From the IMG/VR virus record IMGVR_UViG_3300018049_000017, positions 3,998 through 67,997 of that record: a stretch of DNA of 64,000 nt; one strand, 5' to 3'. The position numbers and the translations under genes were made by a program. Of this stretch, positions 1-64,000 are shown piece by piece; the stretch's first letter is position 1, and the number at the start of each line of letters is the position of its first letter. The stretch is from a virus. Under the pieces are notes generated by a model, which had not been told where the DNA came from, did no database searches, and saw nothing but the letters and a program-made list of their open reading frames with translations.

Positions 1-2
1 TT

Positions 3-272
3 AGATTAATAGTACGAAATGATTTAGTATCACAGGCAGAAAGCTTTGGGTATATGTTGGATAATCCTGAGCAGGAAGGCAAAAAGTATAACTACAGAAA
101 AATAAGTGAAGAACATTTATTAAATTGTTTAGTACATGTACAGCAGTTAGAAGTTGGTTTGAGAAAAGTAAGGGCTAAAATAAATGGAGAAATAGAATGT
201 TATGAAGATTTGTTCGATCAATTTAGTGCTGCAAGGCATAGACAAATTAAAGAAGAAGGTAGATTAATATAA
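3..272 (+). CDS. C-terminal part of a sulfotransferase-like protein (5' end lies outside the window)
   Basis: The frame is open from the window edge (RLIVRNDLVSQAESFGYM...). RxDxxxQAxS and YEDL resemble Stf0-type sulfotransferase motifs. Ends GRLI. Confidence 0.45.
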   Translation, partial: RLIVRNDLVSQAESFGYMLDNPEQEGKKYNYRKISEEHLLNCLVHVQQLEVGLRKVRAKINGEIECYEDLFDQFSAARHRQIKEEGRLI

Positions 273-487
273 TGGTAAGTAGAAAAAGACATATACTTAA
301 AACTATCACTTGGAGAATAATAGGTACATTAGATACTATGATTCTTTCATGGATAATTACAGGCAATTGGAAATTTGGAATTGCTATCGGGGGTGTCGAG
401 TTAATAACAAAAATGGTTCTTTATTATTTCCACGAAAGAGCCTGGTATAGGTTTAGTAAATATGGAGTTAAAAAAACTAATAAGTAA
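272..487 (+). CDS. DUF2061-like small membrane protein
   Basis: RHILKTITWRIIGTLDT...KMVLYYFHERAW signature, two hydrophobic helices. Confidence 0.8.
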   Translation: MVSRKRHILKTITWRIIGTLDTMILSWIITGNWKFGIAIGGVELITKMVLYYFHERAWYRFSKYGVKKTNK

Positions 488-1259
488 AGTAGACGATAGT
501 TACGAAAGAATAAAGTTACTTAAAGACGCTTGTAAAGGAGAAACTATATACATTACTACTCCTGGTCCTTCCTTGACTTCTCACAATAGAGATATATTAG
601 TAGAAAAACTAAAAGATAAGATAGTTCTTGCATGTAAGCAATCATATAATTACGTTAAAGAAGTTGCCACCTTTCATCTAATGTCAGCCTATGGATACCA
701 ACCTTATGATTACTACTCAGATGATACTATAGTTCATTGGCAGCTTACTGCTATGAATGTACCAGGTGAGTTACAAAGAATAAAACAGGAATGGAAACAT
801 AAAGCAGATATAATGATTCCATGTTACTCTACTCCTTGGGTTGATATGTATAACACTACGGCATTTAGTAGACGATTTGATCAATTCGAATCATACAGTG
901 AAGGAAAGATTATTTGGGGACCTGGTATAATGTATGAATCAGGTATTCCTTTAGCTATGCATTTAGGAGCTAAAGAAATAGTTACTATAGGATGGGATAT
1001 TGGAGACTTATCTAAATTTGAAAGTGAAAAAGGATACAAATTAGGAGATGACGATTGGAGAAAAGAGCATGCTGAGGATTTATATGCTGAAGGAGTGCAT
1101 GCTGGAGCAGGACCTGATTATGAAGAATTAAAAGAGACTATCGATAGCACGAAAGAAATGTACGATTATTTCTTGGAAAAGGGAATTAAATTTCGTATAT
1201 TATCTAATACCAGCCCTGCTGATGGTAGATTTAAACGTATTACTATAGATGAGTTATAA
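462..1259 (+). CDS. DUF115/Maf-like (sialyltransferase-fold) putative sugar transferase
   Basis: GPSL near the N-terminus and LAMHLGAKEIVTIGWD motif. Confidence 0.6.
   Translation: MELKKLISKVDDSYERIKLLKDACKGETIYITTPGPSLTSHNRDILVEKLKDKIVLACKQSYNYVKEVATFHLMSAYGYQPYDYYSDDTIVHWQLTAMNVPGELQRIKQEWKHKADIMIPCYSTPWVDMYNTTAFSRRFDQFESYSEGKIIWGPGIMYESGIPLAMHLGAKEIVTIGWDIGDLSKFESEKGYKLGDDDWRKEHAEDLYAEGVHAGAGPDYEELKETIDSTKEMYDYFLEKGIKFRILSNTSPADGRFKRITIDEL
1173..1203 (+). promoter_or_regulatory. Bacteroidota-type promoter inside a gene
   Basis: TTG(1173)-N20-TATATTAT(1196), 46 bp upstream of the next ATG. Confidence 0.5.
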
Positions 1260-2064
1260 ATTAGCAATATACATAAAAACTTATAGTGGAGATTTTTTAA
1301 GGATTAAAAACCTTTTGAGATCAATACAAGAATTTAATATTGATGATATACCTGTATTTATATCTTGTCCTAGAGATCAATCTGGTTCTCTATTCTCAAT
1401 GATTGGTAAAGAAGGATATACTTATATACCTGATGAGTATATATTTACTCCTTCATATAGAATACCCGGATGGGAAGAACAAATGCTTGTTAAATTAAAT
1501 GCTTGGAAAAACATCGATGCTGACAACCTTCTTATTATAGATTCAGATGCTGAGTTTGTTAGGGAGTTTTACTTAGATGATTTTATAGCATACGATAATG
1601 TACCTTATACTATCATGCATGAGAATAAGCAAGTATCAGAATATGAGGCAGCTCTCAAGGGTGGTGATTATTCTAAGACTGGGTATGTTAAAGCAGTATT
1701 AGCCTACAGAGAGTTGTTTGGAGGTAAATCTAAGAAGATATACGATTATGGACCTAATCCTCACTTATGGTCTAGGAAAGTATTAGAAAGCTTCGAAGAA
1801 AATTATCTTAAGTATAATGACTTAACTATGGAAAACTTCTGTTTTGGTATAAAGAGTCAGTATGATATACATTTTAGAGAGACGTTAACATACGGAGAGT
1901 ATCTTTTAGCTGGTAGAGCAATAGATATAGTTCCTTGTGGGCCTTTCTTTAAAACGTATCATTGGAAAGAGATGTGGGACTTTGAAGAAGGTACTGGGTT
2001 AGAGTTAAAAGATAATATAAAGAAAAGTTATTTAGGTATCATTAAACAATCTAATTGGTCATGA
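1249..2064 (+). CDS. DUF6492-like GT-A fold protein
   Basis: IYIKTYSGDF.R...L..S, GWEEQMLVKL and IIDSD (DxD) motifs. Confidence 0.6.
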   Translation: MSYKLAIYIKTYSGDFLRIKNLLRSIQEFNIDDIPVFISCPRDQSGSLFSMIGKEGYTYIPDEYIFTPSYRIPGWEEQMLVKLNAWKNIDADNLLIIDSDAEFVREFYLDDFIAYDNVPYTIMHENKQVSEYEAALKGGDYSKTGYVKAVLAYRELFGGKSKKIYDYGPNPHLWSRKVLESFEENYLKYNDLTMENFCFGIKSQYDIHFRETLTYGEYLLAGRAIDIVPCGPFFKTYHWKEMWDFEEGTGLELKDNIKKSYLGIIKQSNWS

Positions 2065-2939
2065 TATTATATCAAGTACATCATATGTGGTATGAGACTA
2101 GCATGATAGACGAATGCTGGACATCGGTAAATAATGCATTAAAAGCTGCACCTAATGTTGATGTAAAGATACAGATATGTTTTAATTTTCAAACCTATAT
2201 TGAAAAACCAAAAGGTGATATTAGAGTAATGTTAGAAAAGCATCAAGGTCATCCTTTGTTTAGAGATAACGATATAGATGTTACTATAAAAGATGATAAT
2301 GATCCATTTTACAACATAGCCGATTGGAGAAGAGAAGTGTATGATCCTAAAGCTAAGTACACAGTATGGGGTGAAACAGATACTATCTTACCTAGAGATT
2401 TTTTTGCTATACTAGATATGGTCAACATAGAACAGCCTCATGTATTAACATTTGCTGGTAGGCCGATGTGGGACAATAGTTGGGATGTAGTAACGCATGA
2501 AAAACTATTAGGATACTCTAAGCCTTGTCAATGTGGTGATGAGCATAGAGAAGATTGTATTGAATTATTAGAAGCACCTCTTAAATATAAAGACTATATA
2601 ACTCAGGAGGAACTAGATAAGTTCAATGATGAGGCTGGTGATATAAAAATAGAACAGGTACCTTGGAAGATTGATGGCAGTACGGTTTGTATATCAGGAG
2701 GTTTAGAAACACCTTTTATTGCTCCTGGAATGCATTTTGTTAGAGAGGATACTTGTTTAGAATTTTATCTTAGAAAGAAAAATATACCTCAAGTATGTAT
2801 TAAGTCTAGGTTAAAAGGACATAATTACAAACACCCTAACAAAAGAGTAGGGACTGATTCTACTAGAAATGATAAAGTATTTAAAAAGTATGCTGATGTA
2901 AGTATAGAATCAATGCAAAAATTTATAAGTGAACTATGA
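2055..2939 (+). CDS. putative GT-A fold glycosyltransferase
   Basis: WGETD (ExD), REDT and a late His. Sits in a glycosyltransferase operon. Confidence 0.45.
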   Translation: MVMILYQVHHMWYETSMIDECWTSVNNALKAAPNVDVKIQICFNFQTYIEKPKGDIRVMLEKHQGHPLFRDNDIDVTIKDDNDPFYNIADWRREVYDPKAKYTVWGETDTILPRDFFAILDMVNIEQPHVLTFAGRPMWDNSWDVVTHEKLLGYSKPCQCGDEHREDCIELLEAPLKYKDYITQEELDKFNDEAGDIKIEQVPWKIDGSTVCISGGLETPFIAPGMHFVREDTCLEFYLRKKNIPQVCIKSRLKGHNYKHPNKRVGTDSTRNDKVFKKYADVSIESMQKFISEL

Positions 2940-3769
2940 TAACATTTTGTATAAGTACCTATAATAATTTACCTTATTTAAAACTAGCTGTAGATTCAGT
3001 TAGAACATATTCATATTGGAAAGATGCTCCATTTATTATCCATGCAGAAAATTGTACTGATGGAACAAATGAGTGGTTAAAAGAAAATGCTTTAGATTTA
3101 AATCTAGAGTTTTATATCGATAAAAATGATAAACCAAAAGGGATAGGAGGAGGAATGAACTTCTGTGCCGAAAAAGTCAAAACAGAATACATTAACTTTC
3201 TTCACTCAGACTTTTATGTCACCCAGAACTGGGATTTGGAACTAATGAAAGTTCACGAACAATTCCCAGAAAAAAAACTTTGGGTCAATTCATTTCGAAT
3301 TGAGCCGAATATGTTTGGTGACCAAGACAGACCAGGTACCCATTTCGTACCAAAGAATGCTTTTGGTGCTTACCATGATGATTTCAACCCTATCAGAATG
3401 TGTAAATATGCTAATGAGTTAGCGGAAAAAAATGATTTCCTTATTCCTAAAGGAGAAGGAGTATCTGGTCTGGTGAAGAAAAGTGTATGGGATGAAACTG
3501 GAGGTAATGATCCTTTATTTGCTCCTACAAGTTGGGATGACTATGATTTATTTTGGAGGATGTTACAGAATGGAGTAGAGTTTTTGATGCCTACTAAATC
3601 GGTTGTATGGCATTTTGGAGCTAGAGGCTCTCATAGATTAGAAGAAAATAATAATCAAACCTCAGATAGACAAAGAATGTCTGAACAAGCTAATGCTCAA
3701 AAGTTTTTTAATAAATGGGGAGGGTTACCAAAGTTTAACGAATATGGAATGATATGCGACATACAGTAA
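2936..3769 (+). CDS. glycosyltransferase family 2
   Basis: ITFCISTYNN, ENCTDGT, FLHSD, WDDYD and VWHFG motifs. Confidence 0.85.
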   Translation: MITFCISTYNNLPYLKLAVDSVRTYSYWKDAPFIIHAENCTDGTNEWLKENALDLNLEFYIDKNDKPKGIGGGMNFCAEKVKTEYINFLHSDFYVTQNWDLELMKVHEQFPEKKLWVNSFRIEPNMFGDQDRPGTHFVPKNAFGAYHDDFNPIRMCKYANELAEKNDFLIPKGEGVSGLVKKSVWDETGGNDPLFAPTSWDDYDLFWRMLQNGVEFLMPTKSVVWHFGARGSHRLEENNNQTSDRQRMSEQANAQKFFNKWGGLPKFNEYGMICDIQ

Positions 3770-4887
3770 TTATACCTTCATATAATACGTTACCCCATCT
3801 TAAGAATACTTATGAGAGTATCAAAAGATATGGAGGCGATGTAGATATTATAATTATAGACGATGCATCTAACGATGGAACAGCTGAATGGTTAATAAGC
3901 TTAAGCGATGAAAGACTTAATAGAGTATTAGGTACTGAACGTAAAGGACATACTTATTGGTATGATGAAGGAATGAGAATAGCTGAGACAGAAATAGTTT
4001 CTATCTTACATTCAGATATGATTATAGGCCCTGGTTACTTTGAAAACTTACTTAAACATTTAAAGAGAGGTAAAGTAGTCTGTGCTACTAGAATTGAACC
4101 TCCTATACATCCTGCTGGTAGAGAAAAAATAGTAAGGAACTTCGGGATGGAGGCAGATGAATTTGTATGGGATACTTTTGAAAAGTTTGTTATACAAGAA
4201 AAAGCTGATAGTGTCAACCTTACTACTAAAGGTATATTTGCTCCTTGGATGTTATATAAAGAAGATCATTTATCGATAGGAGGACATGATCAAAGATTTG
4301 CACCTTTTGGTTATGAAGACTCAGATATTTTTAACAGATGGATACTTGCTGGGTATGAAATGGTTCAAGCTAGAGATGCTCTATGTTATCATATGACTTG
4401 TAGAGGTCATAAATGGAACGCAGGAGTAGGAATAGAAAATCCTGATTACAGAGAAATAATGACTAGATGTGAAAGGGAGTATCAACGTAAATGGGGCGAT
4501 TGGATACAGAATGATCATTATCAACATCCGATTATTAATCCAAAGTATGATAGAGGTATAATAATAAAAAATTGTACTGAAGAATTAATAGGTCAGTTGG
4601 AACCTTGGGGTGATACTTTATATGTTGATTGTCCATATAGAGACTATATCGATAAAGAAAGCAAAAGAACTGTCGTTGATCTTTGGAAAAAAATTAAACC
4701 GTATGATAACGAAAAGAATAATGCTATTTTAGTTGAGGTAGATGCTAAGACATTCACTCAACAAGATTATATTTATATTAGACAACTAAGTCCAATACTA
4801 AAACAAAATCAACCTGAACCAGGACAGGTTACTTTAGGAAATTTAAAACTTAATATTATTAAATATGAAGAAGAAATACCTTGTTGA
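3754..4887 (+). CDS. glycosyltransferase family 2
   Basis: VIIPSYN, IIDDASNDGT, LHSD, GGHD..F...YEDSD and YH motifs. Confidence 0.9.
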   Translation: MRHTVIIPSYNTLPHLKNTYESIKRYGGDVDIIIIDDASNDGTAEWLISLSDERLNRVLGTERKGHTYWYDEGMRIAETEIVSILHSDMIIGPGYFENLLKHLKRGKVVCATRIEPPIHPAGREKIVRNFGMEADEFVWDTFEKFVIQEKADSVNLTTKGIFAPWMLYKEDHLSIGGHDQRFAPFGYEDSDIFNRWILAGYEMVQARDALCYHMTCRGHKWNAGVGIENPDYREIMTRCEREYQRKWGDWIQNDHYQHPIINPKYDRGIIIKNCTEELIGQLEPWGDTLYVDCPYRDYIDKESKRTVVDLWKKIKPYDNEKNNAILVEVDAKTFTQQDYIYIRQLSPILKQNQPEPGQVTLGNLKLNIIKYEEEIPC

Positions 4888-5041
4888 GTTTACATATAAC
4901 AACGGAGAAAAAGAAGAAGTTACTTTGACCACAGATAATATAAAATGGTCTATAGAACAGTATTGTAGGAACAGACATATTATTAATCATCAAATATTAG
5001 AAGAAGGCAATAGTTCTACTAAACAAATGCTTTTTGGTTGA
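4865..5041 (+). CDS. small hypothetical protein, 58 aa (not in ORF track)
   Basis: Hand translation MKKKYLVEFTYNNGEKEEV...KQMLFG*. Fills the intergenic gap. Confidence 0.7.
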   Translation: MKKKYLVEFTYNNGEKEEVTLTTDNIKWSIEQYCRNRHIINHQILEEGNSSTKQMLFG

Positions 5042-5063
5042 TATTTATATAAAAGACTATTCA

Positions 5064-5441
5064 ATGAATAAAATAGAAAAATACGTAAAAAACTTTATAT
5101 CAGAAGCAGCAAAGATAAATTTTGCAGGACATTCTTTTATTTTAAAAGTTGACACTAACGAAGATCCTCAAAAGAAAGGAGTAAAAGTACAATTCCTTCC
5201 TACTCAGTTTGGTGGCATTACTCCTACTGAACAAAATGATATTGCTATTGAATTAGAAACTAGATTAGAAAAAGGTTTATCTCAATTCGATATGAGAGTA
5301 GAAAGAGATAGAAACTTAAAAGATAAAACAGTTATTGGTTTCTTTATTTACATTGAGTATTTCGATAGAATTATTAGAAAGGCTCTTTCAGGACAAAATC
5401 CAGACAGCTCTTCTATAGAAAAAGAACCAGAAGCTATTTAG
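5064..5441 (+). CDS. hypothetical protein, late-motif preceded, possible E-terminated leader
   Basis: ATG at 5064 follows TATTTATA (5042). N-terminus is MNKIEKYVKNFISE-A. Confidence 0.7.
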   Translation: MNKIEKYVKNFISEAAKINFAGHSFILKVDTNEDPQKKGVKVQFLPTQFGGITPTEQNDIAIELETRLEKGLSQFDMRVERDRNLKDKTVIGFFIYIEYFDRIIRKALSGQNPDSSSIEKEPEAI

Positions 5442-5470
5442 TTTCTAGTTACATAATAAGTTATAGTTAT

Positions 5471-6229
5471 ATGTTTAGAAAAATCTATACGTTTGGGTGC
5501 TCTTTCTCCGCACCGTACTGGCTTGAAGAAGAAAAAACATACACTAGCCTACTAGCTAAAAACTATAACTGTGAGGAGTTAAACAACTCTAAACCTGCTG
5601 ACTGTAATGATGCTATCTTTTTAAAATTTACAGATCATCTTCCTGATTTTAAAGAGAACGATCTAATCATTTATCAATTTACTTCCTACAATAGAGAAGG
5701 ATTCTATATTAATAATCATAAAAAGTATTTTTCTACTGCAGGTTTGTCTCCTGACCCAGAACATAATAGAAAACTATTAGATGAATTTGGAGGAGGAAGA
5801 GCTAAGTATAAGATTACTGATGATGAAATAATGACTCTTTTAGATTATACTACAATATGGTCTATATACTCTCTTCGTAATAAATTTTTAAGAGTATATA
5901 ATATTTTACAGTATTTAAAAGAAGAAAAAAATATAGACTACCAGGTATTATTTTTAGATAATCTATTTAGTTCTATAGTCTCTTCATATAACTTATTAAA
6001 GTTACCAACTAGATCAAATGAATTAAATGTAGGTATAAAAGAATGGGTTACTGCTAATAAATTAAGGTTAATAGATATGCCTACTGTTTATCACAAACAA
6101 AGAGATGAACATATTTCAATTGAAGAAGCAGGAATATACAAACAAGATAAACACCCTAATGAAAAAGCTCATGAATTGATAGCTAAAGCTATTATGAATA
6201 AACTAACTGAAAAAGCATCGTTAATATGA
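5471..6229 (+). CDS. SGNH/GDSL-like hydrolase or acyltransferase
   Basis: FGCSFS block I and DKHPNEKAH block V. Ends KASLI. Confidence 0.75.
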   Translation: MFRKIYTFGCSFSAPYWLEEEKTYTSLLAKNYNCEELNNSKPADCNDAIFLKFTDHLPDFKENDLIIYQFTSYNREGFYINNHKKYFSTAGLSPDPEHNRKLLDEFGGGRAKYKITDDEIMTLLDYTTIWSIYSLRNKFLRVYNILQYLKEEKNIDYQVLFLDNLFSSIVSSYNLLKLPTRSNELNVGIKEWVTANKLRLIDMPTVYHKQRDEHISIEEAGIYKQDKHPNEKAHELIAKAIMNKLTEKASLI

Positions 6230-6798
6230 ATTACAATGTAATAGTTTTATCGGTGAAGACAGATGTAGAGAGAAGAAAGCATATTACTAAAGTGTGTAAA
6301 ACTTTGAAGCTTAATTTTGACTTCTTTAATGCTTTAACTCCAGTTGATTTAGATGATAGTTTAATAAATACATACTATAGCAACATGGATGTATATCAAT
6401 ATCCTGAATTAAATCATAAGGCAGTATTTGCTACATTTGAAAGTCATAAAGAAATATTAAAGACAATCTATACGAGTAAACAAAACACATTAGTTTTAGA
6501 AGACGATTTAGTACCGATCAGGGACTATAATTTTACTGATATAGATTTCAGCTCTTTTGACCTACTTCAATTAATGTCTGAAATTAGTTGCTGTTATCAC
6601 TTTGTGAATTGGATATCAGCTGGGTTCCTTTATCAGAAATTTAATTCAAAAGATTATTATCCTACACAGGCTTTTGATTGGGAGTTACATAAATTAAGAA
6701 ACGAATTTAATATACAGACAGTAAACGAACCTGTCTTTGAACAAACAAATAATTTTAAATCACATTTAGCACCTTATGGTTACAAAAAAATTCATTAG
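6226..6798 (+). CDS. glycosyltransferase family 25-like
   Basis: ERRKHI, FESHKEIL and LVLEDD motifs. Confidence 0.75.
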   Translation: MNYNVIVLSVKTDVERRKHITKVCKTLKLNFDFFNALTPVDLDDSLINTYYSNMDVYQYPELNHKAVFATFESHKEILKTIYTSKQNTLVLEDDLVPIRDYNFTDIDFSSFDLLQLMSEISCCYHFVNWISAGFLYQKFNSKDYYPTQAFDWELHKLRNEFNIQTVNEPVFEQTNNFKSHLAPYGYKKIH

Positions 6799-7558
6799 AA
6801 TACTCTGGGGGAGTTTTGATAGATATAAAAATCAAATCGTTGAAGCTAGAAAAGATAACTTAAACGAAACAGTAGTGGTGTGGGGAGAAGATAATGCTAA
6901 TTTATTAGATGAATTAGGATACGATTGTCATTTAGTAAGCAACTCAGCTTATGATCCTTCTATAGCTGCTGATCATACATTTAAAGATCATAGAAGCTTG
7001 ATACACAAAATAGAAGGATTAAAAATAGCATTAGACTTACTGTATGATGAGATAGTATTTGTCGATTGGGACTGTAGAAAAGTAAAAGAGATAGATGATA
7101 ACTTTTGGAATTTATTAAGACAAAAAGAATCTAAGCTTCAAGTTCCTCTTTACACATACCCTAAAAAAGCATTTAACATAATGCTAGAAGATACAAAAAG
7201 AGAACCTCATATAAATAATTTCATCAAAAAGTTAAAAGAGTATATAGAAAAATATAGCTTTGAATATCAGACTAATCATATAATCCCTAATACTGGTTTT
7301 ATGTACTGTAATGATATTACTATCATAGATAAGTTACTAGAAATTATTAAGGCTAATGATCTTCAAACTGTACCTGACGAACTATCAGTATTTTTATACG
7401 GGCAGCATTTAGGTTTAAATCAGTTTATTAAAGAAATAGATCCATTAGTTATAGGTGGTAAGGTTCATGGATACGAATGGTGGAATAATATAGAAGATTC
7501 ATTTGATAAATACAAAGCATCGTTCGGTAATAAAACTAATTACTTTATACATTACTAA
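6776..7558 (+). CDS. putative DxD glycosyltransferase, paralogue of 27063-27773
   Basis: RILWG start, FVDWD, PLYTYPK, PNTGF, ends FIHY. Confidence 0.6.
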   Translation: MVTKKFIRILWGSFDRYKNQIVEARKDNLNETVVVWGEDNANLLDELGYDCHLVSNSAYDPSIAADHTFKDHRSLIHKIEGLKIALDLLYDEIVFVDWDCRKVKEIDDNFWNLLRQKESKLQVPLYTYPKKAFNIMLEDTKREPHINNFIKKLKEYIEKYSFEYQTNHIIPNTGFMYCNDITIIDKLLEIIKANDLQTVPDELSVFLYGQHLGLNQFIKEIDPLVIGGKVHGYEWWNNIEDSFDKYKASFGNKTNYFIHY

Positions 7559-7559
7559 T

Positions 7560-8294
7560 ATGCATTTTAAAAAAGCTTTAATACAATCACAAGAAGGATC
7601 ACCAATACATTATTTGGCTCCTATACCTGTTTATATGAAACAATTCGATGATGATGACCTTCATCAAAGAGTTTATGATTTAGGAATAGAAAAATTAGAT
7701 GCTGTTCAAAAGCAAATGGGACAAGAACTTCCTGAGCAGTTAGATTCAGAGAGGGTAGAGTCTTATTCGGTGAACTATGATAGACAAGATGATTGGGTAG
7801 AACCTAATGAGTTTCAACCTATAGGTAGTAGATTTTTTACTCCTCCTAATAATTTTCTTAACACTCCTGATCCAGATGTACAGGTTTTAGTTGATAGAAT
7901 TAAATCAGGATACATAGAACTTTTAGAAACATTACAACTAAAGAATAACAGGAACCCAGAAATCACAGAAAGCTGGATGCAGTACTATGATCCTTATAAA
8001 GGTAGAGGACATAATGCTCATAATCATTGTAGATGGAGCCCAGAAGAAGCTTCACCAACTTGTTTCTCTGGAGGATATTATTTGTCTGATGGTGAACCTA
8101 TTTTAGATCATCCTTACAGTGGGGTGTTTACTTTTCACATAAGAGGAGCAGCTCATTTTATTAGACCTAAAAAGGGAATGTTAATTATATGGCCGTATGA
8201 TATAGTACATTCTGTTAAACCATTTTACGGTAAATCAAATAGAGTAGTTATAAACTTTAACATTGAAGATTCAGAACTTAAAGGACTTTTATGA
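7560..8294 (+). CDS. 2OG-Fe(II) oxygenase
   Basis: HNH, SGGYY, GMLIIWP..IVHSV.P and RVVINFN motifs. Ends KGLL. Confidence 0.85.
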   Translation: MHFKKALIQSQEGSPIHYLAPIPVYMKQFDDDDLHQRVYDLGIEKLDAVQKQMGQELPEQLDSERVESYSVNYDRQDDWVEPNEFQPIGSRFFTPPNNFLNTPDPDVQVLVDRIKSGYIELLETLQLKNNRNPEITESWMQYYDPYKGRGHNAHNHCRWSPEEASPTCFSGGYYLSDGEPILDHPYSGVFTFHIRGAAHFIRPKKGMLIIWPYDIVHSVKPFYGKSNRVVINFNIEDSELKGLL

Positions 8295-9223
8295 ATAAAG
8301 ATTTCAGAGTAGTTTTTGTAAATTGGACTAAGCCTTATTTTTATAAGAAACAAGCTGAAGGATACAACTTTGATAAACTTGCTGATTTAACATCAGAAGA
8401 TTATGATATGGTTGATTATGAATTAAGAATTCAACAAGCAGCTATAGACTCAGTTAGAAAATATATGCCTGGTAATAGAATTTATCTATATACAGACACT
8501 GCTGGATATAATTTTTATAAACAAAAAGGAATGCTTCAAGACTTTGATTTTGTGAATATAGAAGTTTTAGATAACTATAATAAGACTGCTACTAATCCTG
8601 GTAAATGGTGGACTAGCGGTAAGTCTGTAGTTATGGGACATGTTACAACTCCATTTTTATTTTTAGATAACGATTTCATATTGCAATCTGCAATACCAGA
8701 TGAGTTTTGGGATTATGATTTAATTCATACACAATGGGAAATACAGAGAGGACATTTCTATGTCACTCAAGATATGTTTGATAAATTAGAGGTTCCTATA
8801 GATAACTTTGAGGAAAAGATGCTAATGCCTAACACTTCTTTTGTGTGGATGAATAGCGATACAATTAAAAATAACTACTATGAAAATCATTTAAAAATAG
8901 TAAATAAAGAGTATGAATCTATTCCGGAATGGCTATGGCTACTTTCTGATCAAGGGTTACTAGGTTACTGTGCTAGGGAACATCTTAATGCAAAAGTTGG
9001 AACTCTGGAGAAAAATGCTTATCTTTCTTATGCAGAGCATCCTAAAAAAGAGGATGAATGTGGGTACACTCCAATGTGGGTAGATATAAATAATAAGGAT
9101 CACTTTGATCACATTAAATATCGCCACATATGGATTGATAAAAGGAGAATGAAAAACGATATACAATTCAGAAGAAAAGTACTATCGGAGATCGAATTAA
9201 GAGAGAAGAAAGATTTATTGTAA
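8291..9223 (+). CDS. putative GT-A fold protein (DUF6734-like)
   Basis: LYTD..G, WTSGK, PFLFLDND, PNTS and DQ motifs. Ends KDLL. Confidence 0.55.
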   Translation: MNKDFRVVFVNWTKPYFYKKQAEGYNFDKLADLTSEDYDMVDYELRIQQAAIDSVRKYMPGNRIYLYTDTAGYNFYKQKGMLQDFDFVNIEVLDNYNKTATNPGKWWTSGKSVVMGHVTTPFLFLDNDFILQSAIPDEFWDYDLIHTQWEIQRGHFYVTQDMFDKLEVPIDNFEEKMLMPNTSFVWMNSDTIKNNYYENHLKIVNKEYESIPEWLWLLSDQGLLGYCAREHLNAKVGTLEKNAYLSYAEHPKKEDECGYTPMWVDINNKDHFDHIKYRHIWIDKRRMKNDIQFRRKVLSEIELREKKDLL

Positions 9224-9246
9224 ATATTTATTAAAAAGTAGACACC

Positions 9247-9657
9247 ATGGAATCAAAACCACCTATCAAATCATTAAGAAGGGTTCTACAAAATATACAC
9301 CAGGTAGGTTTCAGAATAAGAAAAATACAACCAGATGTTGAAAGTATGAACAAAGCCGCTTTTATCAGAGTTTTAAAGAATCTAAAAAAGATAGAAGATA
9401 GAAGAGACTTTATGCAATCAGAAATCGGTATGGATGTGACTGCATATGAAGATTTATTCTTTAACGTAATAGAAGATATGTTTAAATTAATGTTCTCTAA
9501 AGAACAATTAGCTCTTATTCAAATGTACCTTTATCAACTTCAACCAGATAAGGAATGGGATGGTACAATTATGTTAGAGAAAAATAAAAAAGAATTTAAA
9601 GTAAATTTTAAAACTCCTGAGGACGTTTGGAATGTATTGAAAGAAATAGGAAAATAG
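9247..9657 (+). CDS. hypothetical protein
   Basis: Clean ORF preceded by TATTTATT at 9225. Confidence 0.7.
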   Translation: MESKPPIKSLRRVLQNIHQVGFRIRKIQPDVESMNKAAFIRVLKNLKKIEDRRDFMQSEIGMDVTAYEDLFFNVIEDMFKLMFSKEQLALIQMYLYQLQPDKEWDGTIMLEKNKKEFKVNFKTPEDVWNVLKEIGK

Positions 9658-9688
9658 TTGTTTTTCTGCGTATTTTTTCTTATATTTA
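9658..9688 (+). promoter_or_regulatory. Bacteroidota-type early promoter
   Basis: TTG(9658)-N20-TATATTTA(9681). Confidence 0.75.
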
Positions 9689-9706
9689 GTAGTTAAAATT
9701 AGTTAT

Positions 9707-10060
9707 ATGAATAAAACTCTCAAAATGATTCCTTGCCCGAAATGCGGTGAGGACTTTCCAGAACTTAGACTAACTCAATACGGATACAATTACTGTGTTA
9801 ATTGTTCTACTACTGAAAAAGTAGTTGGTATTACTACAGTAGAAGGTACTGGAGATCACACTTACAATGATATTATTATTATGGATGCTGCTAAGGCTAG
9901 AAGAATAGCTGCTGCTGAGGCTGAGTATACAGGTAATAAGAAAGTAGCATTAGAATTACTAAACTATGATGATGAAAACGAGAATTCAGTATCGCAATCT
10001 ATGAAAGAAAGCATACAAAGGGTTCTCGATGACGAAGACGATAACGATTATATCACATAA
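9707..10060 (+). CDS. DksA/TraR-type C4 zinc-finger protein
   Basis: CPKCGEDFPELRL...CVNCS, acidic tail. Confidence 0.65.
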   Translation: MNKTLKMIPCPKCGEDFPELRLTQYGYNYCVNCSTTEKVVGITTVEGTGDHTYNDIIIMDAAKARRIAAAEAEYTGNKKVALELLNYDDENENSVSQSMKESIQRVLDDEDDNDYIT

Positions 10061-10692
10061 TGCCACGTCCTTCTAAAATAATTCCTAAAGAAGATATAGA
10101 AAGAGCACAGCTTAGAACTAGATCTAATATGGCTGCAGCTAGATATCTTCGTGTATCTTATGATCATTACAAAAAGTATGCAAAGATGTATAAGAACGAA
10201 GAAGGAGTTACTTTATTGGAAGCACATAAAAATCAGCAAGGTAAAGGTATTCCTAAATTTGCATTAAAAGGAAAAGATAAAATTCCATTGATGGATTTAT
10301 TAGAAGGAAGAGTACCTATTGAGCATTTTGAAGCTCAAGAGATAAAACGAAGAATAATTTTCGAAGGACTTATAGAAGAAAAATGTGCTAAATGTAATTT
10401 TTCAGAGAGAAGAATAACTGATACTAAGGTTCCGGTTATACTTAACTTTATCGATGGCAATAAAAAAAATTGGCATCTTGATAACTTAGAGTTTCTCTGC
10501 TATAATTGTTCTTTTCTATATGCAGCATCGCCTATTGAAGAGAAACAAGCAGAGGCAATGGAGAACTATGTTAAGACACGAAATGACGAACCAGACTGGG
10601 AATTAGATCAAGCTCATATTGAGCATTTAAAGAGTTTAGGACTGTATGATGAAGAGTCAGATGACGGATCTGAGTATATTTCTAGACTGTAA
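10060..10692 (+). CDS. HNH-like protein, probably degenerate
   Basis: CAKC...LNFIDGNKKNWHLDNLEFLCYNC, with F in place of the usual first His. Confidence 0.6.
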   Translation: MPRPSKIIPKEDIERAQLRTRSNMAAARYLRVSYDHYKKYAKMYKNEEGVTLLEAHKNQQGKGIPKFALKGKDKIPLMDLLEGRVPIEHFEAQEIKRRIIFEGLIEEKCAKCNFSERRITDTKVPVILNFIDGNKKNWHLDNLEFLCYNCSFLYAASPIEEKQAEAMENYVKTRNDEPDWELDQAHIEHLKSLGLYDEESDDGSEYISRL

Positions 10693-10706
10693 AACTATTT
10701 ATTACC

Positions 10707-10859
10707 ATGGCCAAGAATAAAACAAATAAATTCTCCACTTGGAAAAAGAAGAAGCCCCTCGAGAGAAAAGTTGCTGACAAATTAGTCAACACACACGAAC
10801 GTAATGAAAAGTTACGTGAAAAAGAGATAGGGACTAAGTTCCTTGACATGTTTAACTAA
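10707..10859 (+). CDS. small basic protein, 50 aa (not in ORF track)
   Basis: MAKNKTNKFSTWKKKKPLERK...FLDMFN*, preceded by TATTTATT at 10696. Confidence 0.65.
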   Translation: MAKNKTNKFSTWKKKKPLERKVADKLVNTHERNEKLREKEIGTKFLDMFN

Positions 10860-10869
10860 ACTATAAAAT

Positions 10870-11469
10870 ATGAGAAACTTACCAATGGCGATTGGTGGGC
10901 TAGTAGTGATTTTATTGCTAATGGCTTTCACCTCAGTACAAAGAAGTTTTAACAAAGTAGAAATAATTAAATTAGAAGCAAAACCAATAGAGGTTATATT
11001 ACCTGACCCATTAGAGGGTATAAAGGTAGAAATAGATTACAAAGGACATAATGACTTTTTACAAGCAATAGGTCATAGAGAGTCTGGAAATAGATACGAA
11101 GTAGTTAATAGTTTTGGATATATGGGAAAATATCAATTCGGTAAATCGACATTAAAAGGTTTAGGATTTGATGTTACAGTAGATGAATTTATCAATAGTC
11201 CATATATTCAAGAAAAAGCAATGAATTCATTATTGTTGCATAATCAAAAAAAACTTCGTAAATTTATAGAACAATATGAAGGACAAGTAGTACATGGAGT
11301 ATTAATAACTGAGTCTGGAGTATTAGCTGCAGCACATTTAGCTGGAGCAGGTAATGTTAAAAAGTTTTTTAAAAGAGGATTTGAGTTTGAAGATGGATAC
11401 GGAACCAAAATGACATCGTACATGGCTCAATTCTCAGGATATACTTTAAGATTAAATGGCGGTAAATAA
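10870..11469 (+). CDS. lysozyme-fold / lytic transglycosylase-like protein with N-terminal signal or anchor
   Basis: Hydrophobic N-terminus, RESGNRY, GYMGKYQFG and AAAHLAG motifs. Confidence 0.75.
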   Translation: MRNLPMAIGGLVVILLLMAFTSVQRSFNKVEIIKLEAKPIEVILPDPLEGIKVEIDYKGHNDFLQAIGHRESGNRYEVVNSFGYMGKYQFGKSTLKGLGFDVTVDEFINSPYIQEKAMNSLLLHNQKKLRKFIEQYEGQVVHGVLITESGVLAAAHLAGAGNVKKFFKRGFEFEDGYGTKMTSYMAQFSGYTLRLNGGK

Positions 11470-12208
11470 AATAATCTTTTTAGGAGATACATTTACAAGA
11501 GGAGATGGAGCAGAATGGCCTGGGATGTTTTCCAAGCTAGGTGCTCTTCCTTTTGAATTTAAGCAAAATACTTGGCACCAAAGACTCAGAAAAGAGGTAA
11601 ATGATTTTAGTAAACTATCTCAAGACTTTAATAAGTTCTTCGGACCTCAGTTAGTTAAAAATGCTGAGTACGTAATAGAAACTAGAGAAAGTCAAGGCTG
11701 GGCAAAAAGAGTTGCCGATCATTTTAAACTCCCTTATAAGAATTATTCTAATAATTTCAAGTCAATAGGAGAGTACTTACCTTTTTTGAACTATCACAGT
11801 GATGATGATTTAAAGAATTGCTTAGTAATAGCTGGAGTACTTCCTATAGTAAATGATTTTACATTTAATCATGCAAATCAAAAACAATTAAGAAATATTA
11901 CTGTTCCTTATTTTGCTTCTCAGATACTTTTAATGAAAGAGTATGTAGAGAACAGAGGAGGTATATTTTTATATTTTCATACTACAGACTATCCTGAAGT
12001 ATTATATGATCCAAAGTTTAATGAGTTTATTTTAGAACTTAGTCCTCTGTTACTTTTAGAGGGTATTTTTGAAAATAATATTGGTCAGTCATTCAGATTT
12101 AGAAAGTTCGACGGCATTCATTATGATATAGGAGGTCAAAAAGAGATAGCAAGAATTATTATAAATCAGTTGGAATCCTCCGAATTTATTCGTATATTTA
12201 AAGAATAA
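11456..12208 (+). CDS. SGNH-like protein with Thr in place of the catalytic Ser
   Basis: FLGDTFTRG and DGIHYDIGGQ motifs. Confidence 0.6.
   Translation: MAVNKIIFLGDTFTRGDGAEWPGMFSKLGALPFEFKQNTWHQRLRKEVNDFSKLSQDFNKFFGPQLVKNAEYVIETRESQGWAKRVADHFKLPYKNYSNNFKSIGEYLPFLNYHSDDDLKNCLVIAGVLPIVNDFTFNHANQKQLRNITVPYFASQILLMKEYVENRGGIFLYFHTTDYPEVLYDPKFNEFILELSPLLLLEGIFENNIGQSFRFRKFDGIHYDIGGQKEIARIIINQLESSEFIRIFKE
12170..12200 (+). promoter_or_regulatory. Bacteroidota-type early promoter
   Basis: TTG(12170)-N20-TATATTTA(12193), then AAAGGTT-ATG. Confidence 0.75.
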
Positions 12209-12217
12209 ATAAAGGTT

Positions 12218-12376
12218 ATGAAATGTTCTATTTGTAGAAAAACTATCGACGGTCATGGTAATAATCCTTGGCCTTTAGAAAGTTCAGATAAAGATAGATG
12301 TTGTGATTCTTGCAACATGAATTTTGTTATTCCTGCTAGACTTAAACTTACTACCTATGGCGGAGAAACGTGGTGA
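12218..12376 (+). CDS. small Cys-rich zinc-binding protein, 52 aa (not in ORF track)
   Basis: MKCSICRKTIDGHGNNPWP...RCCDSCNMNFVIPARL...W*, directly behind the promoter. Confidence 0.8.
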   Translation: MKCSICRKTIDGHGNNPWPLESSDKDRCCDSCNMNFVIPARLKLTTYGGETW

Positions 12377-12671
12377 AACAGAGAAGTTAGTTTATGACTT
12401 CAATACAGCTGGTTGTTTAGAGATATTTATGAATGAGACTTGGTATCGTACAACAGCTAGAGACTTCAGATCATTTGATGGTCCTAGAAGAATAACAGAA
12501 CCTACTGATGTTAAGTTAGGTAATGTAAATGTTCCTATGAGAACATATGAGTATTGGGGACCGGTTTATATGTTTGGCACTAATAAAGAAATGGCCTACA
12601 CAAATTCTGGTTCTATGTACACAGGAAAAATATGGGAAAGAAATAGAAAAATATCAGATAGCAGAAGATGA
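12357..12671 (+). CDS. hypothetical protein
   Basis: ATG at 12357 (MAEKRG...) preferred over the TTG at 12324. Confidence 0.7.
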   Translation: MAEKRGETEKLVYDFNTAGCLEIFMNETWYRTTARDFRSFDGPRRITEPTDVKLGNVNVPMRTYEYWGPVYMFGTNKEMAYTNSGSMYTGKIWERNRKISDSRR

Positions 12672-12964
12672 AAAAATTTCAATTTAACTCAACAGAACAA
12701 TTCGAGGATTTATTCTCTACCAGAAACTTAGAAGTTACTGATGCAATAGTAGAAGGAATAGAAAATGCTATGGTTCATAGAAAAAGAACAGCAAAGATTT
12801 TTAGTGTTACTTTTGCTAACTATGAGGTCGCATATGAGATTAGCTTACCAAAAGTAGAATGGGTAGGTTCTTTAGATTCCTGTTTAGACTTTTATCACGA
12901 AAATAATGAAACCGATAAGGCTATTGATACTTGGAAGTTGAGAGAAACAGCTAAAGTTTTATGA
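12668..12964 (+). CDS. hypothetical protein
   Basis: ATGA-coupled ORF. Confidence 0.7.
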   Translation: MKKFQFNSTEQFEDLFSTRNLEVTDAIVEGIENAMVHRKRTAKIFSVTFANYEVAYEISLPKVEWVGSLDSCLDFYHENNETDKAIDTWKLRETAKVL

Positions 12965-14151
12965 GAATAGTTCAAAGTTATATTCCTTTTAACAAACATG
13001 CACAGCCAGAAGCAATAATCGGAAAGGATTATGCTTATCTTGCTTTGCTAAGTTCCTTACAGCTTAAAAAAGTATACGGTAATGTTACTTTATATACATC
13101 TAATAAATTAGCTGAAATGTTTGATAGTATGGACTTCCCATACGAATATAATACTTCGATTGATGATGAAAGAGCTGTTTATTTTGCAGCAGCTAAATTA
13201 AGAACATTTATGGATCAAAAAGAACCTTTTATCCATTATGATCTTGATACTTTAGTATTTGAAAAACCTAATCTTGATGTTAAGACTTCACCATTTGTAT
13301 TTTCTCATAAAGATATGCCTAATGGTGGATACTGGAAAAAAGATAGAGTTGTACCTAAACTAAAACATAAGGCAATAAATAAACTTATTCAAGATAGATG
13401 GTTTCAAAACCTAATGGATTCTTACCTATTAGCTTATTATAATACAACTTATCTCCCAAATGATTATCCTTCTCATTTGATCAACCCTAATAATATTCCT
13501 AATATGAATATCATTGCGGTGAAGGATCCTGAAACATTTAAGAAAGCTACAGCCATAGCAATGGATATTGCAAACAAGAACGAAAAGATATTTGCTAACA
13601 ATTGGCTGGCTTCTAATTTTATAGAGCAGTTAACTATTCCTCTTTACCTAGAATTGTTCAGTGAGGATTATAGAAAAGCATTAGATGATAAAACTCCGTT
13701 AGGTTCTCCTTTTATGTTCGAAAAAGATCCTTTTACAGTTCCAAGCTTAGGAACATCAGAAGAGGATGTAAAAAGACAAGTAAATAACCTTCCGGAATAT
13801 CCATTTAAGTTCCAAAACTATTATGCTTGTGGTGAATGTTTAGAATGGCACAAGAAAGATATTCTAATCAACTCTAAAAAAGATCTTTTAAACAATCTAG
13901 ATTTGTCCAAGGTTAAGTATGCACATATTGGAGGAGCAAATAAATCATTTGCATTGTGGCAAAGTATGATTATTCATACATTGATTGAAAACTACGGAGA
14001 AGAAACTTTATACAAAGTCACTAATCATTACAGAAAGATGCACGAGAGAGATAATATTCCTTATAAATTATCTACTGGTGAACAAGCATATGAAACTCTT
14101 ACAGGTAACAAACTATTTAGTCAAAAATACTTATATAGTTATATAATATAG
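12961..14151 (+). CDS. putative GT-A fold protein (DUF6734-like)
   Basis: LSSLQLKKVYG.V.LYT, AAAKL, PFIHYDLD, PNMNI and IEQ motifs. Ends SYII. Confidence 0.6.
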   Translation: MRIVQSYIPFNKHAQPEAIIGKDYAYLALLSSLQLKKVYGNVTLYTSNKLAEMFDSMDFPYEYNTSIDDERAVYFAAAKLRTFMDQKEPFIHYDLDTLVFEKPNLDVKTSPFVFSHKDMPNGGYWKKDRVVPKLKHKAINKLIQDRWFQNLMDSYLLAYYNTTYLPNDYPSHLINPNNIPNMNIIAVKDPETFKKATAIAMDIANKNEKIFANNWLASNFIEQLTIPLYLELFSEDYRKALDDKTPLGSPFMFEKDPFTVPSLGTSEEDVKRQVNNLPEYPFKFQNYYACGECLEWHKKDILINSKKDLLNNLDLSKVKYAHIGGANKSFALWQSMIIHTLIENYGEETLYKVTNHYRKMHERDNIPYKLSTGEQAYETLTGNKLFSQKYLYSYII

Positions 14152-14161
14152 TTACAAAAAT

Positions 14162-14206
14162 AACTATTAAAATAGTTGCCTAGGAACTTAATTTTTCGTA
14201 TATTTA
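14162..14206 (+). promoter_or_regulatory. early promoter with AACT-N8-AGTT inverted repeat
   Basis: AACT(14162), AGTT(14174), TTG(14176)-N20-TATATTTA(14199). Confidence 0.75.
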
Positions 14207-14234
14207 AGTATATAAATTTTTAATCAAATAAGTT

Positions 14235-15080
14235 ATGTCAGATGTTATGTTTAGTTTCGAAGGTCAGCAAGATTATATGACTAAGGAACAATTAAAAGAA
14301 GTATGTCCTTTAGCATTCGCTAAGGAAGCTACTAACCCAGACGTTAGTAAGAAATATCTATTCGTTAATACTGAAACGATTATAGATGATTTAGACAAAT
14401 TAGGTTGGAAACCAGTTCAAGCTGCTCAAAGAAAAGGTAGATCTGGAACTTCAACTATCTTTTCAAAGCACATGGTTGCTTTCCAGAATCCAGAAATTAT
14501 GATTAAAGGAAAAGATGGCGATGATGCTTTCCCTAGAATTATTATGACGAACTCTCACGATGGTATGCAAGCGTTTAAATTTAGCGTTGGTATATTTAGA
14601 TTAGTTTGTTCTAATGGTTTAGTTGTTGCTGATGAGCAGTTTAGTGATTTTAAAATTAAGCACAAAGGTTATACTTTTGGTGAACTTAGAAAAGTTGTTA
14701 AGCAAGCTGTTGCGGATCTTCCTAATAAGGTTAAGGTTCTTAACGATATGAAAAATAGAATTCTTACTCAAGATGAGAAGAATAAATTAGCTTTAGATGC
14801 TATGTTAATTAGAGCTGGTATCGAACCAGGTTCTGAGAAAGCTGAAAAATTTAACTACGATGATGAGACTATCGAAGATATTTTAGATCCTACAAGAGAT
14901 GAGGATAAAGGAGATAATCTTTGGAAAGTATTTAACGTAGTTCAAGAGAAGATTACTCAAGGAGACTTTCACGCTGCATTGAAAGGTGCTAAAGTTAGAA
15001 AGGTTAGAAAGATCAAATCATTTGAGAAAGATCTTGTAGTAAATAAAAAGCTGTTTAAGTTAGCTACAGCATTAGTTTAA
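14235..15080 (+). CDS. DUF932/DUF945 family phage/plasmid protein
   Basis: SKHMV.F and NSHDG..AFKF..G.FRLVCSNG motifs, LWKVFNVVQE. Confidence 0.85.
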   Translation: MSDVMFSFEGQQDYMTKEQLKEVCPLAFAKEATNPDVSKKYLFVNTETIIDDLDKLGWKPVQAAQRKGRSGTSTIFSKHMVAFQNPEIMIKGKDGDDAFPRIIMTNSHDGMQAFKFSVGIFRLVCSNGLVVADEQFSDFKIKHKGYTFGELRKVVKQAVADLPNKVKVLNDMKNRILTQDEKNKLALDAMLIRAGIEPGSEKAEKFNYDDETIEDILDPTRDEDKGDNLWKVFNVVQEKITQGDFHAALKGAKVRKVRKIKSFEKDLVVNKKLFKLATALV

Positions 15081-15096
15081 TTAATTATTGTAAGTT

Positions 15097-15128
15097 GGGA
15101 GAGGGCTTATACCCTCTCTTTGCTTTTG
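15097..15128 (+). terminator. probable intrinsic terminator
   Basis: GAGAGGG-CTTATA-CCCTCTC hairpin followed by T-rich TTTGCTTTT. Confidence 0.6.
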
Positions 15129-15130
15129 TT

Positions 15131-16354
15131 ATGAAAAGGTTATTTAATATTATATTAATCTTTCTACTACTATTGGCTTTGTTTAGTTGTGAGAAAGAAG
15201 AGTTAGAAGGACCAGGTCCTATTTTTGATTGTGTTACTTGTTATGATCAAAATACTAACTATAAGGTTGAACATTGGAAAATAGACTTTCCGATGATACA
15301 CAACGACTATTACGAATCTAAAACGGAGAATGGTCCTAACTGGGGAGCTCCAACAGATTTTCTTATAGTAGATTACGATAATGACGGATACCTAGATGCG
15401 GTTACAGGTGATTCTGATTATACATCTAGTTTTGCTGGAGTAGCAAACCGAAGGTACTTTAAGTTCTTTAAAGGTAGTCCTAATGGAGATTTAACTTTAG
15501 ATACTAGATCTCAGTATCAAAATATAGTTGGACCTATACATGGTGCGACATCTTTTTTAGGGGATTATAATAATGATGGCAGACCGGATATGGTTTTTAT
15601 TGATAGCGGAGTAGATGATCAGACCGGAACAGGAGCAGCTCCAGGATCTTATCCTATCATTTTGATGAGTAATGAACAAGGTTATTACGATAGGGTAGCA
15701 TATGAAAATGCTTATGGTGCATTTCATGATGGAGCATCCGCAGATATAGATAATGATGGAGATTTGGATATAGTCCTTCCTAGATGGGTCACTATGATAA
15801 ATCAAGGAGATGGAACTTTTAGTATACAACCTTTTCCAATTGAGACTATAGATGATCCAACTACTTTAGTTATAGCTGATTTAGATAATGATGGAATGTT
15901 AGAATGGATTTATGGCTCAGGAACTATGTATCAACCTCCAGGAGCATATCGTCACAGATCCTGGATTGGTAATCCTGTAGAAGGAATTAAAGATATTATT
16001 CCACATGTTGATAACTTTGGAATATTTTTAGATGTGAAGTTTTGGGATATTGACAATGACGGAGTGCTAGAAATGGTAGTCAATAGAGCATCAGATCAAA
16101 ATCATCCTCAAGGTCATTGGATAGCATGGCATATGCAAGTGTTAGATTATACTGATGATGGTGTTATAGATATTACTAACAGTACTATCGAACAGAATAC
16201 CTATTATCCTACAACTCCTGGTTTAGGGTTTGGATGGATTAGTTCTATCAATATTAGAGAAGATAAATATGGAAATGTTTTCCTATTCTCTGATGATGGA
16301 AATACATATGTTAAATGGAAGTTAGAGAATGGATTTTTCAAAAGAGTTCTTTGA
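15131..16354 (+). CDS. lipoprotein with FG-GAP/VCBS (DxDxDG) repeats
   Basis: MKR...LLALFS-C-EKEE lipobox. DYDNDG, DYNNDG, DIDNDG, DLDNDG and DIDNDG repeats. Confidence 0.85.
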   Translation: MKRLFNIILIFLLLLALFSCEKEELEGPGPIFDCVTCYDQNTNYKVEHWKIDFPMIHNDYYESKTENGPNWGAPTDFLIVDYDNDGYLDAVTGDSDYTSSFAGVANRRYFKFFKGSPNGDLTLDTRSQYQNIVGPIHGATSFLGDYNNDGRPDMVFIDSGVDDQTGTGAAPGSYPIILMSNEQGYYDRVAYENAYGAFHDGASADIDNDGDLDIVLPRWVTMINQGDGTFSIQPFPIETIDDPTTLVIADLDNDGMLEWIYGSGTMYQPPGAYRHRSWIGNPVEGIKDIIPHVDNFGIFLDVKFWDIDNDGVLEMVVNRASDQNHPQGHWIAWHMQVLDYTDDGVIDITNSTIEQNTYYPTTPGLGFGWISSINIREDKYGNVFLFSDDGNTYVKWKLENGFFKRVL

Positions 16355-16380
16355 TCCCATTATTTTTTTTCGTATATTAT
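16351..16380 (+). promoter_or_regulatory. Bacteroidota-type promoter
   Basis: TTG(16351)-N19-TATATTAT(16373). Confidence 0.6.
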
Positions 16381-16394
16381 AAATAAAAGAAGTT

Positions 16395-16583
16395 ATGATT
16401 GAATATTATTACGTACCAAGTACTAGAATTACTTCTAGGATTGCTGATCTTGTAATGCAAGGATGGCAAATAGGCATTGATGGTTACCACTACGACAGGT
16501 TGTCAAGAAGACCAAAAGGTAGAGCGATTATGCAAAGGTTAGTCAATGAAGAAAAACAAGAAAGAATTATTATTTATGCTTAA
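16395..16583 (+). CDS. hypothetical protein
   Basis: ORF directly behind the promoter. Confidence 0.6.
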   Translation: MIEYYYVPSTRITSRIADLVMQGWQIGIDGYHYDRLSRRPKGRAIMQRLVNEEKQERIIIYA

Positions 16584-16938
16584 GATTGGAGACTTAGGTT
16601 TAGGTATGCTTATGTTTTTTGTAGCACACCTATTAACCTTTTATCAACTAAATGGTCAGTTCCTTAAATCTACTGACTGGTTTAGAAACAATGAGTTTAT
16701 TGTAGCATCAGCTGGAATTATTTTATCCTATTTTTATATCTGGGGTACAAAATATACAGTTTCCGGAACGGATGATCTTTTATGGCCAGCTAGATTTATC
16801 GGATTTAGTATTGGTATGCTACTTTATGCTCTTTTAGTAAATTATCATTTTAGTGAGAGTATGAATGCTAAGACATGGGTCAGTTTATCTCTTTGCGTTC
16901 TACTTATATGTATACAGGTATTTTGGAAAGTTAAATAG
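16576..16938 (+). CDS. small multi-pass membrane protein
   Basis: Four hydrophobic segments. Start at 16576 or 16546. Confidence 0.7.
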   Translation: MLKIGDLGLGMLMFFVAHLLTFYQLNGQFLKSTDWFRNNEFIVASAGIILSYFYIWGTKYTVSGTDDLLWPARFIGFSIGMLLYALLVNYHFSESMNAKTWVSLSLCVLLICIQVFWKVK

Positions 16939-17643
16939 ATGGCAAAAGCATTCTTTTTTGGAGATAGTTTTACAAGAGGAGATGGGTTGTTAGATCCAGA
17001 ATTGATTCCTAATATAGATAATATTCCTCATTGGACAGAATATGTTGCTACTGAGCTTGGCTATTCTGAGTATGAAAATCATGGTAGGCAGGGTAATTCT
17101 AATGATGAAATACTGTTAGATATTATTTCTACTATGGGTGAGTTTAATGATGGTGATTTAGTTTGTATCGGACAAACGTTTATGGAAAGACAAATTTTTC
17201 CATGTTGGAGGATAGATAAAGTAGATAGAACAGGAAGGTTAGAATATAAAGATAGACATGAATGGATTACAAGAGTAGGTAGTACGAATGCAGGTGTTGA
17301 TGATCTTTTTCATCCTGAGGTACAAAAAAAGTTTGCAATGGAATCTGGGGAGTACATGGGAGATATGGTCATAGGAACTCAGGCGTATATTTCGTTTGTT
17401 AAGACCAGAATGCCTGCTCATTTTCAGCAATATTATAGATTTAGATTTGCAGAACTAGCCAGGTACTTAAATAAAATAGGAGTTCAGGTTTACTTATGGG
17501 ACGTGCCCGATAATTGTCCTGATTATGAATCAATAAAGAAATTTACAAACGGGCAGATTATGGACGGACATTGGTCTTGGAACGGTAGTTTATTGTTTGG
17601 CAAAAAGGTTGTAAAAGATATTAAAAAAGGTAAATATATTTAA
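16939..17643 (+). CDS. SGNH-like protein
   Basis: FGDSFTRG, GRQGNSN and DGHWSWNG motifs. Confidence 0.75.
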   Translation: MAKAFFFGDSFTRGDGLLDPELIPNIDNIPHWTEYVATELGYSEYENHGRQGNSNDEILLDIISTMGEFNDGDLVCIGQTFMERQIFPCWRIDKVDRTGRLEYKDRHEWITRVGSTNAGVDDLFHPEVQKKFAMESGEYMGDMVIGTQAYISFVKTRMPAHFQQYYRFRFAELARYLNKIGVQVYLWDVPDNCPDYESIKKFTNGQIMDGHWSWNGSLLFGKKVVKDIKKGKYI

Positions 17644-17644
17644 A

Positions 17645-17866
17645 ATGATTGAAATAATTCAAATATTACAAATTATAGGATTGTATTTAGCCACAGGCTT
17701 TATATGGTCTAAGTTTATAGAGTATTGTGTTGTAGGCAAGGTACCAGGATCTGTTGGTATGCCTTTTTCTACAAAAGATCACGTTTGGCAAATGACACTA
17801 TGGCCTCTCAGTGTGATAATTTTTATTTTTCACATAATTCGAAACTTATTTAACGGAGAATATTAA
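17645..17866 (+). CDS. small membrane protein
   Basis: Two hydrophobic helices, LWP motif. Confidence 0.65.
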   Translation: MIEIIQILQIIGLYLATGFIWSKFIEYCVVGKVPGSVGMPFSTKDHVWQMTLWPLSVIIFIFHIIRNLFNGEY

Positions 17867-18579
17867 TGAACGTATTAGTATTAGAGGAGATTATTAAAGT
17901 TACCTCTACTAACTGGAGATTTATATTTTCAGATCCTTTAGTAGATAAACTTAATTTTATACCAGGTCAGTTAGTTCAGTTATTAGCAAGACCAGGAGAA
18001 GAAAATGCAGTTATTAGAAATTACTCAGTAGCCTCCTGGCCTGATGGGACTAATAGATTAGAGATTATTATCACTTATCTTGAAGGAGGACAAATGAGTG
18101 AATACTTATTTAAAGAAGCTAAAGTAGGAGATGAATTTGCTTATAGAGGCCCAATGGGTGTATTTACTCTTCCTGATAATTTAGAAGAAAGAGAAATATT
18201 CTTTGTAGCCACAGGTTCAGGAGTATCTCCTTTTAGATCCATGCTAGGTAACATCTACAATAAGAAGATTCCTTTCAAAGGTATTAACTTATTCTTTGGT
18301 ACAAGAACAGAGAATGACCTCTTATATAGAGATGAATTTGAATTATACGAAAGAGAGTTAGTAAACTTTAACTATCATCCAGTTCTTTCTAGAGAAAAAG
18401 TAGACGGGATTAAAAGCGGTTGGGTGCATCCTCATTATCTAGAATTTGCTAATCTTTTAGATCAAAGACCATTAGTTTATTTCTGTGGTTGGGATAGAAT
18501 GATAAGTAATGGTAGAAAGTTACTAGCAGAAAAAGGTTATGAAATGACTAAAGATATCAGAGTAGAAATATTTGGGTAG
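17866..18579 (+). CDS. FAD/NAD(P)-dependent oxidoreductase, ferredoxin-NADP reductase fold
   Basis: RNYSVAS, GGQMS, GPMG, ATGSGVSPF, FGTR and YFCG motifs. Confidence 0.9.
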   Translation: MNVLVLEEIIKVTSTNWRFIFSDPLVDKLNFIPGQLVQLLARPGEENAVIRNYSVASWPDGTNRLEIIITYLEGGQMSEYLFKEAKVGDEFAYRGPMGVFTLPDNLEEREIFFVATGSGVSPFRSMLGNIYNKKIPFKGINLFFGTRTENDLLYRDEFELYERELVNFNYHPVLSREKVDGIKSGWVHPHYLEFANLLDQRPLVYFCGWDRMISNGRKLLAEKGYEMTKDIRVEIFG

Positions 18580-19319
18580 TGCAGTTCAAAAGACTCATAG
18601 CGTTTGGGGATAGTTTTACTTTCGGGCATGGTCTTCCTGATTGTCAATCTATGGACGGAATTGGTCCAGGCGATGAACCAAGTAAGTTAGGTTTTGTTTC
18701 TGAGTTAGCTAATAGTCTAAATATTAAAGAAGTACTTAACTTTGCATCTCCAGGAGCCTCTAATAGGTTTATTTGCACTAGTATTTTAAACTTTCCTGAA
18801 TTTAAACCAGATGACTTAATCTTAACTCAATTTACTTATCACGAAAGAGATTATTATTGGAATGAAGATGGACAATCACAGTTTGTAGGTTCTTGGAATT
18901 TTGAAGAAGATCCTTTTGGTAAATACTTTGCTAGTAGAACTTATAAAGAAGCATTTCAAAGGTCCTATGAAGCTATATTGCTTTCTATTCTCTATTTAAA
19001 AAAACAACACGGAGTTAACTTTGGATTTATAACTCCATCACCAGATGGGTTAGAATATTCTATATCTACAACGGATAAAACTATCTTAGATGAAGAAGCT
19101 GTAGTAAAGAATAGCAAACATAACAAATTTGTAGCTAACAGTATAGATACAGTTAATTCTTTTTTGAATGTTCAAGATGAGTACAAAGAAGCTAGTCTTT
19201 TTCATTTTGGTGTTAAAGATTTTGCTCCTGATAATTTACATTGGGGGTTGAAGAGTAACAAGCACTTTGCTCAAATATTGACAAATAGATTTGGTAAAAA
19301 ACGTACGATTTTACATTAA
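18579..19319 (+). CDS. SGNH-like protein
   Basis: FGDSFTFG, PGASN and DNLHWG motifs. GTG start overlaps the previous stop. Confidence 0.75.
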   Translation: MQFKRLIAFGDSFTFGHGLPDCQSMDGIGPGDEPSKLGFVSELANSLNIKEVLNFASPGASNRFICTSILNFPEFKPDDLILTQFTYHERDYYWNEDGQSQFVGSWNFEEDPFGKYFASRTYKEAFQRSYEAILLSILYLKKQHGVNFGFITPSPDGLEYSISTTDKTILDEEAVVKNSKHNKFVANSIDTVNSFLNVQDEYKEASLFHFGVKDFAPDNLHWGLKSNKHFAQILTNRFGKKRTILH

Positions 19320-19322
19320 AAT

Positions 19323-19367
19323 AACTTGTAAAACAGTTGTAAGTCTGCAGTTTTTTTCTTATATTTA
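19323..19367 (+). promoter_or_regulatory. early promoter with AACT-N8-AGTT inverted repeat
   Basis: AACT(19323), AGTT(19335), TTG(19337)-N20-TATATTTA(19360). Confidence 0.75.
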
Positions 19368-19391
19368 AGTATAAATATTTAATTAAAGGTT

Positions 19392-20177
19392 ATGACAAAA
19401 GCACAAATTTTAGACGCTATCATAGAGAAGAAAAGAGACCTTCTTAGTGAAGCAAAAGCAAACTATTTTAAAGTCAAAAAGTCTAGAGATAGTAAGTATT
19501 TTACTATTATTCAAGATTACTTCGGTGGTGATTCTATCTCTAATGAAGAGGTTTATATAGAAAAACCTAAACATGGAGGTACTACATATGAAGTTAGGAG
19601 ACCTCATCCTGAATACTCATATGATAAAGAGTTATTTACTATTAGAGTTAATGAAGATTGGAGAGAAGGTGGTTTTTCCGATATTACCACTTCTGTGTAC
19701 TCTACTTCAGATAAATCTAGATATGAATTAGAAAGATTAGTCACTGTAGGAGAAGTTGCTTTGATTATTTTAGATCATGGTGATGATATGATAGCTGCTT
19801 TTAACACAGTTACTGAGAAGTATAAAAAGAGATACAACAAAGCTCTAACTGAGGTTAATAGTATTGAAAAAGATATTAATTCTCTTATCAATGAGAAGAA
19901 TCAAACATTCCTAGATATAGCATCTGCTAAACTTAATGGAGAAGGATTAAAGTTCGACGGTAAGAAGAAAGGTACTATTGATCTAAGATGGGATTGGACC
20001 TTGAGAGGAATTACCTCTGCAAGGATTATAAGAACAACTGCTTCTGGAAAGTCTGCTGATATTGAGATTAGTTGTTACGGAGAAACTCCTAGAATTTACG
20101 AAAAAGTGAGAACTAGTAATATTGAGGCTCTTGAATGGCAGTATAGAGATTACGTTATTAACGCAGAAACAGAATAA
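19392..20177 (+). CDS. hypothetical early protein
   Basis: ORF behind the promoter with AAAGGTT-ATG. Confidence 0.75.
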   Translation: MTKAQILDAIIEKKRDLLSEAKANYFKVKKSRDSKYFTIIQDYFGGDSISNEEVYIEKPKHGGTTYEVRRPHPEYSYDKELFTIRVNEDWREGGFSDITTSVYSTSDKSRYELERLVTVGEVALIILDHGDDMIAAFNTVTEKYKKRYNKALTEVNSIEKDINSLINEKNQTFLDIASAKLNGEGLKFDGKKKGTIDLRWDWTLRGITSARIIRTTASGKSADIEISCYGETPRIYEKVRTSNIEALEWQYRDYVINAETE

Positions 20178-20196
20178 TTGTTCATAACCTGGTGAT

Positions 20197-20213
20197 GGGG
20201 GCGTCCTGCCCCC
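20197..20213. other. GC-rich intergenic hairpin (terminator or processing site)
   Basis: GGGGGC-GTCCT-GCCCCC with no U-tract. Confidence 0.45.
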
Positions 20214-20232
20214 TGATCCTAATATTAGAATT

Positions 20233-20487
20233 ATGGAATTTAAAAATTTAGGATTTATACAGCACCCAGTAGTAAAGGGTATTATTGCTCAAGTATTTAC
20301 CAATGAGGGTAAACGTATTTCAATAGTATGCGGAGAGGGTATGTATAGTTCTTCTAGAACTGGTAATAGACAGGCATGTTCTAGTGTAGAAGATGCTGCT
20401 AGTTTCGAAGTAATGATAGGAGATGCTGATCCATTAGGATGGCAATCAAGAGAGGATATAGATAAGATCTTAGCAGAGAATTTCTAA
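20233..20487 (+). CDS. hypothetical protein
   Basis: Clean ORF. Confidence 0.7.
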   Translation: MEFKNLGFIQHPVVKGIIAQVFTNEGKRISIVCGEGMYSSSRTGNRQACSSVEDAASFEVMIGDADPLGWQSREDIDKILAENF

Positions 20488-20496
20488 TTTATAATA

Positions 20497-20607
20497 ATGA
20501 GTAAAGATAGGCTTTTAGTAATTTTATTGATTTCGATTCCATTGTATGTTATCGCTATATCATTTGTATCGTTGCTGATAGCCTTATCTAACTCAATATG
20601 TTTTTAA
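20497..20607 (+). CDS. 36-aa single-pass membrane peptide (not in ORF track)
   Basis: MSKDRLLVILLISIPLYVIAISFVSLLIALSNSICF* fills the gap. Confidence 0.55.
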   Translation: MSKDRLLVILLISIPLYVIAISFVSLLIALSNSICF

Positions 20608-20608
20608 T

Positions 20609-21136
20609 ATGCAAACATTTCTACCTTATAGAAACTTTAAAAAATCTCTCGAGAGTTTAGATGATAAACGTCTAGGCAAACAGAGAGTTGAAACATTTCA
20701 GATTTTAAATAATCTGTTAGGACGTCCAAAGAAGGACGGTACGCCTTATAAAGGTTGGACTAATCATCCTTGTTGTGTTATGTGGAGAGGATATGAAGAT
20801 GCTCTTAAATTATATTTGAACGAAAGTATCAACGTTTGGATAGCTAGAGGAAAGAACAATACAATGGAGTATGAAGAGTTTAATGTATGGAGAATTAAGA
20901 TGCCTTGGTGGCTAGGATATGAGCCTTTCCATTCTTCTCATAGAGCTAATCTTTTGAGAAAGGATCCCGAATACTACAGTCAACATGGATGGACTGAAAA
21001 TCCAGCTGATCCTTATGTATGGCATGATAAAGAAAACATGTGGTATAAGCAGCATGTAGGTATTCCAAAGAAAGAATATTTTACGGAAACAACTAGTGAA
21101 AAAGTTGTTAGTCTGCAGAATTATTCATATATTTAG
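20609..21136 (+). CDS. pyrimidine-dimer DNA glycosylase / endonuclease V-like protein
   Basis: MQTFLPY...LDDKRLGKQRVE, NHP..MW.G and SHRANLLRKDPEYY motifs. Confidence 0.8.
   Translation: MQTFLPYRNFKKSLESLDDKRLGKQRVETFQILNNLLGRPKKDGTPYKGWTNHPCCVMWRGYEDALKLYLNESINVWIARGKNNTMEYEEFNVWRIKMPWWLGYEPFHSSHRANLLRKDPEYYSQHGWTENPADPYVWHDKENMWYKQHVGIPKKEYFTETTSEKVVSLQNYSYI
21091..21135 (+). promoter_or_regulatory. early promoter with AACT-N8-AGTT inverted repeat
   Basis: AACT(21091), AGTT(21103), TTG(21105)-N20-TATATTTA(21128). Confidence 0.7.
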
Positions 21137-21166
21137 GTATAAATTAAAATTAAGGTTATAAGATAT

Positions 21167-21370
21167 TTGACAAAAGATTATGTAACGCAAGAAGTATTAG
21201 ATACTATCTCGCTTAAGCAATTAAACGGTGAAACTATCGATCTATCAAATGATAGAATTGAAGCTATCGTCGAAAGTATTATTTTTGAATGGAACGAAAT
21301 TGGAGACCCAGAAGAGGATTTCTCTCAACTCGTTACTTGGAATATTGATCAAAATTTAACTCACGGATAA
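21167..21370 (+). CDS. small acidic hypothetical protein
   Basis: ORF behind the promoter. Start codon uncertain (TTG). Confidence 0.55.
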   Translation: MTKDYVTQEVLDTISLKQLNGETIDLSNDRIEAIVESIIFEWNEIGDPEEDFSQLVTWNIDQNLTHG

Positions 21371-21371
21371 G

Positions 21372-21602
21372 ATGGCTAAAGATAAAAGATACGTAGTAAC
21401 GATGGACATGTACGTCTATGCTGAGAATGATTATATGGCTCGTAAAAGAGCTCATAAGATGAAAGACAGTCTTGATAAGTATGGAAGAAATCCTTCTATT
21501 ACTGAGATAGGTGAGCAACCATTTGCTTCTTTCAATTACAGAAAGCTAGAAGACATTAGTGAACCGACAGATAAAAGTAACGATAAACCGTTACCATTTT
21601 AA
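21372..21602 (+). CDS. small hypothetical protein ending in ...DKPLPF
   Basis: Clean ORF. Confidence 0.7.
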   Translation: MAKDKRYVVTMDMYVYAENDYMARKRAHKMKDSLDKYGRNPSITEIGEQPFASFNYRKLEDISEPTDKSNDKPLPF

Positions 21603-21603
21603 T

Positions 21604-21774
21604 ATGATAGAATTTTTTAGACACATATTTGGTCTGTGTGGAGAGCATTTTCATCCGAATATTTGGACTGTGATGGCTTCTTCACCAATTATTGCTACTA
21701 CTGTTTACTGGATAAAATGTAAATGTGGTGGGTGGTTTAATAGACATAAAGACGATTGCGATGAAGTGTTGTAA
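21604..21774 (+). CDS. small Cys/His-containing protein
   Basis: MIEFFRHIFGLCGEHFHPN... Confidence 0.6.
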   Translation: MIEFFRHIFGLCGEHFHPNIWTVMASSPIIATTVYWIKCKCGGWFNRHKDDCDEVL

Positions 21775-21997
21775 ATGTCTTAATGAGATAAACCCTCTTA
21801 GGTTAAAAGCATTACCAGAGACTAAAGTATGTGTAAACTGCTCCGATACCTCTAGATGGTACGTTAGAAATGTTATTTCCGGAAAGACTACTTATGCTGA
21901 AACTGAAGTAATAAAAGACCCAGAAGCTGCTAGAACTATTGCTGCTATGGACCGTAGAACTGGTTGGGGGAGTAACTTGCATAAAGTACGAAAATAA
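21761..21997 (+). CDS. DksA/TraR-type C4 zinc-finger protein
   Basis: CCKCLNEINPLRLKALPETKVCVNCS. Confidence 0.75.
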   Translation: MKCCKCLNEINPLRLKALPETKVCVNCSDTSRWYVRNVISGKTTYAETEVIKDPEAARTIAAMDRRTGWGSNLHKVRK

Positions 21998-22006
21998 TTA
22001 ACCTTT

Positions 22007-22070
22007 TTCCGGAAATAACTATGGGGAAAGTTGCTAGTCTGCGTATTTTTTCCTATATTTAAGTATAAAT
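22007..22070 (+). repeat. 64-bp promoter-containing repeat, copy A
   Basis: 59/64 identical to 23216-23279. Contains TTG(22031)-N20-TATATTTA(22054). Confidence 0.9.
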
Positions 22071-22086
22071 ATTAATAATAAAGGTT

Positions 22087-22827
22087 ATGAACATTCACAC
22101 AGTAAAAATGCAGGATCTAACTTTTGATCCTCAATTATTCCAACCGATGAAATCAGGTCGTGTTGTTGACTCTCACTTCTCTTCTGAAGGAGGTTTAATG
22201 AAAGGTACTAATTACGCTATCGTAGGAGATCCAGGAATTGGTAAAACTACAGTAATGATGGATATGCTTGCTGATTTGCAGGCTAAAGGTCAGAAGGTTT
22301 TATTTATCTCTGGAGAGATGAATCAGATCGATATGTACGGATACGTAAAACGTTTTCCTAAGTTTGGTCAGATCCCTATCTTGTTTATGGGTGACCATTG
22401 TAACGATAATGCTCTTGAAGTATGTGAGAGTATATTATCAGAAGGATGGGACGTTGTTCTTATTGACTCTATGGCAGAGGTTCAAAATGCTGTTGTAGAT
22501 ACTCATAAAGGTTGGATGTCTTCTAAAAAAGCTGAAACTGAGTTATTGAACTTATTCGAAAAGCATAACTTAGGAGAAAATAAAACTAATACTAATACTG
22601 CTTTCCTAGTTATTCAGCAGGTTACTAAAGGTGGTGAGTTTGCTGGTAGTAACAGGTTTAAGCATATGATGACTGGTATGTGTCATATGAAGTGGACTAA
22701 AGAAGGTGATAGAACTTTCTTCTTCTCTAAAAACCGTAGAGGTGGGGATATGTCTACTAGAATATTTAACTTGAGTACTCCTAACCGAGTTGGTTGGATG
22801 GGTACTATAGCAGCCGGTCAAGAATAA
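22087..22827 (+). CDS. RecA-fold ATPase (RadA/Sms- or KaiC-like core)
   Basis: GDPGIGKTT, FISGEM, VLIDS, QVTKGGEFAG and KNRRG motifs. Confidence 0.8.
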   Translation: MNIHTVKMQDLTFDPQLFQPMKSGRVVDSHFSSEGGLMKGTNYAIVGDPGIGKTTVMMDMLADLQAKGQKVLFISGEMNQIDMYGYVKRFPKFGQIPILFMGDHCNDNALEVCESILSEGWDVVLIDSMAEVQNAVVDTHKGWMSSKKAETELLNLFEKHNLGENKTNTNTAFLVIQQVTKGGEFAGSNRFKHMMTGMCHMKWTKEGDRTFFFSKNRRGGDMSTRIFNLSTPNRVGWMGTIAAGQE

Positions 22828-23231
22828 TGGCACTGTGGGATGTTAATGGAGAGATTGTTTATTCGGAGGGAGCACTTTCGATAAGCAATCCTCCATCTAA
22901 CCTCTGGGTTAAGAGGCATGTCTACGAAGTACCATATAGTAATGTTGGTAAAGGAGGATTTATAATGAGAGATGGGAAAAAGATCCATACTCCATCGTAC
23001 ATAGAAGTACATCCTCAGACAACACATGATGATATTGTTGTAATGAAGAAACCATTTGAAGAGTTATTTGTAGAGGAAAAGACTTGGAAGTTCAGATCTG
23101 CTTCAAGTGATAAAGAATATACTGTGAGATATAATAAAGCAGGAAACTTAAGCTGTGATTGCTGGGGTTATATTGGTCACAAGAAGTGTAAACACATAAA
23201 TGAGGTTAAAAATAATTCCGGAAATAACTAG
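22827..23231 (+). CDS. SWIM zinc-finger protein
   Basis: YTV...SCDCWG...CKHI motif. Confidence 0.75.
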   Translation: MALWDVNGEIVYSEGALSISNPPSNLWVKRHVYEVPYSNVGKGGFIMRDGKKIHTPSYIEVHPQTTHDDIVVMKKPFEELFVEEKTWKFRSASSDKEYTVRYNKAGNLSCDCWGYIGHKKCKHINEVKNNSGNN

Positions 23232-23279
23232 TGAAATAGTTGCTAGTCTGCGTATTTTTTCCTATATTTAAGTATAAAT
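23216..23279 (+). repeat. 64-bp promoter-containing repeat, copy B
   Basis: Matches copy A. Contains TTG(23240)-N20-TATATTTA(23263). Confidence 0.9.
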
Positions 23280-23293
23280 TAAAATTAAAGGTT

Positions 23294-23803
23294 ATGAATT
23301 ATTCTTATGCATCAAAAGAGATCAAAAACTACGAAGGATCTCTAATCGCTAAAAACGAAAAAAACGACTGTTTTGTTAGAGCTATGGCAGCTGCTACAAA
23401 CTTAGATTATGATACTACTCATAATTTCGTAAAAGAAAACTTCAATCGTAAAGAGAAGAAGGGAACTCAAAATGGTGAGATTATCTCAGCTATGAAAAAG
23501 TTTGAGAGAGAAGGTCTTACTATCGGAGATAAGAAATTTGAAGTAGAGGTTTTACAGAAGCCTCTCTTAACTAACTCTTATAAGCTTCACGGTAAAGTAA
23601 TAAACAGAAAGAAAACTGTGAAGAGTTTTATCAAGAGTCTTCCTAATGGTACTTTTGTTGTACTTGTTAGTAAGCATGCATTCGTTGTTAAAGACGGAGT
23701 ATTAATCGATAATAAAGGTGAGGAGTTTAGACCTACTAGAAAGGTATTAGCTGCTTACGCTATCGACTCAAAAGATATTTATAAGCAACTAAGCTTGTTT
23801 TAA
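23294..23803 (+). CDS. hypothetical protein (NDCxVRA...H) with C-terminal QLSLF
   Basis: AAAGGTT-ATG at 23294, Cys/His pair, ends KQLSLF*. Confidence 0.75.
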   Translation: MNYSYASKEIKNYEGSLIAKNEKNDCFVRAMAAATNLDYDTTHNFVKENFNRKEKKGTQNGEIISAMKKFEREGLTIGDKKFEVEVLQKPLLTNSYKLHGKVINRKKTVKSFIKSLPNGTFVVLVSKHAFVVKDGVLIDNKGEEFRPTRKVLAAYAIDSKDIYKQLSLF

Positions 23804-24039
23804 TGAAAGAAATTAGACAGCAGTTTACAAAAGCGCTCAAGGTCATTGACTCGTGCAATAGGCCTGAGCACTTTATGTCTGCTAAAACCTATATCAATCT
23901 ATTCTTCAAAGTTAATAGCACTAAAGCTAAATATGGTACTTATGAAGTAGATCCTGTTATAGTCAATTATTATGAAACGCTCAAGAATAAATTAAAAAGA
24001 GCAAAAAGAAAGTTTTATATTACAAAAGAGGACTCCTGA
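23803..24039 (+). CDS. hypothetical protein
   Basis: TAATG-coupled ORF. Confidence 0.65.
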   Translation: MKEIRQQFTKALKVIDSCNRPEHFMSAKTYINLFFKVNSTKAKYGTYEVDPVIVNYYETLKNKLKRAKRKFYITKEDS

Positions 24040-24727
24040 ACCTCTGGACGTGTTTATAAAACAGATGAGAAGCCCATGCTTCATGTCCTTCAGCAGAAGG
24101 ATGTCCGCATGGAAGATCTGAAGTGAAGTTATTATGCTCTAAAAATTGAGCCATCACATCAGAAGTCCAAGATGGACGATCAGGGATGTCTTCATAGAAG
24201 TTATGAGACATAAATTGGATTAGGTTAAGGTTATTTAAGTTAGCCCAGCCTTCTAAAAGTTCTTTGAATACTTGGTTGTTGAATTGATAATGAGCATCAG
24301 CATTGATAAAGCCTACATAGTTTTGTAGGAAGTATTTTTGATCTCTATTCAATTTGTTAAGATTATGCATCTGAAGAAAAGGATAACGGTATAAAGTATC
24401 TGTGGTATTGAACTCATTACCTCCATCTTCTCCAAACTCTTGCTTTTCAGTTGCTATAGGAATAGGATGTCTATGAGGTTGAGTCCATTGAAACACTACT
24501 AGATCTTCATCTGTTATGTAGCCGCTTCTTTGTAACCTCAATAGTGAGTATAATGATAAGTAATCATTTCCTCCTGGCACAGCGTAGTTACGCTCTGGAG
24601 TGTTGAACATCTTTGATAAGTGAAAGGAGTATCTCTCTTTGAATCTATCTTTTAAACCTGCTCCGTAAGTGTAGGAACAACCGAAGTAATGAGCTTTGCG
24701 AAAGACATCGCGAAATGGATATGACAT
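24020..24727 (-). CDS. SGNH-like protein on the minus strand
   Basis: FGCSYTYG, PGGND and GHPSAEGH motifs. ATG at 24727 follows a minus-strand TATTTATA (24752-24745). Ends SPLL. Confidence 0.8.
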   Translation of the reverse strand: MSYPFRDVFRKAHYFGCSYTYGAGLKDRFKERYSFHLSKMFNTPERNYAVPGGNDYLSLYSLLRLQRSGYITDEDLVVFQWTQPHRHPIPIATEKQEFGEDGGNEFNTTDTLYRYPFLQMHNLNKLNRDQKYFLQNYVGFINADAHYQFNNQVFKELLEGWANLNNLNLIQFMSHNFYEDIPDRPSWTSDVMAQFLEHNNFTSDLPCGHPSAEGHEAWASHLFYKHVQRFRSPLL

Positions 24728-24754
24728 ATTAATTAAAACTTTATTATAAATAGT

Positions 24755-24898
24755 ATGAAAAAGCACAGACAATATAGATCGAATCAAGGAAGATCTCCTA
24801 GACAGCAAGCTAGTAATGAGAAGATTACTATCTTAGCAGTACTTGGTCTTTTAATTACACTTATATTTACAGTTATTGATAACTTCATTAGAGGTTAA
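24755..24898 (+). CDS. 47-aa membrane peptide (not in ORF track)
   Basis: MKKHRQYRSNQGRSPRQ...ILAVLGLLITLIFTVI...*, TAATG-coupled to the next gene. Confidence 0.65.
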   Translation: MKKHRQYRSNQGRSPRQQASNEKITILAVLGLLITLIFTVIDNFIRG

Positions 24899-25578
24899 TG
24901 GTTACAGCTGTACTTACAAAATATAGAAGAGAGTGGTTATTTGATCAACAATTAGCTGCTGTTAAGGATCAGGAATTAGATGTTTCTGAAGTCCTTGTTT
25001 GTGATAATACAGAGGATAATAAAGGAGTATGGGAAAGGTTTAGATTAGCTCAAGAGGCTAGTAATGACTTTGTTTGGATATTAGATGATGATATCATACC
25101 CGGCCCTAAATACCTCAGTAATGTTTGGAATGAGTTTGAGAAGCAAGAAGGATTGTATGGTACTAGAGGACTTCTATTCAACTCTCCAGATAGATATCAA
25201 TTCAATTATAGAGAAGCAGGATGGACTAAACCTGTACCAGTTGTAACAGAAGTAGATTATGTGACTCACAGTTGGTTCTTTAGAAAAGAGTGGTTGGACA
25301 TTTATTGGAGAGCTACTAACGTACCATTTGACAATGGAGAGGATATGAACTTCTCTTTTCAATTGCAGAAGGAAGGAATAAGAACATTTGTGCCTCCGCA
25401 CCCTAGAGGTAAAAAAGAAGTATGGGGTAATACAGTAGGCATTATAAACGACATGCAAGGATTGTGGGATAGTAATCCTAAAAGAGATGGAGAGCACTTC
25501 AGAGATAGAATGTTTGTTTACTTTGATTATCTAATAGAACAAGGATGGGACTTAATAAATAAAAACAATTTAATATAA
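24898..25578 (+). CDS. GT-A (GT2-like) glycosyltransferase
   Basis: WILDDDIIPG, EVDY and GEDM..S motifs. Ends NNLI. Confidence 0.8.
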   Translation: MVTAVLTKYRREWLFDQQLAAVKDQELDVSEVLVCDNTEDNKGVWERFRLAQEASNDFVWILDDDIIPGPKYLSNVWNEFEKQEGLYGTRGLLFNSPDRYQFNYREAGWTKPVPVVTEVDYVTHSWFFRKEWLDIYWRATNVPFDNGEDMNFSFQLQKEGIRTFVPPHPRGKKEVWGNTVGIINDMQGLWDSNPKRDGEHFRDRMFVYFDYLIEQGWDLINKNNLI

Positions 25579-25677
25579 ATGGAACATATTAAGAAGATGA
25601 TAAAGGACATATGGAGAGGTCTTACAATAGCTTCTAAGAACTATTTAGAAGGAAGAACAGGCTGGGGTAAGTTTTAA
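25579..25677 (+). CDS. 32-aa peptide (not in ORF track)
   Basis: MEHIKKMIKDIWRGLTIASKNYLEGRTGWGKF*. Confidence 0.5.
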   Translation: MEHIKKMIKDIWRGLTIASKNYLEGRTGWGKF

Positions 25678-25723
25678 ATTGCTATTTATAAGAGTAATTA
25701 CATAACCTAAAATTCGAATTATT

Positions 25724-25924
25724 ATGGCAAATTTTAAATTATTATTTGAGCTTGGAGATGGATCATTCGTAAAGAAGACTATCTCTTGTGAGAAAGCAGA
25801 CAAGGATGCTGCTGTTGCTAGCTTTGCTGATACATTAGCAGGTGATGGACATACTGTAATAGCAAGTGCTGTACATGAGGACTGGCCTGCGGAGTATGAA
25901 GCACAAGCAGAGTACGGAGCATAA
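25724..25924 (+). CDS. small Ala-rich acidic protein, monocistronic late unit
   Basis: TATTTATA at 25683 upstream and a terminator at 25991 downstream. Confidence 0.75.
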   Translation: MANFKLLFELGDGSFVKKTISCEKADKDAAVASFADTLAGDGHTVIASAVHEDWPAEYEAQAEYGA

Positions 25925-25990
25925 ACTCACATTAGTTTTGAACGTTTCTTAAAACGTTACATGGAAGAAACAAAAGCATGTAAAAAGATT

Positions 25991-26012
25991 AGCCCCCTCA
26001 AGGGGCTTTTTT
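25991..26012 (+). terminator. intrinsic terminator
   Basis: AGCCCC-CTCAA-GGGGCT followed by TTTTT. Confidence 0.85.
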
Positions 26013-26410
26013 CTTGTGCGGAGGGGGCGTTTTCTCTCTCGCCCCCGAAGGGGCCACGCGCATTTTCTCCGACCTTTCCACCCTCTCTACCATAAAAAGA
26101 GGTAAAGGACAATAAAGGAGATAGTCTGGGAATATACGTATCTAAGAGGGTACGGCTTTGACAAATACTCTATATCATAACCAATAAGAACTAACGGTAG
26201 ATAAAGGCTATCATATGGAGATAAACGTATACACTCCTACTTATCCACTAACGACTACCATATATGGCTAGTGTATATATTCATATAAAGCTATATAGAT
26301 ATAAACATATATAATGTGTAGGAGAAACCGTAGGTAATGTGTTAGAAATCATAGAGAGTTATCAGGGCTGTCTGTCTCCCTCTTCGTTTTTTCTCTATAT
26401 AGACAAAAAT

Positions 26411-26455
26411 AATTGTGTAAATAGTTGCCTCCCTGCCATATTTTTCGTATATTTA
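26411..26455 (+). promoter_or_regulatory. early promoter
   Basis: TTG(26425)-N20-TATATTTA(26448), with AATT-N8-AGTT upstream. Confidence 0.75.
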
Positions 26456-26473
26456 AGTATTAAAATAAAGGTT

Positions 26474-26788
26474 ATGACATATCAGGACAAGGTAAAGGCT
26501 AGTAAGACCATACTAGATCTAATTAAATCATTAAAGAAAGACGAGTCAGTAGAGCTATCTTACGGTAAGGACCGCAATGGTAAGCCTAAGATATTCAAGA
26601 TAAGAGCCTATAGTGACTATAAGGATGAGATGTCCTATAGTATATGGAATAGCTTTAGTGGTATGAATATAGATAAGATAGGTAAGACTACCATGAGAGG
26701 ATATACATATGATATGATGTCCCAGAAGACTACATATACCTTTAACCTATATCAATTTAATAAAGTAGACCAATATGAAGTTGTTTAA
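26474..26788 (+). CDS. hypothetical early protein
   Basis: AAAGGTT-ATG at 26474. The ORF-track extension to 26339 runs through the promoter. Confidence 0.75.
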   Translation: MTYQDKVKASKTILDLIKSLKKDESVELSYGKDRNGKPKIFKIRAYSDYKDEMSYSIWNSFSGMNIDKIGKTTMRGYTYDMMSQKTTYTFNLYQFNKVDQYEVV

Positions 26789-26903
26789 ATCTATTATAAG
26801 GCCTATAAGGCGTAACTGGGAGCTTATTACATCATTCTTATTTATAGCTCTAGTGTTCTACCTTCTATACTTTTCTCTTTGGATATTTTGTCCTTGTGGC
26901 TAG
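26775..26903 (+). CDS. 42-aa membrane peptide ending CPCG (not in ORF track)
   Basis: MKLFKSIIRPIRRNWELITSFLFIALVFYLLYFSLWIFCPCG*. Confidence 0.55.
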   Translation: MKLFKSIIRPIRRNWELITSFLFIALVFYLLYFSLWIFCPCG

Positions 26904-27062
26904 ACTTCCGGAATTCTGACCAAACCTAGACCGTACGGTGATATAACCTTGCCATAACACTGCCAGTAAAGTTCCCTTACGGGTTGGTTATATGCGTGAA
27001 AATTCCATACCTATCAGCATCGAGATGCTAGATCTCTAGATATAGTAATATATATTTATATA

Positions 27063-27773
27063 TTAATAGTGTATGAACTTAGATTCTTTAGGACCTATAT
27101 AGTTATTTAGCTTTTCTATAATCTTCTGTTTTATATTAACAGGCTTACCGTCTACTATAGTCCATTTAGGAAATGTTTGATCACTCTCTCTTCCGTACAT
27201 ATATGGGCAATCGTACTTATCTATATATTCATCTAATGTACTGTTAGTCCAGACATAAAATGCAAACTCTTCTATAAGTGTACTGAAGTTATATTTGTTA
27301 TGTATATCAATTAATTCTTTACCTAAGTTAAAATCTCTGAAGTATATAAGACAGGCATTTGGTAAAACATCTGTATCTCTTAGGTTCCAGCTATATTTCA
27401 CAATATCTTCTTTTACTTTCTCTTCCATTCCAGGAAAAGTATAGTTTTTAGGGTATGAATATAGGGGCATACACGGGTTAGGAAATTTTAATTGTAAAAT
27501 CTCATCTAACAAAAGGGGGGTTTTTATATCCCAATCCAAAAATAAAATTTCGCCAAATTCTCTATGAGCTAAATCTAAAGCTTGTAGTTTATAGACAAAG
27601 GTTTGTTCGAGACTATCATTTTGGTACCTACAATTATAACCTAATTTAGTTAAATATTCATAATTTACCCGTCCCCATACGTAAACAACTTCATCAAACA
27701 TGGGTTTTGAGGGTATTTCTTTACTATAATGGAATTCTAAACGTCTTCCCCAAAGTGCTCTTACAATTTTCAT
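27063..27773 (-). CDS. putative DxD glycosyltransferase, paralogue of 6776-7558
   Basis: RALWG, FLDWD, PLYSYPK and PNAC motifs. Ends FIHY. Confidence 0.6.
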   Translation of the reverse strand: MKIVRALWGRRLEFHYSKEIPSKPMFDEVVYVWGRVNYEYLTKLGYNCRYQNDSLEQTFVYKLQALDLAHREFGEILFLDWDIKTPLLLDEILQLKFPNPCMPLYSYPKNYTFPGMEEKVKEDIVKYSWNLRDTDVLPNACLIYFRDFNLGKELIDIHNKYNFSTLIEEFAFYVWTNSTLDEYIDKYDCPYMYGRESDQTFPKWTIVDGKPVNIKQKIIEKLNNYIGPKESKFIHY

Positions 27774-28522
27774 AGAGAATTATACCATTTTTCAAATGTA
27801 CCACTTAAATATTCGTTACAAAGCCTCAAATGTGCTTCAGAATCATAGTGTCCATCACCGGGAACGGGTGAAATGTTGTTTTCTTCAAAAAATCCTCCTT
27901 CATTCATGCAATTTTGCTCTATATAGGTAACATCGTCAAGTATCCATCGGTATTGAGGTAGTAGATAACTGCTTTTCAACGGTTCATTCCATGAGAAAGC
28001 TAAAAGTTTCTTGTTGAACTTGTTGCAAATAGTGATAAAGTTCATAAGATTTTGGTTTGAATAGTTTTTCATCCAATTCGACAGAGCAATTTCCCTAAAA
28101 ATAAACTTGTGTATGTTTTGAGTCGGGTAGTTTGGCTTAAAGTGGTCCATAAATGGGGTTCCGAACTTCTTATCGCTTTGAATATTATGCCAAGTATACA
28201 TTCCTATGTGTTTGACCCTTGCTCCATTGTGTTCTTTATCCTCTTCCCACTGCCATTCCTTGTTATCCCAGTGTCTAAACCCAAGAGTTAACCTTGTCGC
28301 ACCAGAAATTTGACATATTACACCGTCGATTTCGTGTTCTTCCAGGTCATATAGCAGTTTATCGATGTACATTCCTACATTTGCTCCGGGAGACGCTCGT
28401 TGTATTAGTTTGAAGTCGAATTTTTCCGCTAAATGTTTACACCAAGGCTTACCTTTAGTGTTTCCTACTGCTCCAAAATCATCAGATGAGTGGGAGCATC
28501 CATAAACCGCTATAGTTTTCAT
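27770..28522 (-). CDS. SGNH-like protein
   Basis: YGCSHS, SPGAN and DGHYDSEAH motifs. Confidence 0.75.
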   Translation of the reverse strand: MKTIAVYGCSHSSDDFGAVGNTKGKPWCKHLAEKFDFKLIQRASPGANVGMYIDKLLYDLEEHEIDGVICQISGATRLTLGFRHWDNKEWQWEEDKEHNGARVKHIGMYTWHNIQSDKKFGTPFMDHFKPNYPTQNIHKFIFREIALSNWMKNYSNQNLMNFITICNKFNKKLLAFSWNEPLKSSYLLPQYRWILDDVTYIEQNCMNEGGFFEENNISPVPGDGHYDSEAHLRLCNEYLSGTFEKWYNSL

Positions 28523-28998
28523 AATAATTGTGGGTTTTTAGGGACAGTCCACATGTTTAAAGAGAATCTCCTTCCTTTTGTAATGGTTTCTACACTATGA
28601 TACACAGAGTTGCCGTTAAAAGTTAGTAGGTCTCCTTGATTTAGGGTAATTTTTTCCTTGCTAGTGCTCACAACAAACCTTCCTCCTTCGTAATTTTCGT
28701 TCAAACTAGCTACAAAAGTGAAAGAGCTATCAGTATCTATATGCTTAGGTAGTTTGCTCCCTTCTTCATATACGGTTATATTGATCCAAGTAATGGTGTG
28801 TTCATACCCAACTAGGGGGGAAAATTTTGCGGAAATTTCTTTATATAGGGGGGTTTCTGGTGGAAGTGTAAATACATTAGTTCCGTATCTGGACTGTCTT
28901 TGGTCTAATCTATTATTACTGGTAAAATGTTCTTTATAATTCTCAATAAGATCACTACACCAGTCATAATCTAAAAATTTTCTATGTACTTGTACCAT
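28519..28998 (-). CDS. 2OG-Fe(II) oxygenase, prolyl-hydroxylase-like
   Basis: HID, LNENYEGG and HSV..I..G.R motifs. Ends PQLL. Confidence 0.9.
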   Translation of the reverse strand: MVQVHRKFLDYDWCSDLIENYKEHFTSNNRLDQRQSRYGTNVFTLPPETPLYKEISAKFSPLVGYEHTITWINITVYEEGSKLPKHIDTDSSFTFVASLNENYEGGRFVVSTSKEKITLNQGDLLTFNGNSVYHSVETITKGRRFSLNMWTVPKNPQLL

Positions 28999-29152
28999 TT
29001 ATCTTTTCCTTAACTTTAGATAAAGCAAGATCATACGCCAGTTGCAACTCTATATTAGGTTTTTCTTCCCTAATTGCTGTAACGTGTTTGAAAAGCTCGG
29101 TCCTCACTCCAAGCTCGTGTGCTTCCCATACTATATCTTCAATAGCTGACAT
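28982..29152 (-). CDS. 56-aa hypothetical protein (not in ORF track)
   Basis: MSAIEDIVWEAHELGVRTELF...GTST*, behind a minus-strand promoter. Confidence 0.7.
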   Translation of the reverse strand: MSAIEDIVWEAHELGVRTELFKHVTAIREEKPNIELQLAYDLALSKVKEKINGTST

Positions 29153-29170
29153 AAAAACTCCTTATATAAA

Positions 29171-29201
29171 TAAATATAAGAAATAACAAGTTTAGAACCA
29201 A
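29171..29201 (-). promoter_or_regulatory. Bacteroidota-type promoter on the minus strand
   Basis: Reverse complement reads TTG-N20-TATATTTA and faces the four-gene minus-strand cassette. Confidence 0.75.
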
Positions 29202-29217
29202 CTACTATTTATCAAAT

Positions 29218-29676
29218 ATGAAGCAGATGGACCCACATACACTATTCTCCATCTTTGAGGCTGGGGATGAGGAGATCTACAAAGAAAATAACGTTGAAGA
29301 GTTATTAGAAAATCCGTATGTGCTAATGGGAATGGTTCTAAGAGGTGTAGAGAATTGGTATATAATGGATGGTATGTATATAAGAACATACCCAGAAGAT
29401 TATAAACGTGTAAGAAAGCTAATAAAGTATAAATACTATAATAAGCTTTTTGGTTATTTAAATAGAATACCTAATGATAAGTTTGATACTATATACAAAA
29501 TAGGTGAAGCTTTTGAATCTGTTAATATACAAAAAGGTTTAAGTGACTTATTATACTTCTATCAAGATTTAGAAGAGTATGAGAAGTGTTCTGTTATAAA
29601 GAATTATATAGATTTACTTTCACATGAGATAATAACTCAAGGCTTACTAAAAAGCACCGGTATAGAAATACCATAA
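29218..29676 (+). CDS. hypothetical protein with C-terminal EEYEKC motif
   Basis: Clean ORF preceded by TATTTATC at 29206. Confidence 0.7.
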   Translation: MKQMDPHTLFSIFEAGDEEIYKENNVEELLENPYVLMGMVLRGVENWYIMDGMYIRTYPEDYKRVRKLIKYKYYNKLFGYLNRIPNDKFDTIYKIGEAFESVNIQKGLSDLLYFYQDLEEYEKCSVIKNYIDLLSHEIITQGLLKSTGIEIP

Positions 29677-29681
29677 AAAAG

Positions 29682-29712
29682 TTGTTAGTCTGCATTTTTT
29701 TTCGTATATTTA
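29682..29712 (+). promoter_or_regulatory. early promoter
   Basis: TTG(29682)-N20-TATATTTA(29705), then AAAGGTT-ATG. Confidence 0.75.
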
Positions 29713-29729
29713 AGTATTAAATAAAGGTT

Positions 29730-29945
29730 ATGATTATAGATAAATTAAAATCTAAAGTACTTACCTACCTGTTCAAGGATTGGGTTGCAAACGAATACGA
29801 TTTAGAAACATTAGAACTTACTAAAGGAATGATCAATAATAGAGAGGTTATGCTTAAAACTATTATAGATAAAGTTCAACATAAACCTGTACTAGGGTTT
29901 AGACAACATATTAAACCTAAGAGACGTGGGAGTAAAAAGAATTAG
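29730..29945 (+). CDS. hypothetical protein
   Basis: ORF behind the promoter. Confidence 0.65.
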   Translation: MIIDKLKSKVLTYLFKDWVANEYDLETLELTKGMINNREVMLKTIIDKVQHKPVLGFRQHIKPKRRGSKKN

Positions 29946-30435
29946 TATAAAAGAAGCTCAAGAGTTAATCAAAGTCTCTGATGATCAAACCGGCGCAGAG
30001 GCCGTATATTTTACGCTTACACCTTCTACTGATCCTCAGAAGTCAGCCGAAGGCTGGGAAGATGTGACTTACTACACTAATAGAAAGCGTAAGTTATCTA
30101 TCCCGAAGGGTATGGCTGGAAGTCAATGGATATATGTATTAACTAATGAAACGATGCCAGGCTTGGTAAAGATAGGTTATACAAAGAATAAACCGTCTGA
30201 AAGGGTTAAACAAATTAATAGTGCTACTGGAGTAGCTCAAGACTTCGTAGTAGAATGGGCTTATCCTTGTTTTAATGCTCACGATTTAGAGAAAGAAATA
30301 CACAATTACCTACAAATAGAAGGATTTAGAGTAAATAATAGAAAAGAGTTCTTTACCTTATCTGTAGAAGAAGCTAAGTCTGTTGTAGAAAGAATAGGCC
30401 AACCTTATAAAATGGAATCTGATGAAATCATTTAG
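29926..30435 (+). CDS. T5orf172 / GIY-YIG domain protein
   Basis: IYVLTNETMPGLVKIGYT..P.ER..Q, LEKEIH and KEFF motifs. Confidence 0.85.
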   Translation: MGVKRISIKEAQELIKVSDDQTGAEAVYFTLTPSTDPQKSAEGWEDVTYYTNRKRKLSIPKGMAGSQWIYVLTNETMPGLVKIGYTKNKPSERVKQINSATGVAQDFVVEWAYPCFNAHDLEKEIHNYLQIEGFRVNNRKEFFTLSVEEAKSVVERIGQPYKMESDEII

Positions 30436-31132
30436 TAGAGATACAAAAGCTAAACTATCTCATAACCCTACTGGAGAACTAATTAAGATATTAACTCCAT
30501 GTATTAAGAAGAAAATCGCGGGAAAACTTGCGCGTTTGCGCGCGACGCTCGCCTTTGTCCTTATACTCACCTCATGCTCCATCGACCCCCTCGATCAACC
30601 CCCTTGCGAAACAGGAGATTGTGATGCAGTTGTTTTAGCTCCTTTTCAAAAAGATGAAAATGGTTATTATCATGCAACTTTAGATTGGACAAGAGAGTAT
30701 TATCCTTATTTTAATATGGATATTGAAGCTACACGTACTTCAAGACAGTATTGGTATAACGATGAACCAGTAGTACAGGCGGAGTTCGACACAGATACGT
30801 ATTTCGTATTAAGTGACTCTGTTGCTTTTACTATCCCTCTCTATAGACCCTACTTAGGTTTATGGACTTATGACGGTACTCCTATACCTTATGAAAATAC
30901 AACAATATATTTAAGTCAGTTTGAAGGCACTATTGTACCCGTTGTACAGAATGATACTAGAATTTACTTTAGTGATGATGAAGTTGGAAGGTTTACTACT
31001 CGAAGAGTTGTTGGGCCTTTTCCTCCTACAGTGATTGGAGATACCATTACTATATTCATGAAGGTAAAATGGGATTTAGGAAGTGAAATTTTAAGTAGAG
31101 AGAACTTTGTTGAAAAATTTATTATAAAATAG
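30422..31132 (+). CDS. putative lipoprotein
   Basis: LAFVLILTS-C lipobox after an unusually long basic N-region. Confidence 0.55.
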   Translation: MKSFSRDTKAKLSHNPTGELIKILTPCIKKKIAGKLARLRATLAFVLILTSCSIDPLDQPPCETGDCDAVVLAPFQKDENGYYHATLDWTREYYPYFNMDIEATRTSRQYWYNDEPVVQAEFDTDTYFVLSDSVAFTIPLYRPYLGLWTYDGTPIPYENTTIYLSQFEGTIVPVVQNDTRIYFSDDEVGRFTTRRVVGPFPPTVIGDTITIFMKVKWDLGSEILSRENFVEKFIIK

Positions 31133-31163
31133 TTGCCTTTCTGCAAAATTTTATATATCTTCA
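31133..31163 (+). promoter_or_regulatory. variant early promoter
   Basis: AGTTG...CTGC spacer as in the other copies, -7 element reads TATCTTCA. Confidence 0.5.
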
Positions 31164-31260
31164 ATATATAGATTATATAAAGATATATTATTTATAAGAT
31201 ATTAAAATATATAGATATATAAATATATAAAAATATATAAGATATATGTATATTAAAAAA
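31164..31260. repeat. very AT-rich tract with repeated A(G/A)ATATAT units
   Basis: About 97 bp with no C and only a few G. Confidence 0.8.
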
Positions 31261-31287
31261 GGCGTATCATATTAAACACCTAGCTAA

Positions 31288-32019
31288 ATGTTACAAGCAG
31301 AACAAATACAAAAAAATTACGATAAACACTTAAAAATAGTCGAACACTATATCACCGAACGAAAACAAGCAGTTCTTGATATGATATCTCACATAGGAGA
31401 CGAATATGTTATAGCACCCGCCAGTTCTAAAAGTTGGTTTCATAGTGCATACGCAGGTGGGTATGTGGATCATGTCAATAGAGTAGTGGAATATGCAGTG
31501 AAGCAAATGAAGTTGTACGCCGAAATGGGAGGAGAAGTAGATTTTACCGAAGAGGAGTTAGTCTTTGCTGCATTATTCCATGATCTAGGTAAACTAGGTA
31601 ATGGAGACATACCTAACTATATACCTCAGACGGATAAATGGAGACAAGATAAGCTTTCAGAGATGTATACCTACAATCCAGAATTAGACTTTATGCTTAT
31701 CCCAGACAGATCTTTATTTATCTTACAGAAATTCGGTATAAAAGTTAATCAAAAAGAGTGGTTAGGTATTAGACTACATGATGGTGTGTTTGATAAAGCT
31801 AATGAAGCGTACTTTTTCAGTAACGTTGAAAGCTCTAGACAAAAAACATCAATAGTATCGGTTCTTCACTCCGCAGACTTTCTAGCTTCTAAGGTAGAGT
31901 ATGATATGTGGAAGAGAGCAGGCGGTACTACTATACCTAAAGCTAAAAAATCGCAATCCTCTACGGGTAAGAGAGTAAATTCTTCTCCAGGATTAGCTAA
32001 TATGTTAAAAAATATTTAA
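31288..32019 (+). CDS. HD-domain phosphohydrolase (YhaM-like)
   Basis: APAS...HSAYAGG..DH, FHDLGK, HDG and LH.AD motifs. Confidence 0.85.
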   Translation: MLQAEQIQKNYDKHLKIVEHYITERKQAVLDMISHIGDEYVIAPASSKSWFHSAYAGGYVDHVNRVVEYAVKQMKLYAEMGGEVDFTEEELVFAALFHDLGKLGNGDIPNYIPQTDKWRQDKLSEMYTYNPELDFMLIPDRSLFILQKFGIKVNQKEWLGIRLHDGVFDKANEAYFFSNVESSRQKTSIVSVLHSADFLASKVEYDMWKRAGGTTIPKAKKSQSSTGKRVNSSPGLANMLKNI

Positions 32020-32022
32020 AAA

Positions 32023-32331
32023 ATGTTGGTAACAGAAATTATAATTACTATATTATCTATTGTATTATTAATTTTAATATACATAATTCGCAATCTCATG
32101 ATTAAAGTAGAGAAATATGAAGATGTAACAGTTGATCAAACAACTTACCTTCAGAATATCTCAGACATAATTGGGGATTCAAAAAAGCACCTTAAAAGTC
32201 TCGACGAGAGTGGGGTATTCCAGGCAGATGATGAGGTCGGTTATTTCTTTGAACAAATGAAACTAGTACAAGAAGAGCTAGACCGATACATGCTCCCGGA
32301 AAATTATGGCGAGAAAGAAAAGCAGCAATAA
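32023..32331 (+). CDS. N-terminally anchored membrane protein
   Basis: Hydrophobic first 22 aa, DDEVG.FF motif. Confidence 0.7.
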   Translation: MLVTEIIITILSIVLLILIYIIRNLMIKVEKYEDVTVDQTTYLQNISDIIGDSKKHLKSLDESGVFQADDEVGYFFEQMKLVQEELDRYMLPENYGEKEKQQ

Positions 32332-33013
32332 CTACTTTACTAAAGAGACAGAAGACTACATTGTAAAATATAATAACTCAACCGATTCAGATTATCGAGC
32401 TAAAATATTTACAGAACACATTTACTTTCCTTTTTATAAGTTAGCAGAGAACATTATACACACCTTTAAGTTCTACTATACAGACGTAGAACAGATAGAA
32501 GACTTAAAGCATGAAGTTGTAACAGTCCTTTTAGAGGAGAAAATAGATAAATTCGATCCTACAAATGGTGCAAAAGCGTATTCTTATTTTGGCACTATAG
32601 TAAAGAGGTGGTTAATAAACTACAACAATAAGAATTATAAGAAGCTTAAACAGATAGGCTCCTTCGACGATATTCAAGAATCATATGATCCATCTGAAGA
32701 AAGAAAAGAAGGGTATGAGCAGGTACTAAGTAATTTTATAGACGAGTGGGTAGATGAGCAATACCTAGTTATAGATGAACATTTTACAAGACAGAACGAA
32801 AAAAAGATAGCAGACGCAGTTTTAACTATTTTTAAAACCCGACACGATTTAGAAATATTTAAGAAAAAAGCTCTTTATATCTATATAAGAGAAATGACAG
32901 ACTGCGAAACCCCTCATCTTACTAGAGTTATATCCAAACTCAAACAAACGTTTTATACAAAATATCAAAAAGCCTACGATGAAGGTCATTTTGAAGAATA
33001 TACTGCCAACTAA
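32306..33013 (+). CDS. phage sigma-like late transcription factor (T4 gp55-like)
   Basis: KLAENII and KFDP..GAKAYSYFGTIVKRWL resemble sigma region 2. Lies just before the structural block. Confidence 0.6.
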   Translation: MARKKSSNNYFTKETEDYIVKYNNSTDSDYRAKIFTEHIYFPFYKLAENIIHTFKFYYTDVEQIEDLKHEVVTVLLEEKIDKFDPTNGAKAYSYFGTIVKRWLINYNNKNYKKLKQIGSFDDIQESYDPSEERKEGYEQVLSNFIDEWVDEQYLVIDEHFTRQNEKKIADAVLTIFKTRHDLEIFKKKALYIYIREMTDCETPHLTRVISKLKQTFYTKYQKAYDEGHFEEYTAN

Positions 33014-33015
33014 GA

Positions 33016-33027
33016 TATTTATAAATA
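33016..33027 (+). promoter_or_regulatory. candidate late promoter (palindromic TATTTATAAATA)
   Basis: Heads the baseplate operon. The same TATTTAT core precedes many other late ORFs. Confidence 0.6.
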
Positions 33028-33034
33028 AAATATT

Positions 33035-33406
33035 ATGGCACTAGATAAGACAATTTTTGGCGACAAGAAACTATCTGACCTTTTCCAAGAGATACACGAC
33101 AACTCTACTAAAACAAGAACTCAGGTTTCTGCTTTAATATCTGAGCTAAAACCTCTTATAGAAAATATAGGAGACGCTACTCTCATAGTACCTATGATTA
33201 AAGAGTATATGGAAATAGGTGTAAAGAACGATGAACACCTAATTAAAATGGCTGCAATTATACAGAGAATAGAAGCTGTCCAAGCTAAAGGAGGAGACGG
33301 AGATATGTTCGATCCATCAGAATTAGCAGACCTTCTTGCAGATATGGAAGAAAATGAAGAGAGATTAGAAGAAGTTAAAGGAGAAGATACAGAAAGTGAA
33401 GATTAA
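33035..33406 (+). CDS. helical hypothetical protein (small-terminase-like size, unproven)
   Basis: Amphipathic helices and acidic tail. No diagnostic motif. Confidence 0.55.
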   Translation: MALDKTIFGDKKLSDLFQEIHDNSTKTRTQVSALISELKPLIENIGDATLIVPMIKEYMEIGVKNDEHLIKMAAIIQRIEAVQAKGGDGDMFDPSELADLLADMEENEERLEEVKGEDTESED

Positions 33407-34547
33407 CAGCTTAGGACTTAGTAATATAGTAAAGGATAAATCAACCTCTACAGCTCAGGAACTTATACAGTTTCCTGCAAGAGTTGTTGATATAATACTT
33501 AACGACCAACACCCTGAAGTGTCTGATGGTTCATTAGAAGCGTCTGAAGCTCTTGGAGCAATTAAATTTAGACCCTTACACCTAAAGGTAGATGAATCAG
33601 ATCCTACTATATTAGAAGTTGCTTACCCTATTGATAGTAATTTTAAAAACTACCCACTGTTAAACGAAATAGTATTCGTAACGCCTGCTCCATCTTTAGA
33701 TAGAGGAGAGGATGGACAAGTACGAAATACAAGGTACTATTACAAAACTGTAATAAACCTTTGGAACAACCCACATCATAACGCATGGCCAGATCAACTA
33801 CAAAACCCAGGCGAACCTGATTTAGGGTATAACTTTGAAGATAAATCTAATGTAGCCCCACTATTGCCATCTCAAGGAGATGTTATTATAGAAGGTAGAC
33901 AAGGACAAACTTTAAGATTTACTGGAACTGATTTTGAGAAAAAATTTGTAGAAGTAAATGATCAAAAACCAATTACCATAATCAGTAACGGAAAACCTGG
34001 AGGTGACCCAAGCACACCGGTGATTGAAAACATAGACGATGACCCGGCATCTATATACATGGTTGAAGATCATACAGTAAAGCTAACACAAGCTAATGAA
34101 AAAAGAGATGCATGGGATAGCGAACCAGATAAAGCAGACGCATATCAAGGTGCTCAAGTTCTTATTAACTCAGGGAGACTATTCTTTAACGCAAAAGAAG
34201 AAAGTATACTACTATCGGGAACTGAAGCGATTGGAGGAAACGCCAAGACAGTTTCTTGGGACGGTGAAGAGTATGTAGCTCTTGATGCTACTAAGGTTTA
34301 TCTTGGAACAGAAGCATTTAATGAAAGAGAACCAGTACTACTTGGGGCAACAACTCAAGACTGGATGAAACAATTATTATCTGAATTAGAAAGGTTAGGT
34401 AAAGCATTAGCAGCAGTAGCACCGGCAGGATCCTCTGCAGCAGGATTAACACAAATCAAGACACATGGAGCTTCTATGGCTGCTCCACTAGCACAGATTA
34501 AAAAAGCTATAGACGACTTAGATTCATTAAAAGTATTTACAGAGTAG
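33396..34547 (+). CDS. baseplate hub/spike protein (gp5/VgrG-like)
   Basis: YPLLNEIV (OB-fold-like), GDVIIEGRQGQTLRF, EPVLLG. Upstream of gp25/gp6-like genes. Confidence 0.6.
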   Translation: MKINSLGLSNIVKDKSTSTAQELIQFPARVVDIILNDQHPEVSDGSLEASEALGAIKFRPLHLKVDESDPTILEVAYPIDSNFKNYPLLNEIVFVTPAPSLDRGEDGQVRNTRYYYKTVINLWNNPHHNAWPDQLQNPGEPDLGYNFEDKSNVAPLLPSQGDVIIEGRQGQTLRFTGTDFEKKFVEVNDQKPITIISNGKPGGDPSTPVIENIDDDPASIYMVEDHTVKLTQANEKRDAWDSEPDKADAYQGAQVLINSGRLFFNAKEESILLSGTEAIGGNAKTVSWDGEEYVALDATKVYLGTEAFNEREPVLLGATTQDWMKQLLSELERLGKALAAVAPAGSSAAGLTQIKTHGASMAAPLAQIKKAIDDLDSLKVFTE

Positions 34548-34548
34548 T

Positions 34549-35841
34549 ATGCCGTTTGAAAAGTTTAAACCACCTAAATTACATGGAGCTATCGGTAATC
34601 AAATCGGTAAAGCTCAAGGTGTGATTATTGCTAAGGCTTACAAGACCGTAACTCAAGCTACTAACAAAATGAGAGCTAAAGGGTGTCCACCACCTGATGA
34701 GCTTAAAAAAGTAGAATCACAGCTTAAAGGATTAAGCTCACTATCCGGAACTTTAGTTAGTAATGTAGCAAAGTTTAAATCTATACCGCCTTCAATAAAA
34801 GCACCGGTATCTGGATTGAAAGCAGCTCTTAAAATTATACTTACACTACCTATACCACAAGCTATCGGTATTCCCCCAGGCCCTCCTGGTGGTTTAATAT
34901 TTGCACAACCAGCTAAATTTACAACCAAGTTTGCCGATACTATGAACCTACTAAAAGAGTTTATTGCATCAGCAGAAATAACCGTTGATGCTATAGAACT
35001 ATCCCTTAAACAAATTGACATAGCATCAGCTACAGTAGCTTCTAGAATTAAAGACTTAGAAACCCCAGTTAAAGCTTGTAAAATAAATCAAGTACTAGAA
35101 GAGAAGTTAACAAAAGAACAAGCCGGTAAACTAGGGCTTTTAGATAAAGACGGAAATTTAATTACCTCTACATTAGGCTCATTAACACTGGAAAAGGATA
35201 GTAGTAGGCCTGCATCAGAACAACTTAAACTAGACCTTAGTAATAAACTAGGGATCGATGTGAACCTTAAAGGGTCTATCAACATAGATGATATAAAAAT
35301 AGAAAATTTAGACGAAGGTGATGCATTTAGGTTAACTCCTCCCGGTACCTATAAAACCGATTTAGGTGAAACAAAAGAAATTACAGGTAAAGAAATAGGA
35401 GTTTTTGATGGCAACAAGATAACTATTAATGAAAACGAATCACTTAAACCAGGAGGTTTAACTGGTAAAGCAGTAGCTTTAGCTCAGTTTGAAAACGCTC
35501 TTAATAACATTTCAGACAGACTTAACGCTATTTCTGACGGACTAGCTCAATCTACAGATTTATCTGTTGAGGAACTAGAAGACTTAAAGGAAGCACTATC
35601 AGACATTAACGAAGACTTAGTAACTACTGAATCTGAAGCAACATCTGTAGGCGACTTCACCTATAAGGGATACACGTTGAGAATCGTTAGAGATTCCAAC
35701 TCACCTGCTTTAGCTCCTAAGCATTTTGCTATAGCAATTAAAGACGGTAAAACAAGATTAAAAGGACCTTCTTCTTTTAGTTCATCAAAAGATGTACTAT
35801 TAGACGAAATAAAATTTAGAATAGACAATCAACTTTCTTAA
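34549..35841 (+). CDS. hypothetical, probably virion-associated helical protein
   Basis: Lies within the baseplate operon. Confidence 0.6.
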   Translation: MPFEKFKPPKLHGAIGNQIGKAQGVIIAKAYKTVTQATNKMRAKGCPPPDELKKVESQLKGLSSLSGTLVSNVAKFKSIPPSIKAPVSGLKAALKIILTLPIPQAIGIPPGPPGGLIFAQPAKFTTKFADTMNLLKEFIASAEITVDAIELSLKQIDIASATVASRIKDLETPVKACKINQVLEEKLTKEQAGKLGLLDKDGNLITSTLGSLTLEKDSSRPASEQLKLDLSNKLGIDVNLKGSINIDDIKIENLDEGDAFRLTPPGTYKTDLGETKEITGKEIGVFDGNKITINENESLKPGGLTGKAVALAQFENALNNISDRLNAISDGLAQSTDLSVEELEDLKEALSDINEDLVTTESEATSVGDFTYKGYTLRIVRDSNSPALAPKHFAIAIKDGKTRLKGPSSFSSSKDVLLDEIKFRIDNQLS

Positions 35842-35858
35842 CTTAACTATTTATATAT

Positions 35859-36314
35859 ATGAAACTCGATCAATTACGTAAAATTATTAGAGAAGAAGTG
35901 CGTACTGCTGTTAAGGAGGAGTTACAAGACATGTTAAACGAAGCTGTCGAATACGCCTCTAAACCAGATAAGAACGTAAACCTATACAAAGCAGACAAGA
36001 TAGGCGGGTATACTGCTGTTAAACAAAAAGATTTGAAAAGATCTTGGTCTGTAGGTAAAATGAACACTGGAACGGTTCCATTAGAAGAAATGCTAGCTGC
36101 TACTAAACAGAGTATGACCAGAGAAGATTACGGTAATGTTATGGGGACTCAACCACCGACTGCACCTAACTTTGCATCTCAAACAGCTACTAAAATGGGA
36201 CTAACAGAAGCTCCATTACCAGGTATAGATATTACTAAGCTACCTTTCATGAATAAAGCTAAAGCAATATTAGACGCTGCAATGGAAAAAGATAAAACTA
36301 GAATTAAAGGATAA
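35859..36314 (+). CDS. hypothetical late protein with MKLDQLRKIIREE start
   Basis: Preceded by TATTTATA at 35848. Confidence 0.65.
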   Translation: MKLDQLRKIIREEVRTAVKEELQDMLNEAVEYASKPDKNVNLYKADKIGGYTAVKQKDLKRSWSVGKMNTGTVPLEEMLAATKQSMTREDYGNVMGTQPPTAPNFASQTATKMGLTEAPLPGIDITKLPFMNKAKAILDAAMEKDKTRIKG

Positions 36315-36724
36315 TGGCATTTGAAGTTAAAAGAATAGACCCATTAGATTTACAGCCAAGAAAAGCTGTAGGTGTAGAGATACCTTTCTCTGCTAAAAAC
36401 GTCTTTGCTTCTAACTATCAAACTAAAGATGCTATAAAAAATAATTTAATTAACTTTTTTTTAACTAATAGAGGCGAAAGATACCTTAATCCAACTTTCG
36501 GTAGCTCATTAAGAGAAAAGTTGTTTGAACAGATAAACAGTAATACTGAGTCTGATATTGAAGGAGTAGTAGATACTGCATTAGAAGTTTATTTCCCTAG
36601 AGTAGAAAAAATAGATATGCAAGTAAACTCAAATCCGGATAATAATTTAATTTCGTTTTATTTATCATATAGAATAAGCGATACAAATATAGAAGACGAA
36701 CTTCTTATTAATATAGAAGCATAA
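36314..36724 (+). CDS. baseplate wedge protein, gp25/GPW-like
   Basis: IKNNLIN..LTNRGERY.NP.FGS.L...LFE and YFPRV motifs. Confidence 0.9.
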   Translation: MAFEVKRIDPLDLQPRKAVGVEIPFSAKNVFASNYQTKDAIKNNLINFFLTNRGERYLNPTFGSSLREKLFEQINSNTESDIEGVVDTALEVYFPRVEKIDMQVNSNPDNNLISFYLSYRISDTNIEDELLINIEA

Positions 36725-38535
36725 TGGCAGAAACTAGAGACATAAGATACATTAACAGAAACTTTGACGACTTTAAGTCACAGCTGATTGAGTATGCAAA
36801 AGCATACTTCCCTGATGCATATAACGACTTTGGCCCTTCGTCTCCTGGACTTATGTTTATAGAAATGGCCGCATATGTTGGGGATGTACTATCTTTTTAT
36901 CAAGACAATCAGTTACAAGAAACATTCTTACAACATGCAAAAAATCCTGGCAACCTATATGCGTTAGCATATATGATGGGATATAGACCTAAAGTAACAA
37001 CAGTAGCAAAAGCTAACTTAGAAATAACTCAAAAGGTAGACGCAGTAGGAACTGATAATAAACCTAACTTAGACCAAGCTCTTATAATTTCAGAAAACAG
37101 TACAATTAAATCTACGGCTAAAGGTCAGCAAGTGTTTGTATTAGATGATAAAGTAGACTTTACTTTTTCTAGTTCATATGACCCAACAGAGATAACAGTA
37201 GCTACATTAACTAATAATGAACCATCAGAGTTTCTTCTAAAAAAATATGCTACAGCAACCTCAGGTAAAATTAAGACCAAAAGTGTTTCTTACACAACAT
37301 CACAAAAATTTGCAACAGTAGACATTTCTGATGACAATATAATAGGTATAGTTGATATTACAGACAGTGACGGTAACATTTGGTACGAAGTACCTTTCTT
37401 AGGACAGGATACAGTTTTTGTTAGTGAAACTAATACTGCATTAGATAAATCACAAGCACCTAATTTATTAAAACTTAAAAAAGTATCTAGAAGATTTGTA
37501 ACTAGATTTACATCTCAAGGAGTACTACAAGTACAGTTTGGATCAGGTATAAGTACTGAAGATGATAATGAGTTCTTACCTAACCCTACAGCTATTGGAT
37601 ACGGTACTCAACAAGGAGTAAAAAGAATAGACTGGGCTTATGACCCATCGAACTTCTTATTTACTAAATCATACGGATTAGCTCCTAGTAATACAACACT
37701 AACTATAAGATACTTAACTGGAGGCGGTGTACAAGCTAACGCACCTGCCAACACGATAACAAGTATTGATGCAGTAACCACCTCTGGAGTAGATACATCT
37801 AAACTTTCATCTCTTGCATTTAATAATCCAAAACCTGCACAAGGTGGTAGAGATGGTGATACTGTACAAGAATTGAGAGAAAACTCTTTAAGATCTTTTG
37901 CAGAACAACAACGTACAGTTACTCTTCAGGATTATACAGTAAGAACACTAGCACTTCCTCCTAAATATGGAAGTATAGCAAAAGCATACGTAACTCAAGA
38001 CTCGTCTACTAGAAGTACCGAAACAGTATTAAGTGATAACAGACTAGCTCTTTCTCTTTATGTCCTTGCATATAATAACTTAGGACATCTAGTACCAGCA
38101 ACCAACTCACTTAAAACCAACCTAAAAACGTATCTATCCCAGTTTATGATTATGACTGATGCGGTTGATATAAAAGATGCGTTTATTGTTAATATAGGAG
38201 TTAAATTTGAAATAGTAACGCTTCCTAATTACCAATCAAGAGACGTGCTACTTGCATGTACAGAAAAAATGAAAAGTGAGTTTGATAGAGATAAACTGAC
38301 AATTAATCAACCTATCAATATTTCAAACTTATATACTTTACTTGACAAAGTAAAAGGAGTACAGACAGTAAAATCTGTAATCATAACTAATAAAGCCGGA
38401 GGTAGGTATTCTGAATATGGATACGATATCAACGGAGCAACAAAAAATAACGTACTTTACCCTTCATTTGACCCTTGTTGTTTTGAAGTTAAGTACCCTA
38501 ATCAAGATATAGAAGGAAGAGTAACAACTTTATAA
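36724..38535 (+). CDS. baseplate wedge protein, T4 gp6 / baseplate-J-like
   Basis: NFDDFKSQL, AYVGDVLSFY, QFG.G, YLTGGG..AN and Q.R.VTLQDY motifs. Confidence 0.9.
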   Translation: MAETRDIRYINRNFDDFKSQLIEYAKAYFPDAYNDFGPSSPGLMFIEMAAYVGDVLSFYQDNQLQETFLQHAKNPGNLYALAYMMGYRPKVTTVAKANLEITQKVDAVGTDNKPNLDQALIISENSTIKSTAKGQQVFVLDDKVDFTFSSSYDPTEITVATLTNNEPSEFLLKKYATATSGKIKTKSVSYTTSQKFATVDISDDNIIGIVDITDSDGNIWYEVPFLGQDTVFVSETNTALDKSQAPNLLKLKKVSRRFVTRFTSQGVLQVQFGSGISTEDDNEFLPNPTAIGYGTQQGVKRIDWAYDPSNFLFTKSYGLAPSNTTLTIRYLTGGGVQANAPANTITSIDAVTTSGVDTSKLSSLAFNNPKPAQGGRDGDTVQELRENSLRSFAEQQRTVTLQDYTVRTLALPPKYGSIAKAYVTQDSSTRSTETVLSDNRLALSLYVLAYNNLGHLVPATNSLKTNLKTYLSQFMIMTDAVDIKDAFIVNIGVKFEIVTLPNYQSRDVLLACTEKMKSEFDRDKLTINQPINISNLYTLLDKVKGVQTVKSVIITNKAGGRYSEYGYDINGATKNNVLYPSFDPCCFEVKYPNQDIEGRVTTL

Positions 38536-38536
38536 T

Positions 38537-39592
38537 ATGGCAGTATATAGAATATATCCTGAAAAAGACACTACAATCTGGTCTAAACCTAACACAGCCG
38601 GGCAATACGGTAATGCTGGTTTAGATGAGATAATAGAGATTCGTTCATACCCTGATGACGATGGAATAGGACGCTCAAGCCGGATACTAACTAAATTCAA
38701 AGATCGAGACATAACTAGTGCTATCAACACTAAAGTATCCGGCCCCTATTCCGCTTCTTTACACTTTACTCTAGCTAACGTAAGTGAACTACCGACGGAT
38801 TACCTACTACAATGTCACCCTATCTCATCCTCATGGGATAACGGTACAGGTAGAGTTGCGGATAATCCTATCAATACAACAGGTGCTACCTGGAAGCATA
38901 GACTAGCAGGAGCTACAGGTCAATGGACTTCTCTAGGAGGTGACTATATTTCTGGTTCATACTCTAGTGAGCAAAGACATTTGATGGACTCTGACCATGA
39001 ACTGAACATAAACGTTACACCATTCATAGATGCAGTATACTCTGGATCTATTACTAATCATGGTCAATTAATAAAGTTACAAGACAGTCAAGAAAATGAA
39101 ACTACATCGTCAATAAAACTACAATACTTCGGGGTTGATACAAATACAATTTTCCCACCGTACTTAGAATTTAAGTGGGATGACTCTTCTTATAGTAGTA
39201 GTCTAACTGAACTGAGCACAGATATAGCTACTATCTCAATTAAGAATCATAAGGGTAAATATGTAGATTCTGATAAAGTAAGATTTAGATTATCAGCAAG
39301 ACCTAAATACCCTACAAGATCATTTACAACAGGTTCTATATACCTTACAGAGTATAAACTACCTCAAAATACGTATTGGGCTATTAAAGACGAATATAGT
39401 GAAGAAATGATAATCGATTTCGACACTTCTTATACTAAAGTTAGTGCTGATAATACTAGTAGCTATTTTGATGTCTATATGGATGTACTACAACCAGAAA
39501 GATATTATAGATTACTTTTAAAAACAACACTTGCAGATAGTAATGTCGTAATAGATAATAATAACGTATTTAAGGTGGTTAGAAATGGCTAA
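38537..39592 (+). CDS. virion structural protein (DNRLRE-like beta-sandwich)
   Basis: KDTTI...NAG.DE.IEI, SR.L.KF, SW.NG.G and PYLEFKWDD motifs. Confidence 0.6.
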   Translation: MAVYRIYPEKDTTIWSKPNTAGQYGNAGLDEIIEIRSYPDDDGIGRSSRILTKFKDRDITSAINTKVSGPYSASLHFTLANVSELPTDYLLQCHPISSSWDNGTGRVADNPINTTGATWKHRLAGATGQWTSLGGDYISGSYSSEQRHLMDSDHELNINVTPFIDAVYSGSITNHGQLIKLQDSQENETTSSIKLQYFGVDTNTIFPPYLEFKWDDSSYSSSLTELSTDIATISIKNHKGKYVDSDKVRFRLSARPKYPTRSFTTGSIYLTEYKLPQNTYWAIKDEYSEEMIIDFDTSYTKVSADNTSSYFDVYMDVLQPERYYRLLLKTTLADSNVVIDNNNVFKVVRNG

Positions 39593-39947
39593 GGATATAA
39601 AAATTCAAAAAACCGTATATAAGAAAGACGCTTTCGGGAAAGTAGTAGACAGCTCGTTTAGTACATTTAAGCAACCTGAACCCGTCGCTATATCTAAAAC
39701 TATAGATGAGTTTTTCAAAGACTATGAAGATCTATATTTAGAAATTGCTATAAACGGGGATGAAAAATCACACGAATACTTAGTTGAAAGAAGCAGTGAG
39801 CTATTAAACATTCAAGATGCTTTAGTAGACATACAACCACTATTAGATGAAATAGCTGATTTAAGACAACAGCTTTTAGAGGCTAATCAAGAAAATATAG
39901 ATTTAACAATAGAAAACGCAACATTACAAGGCGGTGGTGGAGAATAG
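39585..39947 (+). CDS. hypothetical structural-operon protein with coiled-coil tail
   Basis: Overlap-coupled with both neighbours. Confidence 0.65.
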   Translation: MAKDIKIQKTVYKKDAFGKVVDSSFSTFKQPEPVAISKTIDEFFKDYEDLYLEIAINGDEKSHEYLVERSSELLNIQDALVDIQPLLDEIADLRQQLLEANQENIDLTIENATLQGGGGE

Positions 39948-42900
39948 TAAATATATAGTAACCCAATTAAATATTGAGAATACATCTTTGGAAGAAAAAG
40001 ATGAAATTCTTGTTGGGCCTTACTCTATATCAAATACTTTTGATTCATCCAAAGACTTTATAGACCTACATATCTATACAGTTGAAGAAGAACTATTAAA
40101 ATCTCAGCTAAATTATAAAGGATCTGCTCAGTCATTATTAGCAGCAGGTGCAGGACAAGAAGGAGCATCTAATATACAGCTTTCACCAGAACTAGATGCT
40201 GTTCAGAACGGCTTCTCAAACGGTGATGTAATTTTAAAATATAACTTTTTTTCAGATCTATTAAATAAAAAAAATGTACCGACAAGGTATTTTATAGAAA
40301 ATATATCTGCTGATAGAACAGAATTACAGCTTCTTACACTTGAAATACCTGACGTCAATATACCGAACCTTGTCAAGTCAGCTAAAAATAGATTACAAAA
40401 CAATCCCTACTTTCAGGAGTTTAAACTTAATTTTGGTAATAATACTGTACTTACTGCATTAAATGTAGATTCATTAGAATATGAAGACGGACAATCTATT
40501 GTAGTAAAGCTTTATGAACCTCTACCACAAACATTAGGAGTAAAGGATATATGTACAGTTTTAGAAATAGTAGCTGATTCAGTACAGTTTCAAGTTGAAC
40601 TAAAAGAAATAGTAGAAGAAATAAAAGTACCCTACCTTAAAGGTCCAAACTTTGATATAGAAGTACTTAAAGATGATGAAAACCCTACTGAGTTTTTTAA
40701 CTATGATCAGCTTTTTAGCTACCCTGTCACCGGCTCTTACTATCAACTATATTCTCTATTTAATGAAAAAGGTGCTCAAATAAGTGTAGATCACTCTAAC
40801 TACTCTGACTTTATACACTTTTCTAGTGCTGAGGAAAGATTACGTAACTTTAAATATAAATTAGACCTAATTCACAGTTACGAAGACAGTAAAGCATCTA
40901 TTAAAAGCACAGGATACAATAAGCTAGGTATATCAGGTAGTACAGAATACTACGATGGGTTAGTAGAAGGCATAGTTAAAAACTTTGACCACTACGACAG
41001 ATACCTTTACTACGAAAGCAGCTCTTACTCATGGCCTAAATCTAATAGTAAAGCACCGTATTATAATCAGAGAAGCAGTACTAACGAGTCAATTAGTTGG
41101 TTTAATAATCAGCTAACATCTGCATCTAATTTTGACGTTACTAACTACGATGTACTAACTAATGCAGTTCCTACTTACCTAAGAGAAGATTCTGCTAACG
41201 AACCTTTATTAATGTTTGTCCATATGCTAGGACAACATTTTGATAACTTATGGATATACTTTAAATCCGTTTCAAATAAATACGATGCTGATAACAGATT
41301 AAATTTTGGTATATCTAAAGACATAGTTAGAACAGCAGTAGAAAGCTTTGGTGTTAAGTTATACAATAGTAATAAGAACTTAGAAAACCTATTTTCAGCC
41401 TATACTGGACAGAACTACGACTCAGGAAGTATTAATGAAGTTATTTCTACATACCAACAGATTACCTCTGGTAGTGGTTTAGAACACTTACAACCAATGC
41501 CTCTTGATAATTACCAAAAAGAGGTATACAAAAGAATTTATCACAATATACCATTTATTACTAAAGGAAAAGGTACCCATAGAGGATTAAGAGCATTAAT
41601 AAACTGTTTTGGTATACCTGATAATATTCTTACTATAAAGCAGTTTGGTGGAACAGCAATTGACAGTAATAGACATTTCTCTAGTCAACAAGCAGTAACA
41701 AGTTCTTTCGATAAAGTAAGACTTGATAATACAGGAAGTTTAGTTAGCGGAAGCACTCTGTCTCTCTACAGTTCTATTGTAGATAAGACATATGTTTATT
41801 CTGATGATGTTCATACAGTAGAGGTAGGATTTGATATATCAGATACTACAAACGATATAATTCAAACAAGACTTAGTGCGAGCTTTGATTACGATCAATA
41901 TATTGGAGACCCTAGAGATAATTACGAAACAAAATACCTAACGCTCAATAGATTAGCACAAGCAGTAATACAAGGAGAAGAAGACGGAAGTGTCCTTAAC
42001 TATTGGAACAACGTTACTCAAAACTGGGAAAATGCAAACTGGAATTGGAATGATGCTCCATTCACTGCATTTAGAACTGTAGCAGATTTTATTAGATTAG
42101 TTAAATTTTTTGATAATTCTATTTTTAGAACGATAAAAGAATTTATTCCTGCTAGATCTAATATTAACACAGGTGTTGTAGTAAAGTCTCACCTACTACA
42201 TAGAAGTAAAATCAAACAAGTACAAGTTAGTTACGAAAACACCATATATACTGGTAGCTTAACTATCGACCCTATAACAGGATCTTCAGCAGGAGCATTT
42301 GATATGACTCCTAAAGTACCGTTTACAACTAACTACTCTGCTAGTTTCATGTCACCTATAGGATTAGTACCAAGAGATACTATAGACGAAAGCCCAAGGT
42401 ATACCGGAGAGTTTAGCGGTTCTTTATTGGTTGCCTCTGACGGTGAGTTGAATAAAGCAAACAATTTTAAAAACCAAGCTCAACCTATCGCTCAGTTCTC
42501 TTTAAGAGCTTTTAACTTCTCACTACCTATACCACTTGCGTGTGATATCATATTAGAGGTAACTAAGGTTGGAGAGTTTTTCCAATTCTCTCCTGTTGGT
42601 CCTGGAACAGTATCTTCTACTTACCCAAGCACTATAGCAGCATCACAAAACACTATATCTGCATCAGTAGATTTCGATACATATCAATTTATAAACGCAG
42701 TTGGGGCTCCTACATACCCTTACTACTTTGAAGGATGGTACGACGGACCAAGCGATATAACAGACACACTTATACAAACTGGTAGTACGTTAACTATTTA
42801 TAGTGATACGAACATAACTATTGATCACTACTATGCTCATTTTAGTACTGAACCAGCAAATAGAATAAACTATAGAATAGCTACATTGATAGATGGAGTT

Positions 42901-43179
42901 GACGGAGCAACTAACACAGGTACATACGGAACAGTTGATGCTGTGTCGATGGTATACCCAACTGTAGTAGCGGCAACAGGTAGCTTTGTACATAGTCAAA
43001 ACTGGAATCAATACGGACAGTTTATTGTAGAGGCTATAGACGGATATCCTGATCATTTTGTCGGGTGGTATGATGCAAATGGAACTGAGTTACAACCAGC
43101 ATCATCCGGTAATACCCTATCAGTAACCTCAGGATCGTTTGCAGGAGTTACAACATTTTATGCAAAATTTGAAGCATGA
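39934..43179 (+). CDS. large baseplate wedge protein with C-terminal beta-repeat domains
   Basis: KGKGTHRGLRALINCFGIP (gp7/tail-I-like KGT motif), EFIPARS, and two F.GWYD repeats. Confidence 0.65.
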   Translation: MVENSKYIVTQLNIENTSLEEKDEILVGPYSISNTFDSSKDFIDLHIYTVEEELLKSQLNYKGSAQSLLAAGAGQEGASNIQLSPELDAVQNGFSNGDVILKYNFFSDLLNKKNVPTRYFIENISADRTELQLLTLEIPDVNIPNLVKSAKNRLQNNPYFQEFKLNFGNNTVLTALNVDSLEYEDGQSIVVKLYEPLPQTLGVKDICTVLEIVADSVQFQVELKEIVEEIKVPYLKGPNFDIEVLKDDENPTEFFNYDQLFSYPVTGSYYQLYSLFNEKGAQISVDHSNYSDFIHFSSAEERLRNFKYKLDLIHSYEDSKASIKSTGYNKLGISGSTEYYDGLVEGIVKNFDHYDRYLYYESSSYSWPKSNSKAPYYNQRSSTNESISWFNNQLTSASNFDVTNYDVLTNAVPTYLREDSANEPLLMFVHMLGQHFDNLWIYFKSVSNKYDADNRLNFGISKDIVRTAVESFGVKLYNSNKNLENLFSAYTGQNYDSGSINEVISTYQQITSGSGLEHLQPMPLDNYQKEVYKRIYHNIPFITKGKGTHRGLRALINCFGIPDNILTIKQFGGTAIDSNRHFSSQQAVTSSFDKVRLDNTGSLVSGSTLSLYSSIVDKTYVYSDDVHTVEVGFDISDTTNDIIQTRLSASFDYDQYIGDPRDNYETKYLTLNRLAQAVIQGEEDGSVLNYWNNVTQNWENANWNWNDAPFTAFRTVADFIRLVKFFDNSIFRTIKEFIPARSNINTGVVVKSHLLHRSKIKQVQVSYENTIYTGSLTIDPITGSSAGAFDMTPKVPFTTNYSASFMSPIGLVPRDTIDESPRYTGEFSGSLLVASDGELNKANNFKNQAQPIAQFSLRAFNFSLPIPLACDIILEVTKVGEFFQFSPVGPGTVSSTYPSTIAASQNTISASVDFDTYQFINAVGAPTYPYYFEGWYDGPSDITDTLIQTGSTLTIYSDTNITIDHYYAHFSTEPANRINYRIATLIDGVDGATNTGTYGTVDAVSMVYPTVVAATGSFVHSQNWNQYGQFIVEAIDGYPDHFVGWYDANGTELQPASSGNTLSVTSGSFAGVTTFYAKFEA

Positions 43180-44249
43180 CAGAGTTAGAATTTAAAAATA
43201 CAAACCCAGTCTCCTACGGAGAAGGAAATGTAAACTTACTCTACAGTAGTAGTATAAGTACAGGATCGTATGAGCTGCCTTCTAACAAGTATGGAGCTTC
43301 AGGTTCTTTTTCTTATGATAAAGAGCTAAGCGGAGTAGGTACAGGACCTAATTTTAAAGAATACTATTTAGCTGACGGTTTATTTCCGCCATACAGAATT
43401 TTAGGACTTACTATACCTTTCCAAAGTGCTAATGCAGTACAATTAGAACAAACACTTTCTGCTGTTACAAAAATAAGATTTGACTTTGGAGGTTCAGAAG
43501 CTGTATGTAATGTAGACCAGGTTACTAAAAGAGCAGGATATTATCATATTAGAGTATTCCCTGTAGACATACTTACGTTTTTAGAAGGAGTAGATAATTC
43601 AGGAACACCTTATATACAGACCGTAGAGTTTATTTTTGAACCATATCTCGCTGCTAAATTTAATAATAGTGACTTCAACGCACTGATAGGTAATGCTGAT
43701 ATCACAATGTTGAACTCAATAGCAGTTGAATTAGATAAAAATACAAACCAACTCTACCCTAGTAATTTAGATGCTGTAATAAACGGAACAGCAACAGCTG
43801 CTGCTATTCAAGATAGTAATTATCAAATAGCAGGATGGACTAATGCAAGATATTACGGAAGTAAAAATACTAGTAACATAGGTGGTGATTATACATCCAA
43901 CACGTATGCTAGCTTTAAAGGAGTAATATACCCTAAAGATGCTAACGTATCGACCATCCTAGCATCTACTTCAGGAGATACAGCTACTATCTACTTTGAC
44001 GAAACTAGACTACCTACTTCTGTAGCTAGAAGTGGATCAACTTCAGCTGAACCATTCGTTACAGCTAGTGCATTCCCTATACCACAATCAGGCACAGGAG
44101 CAGTAACTAATTTTGACGGTAACTATGTATACGAGGAACAAGGTAATAAACTAATTAAAATTACTGAAAAAAGAATACACGCAGTAGATAAAGGTTTGGT
44201 TTATGAAACCGATAGAAACGGGCGAGTACTAAAACAAAGAAGTTCATAA
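43176..44249 (+). CDS. virion structural protein
   Basis: S/T/G-rich, A.IQDSNY...GW.NARY.G motif, in the structural operon. Confidence 0.6.
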   Translation: MTELEFKNTNPVSYGEGNVNLLYSSSISTGSYELPSNKYGASGSFSYDKELSGVGTGPNFKEYYLADGLFPPYRILGLTIPFQSANAVQLEQTLSAVTKIRFDFGGSEAVCNVDQVTKRAGYYHIRVFPVDILTFLEGVDNSGTPYIQTVEFIFEPYLAAKFNNSDFNALIGNADITMLNSIAVELDKNTNQLYPSNLDAVINGTATAAAIQDSNYQIAGWTNARYYGSKNTSNIGGDYTSNTYASFKGVIYPKDANVSTILASTSGDTATIYFDETRLPTSVARSGSTSAEPFVTASAFPIPQSGTGAVTNFDGNYVYEEQGNKLIKITEKRIHAVDKGLVYETDRNGRVLKQRSS

Positions 44250-44291
44250 AACATTAATAACATATATTTATATAAAACACAATAACACAAA

Positions 44292-44948
44292 ATGGGATAC
44301 TTAGATAATTCGATCGTGACGGTGGATGCGATCTTAACGAAAAAAGGTAGAGAGCTGTTAGCTAGAGGGGATGGCTCTTTCAAAATCACTCAATTTGCTT
44401 TGTCAGATGATGAGATCGATTACACCCTATACAATCCATCACATCCCTCTGGTTCTGCACTCTACGGAGAAGCTATCGAAAACATGCCGTTATTAGAAGC
44501 ATTTCCTGATGAGACAACTATAATGAAGTATAAACTTACAACCCTACCTAGAGGTACATCAAAACTACCTGTACTTGGTTTAGGTTATTCTTCAATTACT
44601 TTAAAACAAGGAGAAGCATTAGCAATTACCCCTCAAACACTTAACTTTGGTGGTGCAACTTCTACATTTGAAGCGGGTGGATATACTGCTACAATTGCAG
44701 ACACAAGAGTACTAAACACGTTCAACGGTGTTGGTATTAACACAGAAGAGGCTGAAGCACTAAATACAACAACAACTATAGGAACTAACGTTTCTAAAAC
44801 TGTTATTGGTACTTCTATCAACTTAACTGCAACTACAGTAAACACTTTATTTGGTTCTAGAGTTAGATTACAAACTACATTAACAGTAGTAGGTAGAGAT
44901 TCTGGAGCAAGATTAACTATTCCTGTAACCATAACTAAAACTAACTAA
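44292..44948 (+). CDS. baseplate/tail structural protein
   Basis: DAILTKKGRELLA...ITQFALSDDEIDY, preceded by TATTTATA at 44265. Confidence 0.65.
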   Translation: MGYLDNSIVTVDAILTKKGRELLARGDGSFKITQFALSDDEIDYTLYNPSHPSGSALYGEAIENMPLLEAFPDETTIMKYKLTTLPRGTSKLPVLGLGYSSITLKQGEALAITPQTLNFGGATSTFEAGGYTATIADTRVLNTFNGVGINTEEAEALNTTTTIGTNVSKTVIGTSINLTATTVNTLFGSRVRLQTTLTVVGRDSGARLTIPVTITKTN

Positions 44949-44950
44949 TT

Positions 44951-45997
44951 ATGTCATTTAAAAGATTTGATCAAGAAGACGTAGTAGTAAGTTCAGAGTC
45001 AATCTCTACACCAGTATGGTCAGGTAATGCAACCACCCTTACTGGTTTTTATACCTCATCTACTCAAGTAGGTGGAGCATCTGGTGACTATTACTACGAT
45101 GTAAACCAAACTACTGCATCATTAGATGAGTCTAGAGTACAATTCTCACTTGCTTACGGACACAAAAAAGGGTCTGGTAGCTTATATTTTAACCCTAACG
45201 TACCTGGTAAAACTCCATCCTCAACTATCTACGGACAATATAGATCGTTGGTATTAGGTGATGAAGATTCAGATTTCGTATTTGGAGGAGTAGCATCGGA
45301 TCATTTTTACGCTATAAGTGTTGAAAGAGCAACATTTAAAGAAAAATTATTACCTGGAACTTTATCATTAGTATTACACAACTCAGCTAGTAACGGACAG
45401 ACCTATACTAAAACACTTACTGATAACAGTAAAGTAACTAGTACTGTGACCTTTACAGATGCAGGAAGAGTGTACGAACTAGTATCAGGTTCTTTAGGTA
45501 ACGTAAATACTTCAGTAAATAACAATGGGTACACAGTATCTAACGGGTCATACGGTAAACTATTACCCGATGTTGGAGTAATATTATTAAACGCAAAAGC
45601 ACTTGGTTCTACACCGGTAAGTGGAGGACTTCTATTAGAACTTAATGAAAATCCAAACAGTATTATTTTCTCCGGTAGTAAAAGTAACCTACAACAAGGA
45701 TATGATTTATTGAGAAGAGGAAGCAGTTTTAGAATACAGTCTGAAGAAACTATTTCTTCTAACTTTGTATTTGTTAGAGCTAGAAACGGAGAGTTTAACT
45801 ATTCAAGTAACCCTTCATTGATTACAGGGTCTGGAGAACTTAGACATTCTGTTATGATAGATTCTCCTCAATCATATATTACCGCAGTTGGATTATATAA
45901 TGATAATAACGACCTACTTGCTGTTGCTAAGCTATCTAGACCATTATTGAAAGATTTTACAAAAGAGGCATTAGTAAGAGTTAAGCTTGACTATTAA
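44951..45997 (+). CDS. baseplate/tail structural protein
   Basis: C-terminal EFNYS.NP...YITAVGLYND..DLLAVAKLSRP, shared with the next gene. Confidence 0.65.
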   Translation: MSFKRFDQEDVVVSSESISTPVWSGNATTLTGFYTSSTQVGGASGDYYYDVNQTTASLDESRVQFSLAYGHKKGSGSLYFNPNVPGKTPSSTIYGQYRSLVLGDEDSDFVFGGVASDHFYAISVERATFKEKLLPGTLSLVLHNSASNGQTYTKTLTDNSKVTSTVTFTDAGRVYELVSGSLGNVNTSVNNNGYTVSNGSYGKLLPDVGVILLNAKALGSTPVSGGLLLELNENPNSIIFSGSKSNLQQGYDLLRRGSSFRIQSEETISSNFVFVRARNGEFNYSSNPSLITGSGELRHSVMIDSPQSYITAVGLYNDNNDLLAVAKLSRPLLKDFTKEALVRVKLDY

Positions 45998-46000
45998 TGA

Positions 46001-47038
46001 ATGAGCGCCTACAAAAAACTGAATCGGCAAGACGTATACGTATCTGATTACTCTGCACGTAAACAGTGGGTTGCTAGTGGTAGCTTATTAACTACCTATA
46101 ATATAGAAACGCTCCGAGGGTTTTCTGGTTCAACACCCGGCTATCCTTACCCTGCTGACTTACGTAATAATCGATATGAAAAATTAGTATACGATAGTAT
46201 AAATCATAATTTTTATGCTGATGGTATAGGTAGTGGCCTATTTAGCGGTTCAAGAGATCTTTCATTACAGACTTCATTAACAATTAGCGGTGCAAGAGAT
46301 ATTAAATCAGAAGTAGGAGTTATATCTATACCAAAAGACGTATTCGGTACTTTTGTAGTACCAAACACTTTTGAGTTTAAACCACTATTCTCTTCTTCAT
46401 ATGATGAATATATTTTAGATGGATACGTACAAGATAAAATGTCAGGTGAGGATCAGTTTATAGAGCATATAAATTATTGGTATAGCTCTAACCCTATAGA
46501 TACAGCAGACTATGTAGTAGATGAATCAACCTATGTAACCGAGTCTGTAGCACCTGGAGCTGACTATCAATATACAGATATAGATAAAGGACAGCAAAGA
46601 ATTGAAATAATAGATGACGGGAATGGAGCATTAATATTCTCCGGATCGGAATTTAATTACACAGAACCTAGAAAAGTTGTAGGCGATATTATTTATAATA
46701 AAGGACTGGCTGTGATTACAGATACAGACGTGGCTAGATATTTAAGTACTTATTCTAGACATATCCTGCGATGGAAATCAAACCAACCTATTTATACATA
46801 TAATGTTCATTGTAAGGTAAAAGATTCTGAAATGAATTTTACATATAACCCTACTGCTCAATCAGGATCAGAGGGAGTGATAGCAAGTAATGTTAGTAGC
46901 AGCTTGTTTTCACCTTATGTAACATCGATAGGTTTATATAATGATGCTAATGAATTAATAGCGATGGCAAAAACAAATAGACCTATACAGAAAACCCAAA
47001 ACAGTGATATGACTTTTGTTGTAAAATTAGACTTATAA
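46001..47038 (+). CDS. baseplate/tail structural protein, paralogue of the previous gene
   Basis: EMNFTYNP...YVTSIGLYNDANELIAMAKTNRP. Confidence 0.65.
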   Translation: MSAYKKLNRQDVYVSDYSARKQWVASGSLLTTYNIETLRGFSGSTPGYPYPADLRNNRYEKLVYDSINHNFYADGIGSGLFSGSRDLSLQTSLTISGARDIKSEVGVISIPKDVFGTFVVPNTFEFKPLFSSSYDEYILDGYVQDKMSGEDQFIEHINYWYSSNPIDTADYVVDESTYVTESVAPGADYQYTDIDKGQQRIEIIDDGNGALIFSGSEFNYTEPRKVVGDIIYNKGLAVITDTDVARYLSTYSRHILRWKSNQPIYTYNVHCKVKDSEMNFTYNPTAQSGSEGVIASNVSSSLFSPYVTSIGLYNDANELIAMAKTNRPIQKTQNSDMTFVVKLDL

Positions 47039-47673
47039 TGATAAAATTTAGAGCAAATAAAGGAACTGCATTAACCTACGCTGAAATGGATACGAACTTA
47101 GGTTCTTATTTTTATTCCAGCTCACTAGTAGGTAGCGATTTATACCTACACTACACTAGTAGCTTAAACGTTCCTATCAATCAATCATCTCACAGAATTC
47201 CTTTAACTGCCGGTACTGTAGCAGGTACTGTATGGAATGTACAATATAACAACAACGGTAACCTAGCCGGAGCACCAGACTTTATTTATAGCGGCTCAAA
47301 AGTAGGTATCAACAATACAGTTAATGATTTAACATACAACCTTGAAGTTTCGGGTAGTATAAGAGCATCATCTGCTTTACTATCTAACTCTGACGAAAGG
47401 TTAAAAGAAAATATTTATCCAATAGATAATGCACTCTCTAGGGTAGGTCAAATAGAAGGAGTATACTTTAATTGGAAAGATAAGAGTGAAAAGCAAGTTG
47501 GGGTAATAGCTCAACAAGTTGAAAAAGTTCTTCCGGAAGTTGTTTCTGAAGATAAAAATTCGTATCTTTCTGTAGACTATTCTAAGATTGTTCCTCTTCT
47601 TATAGAAGCTATTAACGAACAAAACAGCATTATAATGGATTTAGAAGAAAGAATATCTAAATTAGAAAAGTAA
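47038..47673 (+). CDS. short tail fibre with peptidase S74 intramolecular chaperone
   Basis: SDERLKENI, GVIAQQVEKVLPEVV and VDYSKIVPLLIEAI motifs. Confidence 0.9.
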   Translation: MIKFRANKGTALTYAEMDTNLGSYFYSSSLVGSDLYLHYTSSLNVPINQSSHRIPLTAGTVAGTVWNVQYNNNGNLAGAPDFIYSGSKVGINNTVNDLTYNLEVSGSIRASSALLSNSDERLKENIYPIDNALSRVGQIEGVYFNWKDKSEKQVGVIAQQVEKVLPEVVSEDKNSYLSVDYSKIVPLLIEAINEQNSIIMDLEERISKLEK

Positions 47674-47674
47674 G

Positions 47675-49459
47675 ATGGCAATTACATTAAGAGGAGATAA
47701 AGGTACATCATTAACGCATCTAGAGCTAGACAATAACTTTAGATCGTTTTTTTATTCTGCATCATATAGCGGAACATCAATATACCTATACACTTCTGCA
47801 TCTCTAAATAATGAAATACAACTTCCGATGACTCCTCCTGCTGGGTATGATTATCATATTCAGTTTAAAGAAGGAAACGAACCATCGGGTGCAAATGCTA
47901 ATTTTACTTCATCTGCTAACTTTAAATATGATTTTAGACAATCATCATTTAAAAACACAGGTTCATTCTACAACGTAGGATCTTTTACTAACACTGGAAA
48001 TGCAACTATTGATGGGGACTTGACCGTAACAGGAACAGTTACTGCTCAAGAAATGAGAACAGAGTTTAACAACTCATCTGTTGTATTTGAATCAGGGTCA
48101 ACTAAATTTGGAGATACATTAGATGATCAACATAGTTTTACAGGTAGTTTAGAAATAGAAGGCAGCCTAACTAGTTCTGCTGACATTTCTATAAAAGACT
48201 GGGGTAGTATTTCTAGTTCACTTCAAGTACTTACATCTAGTATAGCTGATCTATCTGGATCGGTATCTGCTAACTATCTACTGAATACCACTGATACCTT
48301 TACAGGAGATTTAACAGTAACCGGTAGAGTTAACGCAACTGAGATTAATACTACATATGTAACATCTTCTATACTTTATAACTCAGGTTCAAATATATTC
48401 GGTGACTCAACAACCGATGTACATATATTTACAGGTAGTATATTAACCGAACAGTCTATAACAGGCTCAGACGTAAGAATCAACCAATGGGGTAGCGTAT
48501 CGGCTTCACTATCAAGTTTAGACACTACTATATCAGGATTATCAACAGACTATCCAGATCTAACTAACATACCAAGCGGTATAGTTTCTGCATCTTCTAT
48601 CGCATCATCAGCACAAGGGGAAGTAGCACTTACTACTAACGGTGTTGCAGCAGCAGCAGTTGATACAGGACTTCAAACTACAGACAGCCCTACATTTGCT
48701 GACTTAGCTCTTACAGACTTTACTTCTGTATCTGCCTCTTTAGCATCTTTAACTGCTGGTACAATTACTATTAACAATGATGCTGATAATAGAGTACTAA
48801 CTGCTAATGGGAACAGTACTTTAAACGGAGAGTCTAATTTACTGTTTGACGGGGATACTCTAACTATCAACGGAACAACTATAAGTGAGTTCGGACCATC
48901 TGATACCGATATAGCTGGATTAGTAGGAAGCTCATCAGGTAGTTTAATACAGGGGGATGAACAAGGACATGTAGTAGTAGGTATTAGAGGAAACAGCAAC
49001 ACAGATTCTTTTGCTGTCATCTCTGGTAACGGTGATTACTACAGTGATACTACGTACGATAAATTAGCATTTAAAGTTCAAGCTGACGGAGCTACCACAA
49101 TAGGTGGTAACTTAACCGTGAGCGGTTCTGTGAATGTAACTGGAGATATAACAGCATACCATACTTCGGATGCTAGATTAAAAGATAATGTTACACCAAT
49201 TGAAAATGCACTATCTAAAGTAAAACAAATTGGAGGATATGAATTTGACTGGAATAATAATTCTGAGCATAGCGGTCACGATGTTGGTGTTATCGCTCAA
49301 GAAATCGAAAAAGTGCTGCCAGAAGTAGTAGCTGAAAGAGACAATGGCTACAAAGCAGTACGTTATGAGAAAATCGTCGCGTTATTAATTGAAGCTGTTA
49401 AACAACAGCAGTCTCAAATTGATGAGCTAAAATTAGACATTCTAAGAACTAGAACATAG
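47675..49459 (+). CDS. tail fibre with peptidase S74 intramolecular chaperone
   Basis: SDARLKDNV, GVIAQEIE and VRYEKIVALLIEAVK motifs, S/T/G-rich shaft. Confidence 0.9.
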   Translation: MAITLRGDKGTSLTHLELDNNFRSFFYSASYSGTSIYLYTSASLNNEIQLPMTPPAGYDYHIQFKEGNEPSGANANFTSSANFKYDFRQSSFKNTGSFYNVGSFTNTGNATIDGDLTVTGTVTAQEMRTEFNNSSVVFESGSTKFGDTLDDQHSFTGSLEIEGSLTSSADISIKDWGSISSSLQVLTSSIADLSGSVSANYLLNTTDTFTGDLTVTGRVNATEINTTYVTSSILYNSGSNIFGDSTTDVHIFTGSILTEQSITGSDVRINQWGSVSASLSSLDTTISGLSTDYPDLTNIPSGIVSASSIASSAQGEVALTTNGVAAAAVDTGLQTTDSPTFADLALTDFTSVSASLASLTAGTITINNDADNRVLTANGNSTLNGESNLLFDGDTLTINGTTISEFGPSDTDIAGLVGSSSGSLIQGDEQGHVVVGIRGNSNTDSFAVISGNGDYYSDTTYDKLAFKVQADGATTIGGNLTVSGSVNVTGDITAYHTSDARLKDNVTPIENALSKVKQIGGYEFDWNNNSEHSGHDVGVIAQEIEKVLPEVVAERDNGYKAVRYEKIVALLIEAVKQQQSQIDELKLDILRTRT

Positions 49460-49482
49460 CTCAGCGGCAAAACTAAATTAAT

Positions 49483-49983
49483 ATGGATATGACACAACCT
49501 TCCTGGACTTTCCAGGGTAGGATCTTCAACGACATATCAGACTTCCCAGAAGATACTTATGGGTTCATTTATGAAGTGAGCCATAAACCTACAGGCCTAA
49601 AATATATTGGCAAGAAAGTCCTATACTTTGAGAGAAATAAAAGACTCGGTAAACGAGCATTAGAAGCTTTGAGAGAAGAAAGGAAAGCAAAAGGAATTGG
49701 AGGAAGAGTACCTTTAAAGCAAAAAATAAGAACTGAATCTGATTGGAAAGACTACTACGGGTCTCATCCTCAGATTATTAAGTTAGTTAAGGAGTCAACT
49801 GATTTAAGAGAGAACTTTGAACGTAAGATTTTAGATTTAGTACCTAATAAGAAGCTTCTTACATATTTCGAGTGTAAGCACCTATTTATTAATGACGTAC
49901 TAGAAACATTTAGTCATCAATATATAAATGACAATATTCTAGGAAAATTTTACAGAAAAGACTTTAACAATGAAGCTAACTGA
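49483..49983 (+). CDS. GIY-YIG-like nuclease-fold protein
   Basis: YGFIY...KYIGKK, ESDWKDYYGS and N.NILGKF motifs. Confidence 0.65.
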   Translation: MDMTQPSWTFQGRIFNDISDFPEDTYGFIYEVSHKPTGLKYIGKKVLYFERNKRLGKRALEALREERKAKGIGGRVPLKQKIRTESDWKDYYGSHPQIIKLVKESTDLRENFERKILDLVPNKKLLTYFECKHLFINDVLETFSHQYINDNILGKFYRKDFNNEAN

Positions 49984-50221
49984 TATTTTACTTAACGAAG
50001 AAAAAAACTGCGGGTGTGGTCAAACACCTTGTAAGACTTATGGAGTTAACGAAGAGCTAGGAGTAGCTAAAAGAGGACTACAGGCAATCTTACATAAAGT
50101 AGGACCAGAAGTTTTCGCTAAAATTATCATTAATGGTATAGAAGACGAAAATGATCAAGATGCTATTTTAGATGCTATTAGAAAAGTTAACATGGATCAG
50201 TTTGTACCAGATATATTTTAA
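49970..50221 (+). CDS. putative head-internal protein
   Basis: MKLTDILLNE leader, CGCGQTPCKTYG motif. Confidence 0.6.
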   Translation: MKLTDILLNEEKNCGCGQTPCKTYGVNEELGVAKRGLQAILHKVGPEVFAKIIINGIEDENDQDAILDAIRKVNMDQFVPDIF

Positions 50222-50223
50222 TC

Positions 50224-51009
50224 ATGATACAGTTAAAAGAAGTCATAGGACTACCATCATTACAATACCATTTAGATAATGGTCTCACTTTATCAGAGAA
50301 TGTCTACCGTTATTCTTCTGATGCGTTTATACAATTATTTGCTGAGGCAAGAGAAGCGCTTAGAGACGGTTCTATCACATTAAGTGAAGAAGATACTCAT
50401 TTACTTGAAAATACCGATATAGGTGAATACGGTGATTATAACGGTATGAAAGTTCCTTTAGATCTTCCTATGGTCTCTCCTAAATATAATGCATTGTTTG
50501 AAATTGGCTGTATGATTGATGAAATGATCGAAAATGAAGATACAATAGATGAAGCAGCTTCAATCGATGAAATGATTGATTATGAGCTTATAAAAGAGTT
50601 AGTAGAGTCTATTGGAGGTACTATTAACATGGATAAGTTTAGAAAAGCTGTTAATATACATAACGAATCTTTCGACTACTCAGGATTCGATATGCTTAAA
50701 GCATCGGTTGATTATATTCCTGAAGCTGAATATAGAGGTAAAAAAGTACAACTTAACAAACCTAAAAGAGGTGGAAGTAAAAAATTCTACGTCTATGTTA
50801 AGTCTAAAAAAGGTAATGTTAAAAAAGTATCTTTCGGTGATACAGGTCTTTCAGTTAAGATCAAAAAGAAAGGAGCAAGAGCTTCTTTTGCTGCAAGACA
50901 TAAATGTGCTCAAAAGAAAGATAAAACTAAAGCAGGTTATTGGTCATGTAATATTGGCCGTTACTGGAAATCATTAGGCGGTGGATCGAACTTCTCAGGT
51001 TACTGGTAG
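50224..51009 (+). CDS. acidic N-terminal region with a basic C-terminal RxxFxARHxC...YWSC domain
   Basis: Charge switches sharply after YIPE-AEYRG. Confidence 0.7.
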   Translation: MIQLKEVIGLPSLQYHLDNGLTLSENVYRYSSDAFIQLFAEAREALRDGSITLSEEDTHLLENTDIGEYGDYNGMKVPLDLPMVSPKYNALFEIGCMIDEMIENEDTIDEAASIDEMIDYELIKELVESIGGTINMDKFRKAVNIHNESFDYSGFDMLKASVDYIPEAEYRGKKVQLNKPKRGGSKKFYVYVKSKKGNVKKVSFGDTGLSVKIKKKGARASFAARHKCAQKKDKTKAGYWSCNIGRYWKSLGGGSNFSGYW

Positions 51010-51259
51010 ACCATACTCTGAAATAAGAGAAGATGGTTTTATTATAAGAGAATTCTCTCAGAATATTTCTCCATTTGAATTAGTATGGCATAGAGATAAA
51101 GCAGACAGAATAGTCGAAGCTATGCATGAAACTGATTGGCTGTTCCAATTGGATAACGAACTACCTATACCTATAGATAAAATATTTATTCCAAAAGAGA
51201 CCTATCATCGTCTTATAAAAGGAAAGGGTAAGTTAAAAGTTAAAATAAAAGAGTTATAA
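50981..51259 (+). CDS. small cupin-like protein
   Basis: ELVWHRD...IFIPKETYHRLIKG. Start uncertain. Confidence 0.6.
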   Translation: MDRTSQVTGRPYSEIREDGFIIREFSQNISPFELVWHRDKADRIVEAMHETDWLFQLDNELPIPIDKIFIPKETYHRLIKGKGKLKVKIKEL

Positions 51260-51399
51260 TGGCTAAACAATTTGGAGGCATTAGCTCTATATGGAGATCA
51301 TCAAAAAAAAAGAGACCTGGGGTACATGCTAAAAGTAAAATGTCCCGTTCTAAAGGATCTAAAAACTACGTGAAGCCATATAGAGGTCAAGGCAGATAA
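51259..51399 (+). CDS. 46-aa very basic peptide ending KPYRGQGR (not in ORF track)
   Basis: TAATG-coupled, MAKQFGG...KKKRPGVHAKSK... Confidence 0.75.
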   Translation: MAKQFGGISSIWRSSKKKRPGVHAKSKMSRSKGSKNYVKPYRGQGR

Positions 51400-51409
51400 A
51401 GTTATTAAT

Positions 51410-52288
51410 ATGAAACCAAGCGTACATCAATTCGGCGCTAGCGGTATATTCGTTATTAGCGATTCAAACAATATAGAAAGAAGACAAAGGTTTGTTGAAG
51501 ACTGGAGTAATGTATCTAATTTTGATTATGAGTTTGTAGATGCTACTATGGGTAGCAGTATAGATGTTTCTAGTTTAATTAATGAAGGAAGACTTACTAA
51601 ATTTTGGTGTGGTGAAGGAGGAGTAAGTAAAAACGTTATAGCTTGTTTTTTATCTCATAGAAAAGTGTGGAAAAGCATAAAAGATTTACCTCACGAAAAC
51701 TACTACTTAATTTTAGAAGATGATGTTAGGTTAACTCCCTATTTTTTAAACACAGCATTTAGCAACGGAGAATTTAAAAAAGTACTCAACAATATTCACA
51801 AAGAAGATATAAACTGTTTTTGGTGGGGTAGAGCTGACAATAAAGTAATAGGTAAACAGTATAACAAACACTTGAAAGTACCTGATGCTTTTATTGCACT
51901 AGGTGCTCATAGTTATATGATTACACCAGGGTTTGCAAACTACCTATACAATGAAAGTTTCAACATAAGCTGTCCAGCAGATGTTTTTATAGATTTACTG
52001 CTCTTAGGAATAAAAAGACATTACACACCAAACTTTTCATATATGAGACAAATGCAACATATGATTAAGGATAGATTTTTTCCTTTAGATCACAAATATA
52101 GAGTCTGGGGCAGTACTACTCAACCTGATTGGACTGACCATACCACTAGGGTTTATGAAGGGTTGTACAAGAACGTATCACCAGATATTAGAAAATTTAT
52201 TACTGATGCTTCTCAAGAATTCATTGCTGAATTTAAAAAAGGTATTTCTTTTAAGTTTGAGATATTTGAAGAGAAAGAGCTTTTATAA
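51410..52288 (+). CDS. glycosyltransferase family 25
   Basis: ERRQ, FVDA, ACFLSHRKVW, LILEDD, AHSYMI and PAD motifs. Ends KELL. Confidence 0.9.
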   Translation: MKPSVHQFGASGIFVISDSNNIERRQRFVEDWSNVSNFDYEFVDATMGSSIDVSSLINEGRLTKFWCGEGGVSKNVIACFLSHRKVWKSIKDLPHENYYLILEDDVRLTPYFLNTAFSNGEFKKVLNNIHKEDINCFWWGRADNKVIGKQYNKHLKVPDAFIALGAHSYMITPGFANYLYNESFNISCPADVFIDLLLLGIKRHYTPNFSYMRQMQHMIKDRFFPLDHKYRVWGSTTQPDWTDHTTRVYEGLYKNVSPDIRKFITDASQEFIAEFKKGISFKFEIFEEKELL

Positions 52289-52315
52289 ACTATTTATAAG
52301 TGTAAAAGCAGTAAA

Positions 52316-52656
52316 ATGAAATTGACAAAAATTATATTATCTGAAAGTGTAAAAGCTAAGCTATCTAGTTTAAACTATAACGAGGTACATAAGCACCTTG
52401 GAGATGGATTTTCTGCTCCTAATCCTGACGATAGTTCAAGACGTATTAATTCTGAAAATGATTGGGAGTCTTGGAAACAAAGAACTATAGAGCAATTTGG
52501 AGATGTCGATATTGAAATAGACGATACTGCTGTTTGGTACGATAAAATAAAAATTATCGATCCTAAGTTTACAAAACAAAAAGATGACTACACCGCAGAA
52601 AAGCAGCTTGGTTAGATAGAGAGAGAGCTGCAGGTAGAACATCAGGATTAGACTAA
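52316..52656 (+). CDS. putative head-internal protein, probably frameshifted near 52600
   Basis: MKLTKIILSE leader. The track stop is 52615, but the -1 frame reads AAWLDRERAAGRTSGLD* to 52656. Confidence 0.55.
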
Positions 52657-52662
52657 TGAGAT

Positions 52663-53091
52663 ATGAGACTATCACATGTTATATTAGGAGAGATTCTTTA
52701 TTACGATCCAGACTTTGAAAGAGAAGTAGATAAAATAAAAGATCTAGGAGGTAAATACCTCGGGTCAGGAGATTACGGGGCTGCATACTTATTAAATGGA
52801 CGAGTCTACAAAGTCACTACTGACGAAATCGAATTAGAACACGCACATAAACTTAAAGGTAAAAAAACTAATAACTTTGCTCACATTTATGATGCAGAGT
52901 CAATCACACCTAAACTTGGTATAATTCAAATGGAAGTACTAGGAGAATTTAAAGGTGAGATTCCGGAAGAATGGGTTGAAGCTGTAGAAGCAGAAGCAAA
53001 AAGAATGGGCATTAAACCAGATGAATTAGATATAAGACCTTCTAATATAATGGTGAATCAAAAAAATCACTTAAAATTAGTTGATATTTAA
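52663..53091 (+). CDS. minimal protein-kinase-like fold protein
   Basis: LGSGDYG, VYKV, DIRPSNIM and terminal LVDI, with MRLSHVILGE leader. Confidence 0.7.
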   Translation: MRLSHVILGEILYYDPDFEREVDKIKDLGGKYLGSGDYGAAYLLNGRVYKVTTDEIELEHAHKLKGKKTNNFAHIYDAESITPKLGIIQMEVLGEFKGEIPEEWVEAVEAEAKRMGIKPDELDIRPSNIMVNQKNHLKLVDI

Positions 53092-53111
53092 AAATATTCT
53101 TCTTATATTAT
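53081..53111 (+). promoter_or_regulatory. Bacteroidota-type promoter for the primase gene
   Basis: TTG(53081)-N20-TATATTAT(53104). Confidence 0.6.
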
Positions 53112-53135
53112 ATAGTAATAGTTACGGACTAATTA

Positions 53136-54059
53136 ATGGATTATACTTTTCTACTAAGCTCTATCGAGGGTATTCTCGGTAAAAGTCATAAGAGAGCGAG
53201 GGACAATCATGCCTTTCACTGTCCTTTTTGTAATCATAGGAAGCCAAAGCTTGAAATAAATATGGCTACTAATGAACAAGGACAGAACCCTTGGGAATGT
53301 TGGGTATGTCAAACTCGAGGTAGAACTATACGCTCTTTACTTAAACAACTTAAGACTCCTAGAGATCAAGCTCAAGAAATTTTAAAGTACTTACCTAAAG
53401 GAGCAGAAGTAGAGTATAAGCAGCTATCTATAATAGAGCTACCGAAGGAATATCAACCCTTACATAATGCCTCACAAACATCTGTTGTAGCTAATCTAGT
53501 AAAAAAATACCTATATGAGAGAGGACTTACCGATATCGATTTTATTAAATATGGGATTGGATACTGCACGACTGGAGAATATGGAGGAAGAGTTATTATC
53601 CCAAGTTTTTCTGAATCCGGTGCACTCAACTTCTTTATTGCACGAACTTATGATGGCAATTACTTTAAATACAAAAATCCTGAAGCTTCCAAGGACATAA
53701 TATTTTTCGAAAACTTAATTAATTGGAATGCTCCTATAATTTTGTGTGAAGGAGTATTTGATGCCTTAGCTATTAGAAGAAACGCTATTCCTCTGCTGGG
53801 TAAAAGCGTCTCTAATGCATTGTATAAAAAAATATTAACAAGTAATGTACATGACATATACATTGCGTTAGATACAGATGCTCGAGTTAGAGCTTTAGAA
53901 ATTGCAGAGAAATTTTTAAATCAAGGTAAGAGAGTGTTTTTAATTAACCTTCCAGATAAGGATCCTTCTGATATGGGATTTAAAGCATTTACTAACCATG
54001 TACAAACCGCTGAGGAATTTGATGTTACATCACTTCTTAAGCACAAACTAGAATTATGA
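53136..54059 (+). CDS. DNA primase (Zn finger + Toprim, DnaG-like)
   Basis: CPFC...CWVC, YLYERG, RVIIP, KYKNP, CEGVFDA, LDTDA and KDP motifs. Confidence 0.92.
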   Translation: MDYTFLLSSIEGILGKSHKRARDNHAFHCPFCNHRKPKLEINMATNEQGQNPWECWVCQTRGRTIRSLLKQLKTPRDQAQEILKYLPKGAEVEYKQLSIIELPKEYQPLHNASQTSVVANLVKKYLYERGLTDIDFIKYGIGYCTTGEYGGRVIIPSFSESGALNFFIARTYDGNYFKYKNPEASKDIIFFENLINWNAPIILCEGVFDALAIRRNAIPLLGKSVSNALYKKILTSNVHDIYIALDTDARVRALEIAEKFLNQGKRVFLINLPDKDPSDMGFKAFTNHVQTAEEFDVTSLLKHKLEL

Positions 54060-54838
54060 TTAAACAAGGAATGAATATTCTCAAACAAAATGAGAAAAAA
54101 AGACTTGAGTTTAACCCAGATTTACAACAAATTAACTTTCTAGATAGGAGAGTTTATAAAAGGTCGGAAGGAGTATACTACCCGTCCGTAACTACTATAC
54201 TCCAGTATATGCCCAAGAATAAGTTTTTTGAGTCTTGGCTCAAAGACGTTGGGCATAACGCCGACTATATAATGAGAAAAGCCGGTAAAGAAGGAACTCA
54301 AGTTCATGAAGCAGCCGAAGCATTAGTAAAAGGAGAGGAAGTTTCTTGGATGGACGATTACGGTAATGCAAAATATTCACAACTTGTATGGGAGATGATA
54401 TTAAAGTTCCATAACTTCTGGTCAACACATAAACCAGAATTAATTTCTACCGAAGACTTCGTATGGTCTGATGAATATAAGTATGCAGGTACTGCTGACT
54501 TAGTTGTTAAGATGAACAACGAAACTTGGTTATTAGATATAAAAACTTCAAATAGTATACACAAGTCTTATGACCTTCAATTAGCCTCTTATGCAAAAGC
54601 ATTAGAAGAATCTAAAAATATCAAAATTGAAAGAACAGGTATAATATGGCTTAAAGCGCATTCAAGAGGTCCAAGTAAGCAGAAAAATGTAATACAGGGT
54701 AAAGGTTGGAAACTATTACAGATAGACGAAATTGATAAGAATTTTGAACTATTCAAAATGATATACGAATTATACAAACTAGAGAATCCAGTTACTGAAC
54801 CTATTTATAATAGTTACCCAACAACTCTAAAACTATGA
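54056..54838 (+). CDS. PD-(D/E)xK exonuclease
   Basis: YPSVTTIL, GTQVH, AGTADL...LLDIKTS and QLASY motifs. Confidence 0.88.
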   Translation: MIKQGMNILKQNEKKRLEFNPDLQQINFLDRRVYKRSEGVYYPSVTTILQYMPKNKFFESWLKDVGHNADYIMRKAGKEGTQVHEAAEALVKGEEVSWMDDYGNAKYSQLVWEMILKFHNFWSTHKPELISTEDFVWSDEYKYAGTADLVVKMNNETWLLDIKTSNSIHKSYDLQLASYAKALEESKNIKIERTGIIWLKAHSRGPSKQKNVIQGKGWKLLQIDEIDKNFELFKMIYELYKLENPVTEPIYNSYPTTLKL

Positions 54839-55494
54839 GATATTTTATATTATTCTTCTTTGTTTCTCTTTTTACTAGCTGTGGTGTATATCAAATAAAT
54901 ACTACACCTAAAGTAAAAATAAGCAAAGTACTAACTATAACCTCTACAGGAGATACTTTAGCAGTTCCTCTAAGAGATTTTCAAAAATTTAATTACAATA
55001 ATGTTTTCGACAATTACAGATGGAATTTTAACTACGGCTTTAACTACTACAGTTGGGGAAACCCATACTTTGGATACAGTCCAAATTGGTATCGTCCAAA
55101 CAGCTGGTATTTTAGAGATTGGTATTATACTCCTCCTATTTATAACTATAGTTTGGAGGTACCTCAAAATAACAAACCTAGAGTTTACGTAAAAGGAAGA
55201 AGAGGAAGTAATACAGACAGTAACAGGATAATTATAAAACCAAATAATAATAACAATGATCAAATTAGTGGACCTAATTTTAGAACGCCAAGATCGACCG
55301 AAGGCAGTAATAATGGCAGGAGGAGCTGGAGCGGGGAAGACATATTTGTTAAACCAATTGTCCCTAGACAGCCTCCCATTATTCAACCCGGACAAGTACG
55401 TAGAGGATCCCAACCACCCGTACTACAACAACCTAGGAGCAGCATCAAACCAGGTAGCCAAGGACGTAGCAAAGCAGGCAGAATCCAAGAGTAG
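54835..55494 (+). CDS. lipoprotein with Y/W/N-rich core and disordered R/S/P/Q tail
   Basis: MRYFILFFFVSLFTS-C lipobox. The last 239 nt overlap the next gene. Confidence 0.7.
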   Translation: MRYFILFFFVSLFTSCGVYQINTTPKVKISKVLTITSTGDTLAVPLRDFQKFNYNNVFDNYRWNFNYGFNYYSWGNPYFGYSPNWYRPNSWYFRDWYYTPPIYNYSLEVPQNNKPRVYVKGRRGSNTDSNRIIIKPNNNNNDQISGPNFRTPRSTEGSNNGRRSWSGEDIFVKPIVPRQPPIIQPGQVRRGSQPPVLQQPRSSIKPGSQGRSKAGRIQE

Positions 55495-56194
55495 TTTTGT
55501 TTGGGATACAACTGCTTCTGGTAAAAGATTCCAAAAACAGCTAGACGATATCCTGGCTTTAGGATATGATGTCTACATGGTCATGGTGTACACACACCCA
55601 ATGATTTCTTACATTTCCAACTTTAAACTTAGAGGACGTAACACTCCATCATCAGCAGTATTTTCTACCTGGAGAAATGTTTATGAAAAAATAGACGATT
55701 ACAACAAAATACTAAATGGTAATTTATCTATATTCATAAACGATCACAATGGTAGGTTTAAAAAAGAAGTAGAAGGATTTGATACTGCTGCTAAAAACGG
55801 CATAACAGGTATAAAAGACTACCTAAAAAGATACAATGAAGAAAACGGAGTAGAAGGATCTAGTTTTTTCAAACCTGTAGAATGGTCAGATGAGGAAGAG
55901 CAAGAATTCAATAAAGAGGTGGGTAGTGTTGATTGGGATAAGAATAACAGATCAGAAGATAAGGCTATAAAACAAGCTTTTTTAAAAGCATACAGGAAGA
56001 ATGGAGTAGGACCTGGTCAGGATAAGCTCAGAGATGCAGTAAAAAAATATAGAGACAAAAAAGTAAAAGATGATGCAGATGCAGATGCAGTATTAGATAA
56101 TATTGCTGATATGATCTATAGTCCTAAGTTTCAAGCGAAATTAGAACATAGTACTCCGGCTGAAATAGATTCAAAAGTACAAGCATTTTTATGA
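55256..56194 (+). CDS. P-loop kinase, zeta-toxin/AAA_33-like
   Basis: MAGGAGAGKT, NPD, WDTT and N..R.R motifs, with MIKLVDLILE leader. Confidence 0.8.
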   Translation: MIKLVDLILERQDRPKAVIMAGGAGAGKTYLLNQLSLDSLPLFNPDKYVEDPNHPYYNNLGAASNQVAKDVAKQAESKSSFVWDTTASGKRFQKQLDDILALGYDVYMVMVYTHPMISYISNFKLRGRNTPSSAVFSTWRNVYEKIDDYNKILNGNLSIFINDHNGRFKKEVEGFDTAAKNGITGIKDYLKRYNEENGVEGSSFFKPVEWSDEEEQEFNKEVGSVDWDKNNRSEDKAIKQAFLKAYRKNGVGPGQDKLRDAVKKYRDKKVKDDADADAVLDNIADMIYSPKFQAKLEHSTPAEIDSKVQAFL

Positions 56195-57261
56195 TAGCAT
56201 TATACCCAGGAGCATTTAAACCACCTCATAGAGGTCATTTTAACGTAGTAAAGTCTTTACTCGACGGCTCTTATGATGGATCAGTTTATACTAAAGATGA
56301 TTATGCAGACAAAGCATTAGCATTAACACAAGGAGATCAACCCACAGATACTCCTAAAATCAGTAAAGTAATTGTTTTTGTAGGTGCTGGAGAAAGGAAC
56401 GGTATAGATAAAGATGAAGCACTACATATATGGGAAATCTATTCTAAACATTTAGGAGATGTAGAAATAAGAGATGGAGGACATAATCCTATGTTTGCAG
56501 CAAAAGATTATGCTCAAGAAAACAGTTCTGAACAATTTGTTGCTGTTACAGGAATTAGAGGAGAAAAAGATTTTGTAGATTTAAGAAGAGTTACTACTTT
56601 TAAAAATGCACCTAACGTTCAAGGTTTAGCATTAATGGCAAAACCAGGTTCTGGAGTTACAGCAACAGATTTTAGAAATAGTATACTTGCAGGAAATTTA
56701 GATAAAATTATAGATTTTTTTCCTGAGGAATTAAAAAGAGAAGAAATATTAGCTATTATGACAGATTTAAAAGATAAAATTGTTGCTGAAATAATAGGGA
56801 CTAATATAGATGGATTTATAAATGAATATTTTGTTTCTGAGACTGCCAACCCTCAAGACGGGAAAGCAGCACCTTACGGCTCAGGCTATAAAAAAATAGG
56901 AATAAAAGAATATATAGCTTCGCTGCTAGAATATATGTTAGATCAAAAAATGAAAATAACTCCTTTACCGGAAATTAAATTAAGAGAAGATGAACAAAAT
57001 GCTTCTAATTTCTTTGGTAGAACCGCTTATTATGATCCAACAGATAAAGAAATCGTATTGTTTACCACAGGTAGACACCCTAAAGATATAGTTAGATCAT
57101 TTTCTCATGAAATGATTCATCATATGCAAAACCTACAAGGTAACTTAGGAAACATACAGACTTCTAACACTAATGAAGATGATAACCTATTAGAATTAGA
57201 AAAAGAAGCATATCTTTTAGGTAATATTACTTTTAGAAACTGGGAAGATTCTTTAAGATAA
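56191..57261 (+). CDS. HxGH nucleotidyltransferase (cytidylyltransferase/NMNAT-like) fused to an HExxH domain
   Basis: PGAFKPPHRGH and TATDFR, followed by SHEMIHHMQ...LEKEAY. Confidence 0.8.
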   Translation: MIALYPGAFKPPHRGHFNVVKSLLDGSYDGSVYTKDDYADKALALTQGDQPTDTPKISKVIVFVGAGERNGIDKDEALHIWEIYSKHLGDVEIRDGGHNPMFAAKDYAQENSSEQFVAVTGIRGEKDFVDLRRVTTFKNAPNVQGLALMAKPGSGVTATDFRNSILAGNLDKIIDFFPEELKREEILAIMTDLKDKIVAEIIGTNIDGFINEYFVSETANPQDGKAAPYGSGYKKIGIKEYIASLLEYMLDQKMKITPLPEIKLREDEQNASNFFGRTAYYDPTDKEIVLFTTGRHPKDIVRSFSHEMIHHMQNLQGNLGNIQTSNTNEDDNLLELEKEAYLLGNITFRNWEDSLR

Positions 57262-57263
57262 AG

Positions 57264-57294
57264 TTGGAAGTCTGCGTTTTTTTTCGTATATTTA
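57264..57294 (+). promoter_or_regulatory. early promoter
   Basis: TTG(57264)-N20-TATATTTA(57287), then AAAGGTT-ATG. Confidence 0.75.
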
Positions 57295-57310
57295 AGTAAG
57301 TTTAAAGGTT

Positions 57311-57703
57311 ATGAATAAAGAAAAAGTACAAAAAATAGTCAATGAGGTATATCCCCTTGTTGAAAAAAAATACGGATTTAGTAAGTTTTTTGAGTGTACT
57401 CCTTATATTGAGTACCATACCTCTATTTACGGAAGATTAGCTGGTGAAGAAGATGATGGAGAATTAGGAGAGGAAAATCCTGATGCTGAATTCGATAGTA
57501 TTGATAACAGCATTGTAATCTATTTTAAAAAAATGAAAAATAGAGAACACGTTATCAGAACATTAGTACATGAATACCAACATTATCTTCAATCACCATT
57601 ATGGATGAAGAGATATTATAGTATGGGGTATAATTATAATGATCACCCCTATGAGGTAGCAGCTTATGCTGAAGAAGATAATTGGAAAAATATATTTGCA
57701 TGA
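57311..57703 (+). CDS. small HExxH zincin-like metallopeptidase
   Basis: LVHEYQHYLQ...PYEVAA. Confidence 0.75.
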   Translation: MNKEKVQKIVNEVYPLVEKKYGFSKFFECTPYIEYHTSIYGRLAGEEDDGELGEENPDAEFDSIDNSIVIYFKKMKNREHVIRTLVHEYQHYLQSPLWMKRYYSMGYNYNDHPYEVAAYAEEDNWKNIFA

Positions 57704-58245
57704 AAAATAGTATAGTAGATTTATTAGAAGCTTACCCTCTTGCAGAAAAGAAAGAACTACCGCCGTATAAGATATACTGCGATATGGATGGAGTATTGAC
57801 TGATTTCGAAAGTAGATTCGAACACTTCAGTGGAATGAACCCTCAAGAGTACGAAAAAAAATATGGAGATGCTGCCTTTTGGGAGTTGATAGATTTTAAG
57901 ATTGGAGTTAGATTTTGGGTAGGTATGGGGTGGATGCCTCAAGGACAAGAGTTATGGAATTTTATAAAACCCTATAAACCTGACTTATTAACTTCTCCTT
58001 CTAGAAATAATGAATCTAGGTTAGGAAAAAACCTATGGGTTAGAAATAACTTAAACCCTAAACCTAAAGTTAATTTTGCTTTTTCAAAAGATAAACAGCA
58101 ATACGCTCAACCTAATGCTATTCTTATAGACGATAAAAAATCAAACATTAACGAATGGGCTGCTAAAGGAGGCATTGCCATTAGGTGTAAAAATGGGGAC
58201 GTTAACCATGTTATAGAAAAATTAAAAGAGCTAGGATATGAGTGA
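57700..58245 (+). CDS. HAD-family 5'(3')-deoxyribonucleotidase-like protein
   Basis: DMDGVLTDF, LTSP, K..W and LIDD...NI.EW...GG motifs, with MKNSIVDLLE leader. Confidence 0.85.
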   Translation: MKNSIVDLLEAYPLAEKKELPPYKIYCDMDGVLTDFESRFEHFSGMNPQEYEKKYGDAAFWELIDFKIGVRFWVGMGWMPQGQELWNFIKPYKPDLLTSPSRNNESRLGKNLWVRNNLNPKPKVNFAFSKDKQQYAQPNAILIDDKKSNINEWAAKGGIAIRCKNGDVNHVIEKLKELGYE

Positions 58246-58813
58246 TAATGTTCTTAAAAAAGAATTTAAACAATCAGATGTACAAAGAGTTAGAAATATA
58301 GTAAATAAAAACTATACTGCTAAAACTAAACTGCAATCAGGATATTCTAAAAAAACCAATAAACATAAAGAAGGTGATGTGTGGCAAGAATCAGGCAAAA
58401 CCTGGACCATTAAAAACGGTATCAAACAAAACATTACTAAGCTTGATGCAGCTAAGAAACTTACTCAACTACCTCTAGCTTGCCCTAAGTGTAAAAATAG
58501 AATGAAGAAACGTTTAGATAAAAAAATGTACTTTATTCATGGTTTTTGTTTCGATTGTACTATCTTATATGAAGATAGCCTAAAAACAGCCGGTCTATAT
58601 GAGGAGTATGAGAAAAAAATGGTCTCTGGTAATATAGAAGGGTTTATAGTTGACATGGAAAATTGGGTTAGAGAATCTTTAGAAGACCGTATCACAATGG
58701 TTACAGAACAAGGTGATAAGGAGGATTGGGGGAGTTTGTCTTCTGATTACAAAGAAAAGATTCTTAGCGATATGAACCAATATATTAAACACCTACGTGA
58801 ACATGTAATTTAG
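58238..58813 (+). CDS. hypothetical protein with Zn ribbon
   Basis: CPKC...CFDC and GDVW.ESGKTW motifs. Confidence 0.7.
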   Translation: MSDNVLKKEFKQSDVQRVRNIVNKNYTAKTKLQSGYSKKTNKHKEGDVWQESGKTWTIKNGIKQNITKLDAAKKLTQLPLACPKCKNRMKKRLDKKMYFIHGFCFDCTILYEDSLKTAGLYEEYEKKMVSGNIEGFIVDMENWVRESLEDRITMVTEQGDKEDWGSLSSDYKEKILSDMNQYIKHLREHVI

Positions 58814-58851
58814 TCTATTTATTAGTAACACTCTATTAATTAAATTAGACG

Positions 58852-59208
58852 ATGACACAGAAAGAGCTTTTAGATTCTTTACTTCAAGAGATTAGACATA
58901 TTAAACAACATATGCCCAACGGTGAGTTGAAGCAAATAGTTAAAGATATGGAAGATATGAAGGACGATCTTTCCGACCTTAAGTATACACTATTAAACCC
59001 AGAAAACGGAGTAATAGTTAATACAAATAAAAACACAGAATATAGAAGAGAACTTCAAAACAATGAAGATGATTTTAGAGCAAAATTAGCTGAAATAGAA
59101 TCTTTAAAGACCTGGAAAGAAAATGTTAGTAGAGCGTTGTGGATCATATTTGGAGTTCTAGCAACTATCATCATCCGTATGATAATGATGCATTCAGATA
59201 AAATTTAA
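58852..59208 (+). CDS. coiled-coil protein with C-terminal transmembrane helix
   Basis: ALWIIFGVLATIII, preceded by TATTTATT at 58816. Confidence 0.65.
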   Translation: MTQKELLDSLLQEIRHIKQHMPNGELKQIVKDMEDMKDDLSDLKYTLLNPENGVIVNTNKNTEYRRELQNNEDDFRAKLAEIESLKTWKENVSRALWIIFGVLATIIIRMIMMHSDKI

Positions 59209-59210
59209 AC

Positions 59211-59384
59211 ATGAAAAGATCAGAAATTATTCAAGCAATCAGAGAAGTCTTGGCGGAAGAAAAACCAGGACTTTGGGCAAATATTAGAGCTAAAAGAGCA
59301 AGAGGTGAAAAACCTGCACATAAAAATTCTAATGCTCATAAAGATGCTGTTAAGGCAGGTAAAAAAATTAACAAAGAAAGTTAA
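59211..59384 (+). CDS. 57-aa protein, leader plus basic peptide (not in ORF track)
   Basis: MKRSEIIQAIREVLAEE-KPGLWANIRAKRARG...*, TAATG-coupled. Confidence 0.75.
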   Translation: MKRSEIIQAIREVLAEEKPGLWANIRAKRARGEKPAHKNSNAHKDAVKAGKKINKES

Positions 59385-59587
59385 TGGCAAGCAATAAAAT
59401 AAAACCTAGTACCAAAGAATATAAAAAAGATAAAAATGGTAAAATGACCAATAACTGGTCATGGAAACACTATACAGTAAGTAATACTAAAACTGAAGAA
59501 TTAAAATCGTTATACACTAATTCAAATTATAGTAAGAAAAAGAAAATGATTCTTAAAGAACTTACTAAGAGGAATGTAGCAGTATGA
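59384..59587 (+). CDS. small basic protein
   Basis: Coupled on both sides. Confidence 0.65.
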   Translation: MASNKIKPSTKEYKKDKNGKMTNNWSWKHYTVSNTKTEELKSLYTNSNYSKKKKMILKELTKRNVAV

Positions 59588-60696
59588 AACTAACACAGCT
59601 TATACTTGAAGGTTTATCCTATAAAGTACCTAACTTCGATTACGAATGGGAAGAAGCTGTACGTTATCCTGAATTTAAAAAATTAGGTAAACACGATTGG
59701 ATAGATCTAGCTACTAAAGGTAGAGAGGTAACTATCACATCTGCAAAAGGTATTAACAATACTGATGCTAATAATCCTAAAGCTTTTAACTCTTTAAACA
59801 AAGATAAGCGAGAAAGAACTTTAGCACAAATACAATCAGGCACAGTTGAAATGCCTATCGTTGCCAAATACCCAGATGGATATAAAGAATTATTAGGAGG
59901 TAATACTAGACTTACTGCTTTAATGGCAAAGAATGGTAAAGCTACTATCTGGATGTTTGATGTACCGGAAGATATATTAGATGAAAACTACGCCGACGAT
60001 AAAGTAAAAGATCAACTGCGAAAATATATAGACGATTATACTGAAATTGATTTAGACTTACTGAAAAAACTACTTAAAGATAAGAAAAAGTATCCACAAG
60101 AACTTGATCCAAGAACAGGTGGAAACAAGTTCGGTTATAGAGGAATGACTTTTAAAAAAGAATTTATTGACAAGCTTAAACCGATTAGAACTTCAAACGG
60201 AGTTACAGAGTATGAAGCTCCTTCTAATTTAAAAGTTAAATCGAGAAGCGATAAAGGGTATTTAAGCTTTACAACAGACGAACAAGTAGCTATAGGATTT
60301 GGACATTACTCTGGGTATGTAGATCATAAAAAATCGCCTGGTAGAGTAGGTGGATATGTTAGAGCTTCTTTAGACAATCCTAACTTTATTTTACACCCTG
60401 ACTTTACAGGAGAGCTTTCTAAAGATTTAGAATACTCAAAAGAATCTGAAAAAGAAACATTACTTATAGGTAATTCTTTTAACCCAGATAGAATTTATGT
60501 AGTAGATGAGAAACTCTATAAAGAAAACTACGCTGACGGTAAAGTAAAAGGAAAATCTAGACCCGGTAGAGTTAAAAAATCAGGTGCTTCCTGCAAAGGT
60601 TCTGTATCTTCATTAAGAGCTAAAGCTAAAAAATACGGAGGAGAAAAAGGTAAAATGTACCACTGGTGTGCTAACATGAAAGGTGGAAAGAAGTAA
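59584..60696 (+). CDS. modular protein: ParB/Srx-like domain, R-S-E ADP-ribosyltransferase-like domain and basic peptide
   Basis: PIV...LLGGNTRLTA, then YRGM...SFTT...ESEKE, with MKLTQLILE leader. Confidence 0.65.
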   Translation: MKLTQLILEGLSYKVPNFDYEWEEAVRYPEFKKLGKHDWIDLATKGREVTITSAKGINNTDANNPKAFNSLNKDKRERTLAQIQSGTVEMPIVAKYPDGYKELLGGNTRLTALMAKNGKATIWMFDVPEDILDENYADDKVKDQLRKYIDDYTEIDLDLLKKLLKDKKKYPQELDPRTGGNKFGYRGMTFKKEFIDKLKPIRTSNGVTEYEAPSNLKVKSRSDKGYLSFTTDEQVAIGFGHYSGYVDHKKSPGRVGGYVRASLDNPNFILHPDFTGELSKDLEYSKESEKETLLIGNSFNPDRIYVVDEKLYKENYADGKVKGKSRPGRVKKSGASCKGSVSSLRAKAKKYGGEKGKMYHWCANMKGGKK

Positions 60697-60745
60697 TCGA
60701 AATAGTTATCTATTTATTTATATACGTATATAAAATTCGCTCATA

Positions 60746-63700
60746 ATGACTTACGAAGAAATAAAAAGAAGATTATCTAAATGTGAGAAAACTTTAGAAC
60801 TCTTCAAAAATAAATCATTTGAAAACTCTACTATAGCACAAAGACAAGCAGCTCAGTCAGAAATCAAAACCCTCAACGAAAGAATCGAACAATACAAGTC
60901 TCTTTTAATTAAGGAACAAAAGACTTATTTAATTCAACCTAAAACTGGAAATGCAACTGCAGTACAGTTAGGAGATGATGAAGTAGAAGCATTGAAAGAT
61001 GCAGATGATGTTAAAGGAATTAAAGGTGTTGATGGAGAAAAAATAAAAGAAAACATAGAATTTGATGTTAATCAAACATCTCAAATCGCTAAATCCGTTG
61101 GAAAAGCTGTAGCGAAGGCTTTAAAAAATGCAGGCGACGAACTAAGTTCTATGAAAGCTAGACGAATCGAACCAAATAGCTTTGATATATACGTAACATA
61201 TAAAAACAATAGTGACGATGAATTTTCTTTTTATGTAGAAAATAGTAATCTACACTTAGTTGATTTTTCTTTTGATAAAAAAATAGGAGAAATAGGAAAT
61301 AAACCTTCTGGAGAACCTATAGTGAACTCAGATGTACTAGCTAATGAATTAACTAAACACTTCAAAGCAAGCACAGATCAAGAAGTTCAAGAAAATCAAG
61401 GAAAGGAAATAGATGTATATGGATACCAGACTAAACACTTTGATATATGTCCTGGTGCTACTAAATTATTTAAAGATATACTTGCAGGAGAATACACTGA
61501 CGGTGTTCCTTCTTCTAATGAACAGACTAAATTAGTTAGATTAGCTAAATTACATGATGCACTATTTGGTATAGAAAAAGTAGTACTTAAAGGAGTAACA
61601 AGACAAGATGATCATCCGTTACTCAGTAAAGCTATAGATATAGCCTCGGACATTTACGAACTTGGTAGTGAAATAGGATTAGATGCTAATCATAGAGGAG
61701 AAGATTTAGACTATATTCAAATGCATTTAGAAAAAATTAATGATGCTACTAGAGAAGACGAAGATATAAAAGAAGGAGAAGGAGACGATCACCATTATAT
61801 TAAGGTACCTAGAAGAGAGTATAAATCAGCAATGCAAATCTTAAACAGAAATGCAGAACCTTCTTTCGTAAAAATGGATACTGTTGATGATGATGGAATG
61901 GGTAATGTAATTATCTATTTTATGTTTAATGAATTTGCTGATGACTTTAATGTTGAAGAAAGAGAAGCATTTATGTACGATGCTGTTGAAGATCTAAAAG
62001 CTCACGGTATAGATGTTCAAGATCATAGTGCTCAACTAGATGAAGCAAGAGATATTAATGATCCTGCTATGGTTAGATATAGAGCAGCTAAAATGAAGCG
62101 TGATAAGTTTGCAGGATCTGACCCAAAAGCAGGTTCAACAATAAAAAGCACAGGATTCGATCCTATTATTTTAAAACTTAAAGCTAAAAGAGCCCAAATC
62201 ATGAGAGATATGGAGCAAGAAGCTGAACCAGAAGGAGGTCCAATAGCAGATAAGTACGGTGATATGCTTAATAAAATTGATGCTGCCATCGCTAAAGCAA
62301 GAAGACTTAAAGAAGGTAAAAAAGAAACAGATGATTATGGCAGACCTCATGTAGATCCAAAAGGTTCGAGAACATACTTAGATCCAGAAGAAATGAAACC
62401 TTCTAATAGATTTAAAAAGATGGCAGGTATAAAAGAAAATCAACCAACAGCTTTTGATGATGAGAGTATGGATGCTTTACGTGATATCATCTTAAAATAT
62501 GTTGAAGATCCAGACGCTGCAGAAAAACTAGTACAGCAAGTAGATGATCATGGGTTAGATTCTCTACCTAGTGATTTAGAAGCTCAACTAGAAAGAGACC
62601 CAGAATTCGAAGCTTGGTACGATAAATTACACAACGGTCCTTCAGCAGATACAGATTATATGCAAAGAAGAAAAGCAGATAATGATTATATGGAAGAAGA
62701 TACTGACGTAGGACATCAAGATGATGAGCCAGATATGCTAAAACAATATGCTTACGACATTGCTCATTACGCCGCTAAACTATATAAGCAGTTAGATAAG
62801 TATGATAAGATGGACGGTGAAGTAGATTTTCCTAACTGGTGGCAATCTAAAGTAATCTTAGCAAAAGATTACATCTCTAAAGCACAACACTACTTAGAGT
62901 TTGAAGAAAAGCAACCTGCAATCGATCAATTAGCTTTAGAAGCGAAAGATTACACACCAGGTGTAACACTTTATAAGCCAGGTACTATTGCTCCTAAAGA
63001 TTTATATTATTCTGATAAGCATGGTAAATTAGTTGCTATGGATGATGTAGATGATAAGTATCACGATAAACTAGAACTAGTCTATAAAAAAGGAGACAAA
63101 ATAGAAGGACCTATGGATGAGTTAAAAGAAGAAGATAGAGATAACCCTTATACAGACTATAGAGATAACTCCGACGGTATGTGGGATGCCCCTAAAGATT
63201 TTGTACATAATATATGGCGTGTTGTTAGTATCTTTGGAATAGGTTCAGAAACCAAGAAAAAAAATAAAGCAGAATTAATTGATGCAATTGAAAAATTTGG
63301 GTATAAATACGAAGTTTGGAAAAACAAAGAGATTTACTATTATGTAGACGGTAGAACAAGACCTAAAAAGGAAGATGCCGAGAAGATAGGCCAAATCCGG
63401 GACAAGCATTTAGAACAAGAGCAAGCAGACTTTATTGCTAAGAGAAAATCAAGTAAAAAAGTTAAACCTCAAAAATTAAGTAAGCTTACCAAAGGAGGTA
63501 ATACCTACAAAGTTGGAGAAGATGACCCTAATGATGACGGTACAATTACATCTATTGAAAAATATCCTAACGGATACTTTATTAATGGAGTAGTCTATGG
63601 AGACGACGACGGAGATGAATACGAAAAGGAAGGATATGGGTACGCTATCGATTTAGACGGTAATGAAATGGATGAAGATGATCTAGAAGGAATGTTTGAA

Positions 63701-63937
63701 GGTAAGTATAAATCAGATGCTCAAAGAAAGGCAATCTATGCTGCAAAAGCAGAAAAAGGAGAGTTAAAAGAATCTCCTGAACAAGATGAAGCTGTAATGG
63801 ATTTAAGAAATCTTGCAGATGAAATCGAAGAAAAAGCAGAAGAAGCAAGAGAGATAGTAAGACAGAATTTCCCTAACGAACTTTCAAGATTAGACGGATA
63901 CGGAGTATTCAATATGATATATTCAGATAATAGATAA
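60746..63937 (+). CDS. large acidic modular protein, probable head-internal polyprotein
   Basis: Short unrelated segments separated by hydrophobic-x-E sites. The frame stays open past the TAA to the window end. Confidence 0.65.
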
Positions 63938-64000
63938 AATGTTACTTTAGGTAAATTTATTGATGGTTTAGAAGATGGAGATTATGATGATTTAGATGAT

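Follow-up and report, generated by a model that had tools for sequence, protein, structure and literature searches.

The peroxisomal signal PTS1 (-SKL) and the KDEL/HDEL signals are C-terminal tri- or tetrapeptides with an obligatory free end, through which one receptor recognizes many unrelated enzymes and collects them at a single site. Both belong to eukaryotic organelle systems, and we know of no compartment or receptor of this kind in phage-infected bacteria. A terminal aliphatic residue and a free carboxylate also characterize the ligands of PDZ domains, which are of class I ([S/T]-x-aliphatic-COOH) or class II; bacterial PDZ proteins are mostly periplasmic. Encapsulin cargo-loading peptides and the capsid-targeting sequence of phage T4 are short terminal peptides on flexible linkers that bring diverse cargo to a phage-like shell or prohead. 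Peptides that a protein pocket reads via the free carboxylate usually stand strictly at the terminus and on a flexible linker. The motif bound by the beta sliding clamp is given as Q-aliphatic-x-[L/M]-[F/L] (PMC11139829). The C-terminus of MuA, the transposase of phage Mu, is described as a ClpX C-motif-2 degron (PMC12723719).

Here we analyse a C-terminal ending in a 64,000-nucleotide stretch of viral DNA (from here: the window). In the initial annotation, nine proteins of the window were noticed to end in two leucine or isoleucine residues ([LI][LI], from here: the tag), and this ending was taken to be a docking or sorting tag that recruits interchangeable tailoring enzymes to a common scaffold or substrate such as an assembling virion, or else a shared degron. 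Our analysis supports the core of this reading, a functional tag added to otherwise unrelated enzymes that is neither noise from the stop context nor part of a fold: the ending is strictly terminal, follows the conserved core and is kept in orthologues although the linker varies. We consider it a selected protein-level C-terminal signal, with a probability of roughly 0.85.

Tagged genes in the window

All nine endings are genuine ORF ends, and the ending ESDEII (stop at 30435), which had been recorded outside the modifier genes, is present as well. Of the 104 ORFs of 40 aa or more that a greedy selection gave for the entire 67,997-base contig, 10 end in [LI][LI] compared to 2.45 expected from the internal dipeptide frequency of 2.36% (binomial p = 1.8e-4). 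By our classing, which was partly manual and was applied to a pattern picked after seeing the data, the tag occurs on 9 of the 28 sugar or tailoring genes and on 1 of the 76 other genes (Fisher p = 2e-5); the counts made in the initial annotation, 9/21 and 1/65, give p = 5e-6. The enrichment in modifier ORFs that had been claimed there holds in this test and is stronger still in relatives. Because the pattern is post hoc and the classing was done partly by hand, the evidence from the window alone is only moderate; it is strong once the contigs of relatives are added. With 9 of about 28 modifier genes tagged, the untagged ones in the window include two GT2 genes, one GT25 gene, an MptE-like gene and a DUF6492 gene.

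The families of the tagged genes were followed through a comparison set of nine IMG/VR contigs (G000-G008), all of them fragments that are 6-73% complete. Pfam backs the earlier family labels in part: both 2OG enzymes and the GT25 enzyme were recovered, the SGNH and sulfotransferase-like labels found no match in the window proteins, and the two genes labelled 'GT-like' both match DUF6734.

The gene at 3..272 (+ strand) is the C-terminal part of a sulfotransferase-like protein of 172 aa that starts upstream of the window (L001:3751-4269) and ends with GRLI. This window protein has no Pfam match, sulfotransferase included; three of five members of its family match Sulfotransfer_3 weakly (best E 0.0014). 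The gene adjoins an APS kinase gene, a CTP_transf_like gene and DUF2061. Seven of the eight family members in the nine contigs are tagged, and in the family alignment (A3) the tail measures 12-45 aa, with Leu at position -2 as its sole invariant residue.

The larger 2OG-Fe(II) oxygenase is encoded at 7503..8294 (+ strand; PF13759/PF13640), its true start likely being the Met at residue 20. In the family alignment (A1) the core ends with ...VINFNIE and is followed by a tail to KGLL. The tag is present in 6/7 members of this family in the nine contigs and in 17/59 members in IMG/VR loci, and the tagged rows are spread over three separate supported clades of the family tree. A small, prolyl-hydroxylase-like 2OG-Fe(II) oxygenase (28519..28998, - strand; PF13640) has a core that ends with ...RFSLNMW, then a tail to KNPQLL. 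All 10 members of its family in the nine contigs are tagged, and their alignment (A4) has a variable tail of 7-20 aa with terminal x-L-[IL]. The two window 2OG proteins have no BLAST similarity to each other. Among cellular homologues of the larger 2OG enzyme, none of the seven readable ones carries the tag.

Of the two DUF6734 proteins, the one at 8291..9223 (+ strand) has a weak Pfam match (E 1.5e-5) and ends with KKDLL; it contains a conserved acidic D-x-D stretch (invariant alignment columns), and its homologues carry a precomputed PF20508 annotation. Seven of the nine members of its family in the nine contigs carry the tag; among 120 homologues, 78 end in [LI][LI] and 101 in [LIVMF]2. The second DUF6734-domain protein (12961..14151, + strand, 396 aa; Pfam E 4e-16) ends with YSYII and has no BLAST similarity to the first. 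Just 2/6 members of its family in the nine contigs are tagged, the other ends being KVI, SVI and IMF, and YSYII is the least well supported among the supported tags.

Two proteins had been labelled SGNH. The first, enzyme-like and 252 aa long (5471..6229, + strand), ends with KASLI, and 3/4 members of its family in the nine contigs are tagged. The second (24020..24808, - strand, 262 aa), convergent with a plus-strand gene, ends with RSPLL; 7 of its 29 homologues are tagged, including the two closest full-length ones (58% and 42% identity). Neither has a Pfam match at E <= 0.01. They are distant paralogues with N-terminal similarity (27% over 95 aa, E 2e-6).

A GT2-like protein of 226 aa with weak Pfam matches (24898..25578, + strand) ends with KNNLI, and a 145-nt gap lies downstream; searches for relatives of this protein found none. 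The GT25 glycosyltransferase at 51410..52288 (+ strand; Pfam E 5e-17) ends with EKELL and has a downstream gap of 27 nt. Among its homologues at 31-99% identity, 10/16 end in [LI][LI], whereas the residues preceding the pair vary. A GDSL-like protein (weak Pfam match; 16939..17643, + strand) is a near match that ends with KGKYI. Since 10 of 17 members of its family in the nine contigs are tagged, KGKYI appears to be a degenerate tag.

The tag in related phages

In eight related contigs, [LI][LI] ends occur on 5-38% of the ORFs, compared to internal dipeptide frequencies of 2.2-2.8% across the contigs. Counting ORFs of at least 80 aa, tags were found on 10/84 (G000), 5/57 (G001), 12/78 (G002), 13/47 (G003), 17/62 (G004) and 14/37 (G005); the counts for G006, G007 and G008 are 21/172, 8/131 and 8/91, respectively. 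Altogether, 108 of the 759 ORFs in the nine contigs are tagged, and independent contigs give p values between 1e-5 and 1e-13 for the enrichment. In one related contig, 11 of 12 consecutive genes are tagged.

The distribution over families is bimodal. Among the 60 families that occur in at least three contigs, 12 are tagged in at least 50% of their members, 41 are without any tag and 7 are intermediate. In related low-GC uncultured phages, the tag stands on at least a dozen unrelated tailoring enzymes, which comprise several 2OG families, two DUF6734 families and the sulfotransferase-like family, and furthermore Trp-halogenase-like, B12/radical-SAM, GT25, GT2-like and SGNH-like proteins. Within the nine contigs, tags are absent from APS kinase (0/6), the CTP_transf_like family (0/7), DUF2061 (0/7) and most structural and replication families, one baseplate family having 1/5.

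The phages with the tag are uncultured and of low GC content, with backbones like that of Flavobacterium phage immuto. In immuto itself, 8/234 ORFs are tagged compared to 5.2 expected, and in Pelagibacter phage HTVC008M none of six oxygenase and halogenase genes is tagged. Phage lineages, too, are divided bimodally: loci with close DUF6734 homologues contain 152 tagged among 531 unique proteins, those with distant homologues 0/206.

Shape of the tag

The [LI][LI] pair is found at the very end (offset 0) of 71/365 ORFs, compared to 6-17/365 at each of the offsets 1-11; at the N-terminal positions 2-3, 6/365 ORFs have it. In the alignments A1, A3 and A4 the conserved core stops, a variable tail is appended and the last two positions alone are kept. 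The consensus tail is [K/N]-[K/N/S]-[K/S/N/T]-[L>I]-[I>L]-COOH, with M, V or F occasionally last; F is rare in this position.

Among 85 unique tails, a set chosen for [LI][LI], position -2 is L in 64 and I in 21, and position -1 is I in 50 and L in 35. Position -3 is S or T in 26/85, with K or N equally common. Position -4 is dominated by K (25), followed by N (14), S (9) and L (7), and position -5 by K (24), N (11) and E (11), with Q outside the seven commonest residues. Linkers also contain P, G and polar residues. Lysine accounts for 25% of the positions -8 to -3 of the tails versus 7% in protein bodies, and the net charge is +1.0 in tagged versus +0.2 in untagged tails, which agrees with the ClpX C-motif-2 pattern of basic residues before a small or aliphatic end.

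Possible functions and alternative explanations

Docking or sorting appears to be the most likely function of the tag, at slightly less than even odds, and a ClpX-type degron would rank second. The flexible, lysine-rich linker, about 5-45 residues long, follows the last conserved fold element, is closed by the two aliphatic residues and, judging from the alignments, would be exposed. In a docking mechanism, a single receptor pocket would read the free carboxyl end together with both aliphatic side chains, and the basic linker would aid binding. Enzymes working on one common acceptor might in this way be brought together into an assembly line, and the makers of soluble donors (PAPS, CMP- or NDP-sugars) would need no tag, if the split into acceptor-acting and donor-making enzymes, which is a reading of Pfam names, is correct. 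The carbamoyltransferase family (1/5 tagged) and the Y-F-x-H family (0/9), both counted in the nine contigs, fit this split poorly.

A search for receptor candidates returned solely tagged enzymes as the families common to all six contigs first compared. The near relative L052 shares the backbone yet has untagged enzymes; hence a conserved backbone or structural protein is unlikely to be the receptor, which would therefore be host-encoded or move with the enzyme cassette. On the phage side, PDZ_2 and PDZ_6 (PF13180, PF17820) were found in none of the five fragmentary contigs G000-G004 at E <= 0.1, the control genomes being positive. The aliphatic last residue of the tag and S or T at -3 in 26/85 tails are reminiscent of PDZ ligands; the equal share of K or N at -3 and the lack of these PDZ domains in the five contigs are not.

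Alternatively, the tag could be a C-terminal degron or unfoldase handle by which a host AAA+ machine (ClpX-type, FtsH or Lon) would keep the tailoring enzymes short-lived or strip them off their product. We regard this as unlikely, although several observations suit it. Like the MuA tag, which consists of a basic run and a small or aliphatic last residue on a phage protein read by a host machine (PMC12723719), the endings described here are strictly terminal and preceded by a lysine-rich stretch. A host receptor would also suit the absence of a phage-encoded candidate from the contigs examined, and a tag that travels together with enzyme cassettes and not with the backbone. However, there is no evident reason to destabilise a dozen enzymes but spare the neighbouring PAPS and sugar-nucleotide enzymes. 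Moreover, MuA is one protein compared to a dozen enzyme families here, and its final three residues are unlike those of the tags, which close with an aliphatic pair.

An improbable explanation is a weak membrane-targeting end, with the lysines on anionic lipid and the aliphatic pair inserted, which would bring the enzymes to the inner membrane face to act on a lipid-linked glycan. The net positive linker and hydrophobic tip would be compatible with it, as would the gene content of the clusters, where glycan genes abound (GT2, GT25, a pyruvyl-transferase fragment, CMP-sugar cytidylyltransferase); DUF2061, a small predicted membrane protein, occurs in 20/32 tag-rich loci. Yet membrane binding would not need the exact terminal position, and offsets 1-11 are at background. 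Two aliphatic residues beside a charged carboxylate make a poor membrane anchor, many linkers have Pro or Gly and lack the length for an amphipathic helix, and enzymes of soluble type (halogenase-like, 2OG) are tagged as well.

Just as improbable, and largely contradicted, is a nucleotide by-product: in packed AT-rich operons, the final codons of a gene would also serve as the start region of the one behind it, or read-through into that gene would create the overlap, and either way the ends would be rich in K/N/L/I with no function in the protein. The sequence before intergenic starts is ~90% A/T and has T at -1 in 54%, and ATGA stop/start overlaps on their own favour L or I as the last residue. 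Three of the nine window tags lie at such overlaps and one at a TAATG overlap; the other 5/9 are followed by gaps of 23-145 nt or face a convergent gene. Of 70 genes at ATGA overlaps, 53 end in L or I and 33 are tagged, compared to 7-19% in other junction classes, and ATA makes up 0.74 of the codons for a last Ile versus 0.44 elsewhere. The ATGA association and the ATA excess indicate that nucleotide context contributes. Virtual tails translated from 81 actual intergenic start regions end in [LI][LI] in 8/81, which is four times the internal baseline. However, this context model predicts ~10% instead of the 47% seen at ATGA overlaps, in line with the initial view that AT-rich stop context alone is no explanation, and it predicts K or Y at -2, where the 53 overlap genes ending in L/I have L in 25 and I in 8. 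Leu codons at -2 resemble internal usage (TTA 0.66 versus 0.56; CTT, CTA, TTG and CTG also occur), Ser and Thr, whose codons are not AT-only, are common at -3, and 11/57 genes with downstream gaps >50 nt are still tagged. All three stop codons follow tags, and orthologues vary in codons, stops and downstream contexts. Furthermore, untagged families share the same operons, and the distant-group loci, with 0/206 tagged, are comparably AT-rich.

It is very doubtful that the tag acts as a clamp-binding tail lacking the glutamine and thereby holds DNA-modifying enzymes at the host beta clamp. Both would be short hydrophobic motifs on the tails of unrelated enzymes: the clamp motif and the PIP box are often C-terminal, sit on disordered tails and reach a hub pocket, the clamp motif ends with [L/M][F/L] but also accepts Ile, and versions at the C-terminus use the free carboxylate (PMC11139829). 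The small 2OG enzyme has a weak Tet_JBP match (E 8.5e-4), and a protein of the same phage ends exactly with QLSLF. Nevertheless, the tags lack both the Gln of motif position 1 and the aliphatic residue of position 2, K, N and S dominating at -5/-4; Phe, which suits the clamp best as last residue, is rare; and the gene content indicates tailoring of glycan or protein, not DNA. No beta-clamp/gp45 domain was found in the fragmentary contigs G000, G002, G006, G007 and G008.

Chance or common descent of paralogues, to which the selection of the pattern after inspection, the two window pairs sharing a Pfam family and the paralogous SGNH-like proteins might point, is contradicted by the relatives, given the p values in independent contigs, the lack of BLAST similarity within the 2OG and DUF6734 pairs, the tails differing in length and sequence inside families and the three separate clades of tagged 2OG rows.

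Returning to docking, the tag shares with encapsulin and T4 targeting the short terminal peptide and flexible linker on diverse enzymes; those peptides are longer and of a different consensus, and the T4 signal is N-terminal and cleaved. As in PTS1 and KDEL, the tags are strictly C-terminal on unrelated proteins (71/365 at offset 0; 12 families tagged in at least 50%), and endings such as SKLI, KKDLL and EKELL resemble these signals. We therefore tentatively propose, as a possibility we would not favour outright, a PTS1/KDEL-like receptor sorting in phage-infected bacteria. A free -[K/S/N]-L-I end would mark interchangeable tailoring enzymes (hydroxylases, a halogenase, sulfo- and glycosyltransferases, a B12/radical-SAM enzyme) for one scaffold, for which the giant coiled-coil fibre protein is a possible candidate, and there they would build a heavily modified virion component. 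If so, the tag would let phages exchange enzyme cassettes that still fit the same assembly line. The gene for the giant coiled-coil fibre protein adjoins the run of tagged genes in three contigs.

A shared C-terminal ending in the window

Nine ORFs of the window end in a lysine-rich linker plus a terminal [LI][LI] pair, here called the tag. Their tails read GRLI, KASLI (5471-6229), KGLL (2OG oxygenase, 7503-8294), KKDLL and YSYII (DUF6734, 8291-9223 and 12961-14151), RSPLL (24020-24808), KNNLI (GT2-like, 24898-25578), KNPQLL (small 2OG, 28519-28998, minus strand) and EKELL (GT25, 51410-52288). All nine, as listed in the initial annotation, are true ORF ends. For this pattern, which was picked post hoc, 10 of 104 ORFs in a greedy set end in [LI][LI], where the frequency of such dipeptides inside proteins predicts 2.45 (p = 1.8e-4). 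With genes classed partly by hand, the Fisher test proposed in the initial annotation gave 9/28 tagged modifier genes versus 1/76 others (p = 2e-5). For these two reasons, and because at three of the nine tagged ends an ATGA stop/start overlap dictates a last codon ending in A, the window by itself is suggestive evidence for the tag, short of conclusive. Paralogy as the source of the common ending was rejected by sequence comparison among the tagged window proteins.

Two paralogues without Pfam match, at 6776-7558 (+) and 27063-27773 (−), belong to a family always ending in Y-[FL]-x-H-x, with 0/9 members tagged; this end is best read as a separate, fold-linked conserved C-terminus within the same clusters. 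A 219-aa ORF (54835-55494, +) overlaps the start of a Zeta-toxin-like kinase ORF (55256-56194, +) by ~240 bases; the greedy ORF set lacks the former, and gene boundaries around the kinase are thus uncertain.

Source phage and gene content

The window spans bases 3998-67997 of one IMG/VR phage record 67,997 bases long; this record has a completeness of ~41% (CheckV) and a G+C content of 30-35%. Megablast with the window found no close DNA relatives among GenBank phages; the only match, a distant one with none nearer, was Flavobacterium phage vB_FspM_immuto, whose baseplate genes share 68% nucleotide identity with those of the window. Homologues of the 2OG and DUF6734 proteins were not found among GenBank phages, which leaves no cultured tagged phage to work with.

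Sugar and tailoring genes are concentrated in the first 30 kb, with one further such gene at 51 kb. Upstream of the window, in IMG/VR locus L001, lie genes for a pyruvyl-transferase fragment, a methyltransferase, a CMP-sugar cytidylyltransferase, an APS kinase, a HAD phosphatase and a CTP_transf_like protein. Inside the window are DUF2061, MptE-like and DUF6492 genes, two GT2, two GT25, two 2OG oxygenase and two DUF6734 genes, and genes for GDSL-like proteins and an FAD/NAD reductase. The PAPS module runs from the APS kinase, HAD phosphatase and CTP_transf_like genes through a sulfotransferase-like gene to DUF2061, a small predicted membrane protein. This module (L001:2614-3754 plus window 272-487) is conserved next to tagged enzymes in 6-7 of nine contigs, namely the window's own and eight related IMG/VR contigs (G001-G008), and is itself never tagged.

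Distribution of the tag in related phages and cellular homologues

With the 2OG protein as query, IMG/VR yielded 61 loci, in which the core of every orthologue ends in ...VINFNIQ. Beyond this core a subset carries a polar, variable linker, 5-13 residues long, finishing in K/S/N-L-I or -L-L, while the remaining orthologues stop directly after the core, with no linker. After removal of duplicates, 53/235 other proteins were tagged in loci with a tagged 2OG, compared with 18/379 in loci with an untagged one. Likewise, a scan with a DUF6734 alignment gave 152 tagged among 531 unique proteins in 32 loci with close homologues and 0/206 in 12 loci with homologues of 32-36% identity.

The enrichment anticipated by the initial annotation holds in all eight related contigs, with p from 0.008 down to 1e-13; tagged ORFs number 5/57 (G001), 12/78 (G002), 13/47 (G003), 17/62 (G004), 14/37 (G005), 21/172 (G006), 8/131 (G007) and 8/91 (G008). 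At G006 95195-104862, 11 of 12 consecutive genes are tagged. Of the 60 families represented in three or more of the nine contigs, 12 were at least half tagged, 41 had no tagged member and 7 were intermediate. Tagged families comprise DUF6734 (7/9), 2OG (6/7), small prolyl-hydroxylase-like 2OG (10/10), sulfotransferase-like (7/8) and Trp-halogenase-like proteins (3/4), and one B12/radical-SAM protein (1167 aa) is tagged as well. APS kinase, CTP_transf_like, DUF2061, the Y-F-x-H-x-ending family, primase and most baseplate and fibre families are untagged.

Among GT25 homologues, 10 of 16 retain the ending, as do the two full-length homologues most similar to the RSPLL protein. When IMG/VR was scanned with single proteins, 5471-6229, 24020-24808 and 24898-25578 returned no relatives and GT25 only identical copies; a word-index search with the small 2OG gave a single match. 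Protein cluster names offered nothing more specific than 'hypothetical protein', and profile searches of solved structures with the 2OG, DUF6734 and sulfotransferase-like families gave nothing significant. Longer contigs encoding these proteins, 192-340 kb in size, do exist in the collection.

Cellular 2OG homologues from Flavobacteriales, Cryomorphaceae, Schleiferiaceae, Sandaracinaceae and Pyrinomonadaceae assemblies lack the tail at all seven readable ends, a comparison likewise suggested by the initial annotation. In a phylogeny of the 2OG core no cellular row is tagged, and the tagged rows fall into three separately supported clades, so that at least three changes are needed. Phage immuto has 8/234 tagged proteins genome-wide and 1 of ~13 in its own sugar cluster, and Pelagibacter phage HTVC008M has none among six oxygenase and halogenase genes. 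The IMG/VR locus L052 (13,127 bases) carries the backbone of the window's phage, with neighbouring proteins 47-87% identical, and its few tailoring genes, 2OG and DUF6734-like included, are all untagged. Since the same backbone here accompanies untagged enzymes, we infer that the tag travels with enzyme cassettes and not with the virion backbone, which makes it less likely that the tag is read by a conserved structural protein. L052 thereby offers a natural comparison for the tagged phages.

In HTVC008M (L158, 43778-85046) the oxygenase and halogenase genes are embedded in the structural module, where the small and large terminase genes flank two of them; such a position suggests late expression alongside virion proteins.

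Nucleotide context and form of the tail

The main rival explanation is that the AT-rich start context of the next gene makes the endings. The sequence preceding start codons is ~90% A/T and prefers T at -1, and L or I is the last residue of 53 of the 70 genes with an ATGA overlap. Virtual tails built from 81 real intergenic start regions gave [LI][LI] in 8/81, which raises the baseline to ~10%; the ATGA-overlap genes are nevertheless tagged in 33/70 cases (47%), so the initial claim that AT-rich context alone falls short was sustained. Furthermore, virtual tails yield K and Y at -2, whereas the ATGA-overlap genes show an excess of L there (25 L and 8 I among 53), 11 of 57 genes followed by gaps of >50 nt are tagged all the same, and loci of similar composition (the distant DUF6734 group) have no tags. 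Nucleotide context as the origin of the endings is thus largely rejected.

Of 365 ORFs, 71 have [LI][LI] as their final dipeptide, compared with 6-17 at each of eleven positions further in. The consensus of 85 unique tails is K/N/E at -5, K/N/S at -4, K/S/N/T at -3, L (64) or I (21) at -2 and I (50) or L (35) at -1, and lysine makes up 25% of residues at -8 to -3 versus 7% in protein bodies. Codon choice for Leu at -2 is ordinary, and all three stop codons are represented after tagged ends. Inside a family the tails vary in length and sequence, with the final two residues constant. The tail is a lysine-rich extension, flexible and exposed as far as the alignments indicate, that closes with two aliphatic residues at the free C-terminus and has been added to many unrelated tailoring enzymes of certain phage lineages. 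Judged from these sequence comparisons, the ending is very probably (roughly 0.85) a protein-level, terminal signal kept by selection.

Candidate receptors and acceptors

No untagged family common to all tagged contigs was found, the contigs all being fragments. Untagged families specific to tag-rich loci were DUF2061 (20/32), a 496-aa protein (17/32), the Y-F-x-H family (14/32) and a carbamoyltransferase (10/32); all four are missing from G001, and DUF2061 has homologues in untagged loci too. PDZ domains were not found in the window's contig or G001-G004, nor beta-clamp and gp45 domains in the window's contig, G002 or G006-G008, all of them fragmentary.

The untagged 496-aa protein (L039:19053-20543; homologues in G003-G008) lies inside a tagged run and has a Cys/Trp-rich C-terminus and no Pfam match. 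ESM Atlas gives a weak ATP-grasp/tubulin-tyrosine-ligase-like lead (0.75); an enzyme acting on protein C-termini would be of interest beside the tag.

Giant proteins of 1612-2561 aa directly adjoin tagged runs at G003 9996-16421, G004 32045-39730 and G006 105687-110525 (loci L077, L081-L082 and L143). That of G003 has coiled-coil-type Pfam matches, and the giant proteins are followed by small Tyr/Gly-rich proteins in G006 and by three ~370-aa paralogues in G003 and G004. These giant proteins and their followers are possible acceptors of the modifications.

Proposed function and significance

That a short terminal signal can sort many unrelated enzymes is textbook knowledge for eukaryotes and for the replication clamp. 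In kind, the tag groups with such terminal short linear signals (clamp motifs, degrons, PTS1/KDEL). It differs from the clade-specific, structural C-terminal extension that a preprint outlines for phage thymidine dioxygenases. No shared C-terminal tag on phage tailoring enzymes was found in searches of the literature's main texts, and the tag's setting, consensus and spread across a dozen phage enzyme families appear to be new. As portrayed in PMC3037559, marine and freshwater myoviruses are rich in 2OG oxygenase, tryptophan-halogenase, carbamoyltransferase and sugar genes, for which no role has been agreed, a question open since at least 2010. A common terminal label, if true, would mean that tailoring enzymes act together at one site, and would provide a handle for finding that site and a simple sequence rule to pick pathway members in uncultured phage genomes.

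We favour, at slightly less than even odds, docking or sorting as the function of the tag, because enzymes that make soluble donors lack it. A single pocket would read the free carboxylate and the two aliphatic side chains, and the tag would thereby dock or sort enzymes working on one acceptor. The best alternative, though an unlikely one, is a ClpX-type degron or unfoldase handle, as the form of the tag matches the MuA C-motif-2 degron as outlined in PMC12723719. Less probable still is membrane targeting by the tail, which agrees with its charge but is at odds with the strict terminal position. A clamp-binding tail is very unlikely, as the tag departs from the beta-clamp motif Q-aliphatic-x-[L/M]-[F/L], in the form described in PMC11139829, at two of its four defined positions.

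An exact C-terminal beta-clamp motif does end a 187-aa window protein without Pfam match (23240-23803, +; ...KQLSLF); with no clamp gene found in five related contigs, this protein may use the host clamp.

Follow-up and report, generated by a model that had tools for sequence, protein, structure and literature searches.

Sequence source and gene inventory

The window analysed (64,000 nucleotides) comprises bases 3998–67997 of a 68-kb viral contig with a completeness of 41 % (CheckV). Positions 1–28998 carry 21 genes of glycan-type enzyme families, interleaved with 19 unrelated genes, in line with the dispersed set of about 20 genes described in the first-pass annotation. The set includes three GT2-like genes, one GT25, two paralogs of an orphan GT8-like GT-A family, two DUF6734 genes, one DUF6492 gene, one weak MptE-like gene, six SGNH-fold paralogs of an orphan family, two 2OG oxygenases and one mini-sulfotransferase-like gene beside DUF2061 (Table 1). 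No hydrophobic segment was found in any enzyme candidate (Kyte–Doolittle, 19-residue window, at least 1.6), which agrees with the cytoplasmic location and the lack of evident signal peptides noted at first reading.

Table 1. Glycan-type genes and associated features in the window
Position	Strand	Assignment	Evidence or remark
1..272	+	Mini-sulfotransferase-like protein, C-terminal 89 of 172 aa	Contig 3751–4269
272..487	+	DUF2061 small membrane protein	Pfam 84.6 bits
462..1259	+	MptE/DUF115-like, first core gene	PF01973 27.5 bits (cut-off 34.6)
1249..2064	+	DUF6492 protein	Pfam 40 bits (cut-off 22.9)
2055..2939	+	Conserved core protein, family not assigned	12 related loci
2936..3769	+	GT2 glycosyltransferase	Pfam 45.3 bits; 42/80 related loci (coverage at least 50 %)
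3754..4887	+	GT2 glycosyltransferase, anchor gene of the clade	Pfam 71.1 bits; 53/80 related loci
5471..6229	+	SGNH-fold protein (GCS variant), first gene of inserted cassette	AlphaFold pLDDT 86.9
6226..6798	+	Short GT25	Pfam 41.9 bits
6776..7558	+	Orphan GT-A glycosyltransferase, GT8-like, invariant D-W-D	Predicted structure
7503..8294	+	2OG-Fe(II) oxygenase type A	PF13759 27.6 bits; phrog_81 71.9 bits
8291..9223	+	DUF6734-like, GT-A-like, last cassette gene	Pfam 25 bits (cut-off 27)
11456..12208	+	SGNH-like paralog, Thr replaces block I Ser (GDT)	Leave-one-out 151 bits
12961..14151	+	DUF6734 protein	Pfam 59.6 bits
16939..17643	+	SGNH-like paralog (GDS)	Leave-one-out 204 bits; weak Lipase_GDSL, E 0.005
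18579..19319	+	SGNH-like paralog (GDS)	Leave-one-out 65 bits; weak Lipase_GDSL, E 0.0028
24020..24808	-	SGNH-like paralog (GCS)	Leave-one-out 43 bits
24898..25578	+	GT2-like protein	Pfam 22.5 bits (cut-off 23.3)
27063..27773	-	Second GT8-like GT-A paralog	phmmer vs 6776–7558, E 5e-16
27770..28522	-	SGNH-like paralog (GCS)	Leave-one-out 37.8 bits
28519..28998	-	2OG-Fe(II) oxygenase type B, PKHD/prolyl-hydroxylase-like	PF13640 43.6 bits
51410..52288	+	Second, full-length GT25	Pfam 62.9 bits, profile positions 3–199 of 199

Phage identity and genome neighbourhood

The contig belongs to an uncultured myovirus of Flavobacteriia, and among cultured phages Flavobacterium phage immuto is closest to it (baseplate wedge proteins 57.8 % identical). 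Both genomes share a backbone order of DksA-like, HNH and DUF932 genes, followed further on by T5orf172, HD and baseplate genes. Backbone genes were present in 68–80 of 80 related loci and cassette genes in 0–10; in locus L014 the backbone genes flanking 5471–9223 adjoin each other. The region is a hypervariable zone, in which single genes and small cassettes are gained and lost between backbone genes. Genes for DenV, a flavin reductase, a RadA-like ATPase, an FG-GAP lipoprotein and homing endonucleases lie in the same zone of the window, and halogenase, carbamoyltransferase and SHMT genes in that of relatives.

Conserved core and GT2 enzymes

The first layer of the set would be a clade-wide core, made up of the MptE-like gene (found in 8 related loci), an optional DUF6492 gene, the conserved protein without family and two GT2 enzymes. 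The DUF115/Maf-like match reported for the first gene is present and stays below the family cut-off; its profile gave no match to PDB sequences. The next two core proteins had been counted among the GT-A enzymes, an assignment for which no sequence-profile link was found: the DUF6492 protein had no hhalign link to GT families, and the profile of 2055–2939 matched no PDB sequence. The nearest named ESM Atlas clusters of the latter are GT2-like (score 0.97, 151–164 shared features), and its GT-A identity is a lead only. All three GT2-like proteins were upheld, two by Pfam and the third, just below threshold, by an hhalign link to the GT2 pair (87–91 %).

Glycosyltransferases, oxygenases and SGNH-fold proteins of the variable zone

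Both GT25 genes were recovered as described, the full-length copy lying 2 kb downstream of the tail-fibre genes. The GT8-like protein 6776–7558 has 55 homologs, none with a Pfam family. Its model (pLDDT 96.8) matched XXYLT1 and glycogenin in Foldseek (E 4e-6); in VIA it matched glycogenin (Z 12.8), Skp1 Gat1 (Z 12.5), LH3 glucosyltransferase (Z 11.6), the PBCV-1 capsid glycosyltransferase A64R (Z 11.3), Legionella and clostridial glucosyltransferases (Z ca. 10.8) and mimivirus R699 (Z 10.5). On the predicted structure, this protein and its paralog 27063–27773 (profile score 188–191 bits) are GT-A enzymes closest in fold to GT8. The two DUF6734 proteins were linked to the GT8-like family by hhalign (80.7 %; E 1.3e-5 for 8291–9223).

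The two 2OG oxygenases expected from the first reading were both found by Pfam. Type A probably starts at an ATG near 7560, and the best PDB sequence match of type B is the PKHD-type hydroxylase PiuC (E 3e-5).

The six SGNH proteins had likewise been recognised correctly, and profile comparison identifies them as real paralogs: leave-one-out profiles recovered each of the six (37.8–204 bits) and none of the other 43 of 49 ORFs tested. Nearly every one of the Foldseek matches listed for the 5471–6229 model was of SGNH/GDSL type (E ca. 3e-5), with TesA, acetyl xylan esterases and GDSL proteins at the top. The reading frame 24020–24808 is likely to start at an internal ATG, giving ca. 236 aa.

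Sulfation genes and upstream region

The 4 kb upstream of the window encode an APS kinase (APS_kinase, 64.6 bits, Pfam), a CMP-sugar synthetase-like protein, a small HxGH nucleotidyltransferase, a HAD phosphatase and a methyltransferase; a weak pyruvyltransferase match also precedes the core. The CysC and nucleotide-sugar genes that the first-pass annotation proposed to look for in the rest of the genome were thus both found here. The phage APS kinase shares 49 % identity with a short APS kinase encoded near DUF2061, CysD and CysN in a Crocinitomicaceae genome.

The sulfotransferase-like gene does stand next to DUF2061 as described; it is no fragment: the full ORF of 172 aa begins 246 b before the window, which contains its C-terminal half. 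The family has 47 relatives among 1.84 billion representatives. Within 45 members scanned, Sulfotransfer_3 matched 17, Sulfotransfer_1 four and Sulfotransfer_4 three; the window's own copy matched no sulfotransferase model. P9-R10-x-G12, R88 and S97 are conserved.

DUF2061 of the phage is 60–74 % identical to Flavobacteriaceae proteins. It stands beside APS kinase (CysC) in each of the seven Bacteroidota loci scanned with Pfam; fusions of the two occur in Roseivirga and in two of 120 longer homologs among the matches listed. By sequence comparison, its origin is the Flavobacteriia operon CysQ-DUF2061-CysC-CysD-CysN, the Pfam content of which indicates that it makes PAPS.

Linkage across related phages

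The new element is a comparative one, in that partner families cluster with relatives of the GT8-like gene. Of 24 dereplicated viral loci, 18 had one or more such families within 4 kb, namely DUF6734 (13), nucleotidyltransferase (10), APS kinase (9), SGNH (8), DUF2061 (8) and 2OG type B (4); 2OG type A and GT25 relatives adjoin the GT8-like gene in ten and four clusters, respectively. Some phages carry 2OG, GT8-like, GT25, SGNH, DUF6734, APS kinase, nucleotidyltransferase and DUF2061 genes in one contiguous block, for example in the order 2OG-A, GT8-like, GT25, GT8-like, SGNH, DUF6734, APS kinase, nucleotidyltransferase, DUF2061. This contig carries the block in three separate parts: (a) APS kinase, HAD, nucleotidyltransferase, sulfotransferase-like and DUF2061 genes at the window's left end; (b) SGNH, GT25, GT8-like, 2OG and DUF6734 genes at 5471–9223; and (c) 2OG, SGNH and GT8-like genes at 28998–27063 on the minus strand. 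These contiguous blocks, evidence beyond the first reading, support its proposal that the scattered genes form one pathway, to which not all 21 genes need belong.

Alternatively, the hypervariable zone may gather unrelated accessory genes that form no single pathway, the CysC-like enzyme being an assimilatory sulfur AMG; phage cysC is interpreted as sulfate assimilation in PMC10914622. The patchy occurrence of the genes would fit this, as would their neighbours in the window, from DenV to the homing endonucleases, and the SHMT, halogenase and flavodoxin-like genes in the zone of relatives. A control within the immuto-like clade, in which the loci are related and Fisher values are inflated, also points partly this way: SGNH (2/8 loci with a GT8-like gene vs 9/72 without) and 2OG type A (1/8 vs 1/72) were not significantly linked, whereas APS kinase occurred in 6/8 vs 2/72. 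The recurrence of the same families head to tail, in various orders, in the 18 clusters argues against unrelated genes, as does the fixed trio of APS kinase, nucleotidyltransferase and DUF2061 adjoining DUF6734 and the GT8-like gene, with the sulfotransferase-like gene inside the trio in this contig and in L184. We consider an unlinked collection improbable. The sulfotransferase-like family adjoins the module in only one of 24 clusters, so most module copies have no identified PAPS user nearby. Metagenomes are the only known source of the orphan SGNH, GT8-like and sulfotransferase-like families.

Proposed pathway

A two-layer gene set of an immuto-related phage that builds and decorates a glycan is probably the best explanation; the roughly two dozen soluble enzymes would most likely assemble a decoration that is hydroxylated, bears sugars and is sulfated. 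The core would be preceded by the phage's own sugar-activating and sugar-decorating genes (CMP-sugar synthetase-like, methyltransferase and the weak pyruvyltransferase match), and the second layer would be a mobile module of hydroxylase, glycosyltransferase, SGNH and PAPS genes. A 2OG oxygenase may create a hydroxyl acceptor in the host cytoplasm, to which GT25 and retaining-type GT-A enzymes would add sugars; the short CysC would raise PAPS, the mini-sulfotransferase could then sulfate the glycan, and the SGNH proteins may add or remove O-acyl groups.

Acceptor

A virion protein, DNA and the host surface had all been named as acceptors at first reading; protein is favoured here, ahead of a host surface glycan as a possible acceptor, and DNA is the weakest candidate and unlikely. 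The lead to protein comes from the best GT8-like structural matches, some of which transfer sugars to proteins or to glycans carried by proteins, and we tentatively place a protein acceptor, most likely of the virion, at somewhat under even odds. The lipooligosaccharide enzyme LgtC (Z 10.3) is no more than 2.5 Z units below the top match, which means that the fold by itself is not specific to protein acceptors; nor does solubility discriminate, since soluble glycosyltransferases build lipid-linked host glycans too. The 68 kb showed neither a collagen-like repeat nor any other obvious acceptor.

The LgtC match also suits remodelling of a host surface glycan (LPS, capsule or Bacteroidota protein O-glycan) through lipid-linked precursors at the inner membrane face, with initiating transferase, flippase and ligase supplied by the host, for superinfection block or to keep progeny from sticking to debris. 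Gene sets of this kind in marine phages are usually read in this way; for cyanophage S-SCSM2R, PMC12801897 gives 22 genes for "cell wall synthesis and modification", including 13 glycosyltransferases. Both GT25 and GT2 are families typical of LPS synthesis, DUF2061 and the CysC type were acquired from host-type operons, and among the window's products are a predicted lipoprotein and one small membrane protein. Against this stand 68 kb without polyprenyl-phosphate transferase, flippase, polymerase or ligase, and a 2OG hydroxylase without obvious role in lipid-linked glycan assembly. Searches of 301 Flavobacteriaceae genomes for each family also gave no close relatives: one marginal match for GT8-like, 12 weak partial matches for sulfotransferase-like, and 17 for SGNH-like, 16 of them weak and one strong beside a tail-fibre-like gene. 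We consider a host glycan less probable than a protein acceptor.

Comparison with known systems

Mixtures of halogenase, carbamoyltransferase, 2OG oxygenase and flavin reductase resemble natural-product tailoring, and the module might act on a small molecule (glycoside, nucleoside or peptide-like metabolite) instead of a macromolecule. The carbamoyltransferase and halogenase genes in the block of relatives would also suit such a product: NodU/CmcH-type carbamoyltransferases occur in 6/8 loci chosen for inspection and flavin-dependent Trp-halogenase-like genes in 2/8, plus L047. The block of relatives holds extra 2OG oxygenases, and in the window the flavin reductase lies between two SGNH genes. 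The conserved core, however, consists of glycosyltransferases, and neither the window nor the inspected loci showed a scaffold-forming enzyme (NRPS, PKS, RiPP precursor or cyclase), which leaves a small-molecule product quite improbable.

Hypermodification of phage DNA, in which 2OG and GT-A pairs would hydroxylate and then glycosylate a base, has its counterpart in TET/JBP oxygenases with TET-associated glycosyltransferases. Weak matches point to it: TAGT (PF20691, E 0.072) for 6776–7558, and, for 28519–28998, Tet_JBP (E 8.5e-4) and the Naegleria Tet-like dioxygenase in the PDB (E 0.07–0.11). In L180, moreover, a QueC gene on one side and QueD/QueE-like genes on the other flank those for APS kinase, nucleotidyltransferase, GT8-like protein and carbamoyltransferase. 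However, TAGT matched only one of 31 GT8-like members (Mannosyl_trans3 matched four), the type B oxygenase matches PKHD/prolyl-hydroxylase-type enzymes better, and the 68 kb showed neither a cytosine methyltransferase nor a hydroxymethylase. PMC10516641 describes immuto DNA (LC-UV-MS/MS) with canonical dA, dC and dT, fdPreQ1 in place of dG and no sugar-bearing base, an indirect argument, as immuto has a glycan island of its own without the cassettes of this contig. DNA modification is the least probable reading of those considered.

The glycan island of immuto lies at the matching position, before the same backbone genes as in the contig, and its last glycosyltransferase is 42 % identical to the GT2 enzyme at 3754–4887.

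Glycan-type genes of the window and their family assignments

Glycan-type families account for 21 of the 40 ORFs in window positions 1-29000, which bears out the count of about 20 dispersed genes in the first-pass annotation; many of these and the genes immediately before the window are listed in the Table. The ORFs (translation table 11) pack the region almost without gaps and lie on the plus strand nearly throughout. In positions 1-20000, sigma-70 promoter matches (96, shuffle mean 100.7) and terminator matches (8, shuffle mean 6.1) were equal in number to those in shuffled sequence. By hydropathy scan, a hydrophobic segment was absent from every candidate enzyme; such segments were found only in a lysozyme-like protein (10870-11469), an FG-GAP protein (15095-16354) and a small protein (16546-16938).

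Table. Glycan-type and putative sulfate-activation genes of the window and of the 4 kb of contig preceding it (window coordinates; upstream genes numbered in order towards the window)
Feature	Position	Evidence
MptE/DUF115-like (PF01973)	462-1259	27.5 bits, cutoff 34.6; E 3.2e-6
GT2 (PF00535)	2936-3769	45.3 bits, above Pfam threshold
GT2 (PF00535)	3754-4887	71.1 bits, above Pfam threshold
GT2-like, third	24898-25578	22.5 bits, cutoff 23.3; hhalign to the GT2 pair 87-91%
GT25 (PF01755)	6226-6798	41.9 bits, above threshold; N-terminal half of profile only
GT25 (PF01755), second	51410-52288	62.9 bits, above threshold; full profile
GT8-like pair	6776-7558; 27063-27773	GT-A by fold
SGNH paralogues (starts)	5471, 11456, 16939, 18579, 24020, 27770	Profiles; fold model of the first
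2OG-A oxygenase	7503-8294	PF13759 27.6 bits, cutoff 27; phrog_81 71.9 bits
2OG-B oxygenase	28519-28998 (-)	PF13640 43.6 bits, above Pfam threshold
Pyruvyltransferase-like protein, end only	upstream 1	Weak polysaccharide pyruvyltransferase match, 22.5 bits, cutoff 25.3
SAM methyltransferase	upstream 2
234-aa protein	upstream 3	No assigned family
Cytidylyltransferase	upstream 4	CTP_transf_3, 60 bits; nearest NCBIfam models PseF and KdsB, all below cutoffs
APS kinase	upstream 5	64.6 bits, cutoff 21.1; profile positions 4-111 of 152
HAD phosphatase, 121 aa	upstream 6
HxGH nucleotidyltransferase, 118 aa	upstream 7	Nearest models NMN adenylyltransferases, below cutoff
172-aa ORF	upstream 8	Second half formerly annotated as a fragment

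Several assignments of the first-pass annotation were upheld by profile searches: both 2OG oxygenases exceed the Pfam threshold, the second GT25 at 51410 matches the full profile, and the six SGNH proteins are paralogues by leave-one-out profiles, with one SGNH fold established by model. Others stand in part. Two of the three GT2-like proteins exceed the Pfam threshold; the third falls just short of it but is tied to the pair by hhalign. The DUF115/Maf-like protein matches PF01973 below the cutoff. Among the further proteins called GT-A, the pair at 6776 and 27063 has the fold by model, while a GT-A fold for the DUF6492 protein and for 2055-2939 found no support from hhalign. Pfam also supports the DUF6492 and DUF6734 assignments, a second DUF6734-like protein being sub-threshold. 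A TET identity of 28519-28998 was considered and rejected (Tet_JBP 19 bits, cutoff 34.9).

Glycosyltransferases of the GT8-like family

The GT8-like family comprises 55 metagenomic proteins, none of which bears a Pfam family. The model (pLDDT 96.8) has a GT-A fold with a DxD motif and is nearest to GT8-type enzymes, with Foldseek matches to XXYLT1 and glycogenin (E 4e-6 to 1e-5); D97-W98-D99 is invariant in 31 sequences. In the VIA structure comparison against representatives, in which rows at most one Z unit apart are tied and a common fold is no proof of function, the GT8-like model, made for 6776-7558, scored Z 12.8 with glycogenin (184 aligned residues at rmsd 3.6), Z 12.5 with the Skp1 galactosyltransferase Gat1 (6mw8), Z 11.6 with the glucosyltransferase of LH3 that acts on collagen Gal-Hyl (6wfv), Z 11.3 with A64R, a capsid glycosyltransferase of PBCV-1, about Z 10.8 with protein glucosyltransferases from Legionella and clostridia, Z 10.5 and Z 8.2 with mimivirus R699 and R655, Z 10.3 with LgtC and Z 9.8 with LH3/ColGalT1 (8zgc).

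Pfam Glyco_transf_8 was matched by none of the 31 members, the commonest weak match being Mannosyl_trans3 (4 of 31). Membership of the TAGT family (PF20691) was rejected, as a single member of the 31 gave a match (E 0.072, 13.5 bits, cutoff 27.5). Among local family alignments, hhalign joined the DUF6734 family to the GT8-like family (probability 80.7%) and gave no link of at least 10% probability for the DUF6492, 2055-2939, 462-1259, upstream 234-aa or GT25 families. Searches against PDB chains yielded nothing usable for the GT8-like family, the 2055-2939 family, 462-1259 (alone or as a family), the upstream 234-aa ORF or 7503-8294. Two jumbo-phage contigs from IMG/VR (L191 and L192; 476 and 296 kb) carry four clustered GT8-like genes, with zero partner families within 4 kb.

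SGNH paralogues

The AlphaFold model of 5471-6229 (pLDDT 86.9), for which 18 sequences were added to the alignment (17 database relatives and one ORF of the related locus L045), is a three-layer alpha/beta/alpha SGNH fold. The Foldseek matches listed are nearly all of SGNH/GDSL type (E about 3e-5); 31 matches reach E <= 0.001, and PatB, TesA, GDSL lipases and acetyl xylan esterases are among those listed. One recorded protein, encoded on a contig of 192,216 bases, is 99% identical to 5471-6229. The other five paralogues are assigned by profile only: leave-one-out profiles find each of the six again (37.8-204 bits), and with the full profile no further match appeared, either in the set of 49 ORFs or across the contig. 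The paralogues miss the Pfam Lipase_GDSL threshold (best 18.3 bits, cutoff 23.6), none of 19 database relatives carries a Pfam family, and the six-member profile gave four weak PDB matches only, at E 0.3-1.5, of which three bear the name GDSL or acetyl xylan esterase.

In an alignment of 24 sequences Gly9 and His228 are invariant and Asn38 nearly so. The motifs of the superfamily are a Gly-Asp-Ser nucleophile in block I and a histidine in block V. In the paralogues block I reads GDS in two of the six, GCS in three and GDT in one; the nucleophile position is serine in five and threonine in 11456-12208. The aspartate preceding the histidine is variable, and is missing in 24020-24808. An NAD(P)H-flavin reductase (FAD_binding_6 and NAD_binding_1; 17866-18579, plus strand) lies between two SGNH genes. 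Flavin-dependent Trp-halogenase-like genes occur in the same zone of relatives (L047, 365 bits; also L164 and L185); none was seen in the 68 kb.

Conserved backbone, inserted cassettes and a recurring module

With the DUF932 protein as query, 93 related viral stretches were obtained, and the analysis retained 80 loci, none longer than 21 kb. Contig proteins were compared with these by tblastn and counted at a coverage of at least 50%; since many loci end early upstream, the counts are lower bounds. The backbone is present in most loci (5034-5441 in 68 of 80, 9247-9657 in 69, 9707-10060 in 72, the HNH gene in 74, 12324-12671 in 73, 12668-12964 in 77 and DUF932 in all 80), and the GT2 pair is widely kept (42 and 53 of 80). 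The accessory genes are rare: SGNH 5471 occurs in one locus, GT25 in none, GT8-like in eight, 2OG-A in two, 8291-9223 in six, SGNH 11456 in seven, DUF6734 in 10 and SGNH 16939 in six. In L014, the closest relative at this place, the backbone genes that flank 5471-9223 are adjacent, so this five-gene stretch is read as an inserted cassette. The order MptE-like, (DUF6492), 2055-2939, GT2, GT2 is retained in related loci that reach that far.

Viral contigs scanned with the alignment of the GT8-like family yielded 32 loci in 24 clusters (90% identity of the central gene). A partner lay within 4 kb in 18 clusters (DUF6734 in 13, 2OG-A in 10, the nucleotidyltransferase in 10, APS kinase in nine, SGNH in eight, DUF2061 in eight, GT25 in four, 2OG-B in four and the sulfotransferase-like gene in one); in the other six the GT8-like gene stood alone or in tandem copies. 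Several loci carry an unbroken block, for instance in L169 in the order 2OG-A, GT8-like, GT25, GT8-like, SGNH, DUF6734, APS kinase, nucleotidyltransferase, DUF2061, and in L164 in the order 2OG-A, SGNH, SGNH, GT8-like, GT8-like, DUF6734, APS kinase, nucleotidyltransferase, DUF2061, 2OG-B. The minus-strand trio order 2OG, SGNH, GT8-like is repeated in L045 (the same contig as L176). In eight chosen loci a NodU/CmcH-type carbamoyltransferase was found in six, a Trp-halogenase-like gene in two and a UDP-glucose dehydrogenase-like gene in one.

Within the clade of Flavobacterium phage immuto, the nearest cultured relative, APS kinase occurred in six of eight loci with a GT8-like gene and in two of 72 without (Fisher 2.5e-6), and DUF6734 in six of eight and 10 of 72 (Fisher 6e-4); as the clade loci are related, these values overstate independence. 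Linkage to the GT8-like gene was not significant in this clade for SGNH (2/8 and 9/72) or 2OG-A (1/8 and 1/72).

The genes scattered over the window thus match a single module that is contiguous in other phages, and it is mainly this match that supports a pathway reading. The one pathway proposed in the first-pass annotation is partly supported, for several families through their linkage in other phages.

Putative sulfate activation and transfer

In the 4 kb of contig before the window the block continues on the same strand, and both CysC and nucleotide-sugar genes, for which the first-pass annotation suggested a search, are found there. The phage APS kinase is short (144 aa) and misses the equivalog cutoffs (TIGR00455 59.7 bits, cutoff 138.7; PRK05541 67.3 bits, cutoff 127). 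Its identity to canonical CysC is 31%, and to a short kinase of a Crocinitomicaceae genome that adjoins DUF2061, CysD and CysN it is 49%.

The sulfotransferase-like "fragment" of the first-pass annotation is no fragment, being half of the 172-aa ORF; a sulfotransferase character is tentatively suggested by matches at the level of the family. A search of 1.84 billion representatives gave 47 relatives of the protein, almost without exception of 160-207 aa, and the family alignment (45 members) was made after leaving out outliers of 2266 and 260 aa and the protein's own 96%-identical representative. Taken alone, the protein matched no sulfotransferase model and gave nothing usable against PDB chains. 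Among the 45 aligned sequences, 17 matched Sulfotransfer_3 (best E 4.8e-5), four Sulfotransfer_1, three Sulfotransfer_4 and one Stf0; the family profile matched the LPS sulfotransferase NodH weakly (E 0.82), aligned at both conserved stretches, and the ESM Atlas neighbours of the protein include a cluster with 12% Stf0 members. Across the 45 sequences P9-R10-x-G12 and R88...S97 show little or no variation; going in part by the weak NodH alignment, they may be equivalent to the 5'-phosphosulfate loop and the 3'-phosphate Arg...Ser motif, respectively. BLASTP found no similarity between the 172-aa protein and the Sulfotransfer_2-like protein of L047.

The context of DUF2061 was analysed with Pfam in seven Bacteroidota loci, mostly named isolates, picked from 80 returned. 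DUF2061 adjoins an APS kinase gene in all seven (L089, L098, L140, L163, L112, L093, L107), and the full order Inositol_P (CysQ-type)-DUF2061-APS kinase-CysD-CysN is present in four. In Roseivirga a single protein combines DUF2061 with the kinase; two of the 120 longer homologues listed are fusions as well, and the same ORF sizes repeat in nine of the 12 DUF2061 loci with ORFs listed. This conserved neighbourhood suggests that DUF2061, a family without known function, may have a role in sulfate activation in Flavobacteriia. In phages, APS kinase, nucleotidyltransferase and DUF2061 form a fixed trio. The left-edge cassette is read as a unit for PAPS supply and sulfate transfer on account of the kinase, the DUF2061 operon, the trio and the sulfotransferase-like family. 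We speculate that the nucleotidyltransferase replaces CysDN as sulfurylase and the HAD protein CysQ; in L093, the ORF that precedes the short CysC is not similar to the nucleotidyltransferase.

Phage identity and genome setting

The viral record is linear (67,997 bases) with a CheckV completeness of 41%, and G+C across the window is 0.30-0.37. In its right half the window carries a gp25-type baseplate gene, a primase-like gene, a SegE-type endonuclease and tail-fibre genes with an S74 chaperone domain. Megablast of positions 1-25000 gave no match at the DNA level among 50,697 phage records, and tblastn of 6776-7558 gave none in these records either; phage records with any match number 23 in all. 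A host among the Flavobacteriia is likely, because the DUF2061 of the phage shares 60-74% identity with proteins from Flavobacteriaceae and related Bacteroidota.

Three genes are of homing-endonuclease type (10060-10692, HNH; 29926-30435, T5orf172/GIY-YIG-like; 49483-49983, SegE). A DenV-type pyrimidine-dimer DNA glycosylase (20609-21136, plus strand; 71.7 bits) occurs in one of the 80 related loci only, at 93% identity, and a Zeta_toxin-domain P-loop kinase (55256-56194, plus strand; 44.5 bits) lies amid replication genes. The small zinc-ribbon (DksA/TraR-like) proteins 9707-10060 and 21725-21997 (plus strand) are paralogues (phmmer E 2e-6). The FG-GAP/VCBS-repeat protein 15095-16354 (plus strand; FG-GAP_3 54.3 bits), found in two to three of the 80 loci only, has a hydrophobic N-terminus ending in a lipobox-like L-F-S-C and is probably a phage-encoded lipoprotein directed to the host envelope. 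A strong terminator-like hairpin occupies 15097-15120, after the DUF932 gene, so the true start of the protein is likely an ATG near 15131.

Apparent phage restriction and possible acceptor of the decoration

Each orphan family was searched for in 301 Flavobacteriaceae genomes. The GT8-like search, which finds both copies in the window's own contig again, gave one marginal match (19.4 bits), the SGNH-like search 17 (16 weak and partial, one strong) and the sulfotransferase-like search 12 weak partial matches. The strong SGNH match is probably phage DNA, because it precedes by about 5 kb a 3043-aa ORF with an end 68% identical to the C-terminus of the window's tail fibre. It lies on a 248-kb contig (L200/L201; G228:C1:168000-200000) of a 1.7-Mb "Flavobacteriaceae" genome, with two SGNH-like genes and the 3043-aa ORF; this contig probably comes from a phage and was placed in the bin of a bacterial genome. 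Within the genomes sampled, the three families look restricted to phages.

Several enzymes that act on proteins or protein-bound sugars stand near the top of the GT8-like structure matches, and we tentatively favour a protein as acceptor, probably a virion protein. Gly-X-Y runs of at least five repeats, and hence a collagen-like repeat, were found in no frame of the contig. A glycan of the host surface, the customary reading for such marine phage gene sets (PMC12801897), seems a somewhat unlikely target here; lipid-linked glycans are also assembled by soluble transferases, and LgtC is among the structures matched by the GT8-like model. A small molecule is an improbable acceptor.

Decoration of DNA is more improbable still. 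The weak TAGT and TET/JBP matches are the sole pointers to it, the former confined to one of 31 family members. Digests of immuto DNA contained dA, dC, dT and fdPreQ1 in place of dG, with no sugar-bearing base in the data reported (PMC10516641), an argument that is indirect as immuto is without these cassettes. In one IMG/VR contig (L180, 1589-8080), 7-deazaguanine genes, QueC-like on one side and PTPS(QueD)-like/radical-SAM on the other, enclose genes for APS kinase, the nucleotidyltransferase, the GT8-like protein and carbamoyltransferase; insertion at this site may be due to chance or may point to a link with DNA modification.

Decoration of a virion protein, our preferred reading, can be extended to a specific scheme that we consider unlikely as a whole, in which the phage would build, by a pathway complete in the module, a sulfated O-glycan on a hydroxylated amino-acid side chain, with PAPS from a minimal phage synthase. 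The HxGH nucleotidyltransferase (118-133 aa) would serve as ATP sulfurylase in place of CysDN and the short CysC as kinase; the HAD protein would dephosphorylate PAP, and DUF2061 would assist the supply of sulfate as a membrane partner. Phage cysC would in that case serve the sulfation of glycans and not the assimilation of sulfur. Such a pathway would be the bacterial-virus counterpart of the hydroxy-amino-acid glycosylation of collagen and Skp1.

Significance and comparison with known systems

Large glycosyltransferase gene sets of marine myoviruses (PMC12801897) and core glycosyltransferases of large Bacteroidota phages (PMC12619734) have been published, and phage cysC is treated as an auxiliary metabolic gene of sulfate assimilation, carried by phages with larger genomes (PMC10914622). 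A glycan island in a phage is thus a known kind of feature; the module of hydroxylase, glycosyltransferase, SGNH and PAPS genes adds a new form of it. In a limited literature search neither the recurring module nor a connection of DUF2061 with PAPS synthesis was found described, nor a role of phage cysC in supplying the donor for sulfation. Many sugar-transferring genes are known from large marine phages. Here, orphan families travel together (GT8-like, SGNH-fold, DUF6734, mini-sulfotransferase, short CysC, small nucleotidyltransferase and DUF2061), and as a swappable module in Flavobacteriia phages they offer a defined gene set for expression and testing. The uncharacterised DUF2061 is tied to PAPS synthesis in Flavobacteriia, and phage cysC, counted in viral ecology as a sulfur-assimilation gene, may instead supply sulfate for a glycan. 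If present, sulfated glycans on virions of abundant marine phages would bear on adsorption, grazing and particle behaviour in seawater.

Phage immuto has a glycan island at the same genome position, directly before the same collinear backbone genes. The one glycan gene shared is the last glycosyltransferase of that island, with 42% identity to 3754-4887; the island differs in its GT-B-type glycosyltransferases, WecE aminotransferases, epimerase and PglB-like gene, and is without the SGNH, GT8-like, 2OG, DUF6734 and PAPS genes of the window. In marine cyanomyoviruses (S-SCSM2R, S-SCSM1, P-SSM2), the gene sets classed as "cell wall synthesis and modification" likewise comprise many soluble glycosyltransferases, with GT2, GT25, a GT24 (GT8-like) entry and CMP-Kdo-type activation genes, but belong to phages of another host phylum. 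The account of these sets, in which the word sulfotransferase is absent, does not describe sulfation genes or a recurring hydroxylase/SGNH/glycosyltransferase module (PMC12801897).

The Flavobacteriia operon CysQ(Inositol_P)-DUF2061-CysC-CysD-CysN has its DUF2061 and short CysC types in common with the phage, which lacks CysD and CysN and carries the 118-aa HxGH nucleotidyltransferase there and the 121-aa HAD phosphatase in place of CysQ. Phage TET/JBP proteins with TET-associated glycosyltransferases (5hmC glycosylation) likewise set a 2OG oxygenase beside a GT-A enzyme; membership of these families is unsupported for the window. PBCV-1 A64R and mimivirus R699 and R655 are soluble viral GT-A enzymes like those of the window, but of eukaryotic viruses. 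Capsids and tails are glycosylated in mycobacteriophages (actinophages). We know of no PAPS or sulfotransferase module reported in the virion-glycosylation systems of PBCV-1, mimivirus or mycobacteriophages.

In collagen, hydroxylysine is made by lysyl hydroxylase and glycosylated by the GT25 enzyme ColGalT1 and then by the LH3 glucosyltransferase; in Skp1, a prolyl hydroxylase is followed by glycosyltransferases, of which the last is the GT8 enzyme Gat1. The enzymes of the window are without sequence-level membership of these families, its oxygenases being of PF13759 and PKHD type, and no collagen-like repeat accompanies them; by analogy, however, the window would share the logic of both systems, in which a 2OG hydroxylase is combined with a GT25 and a retaining-type GT-A enzyme.
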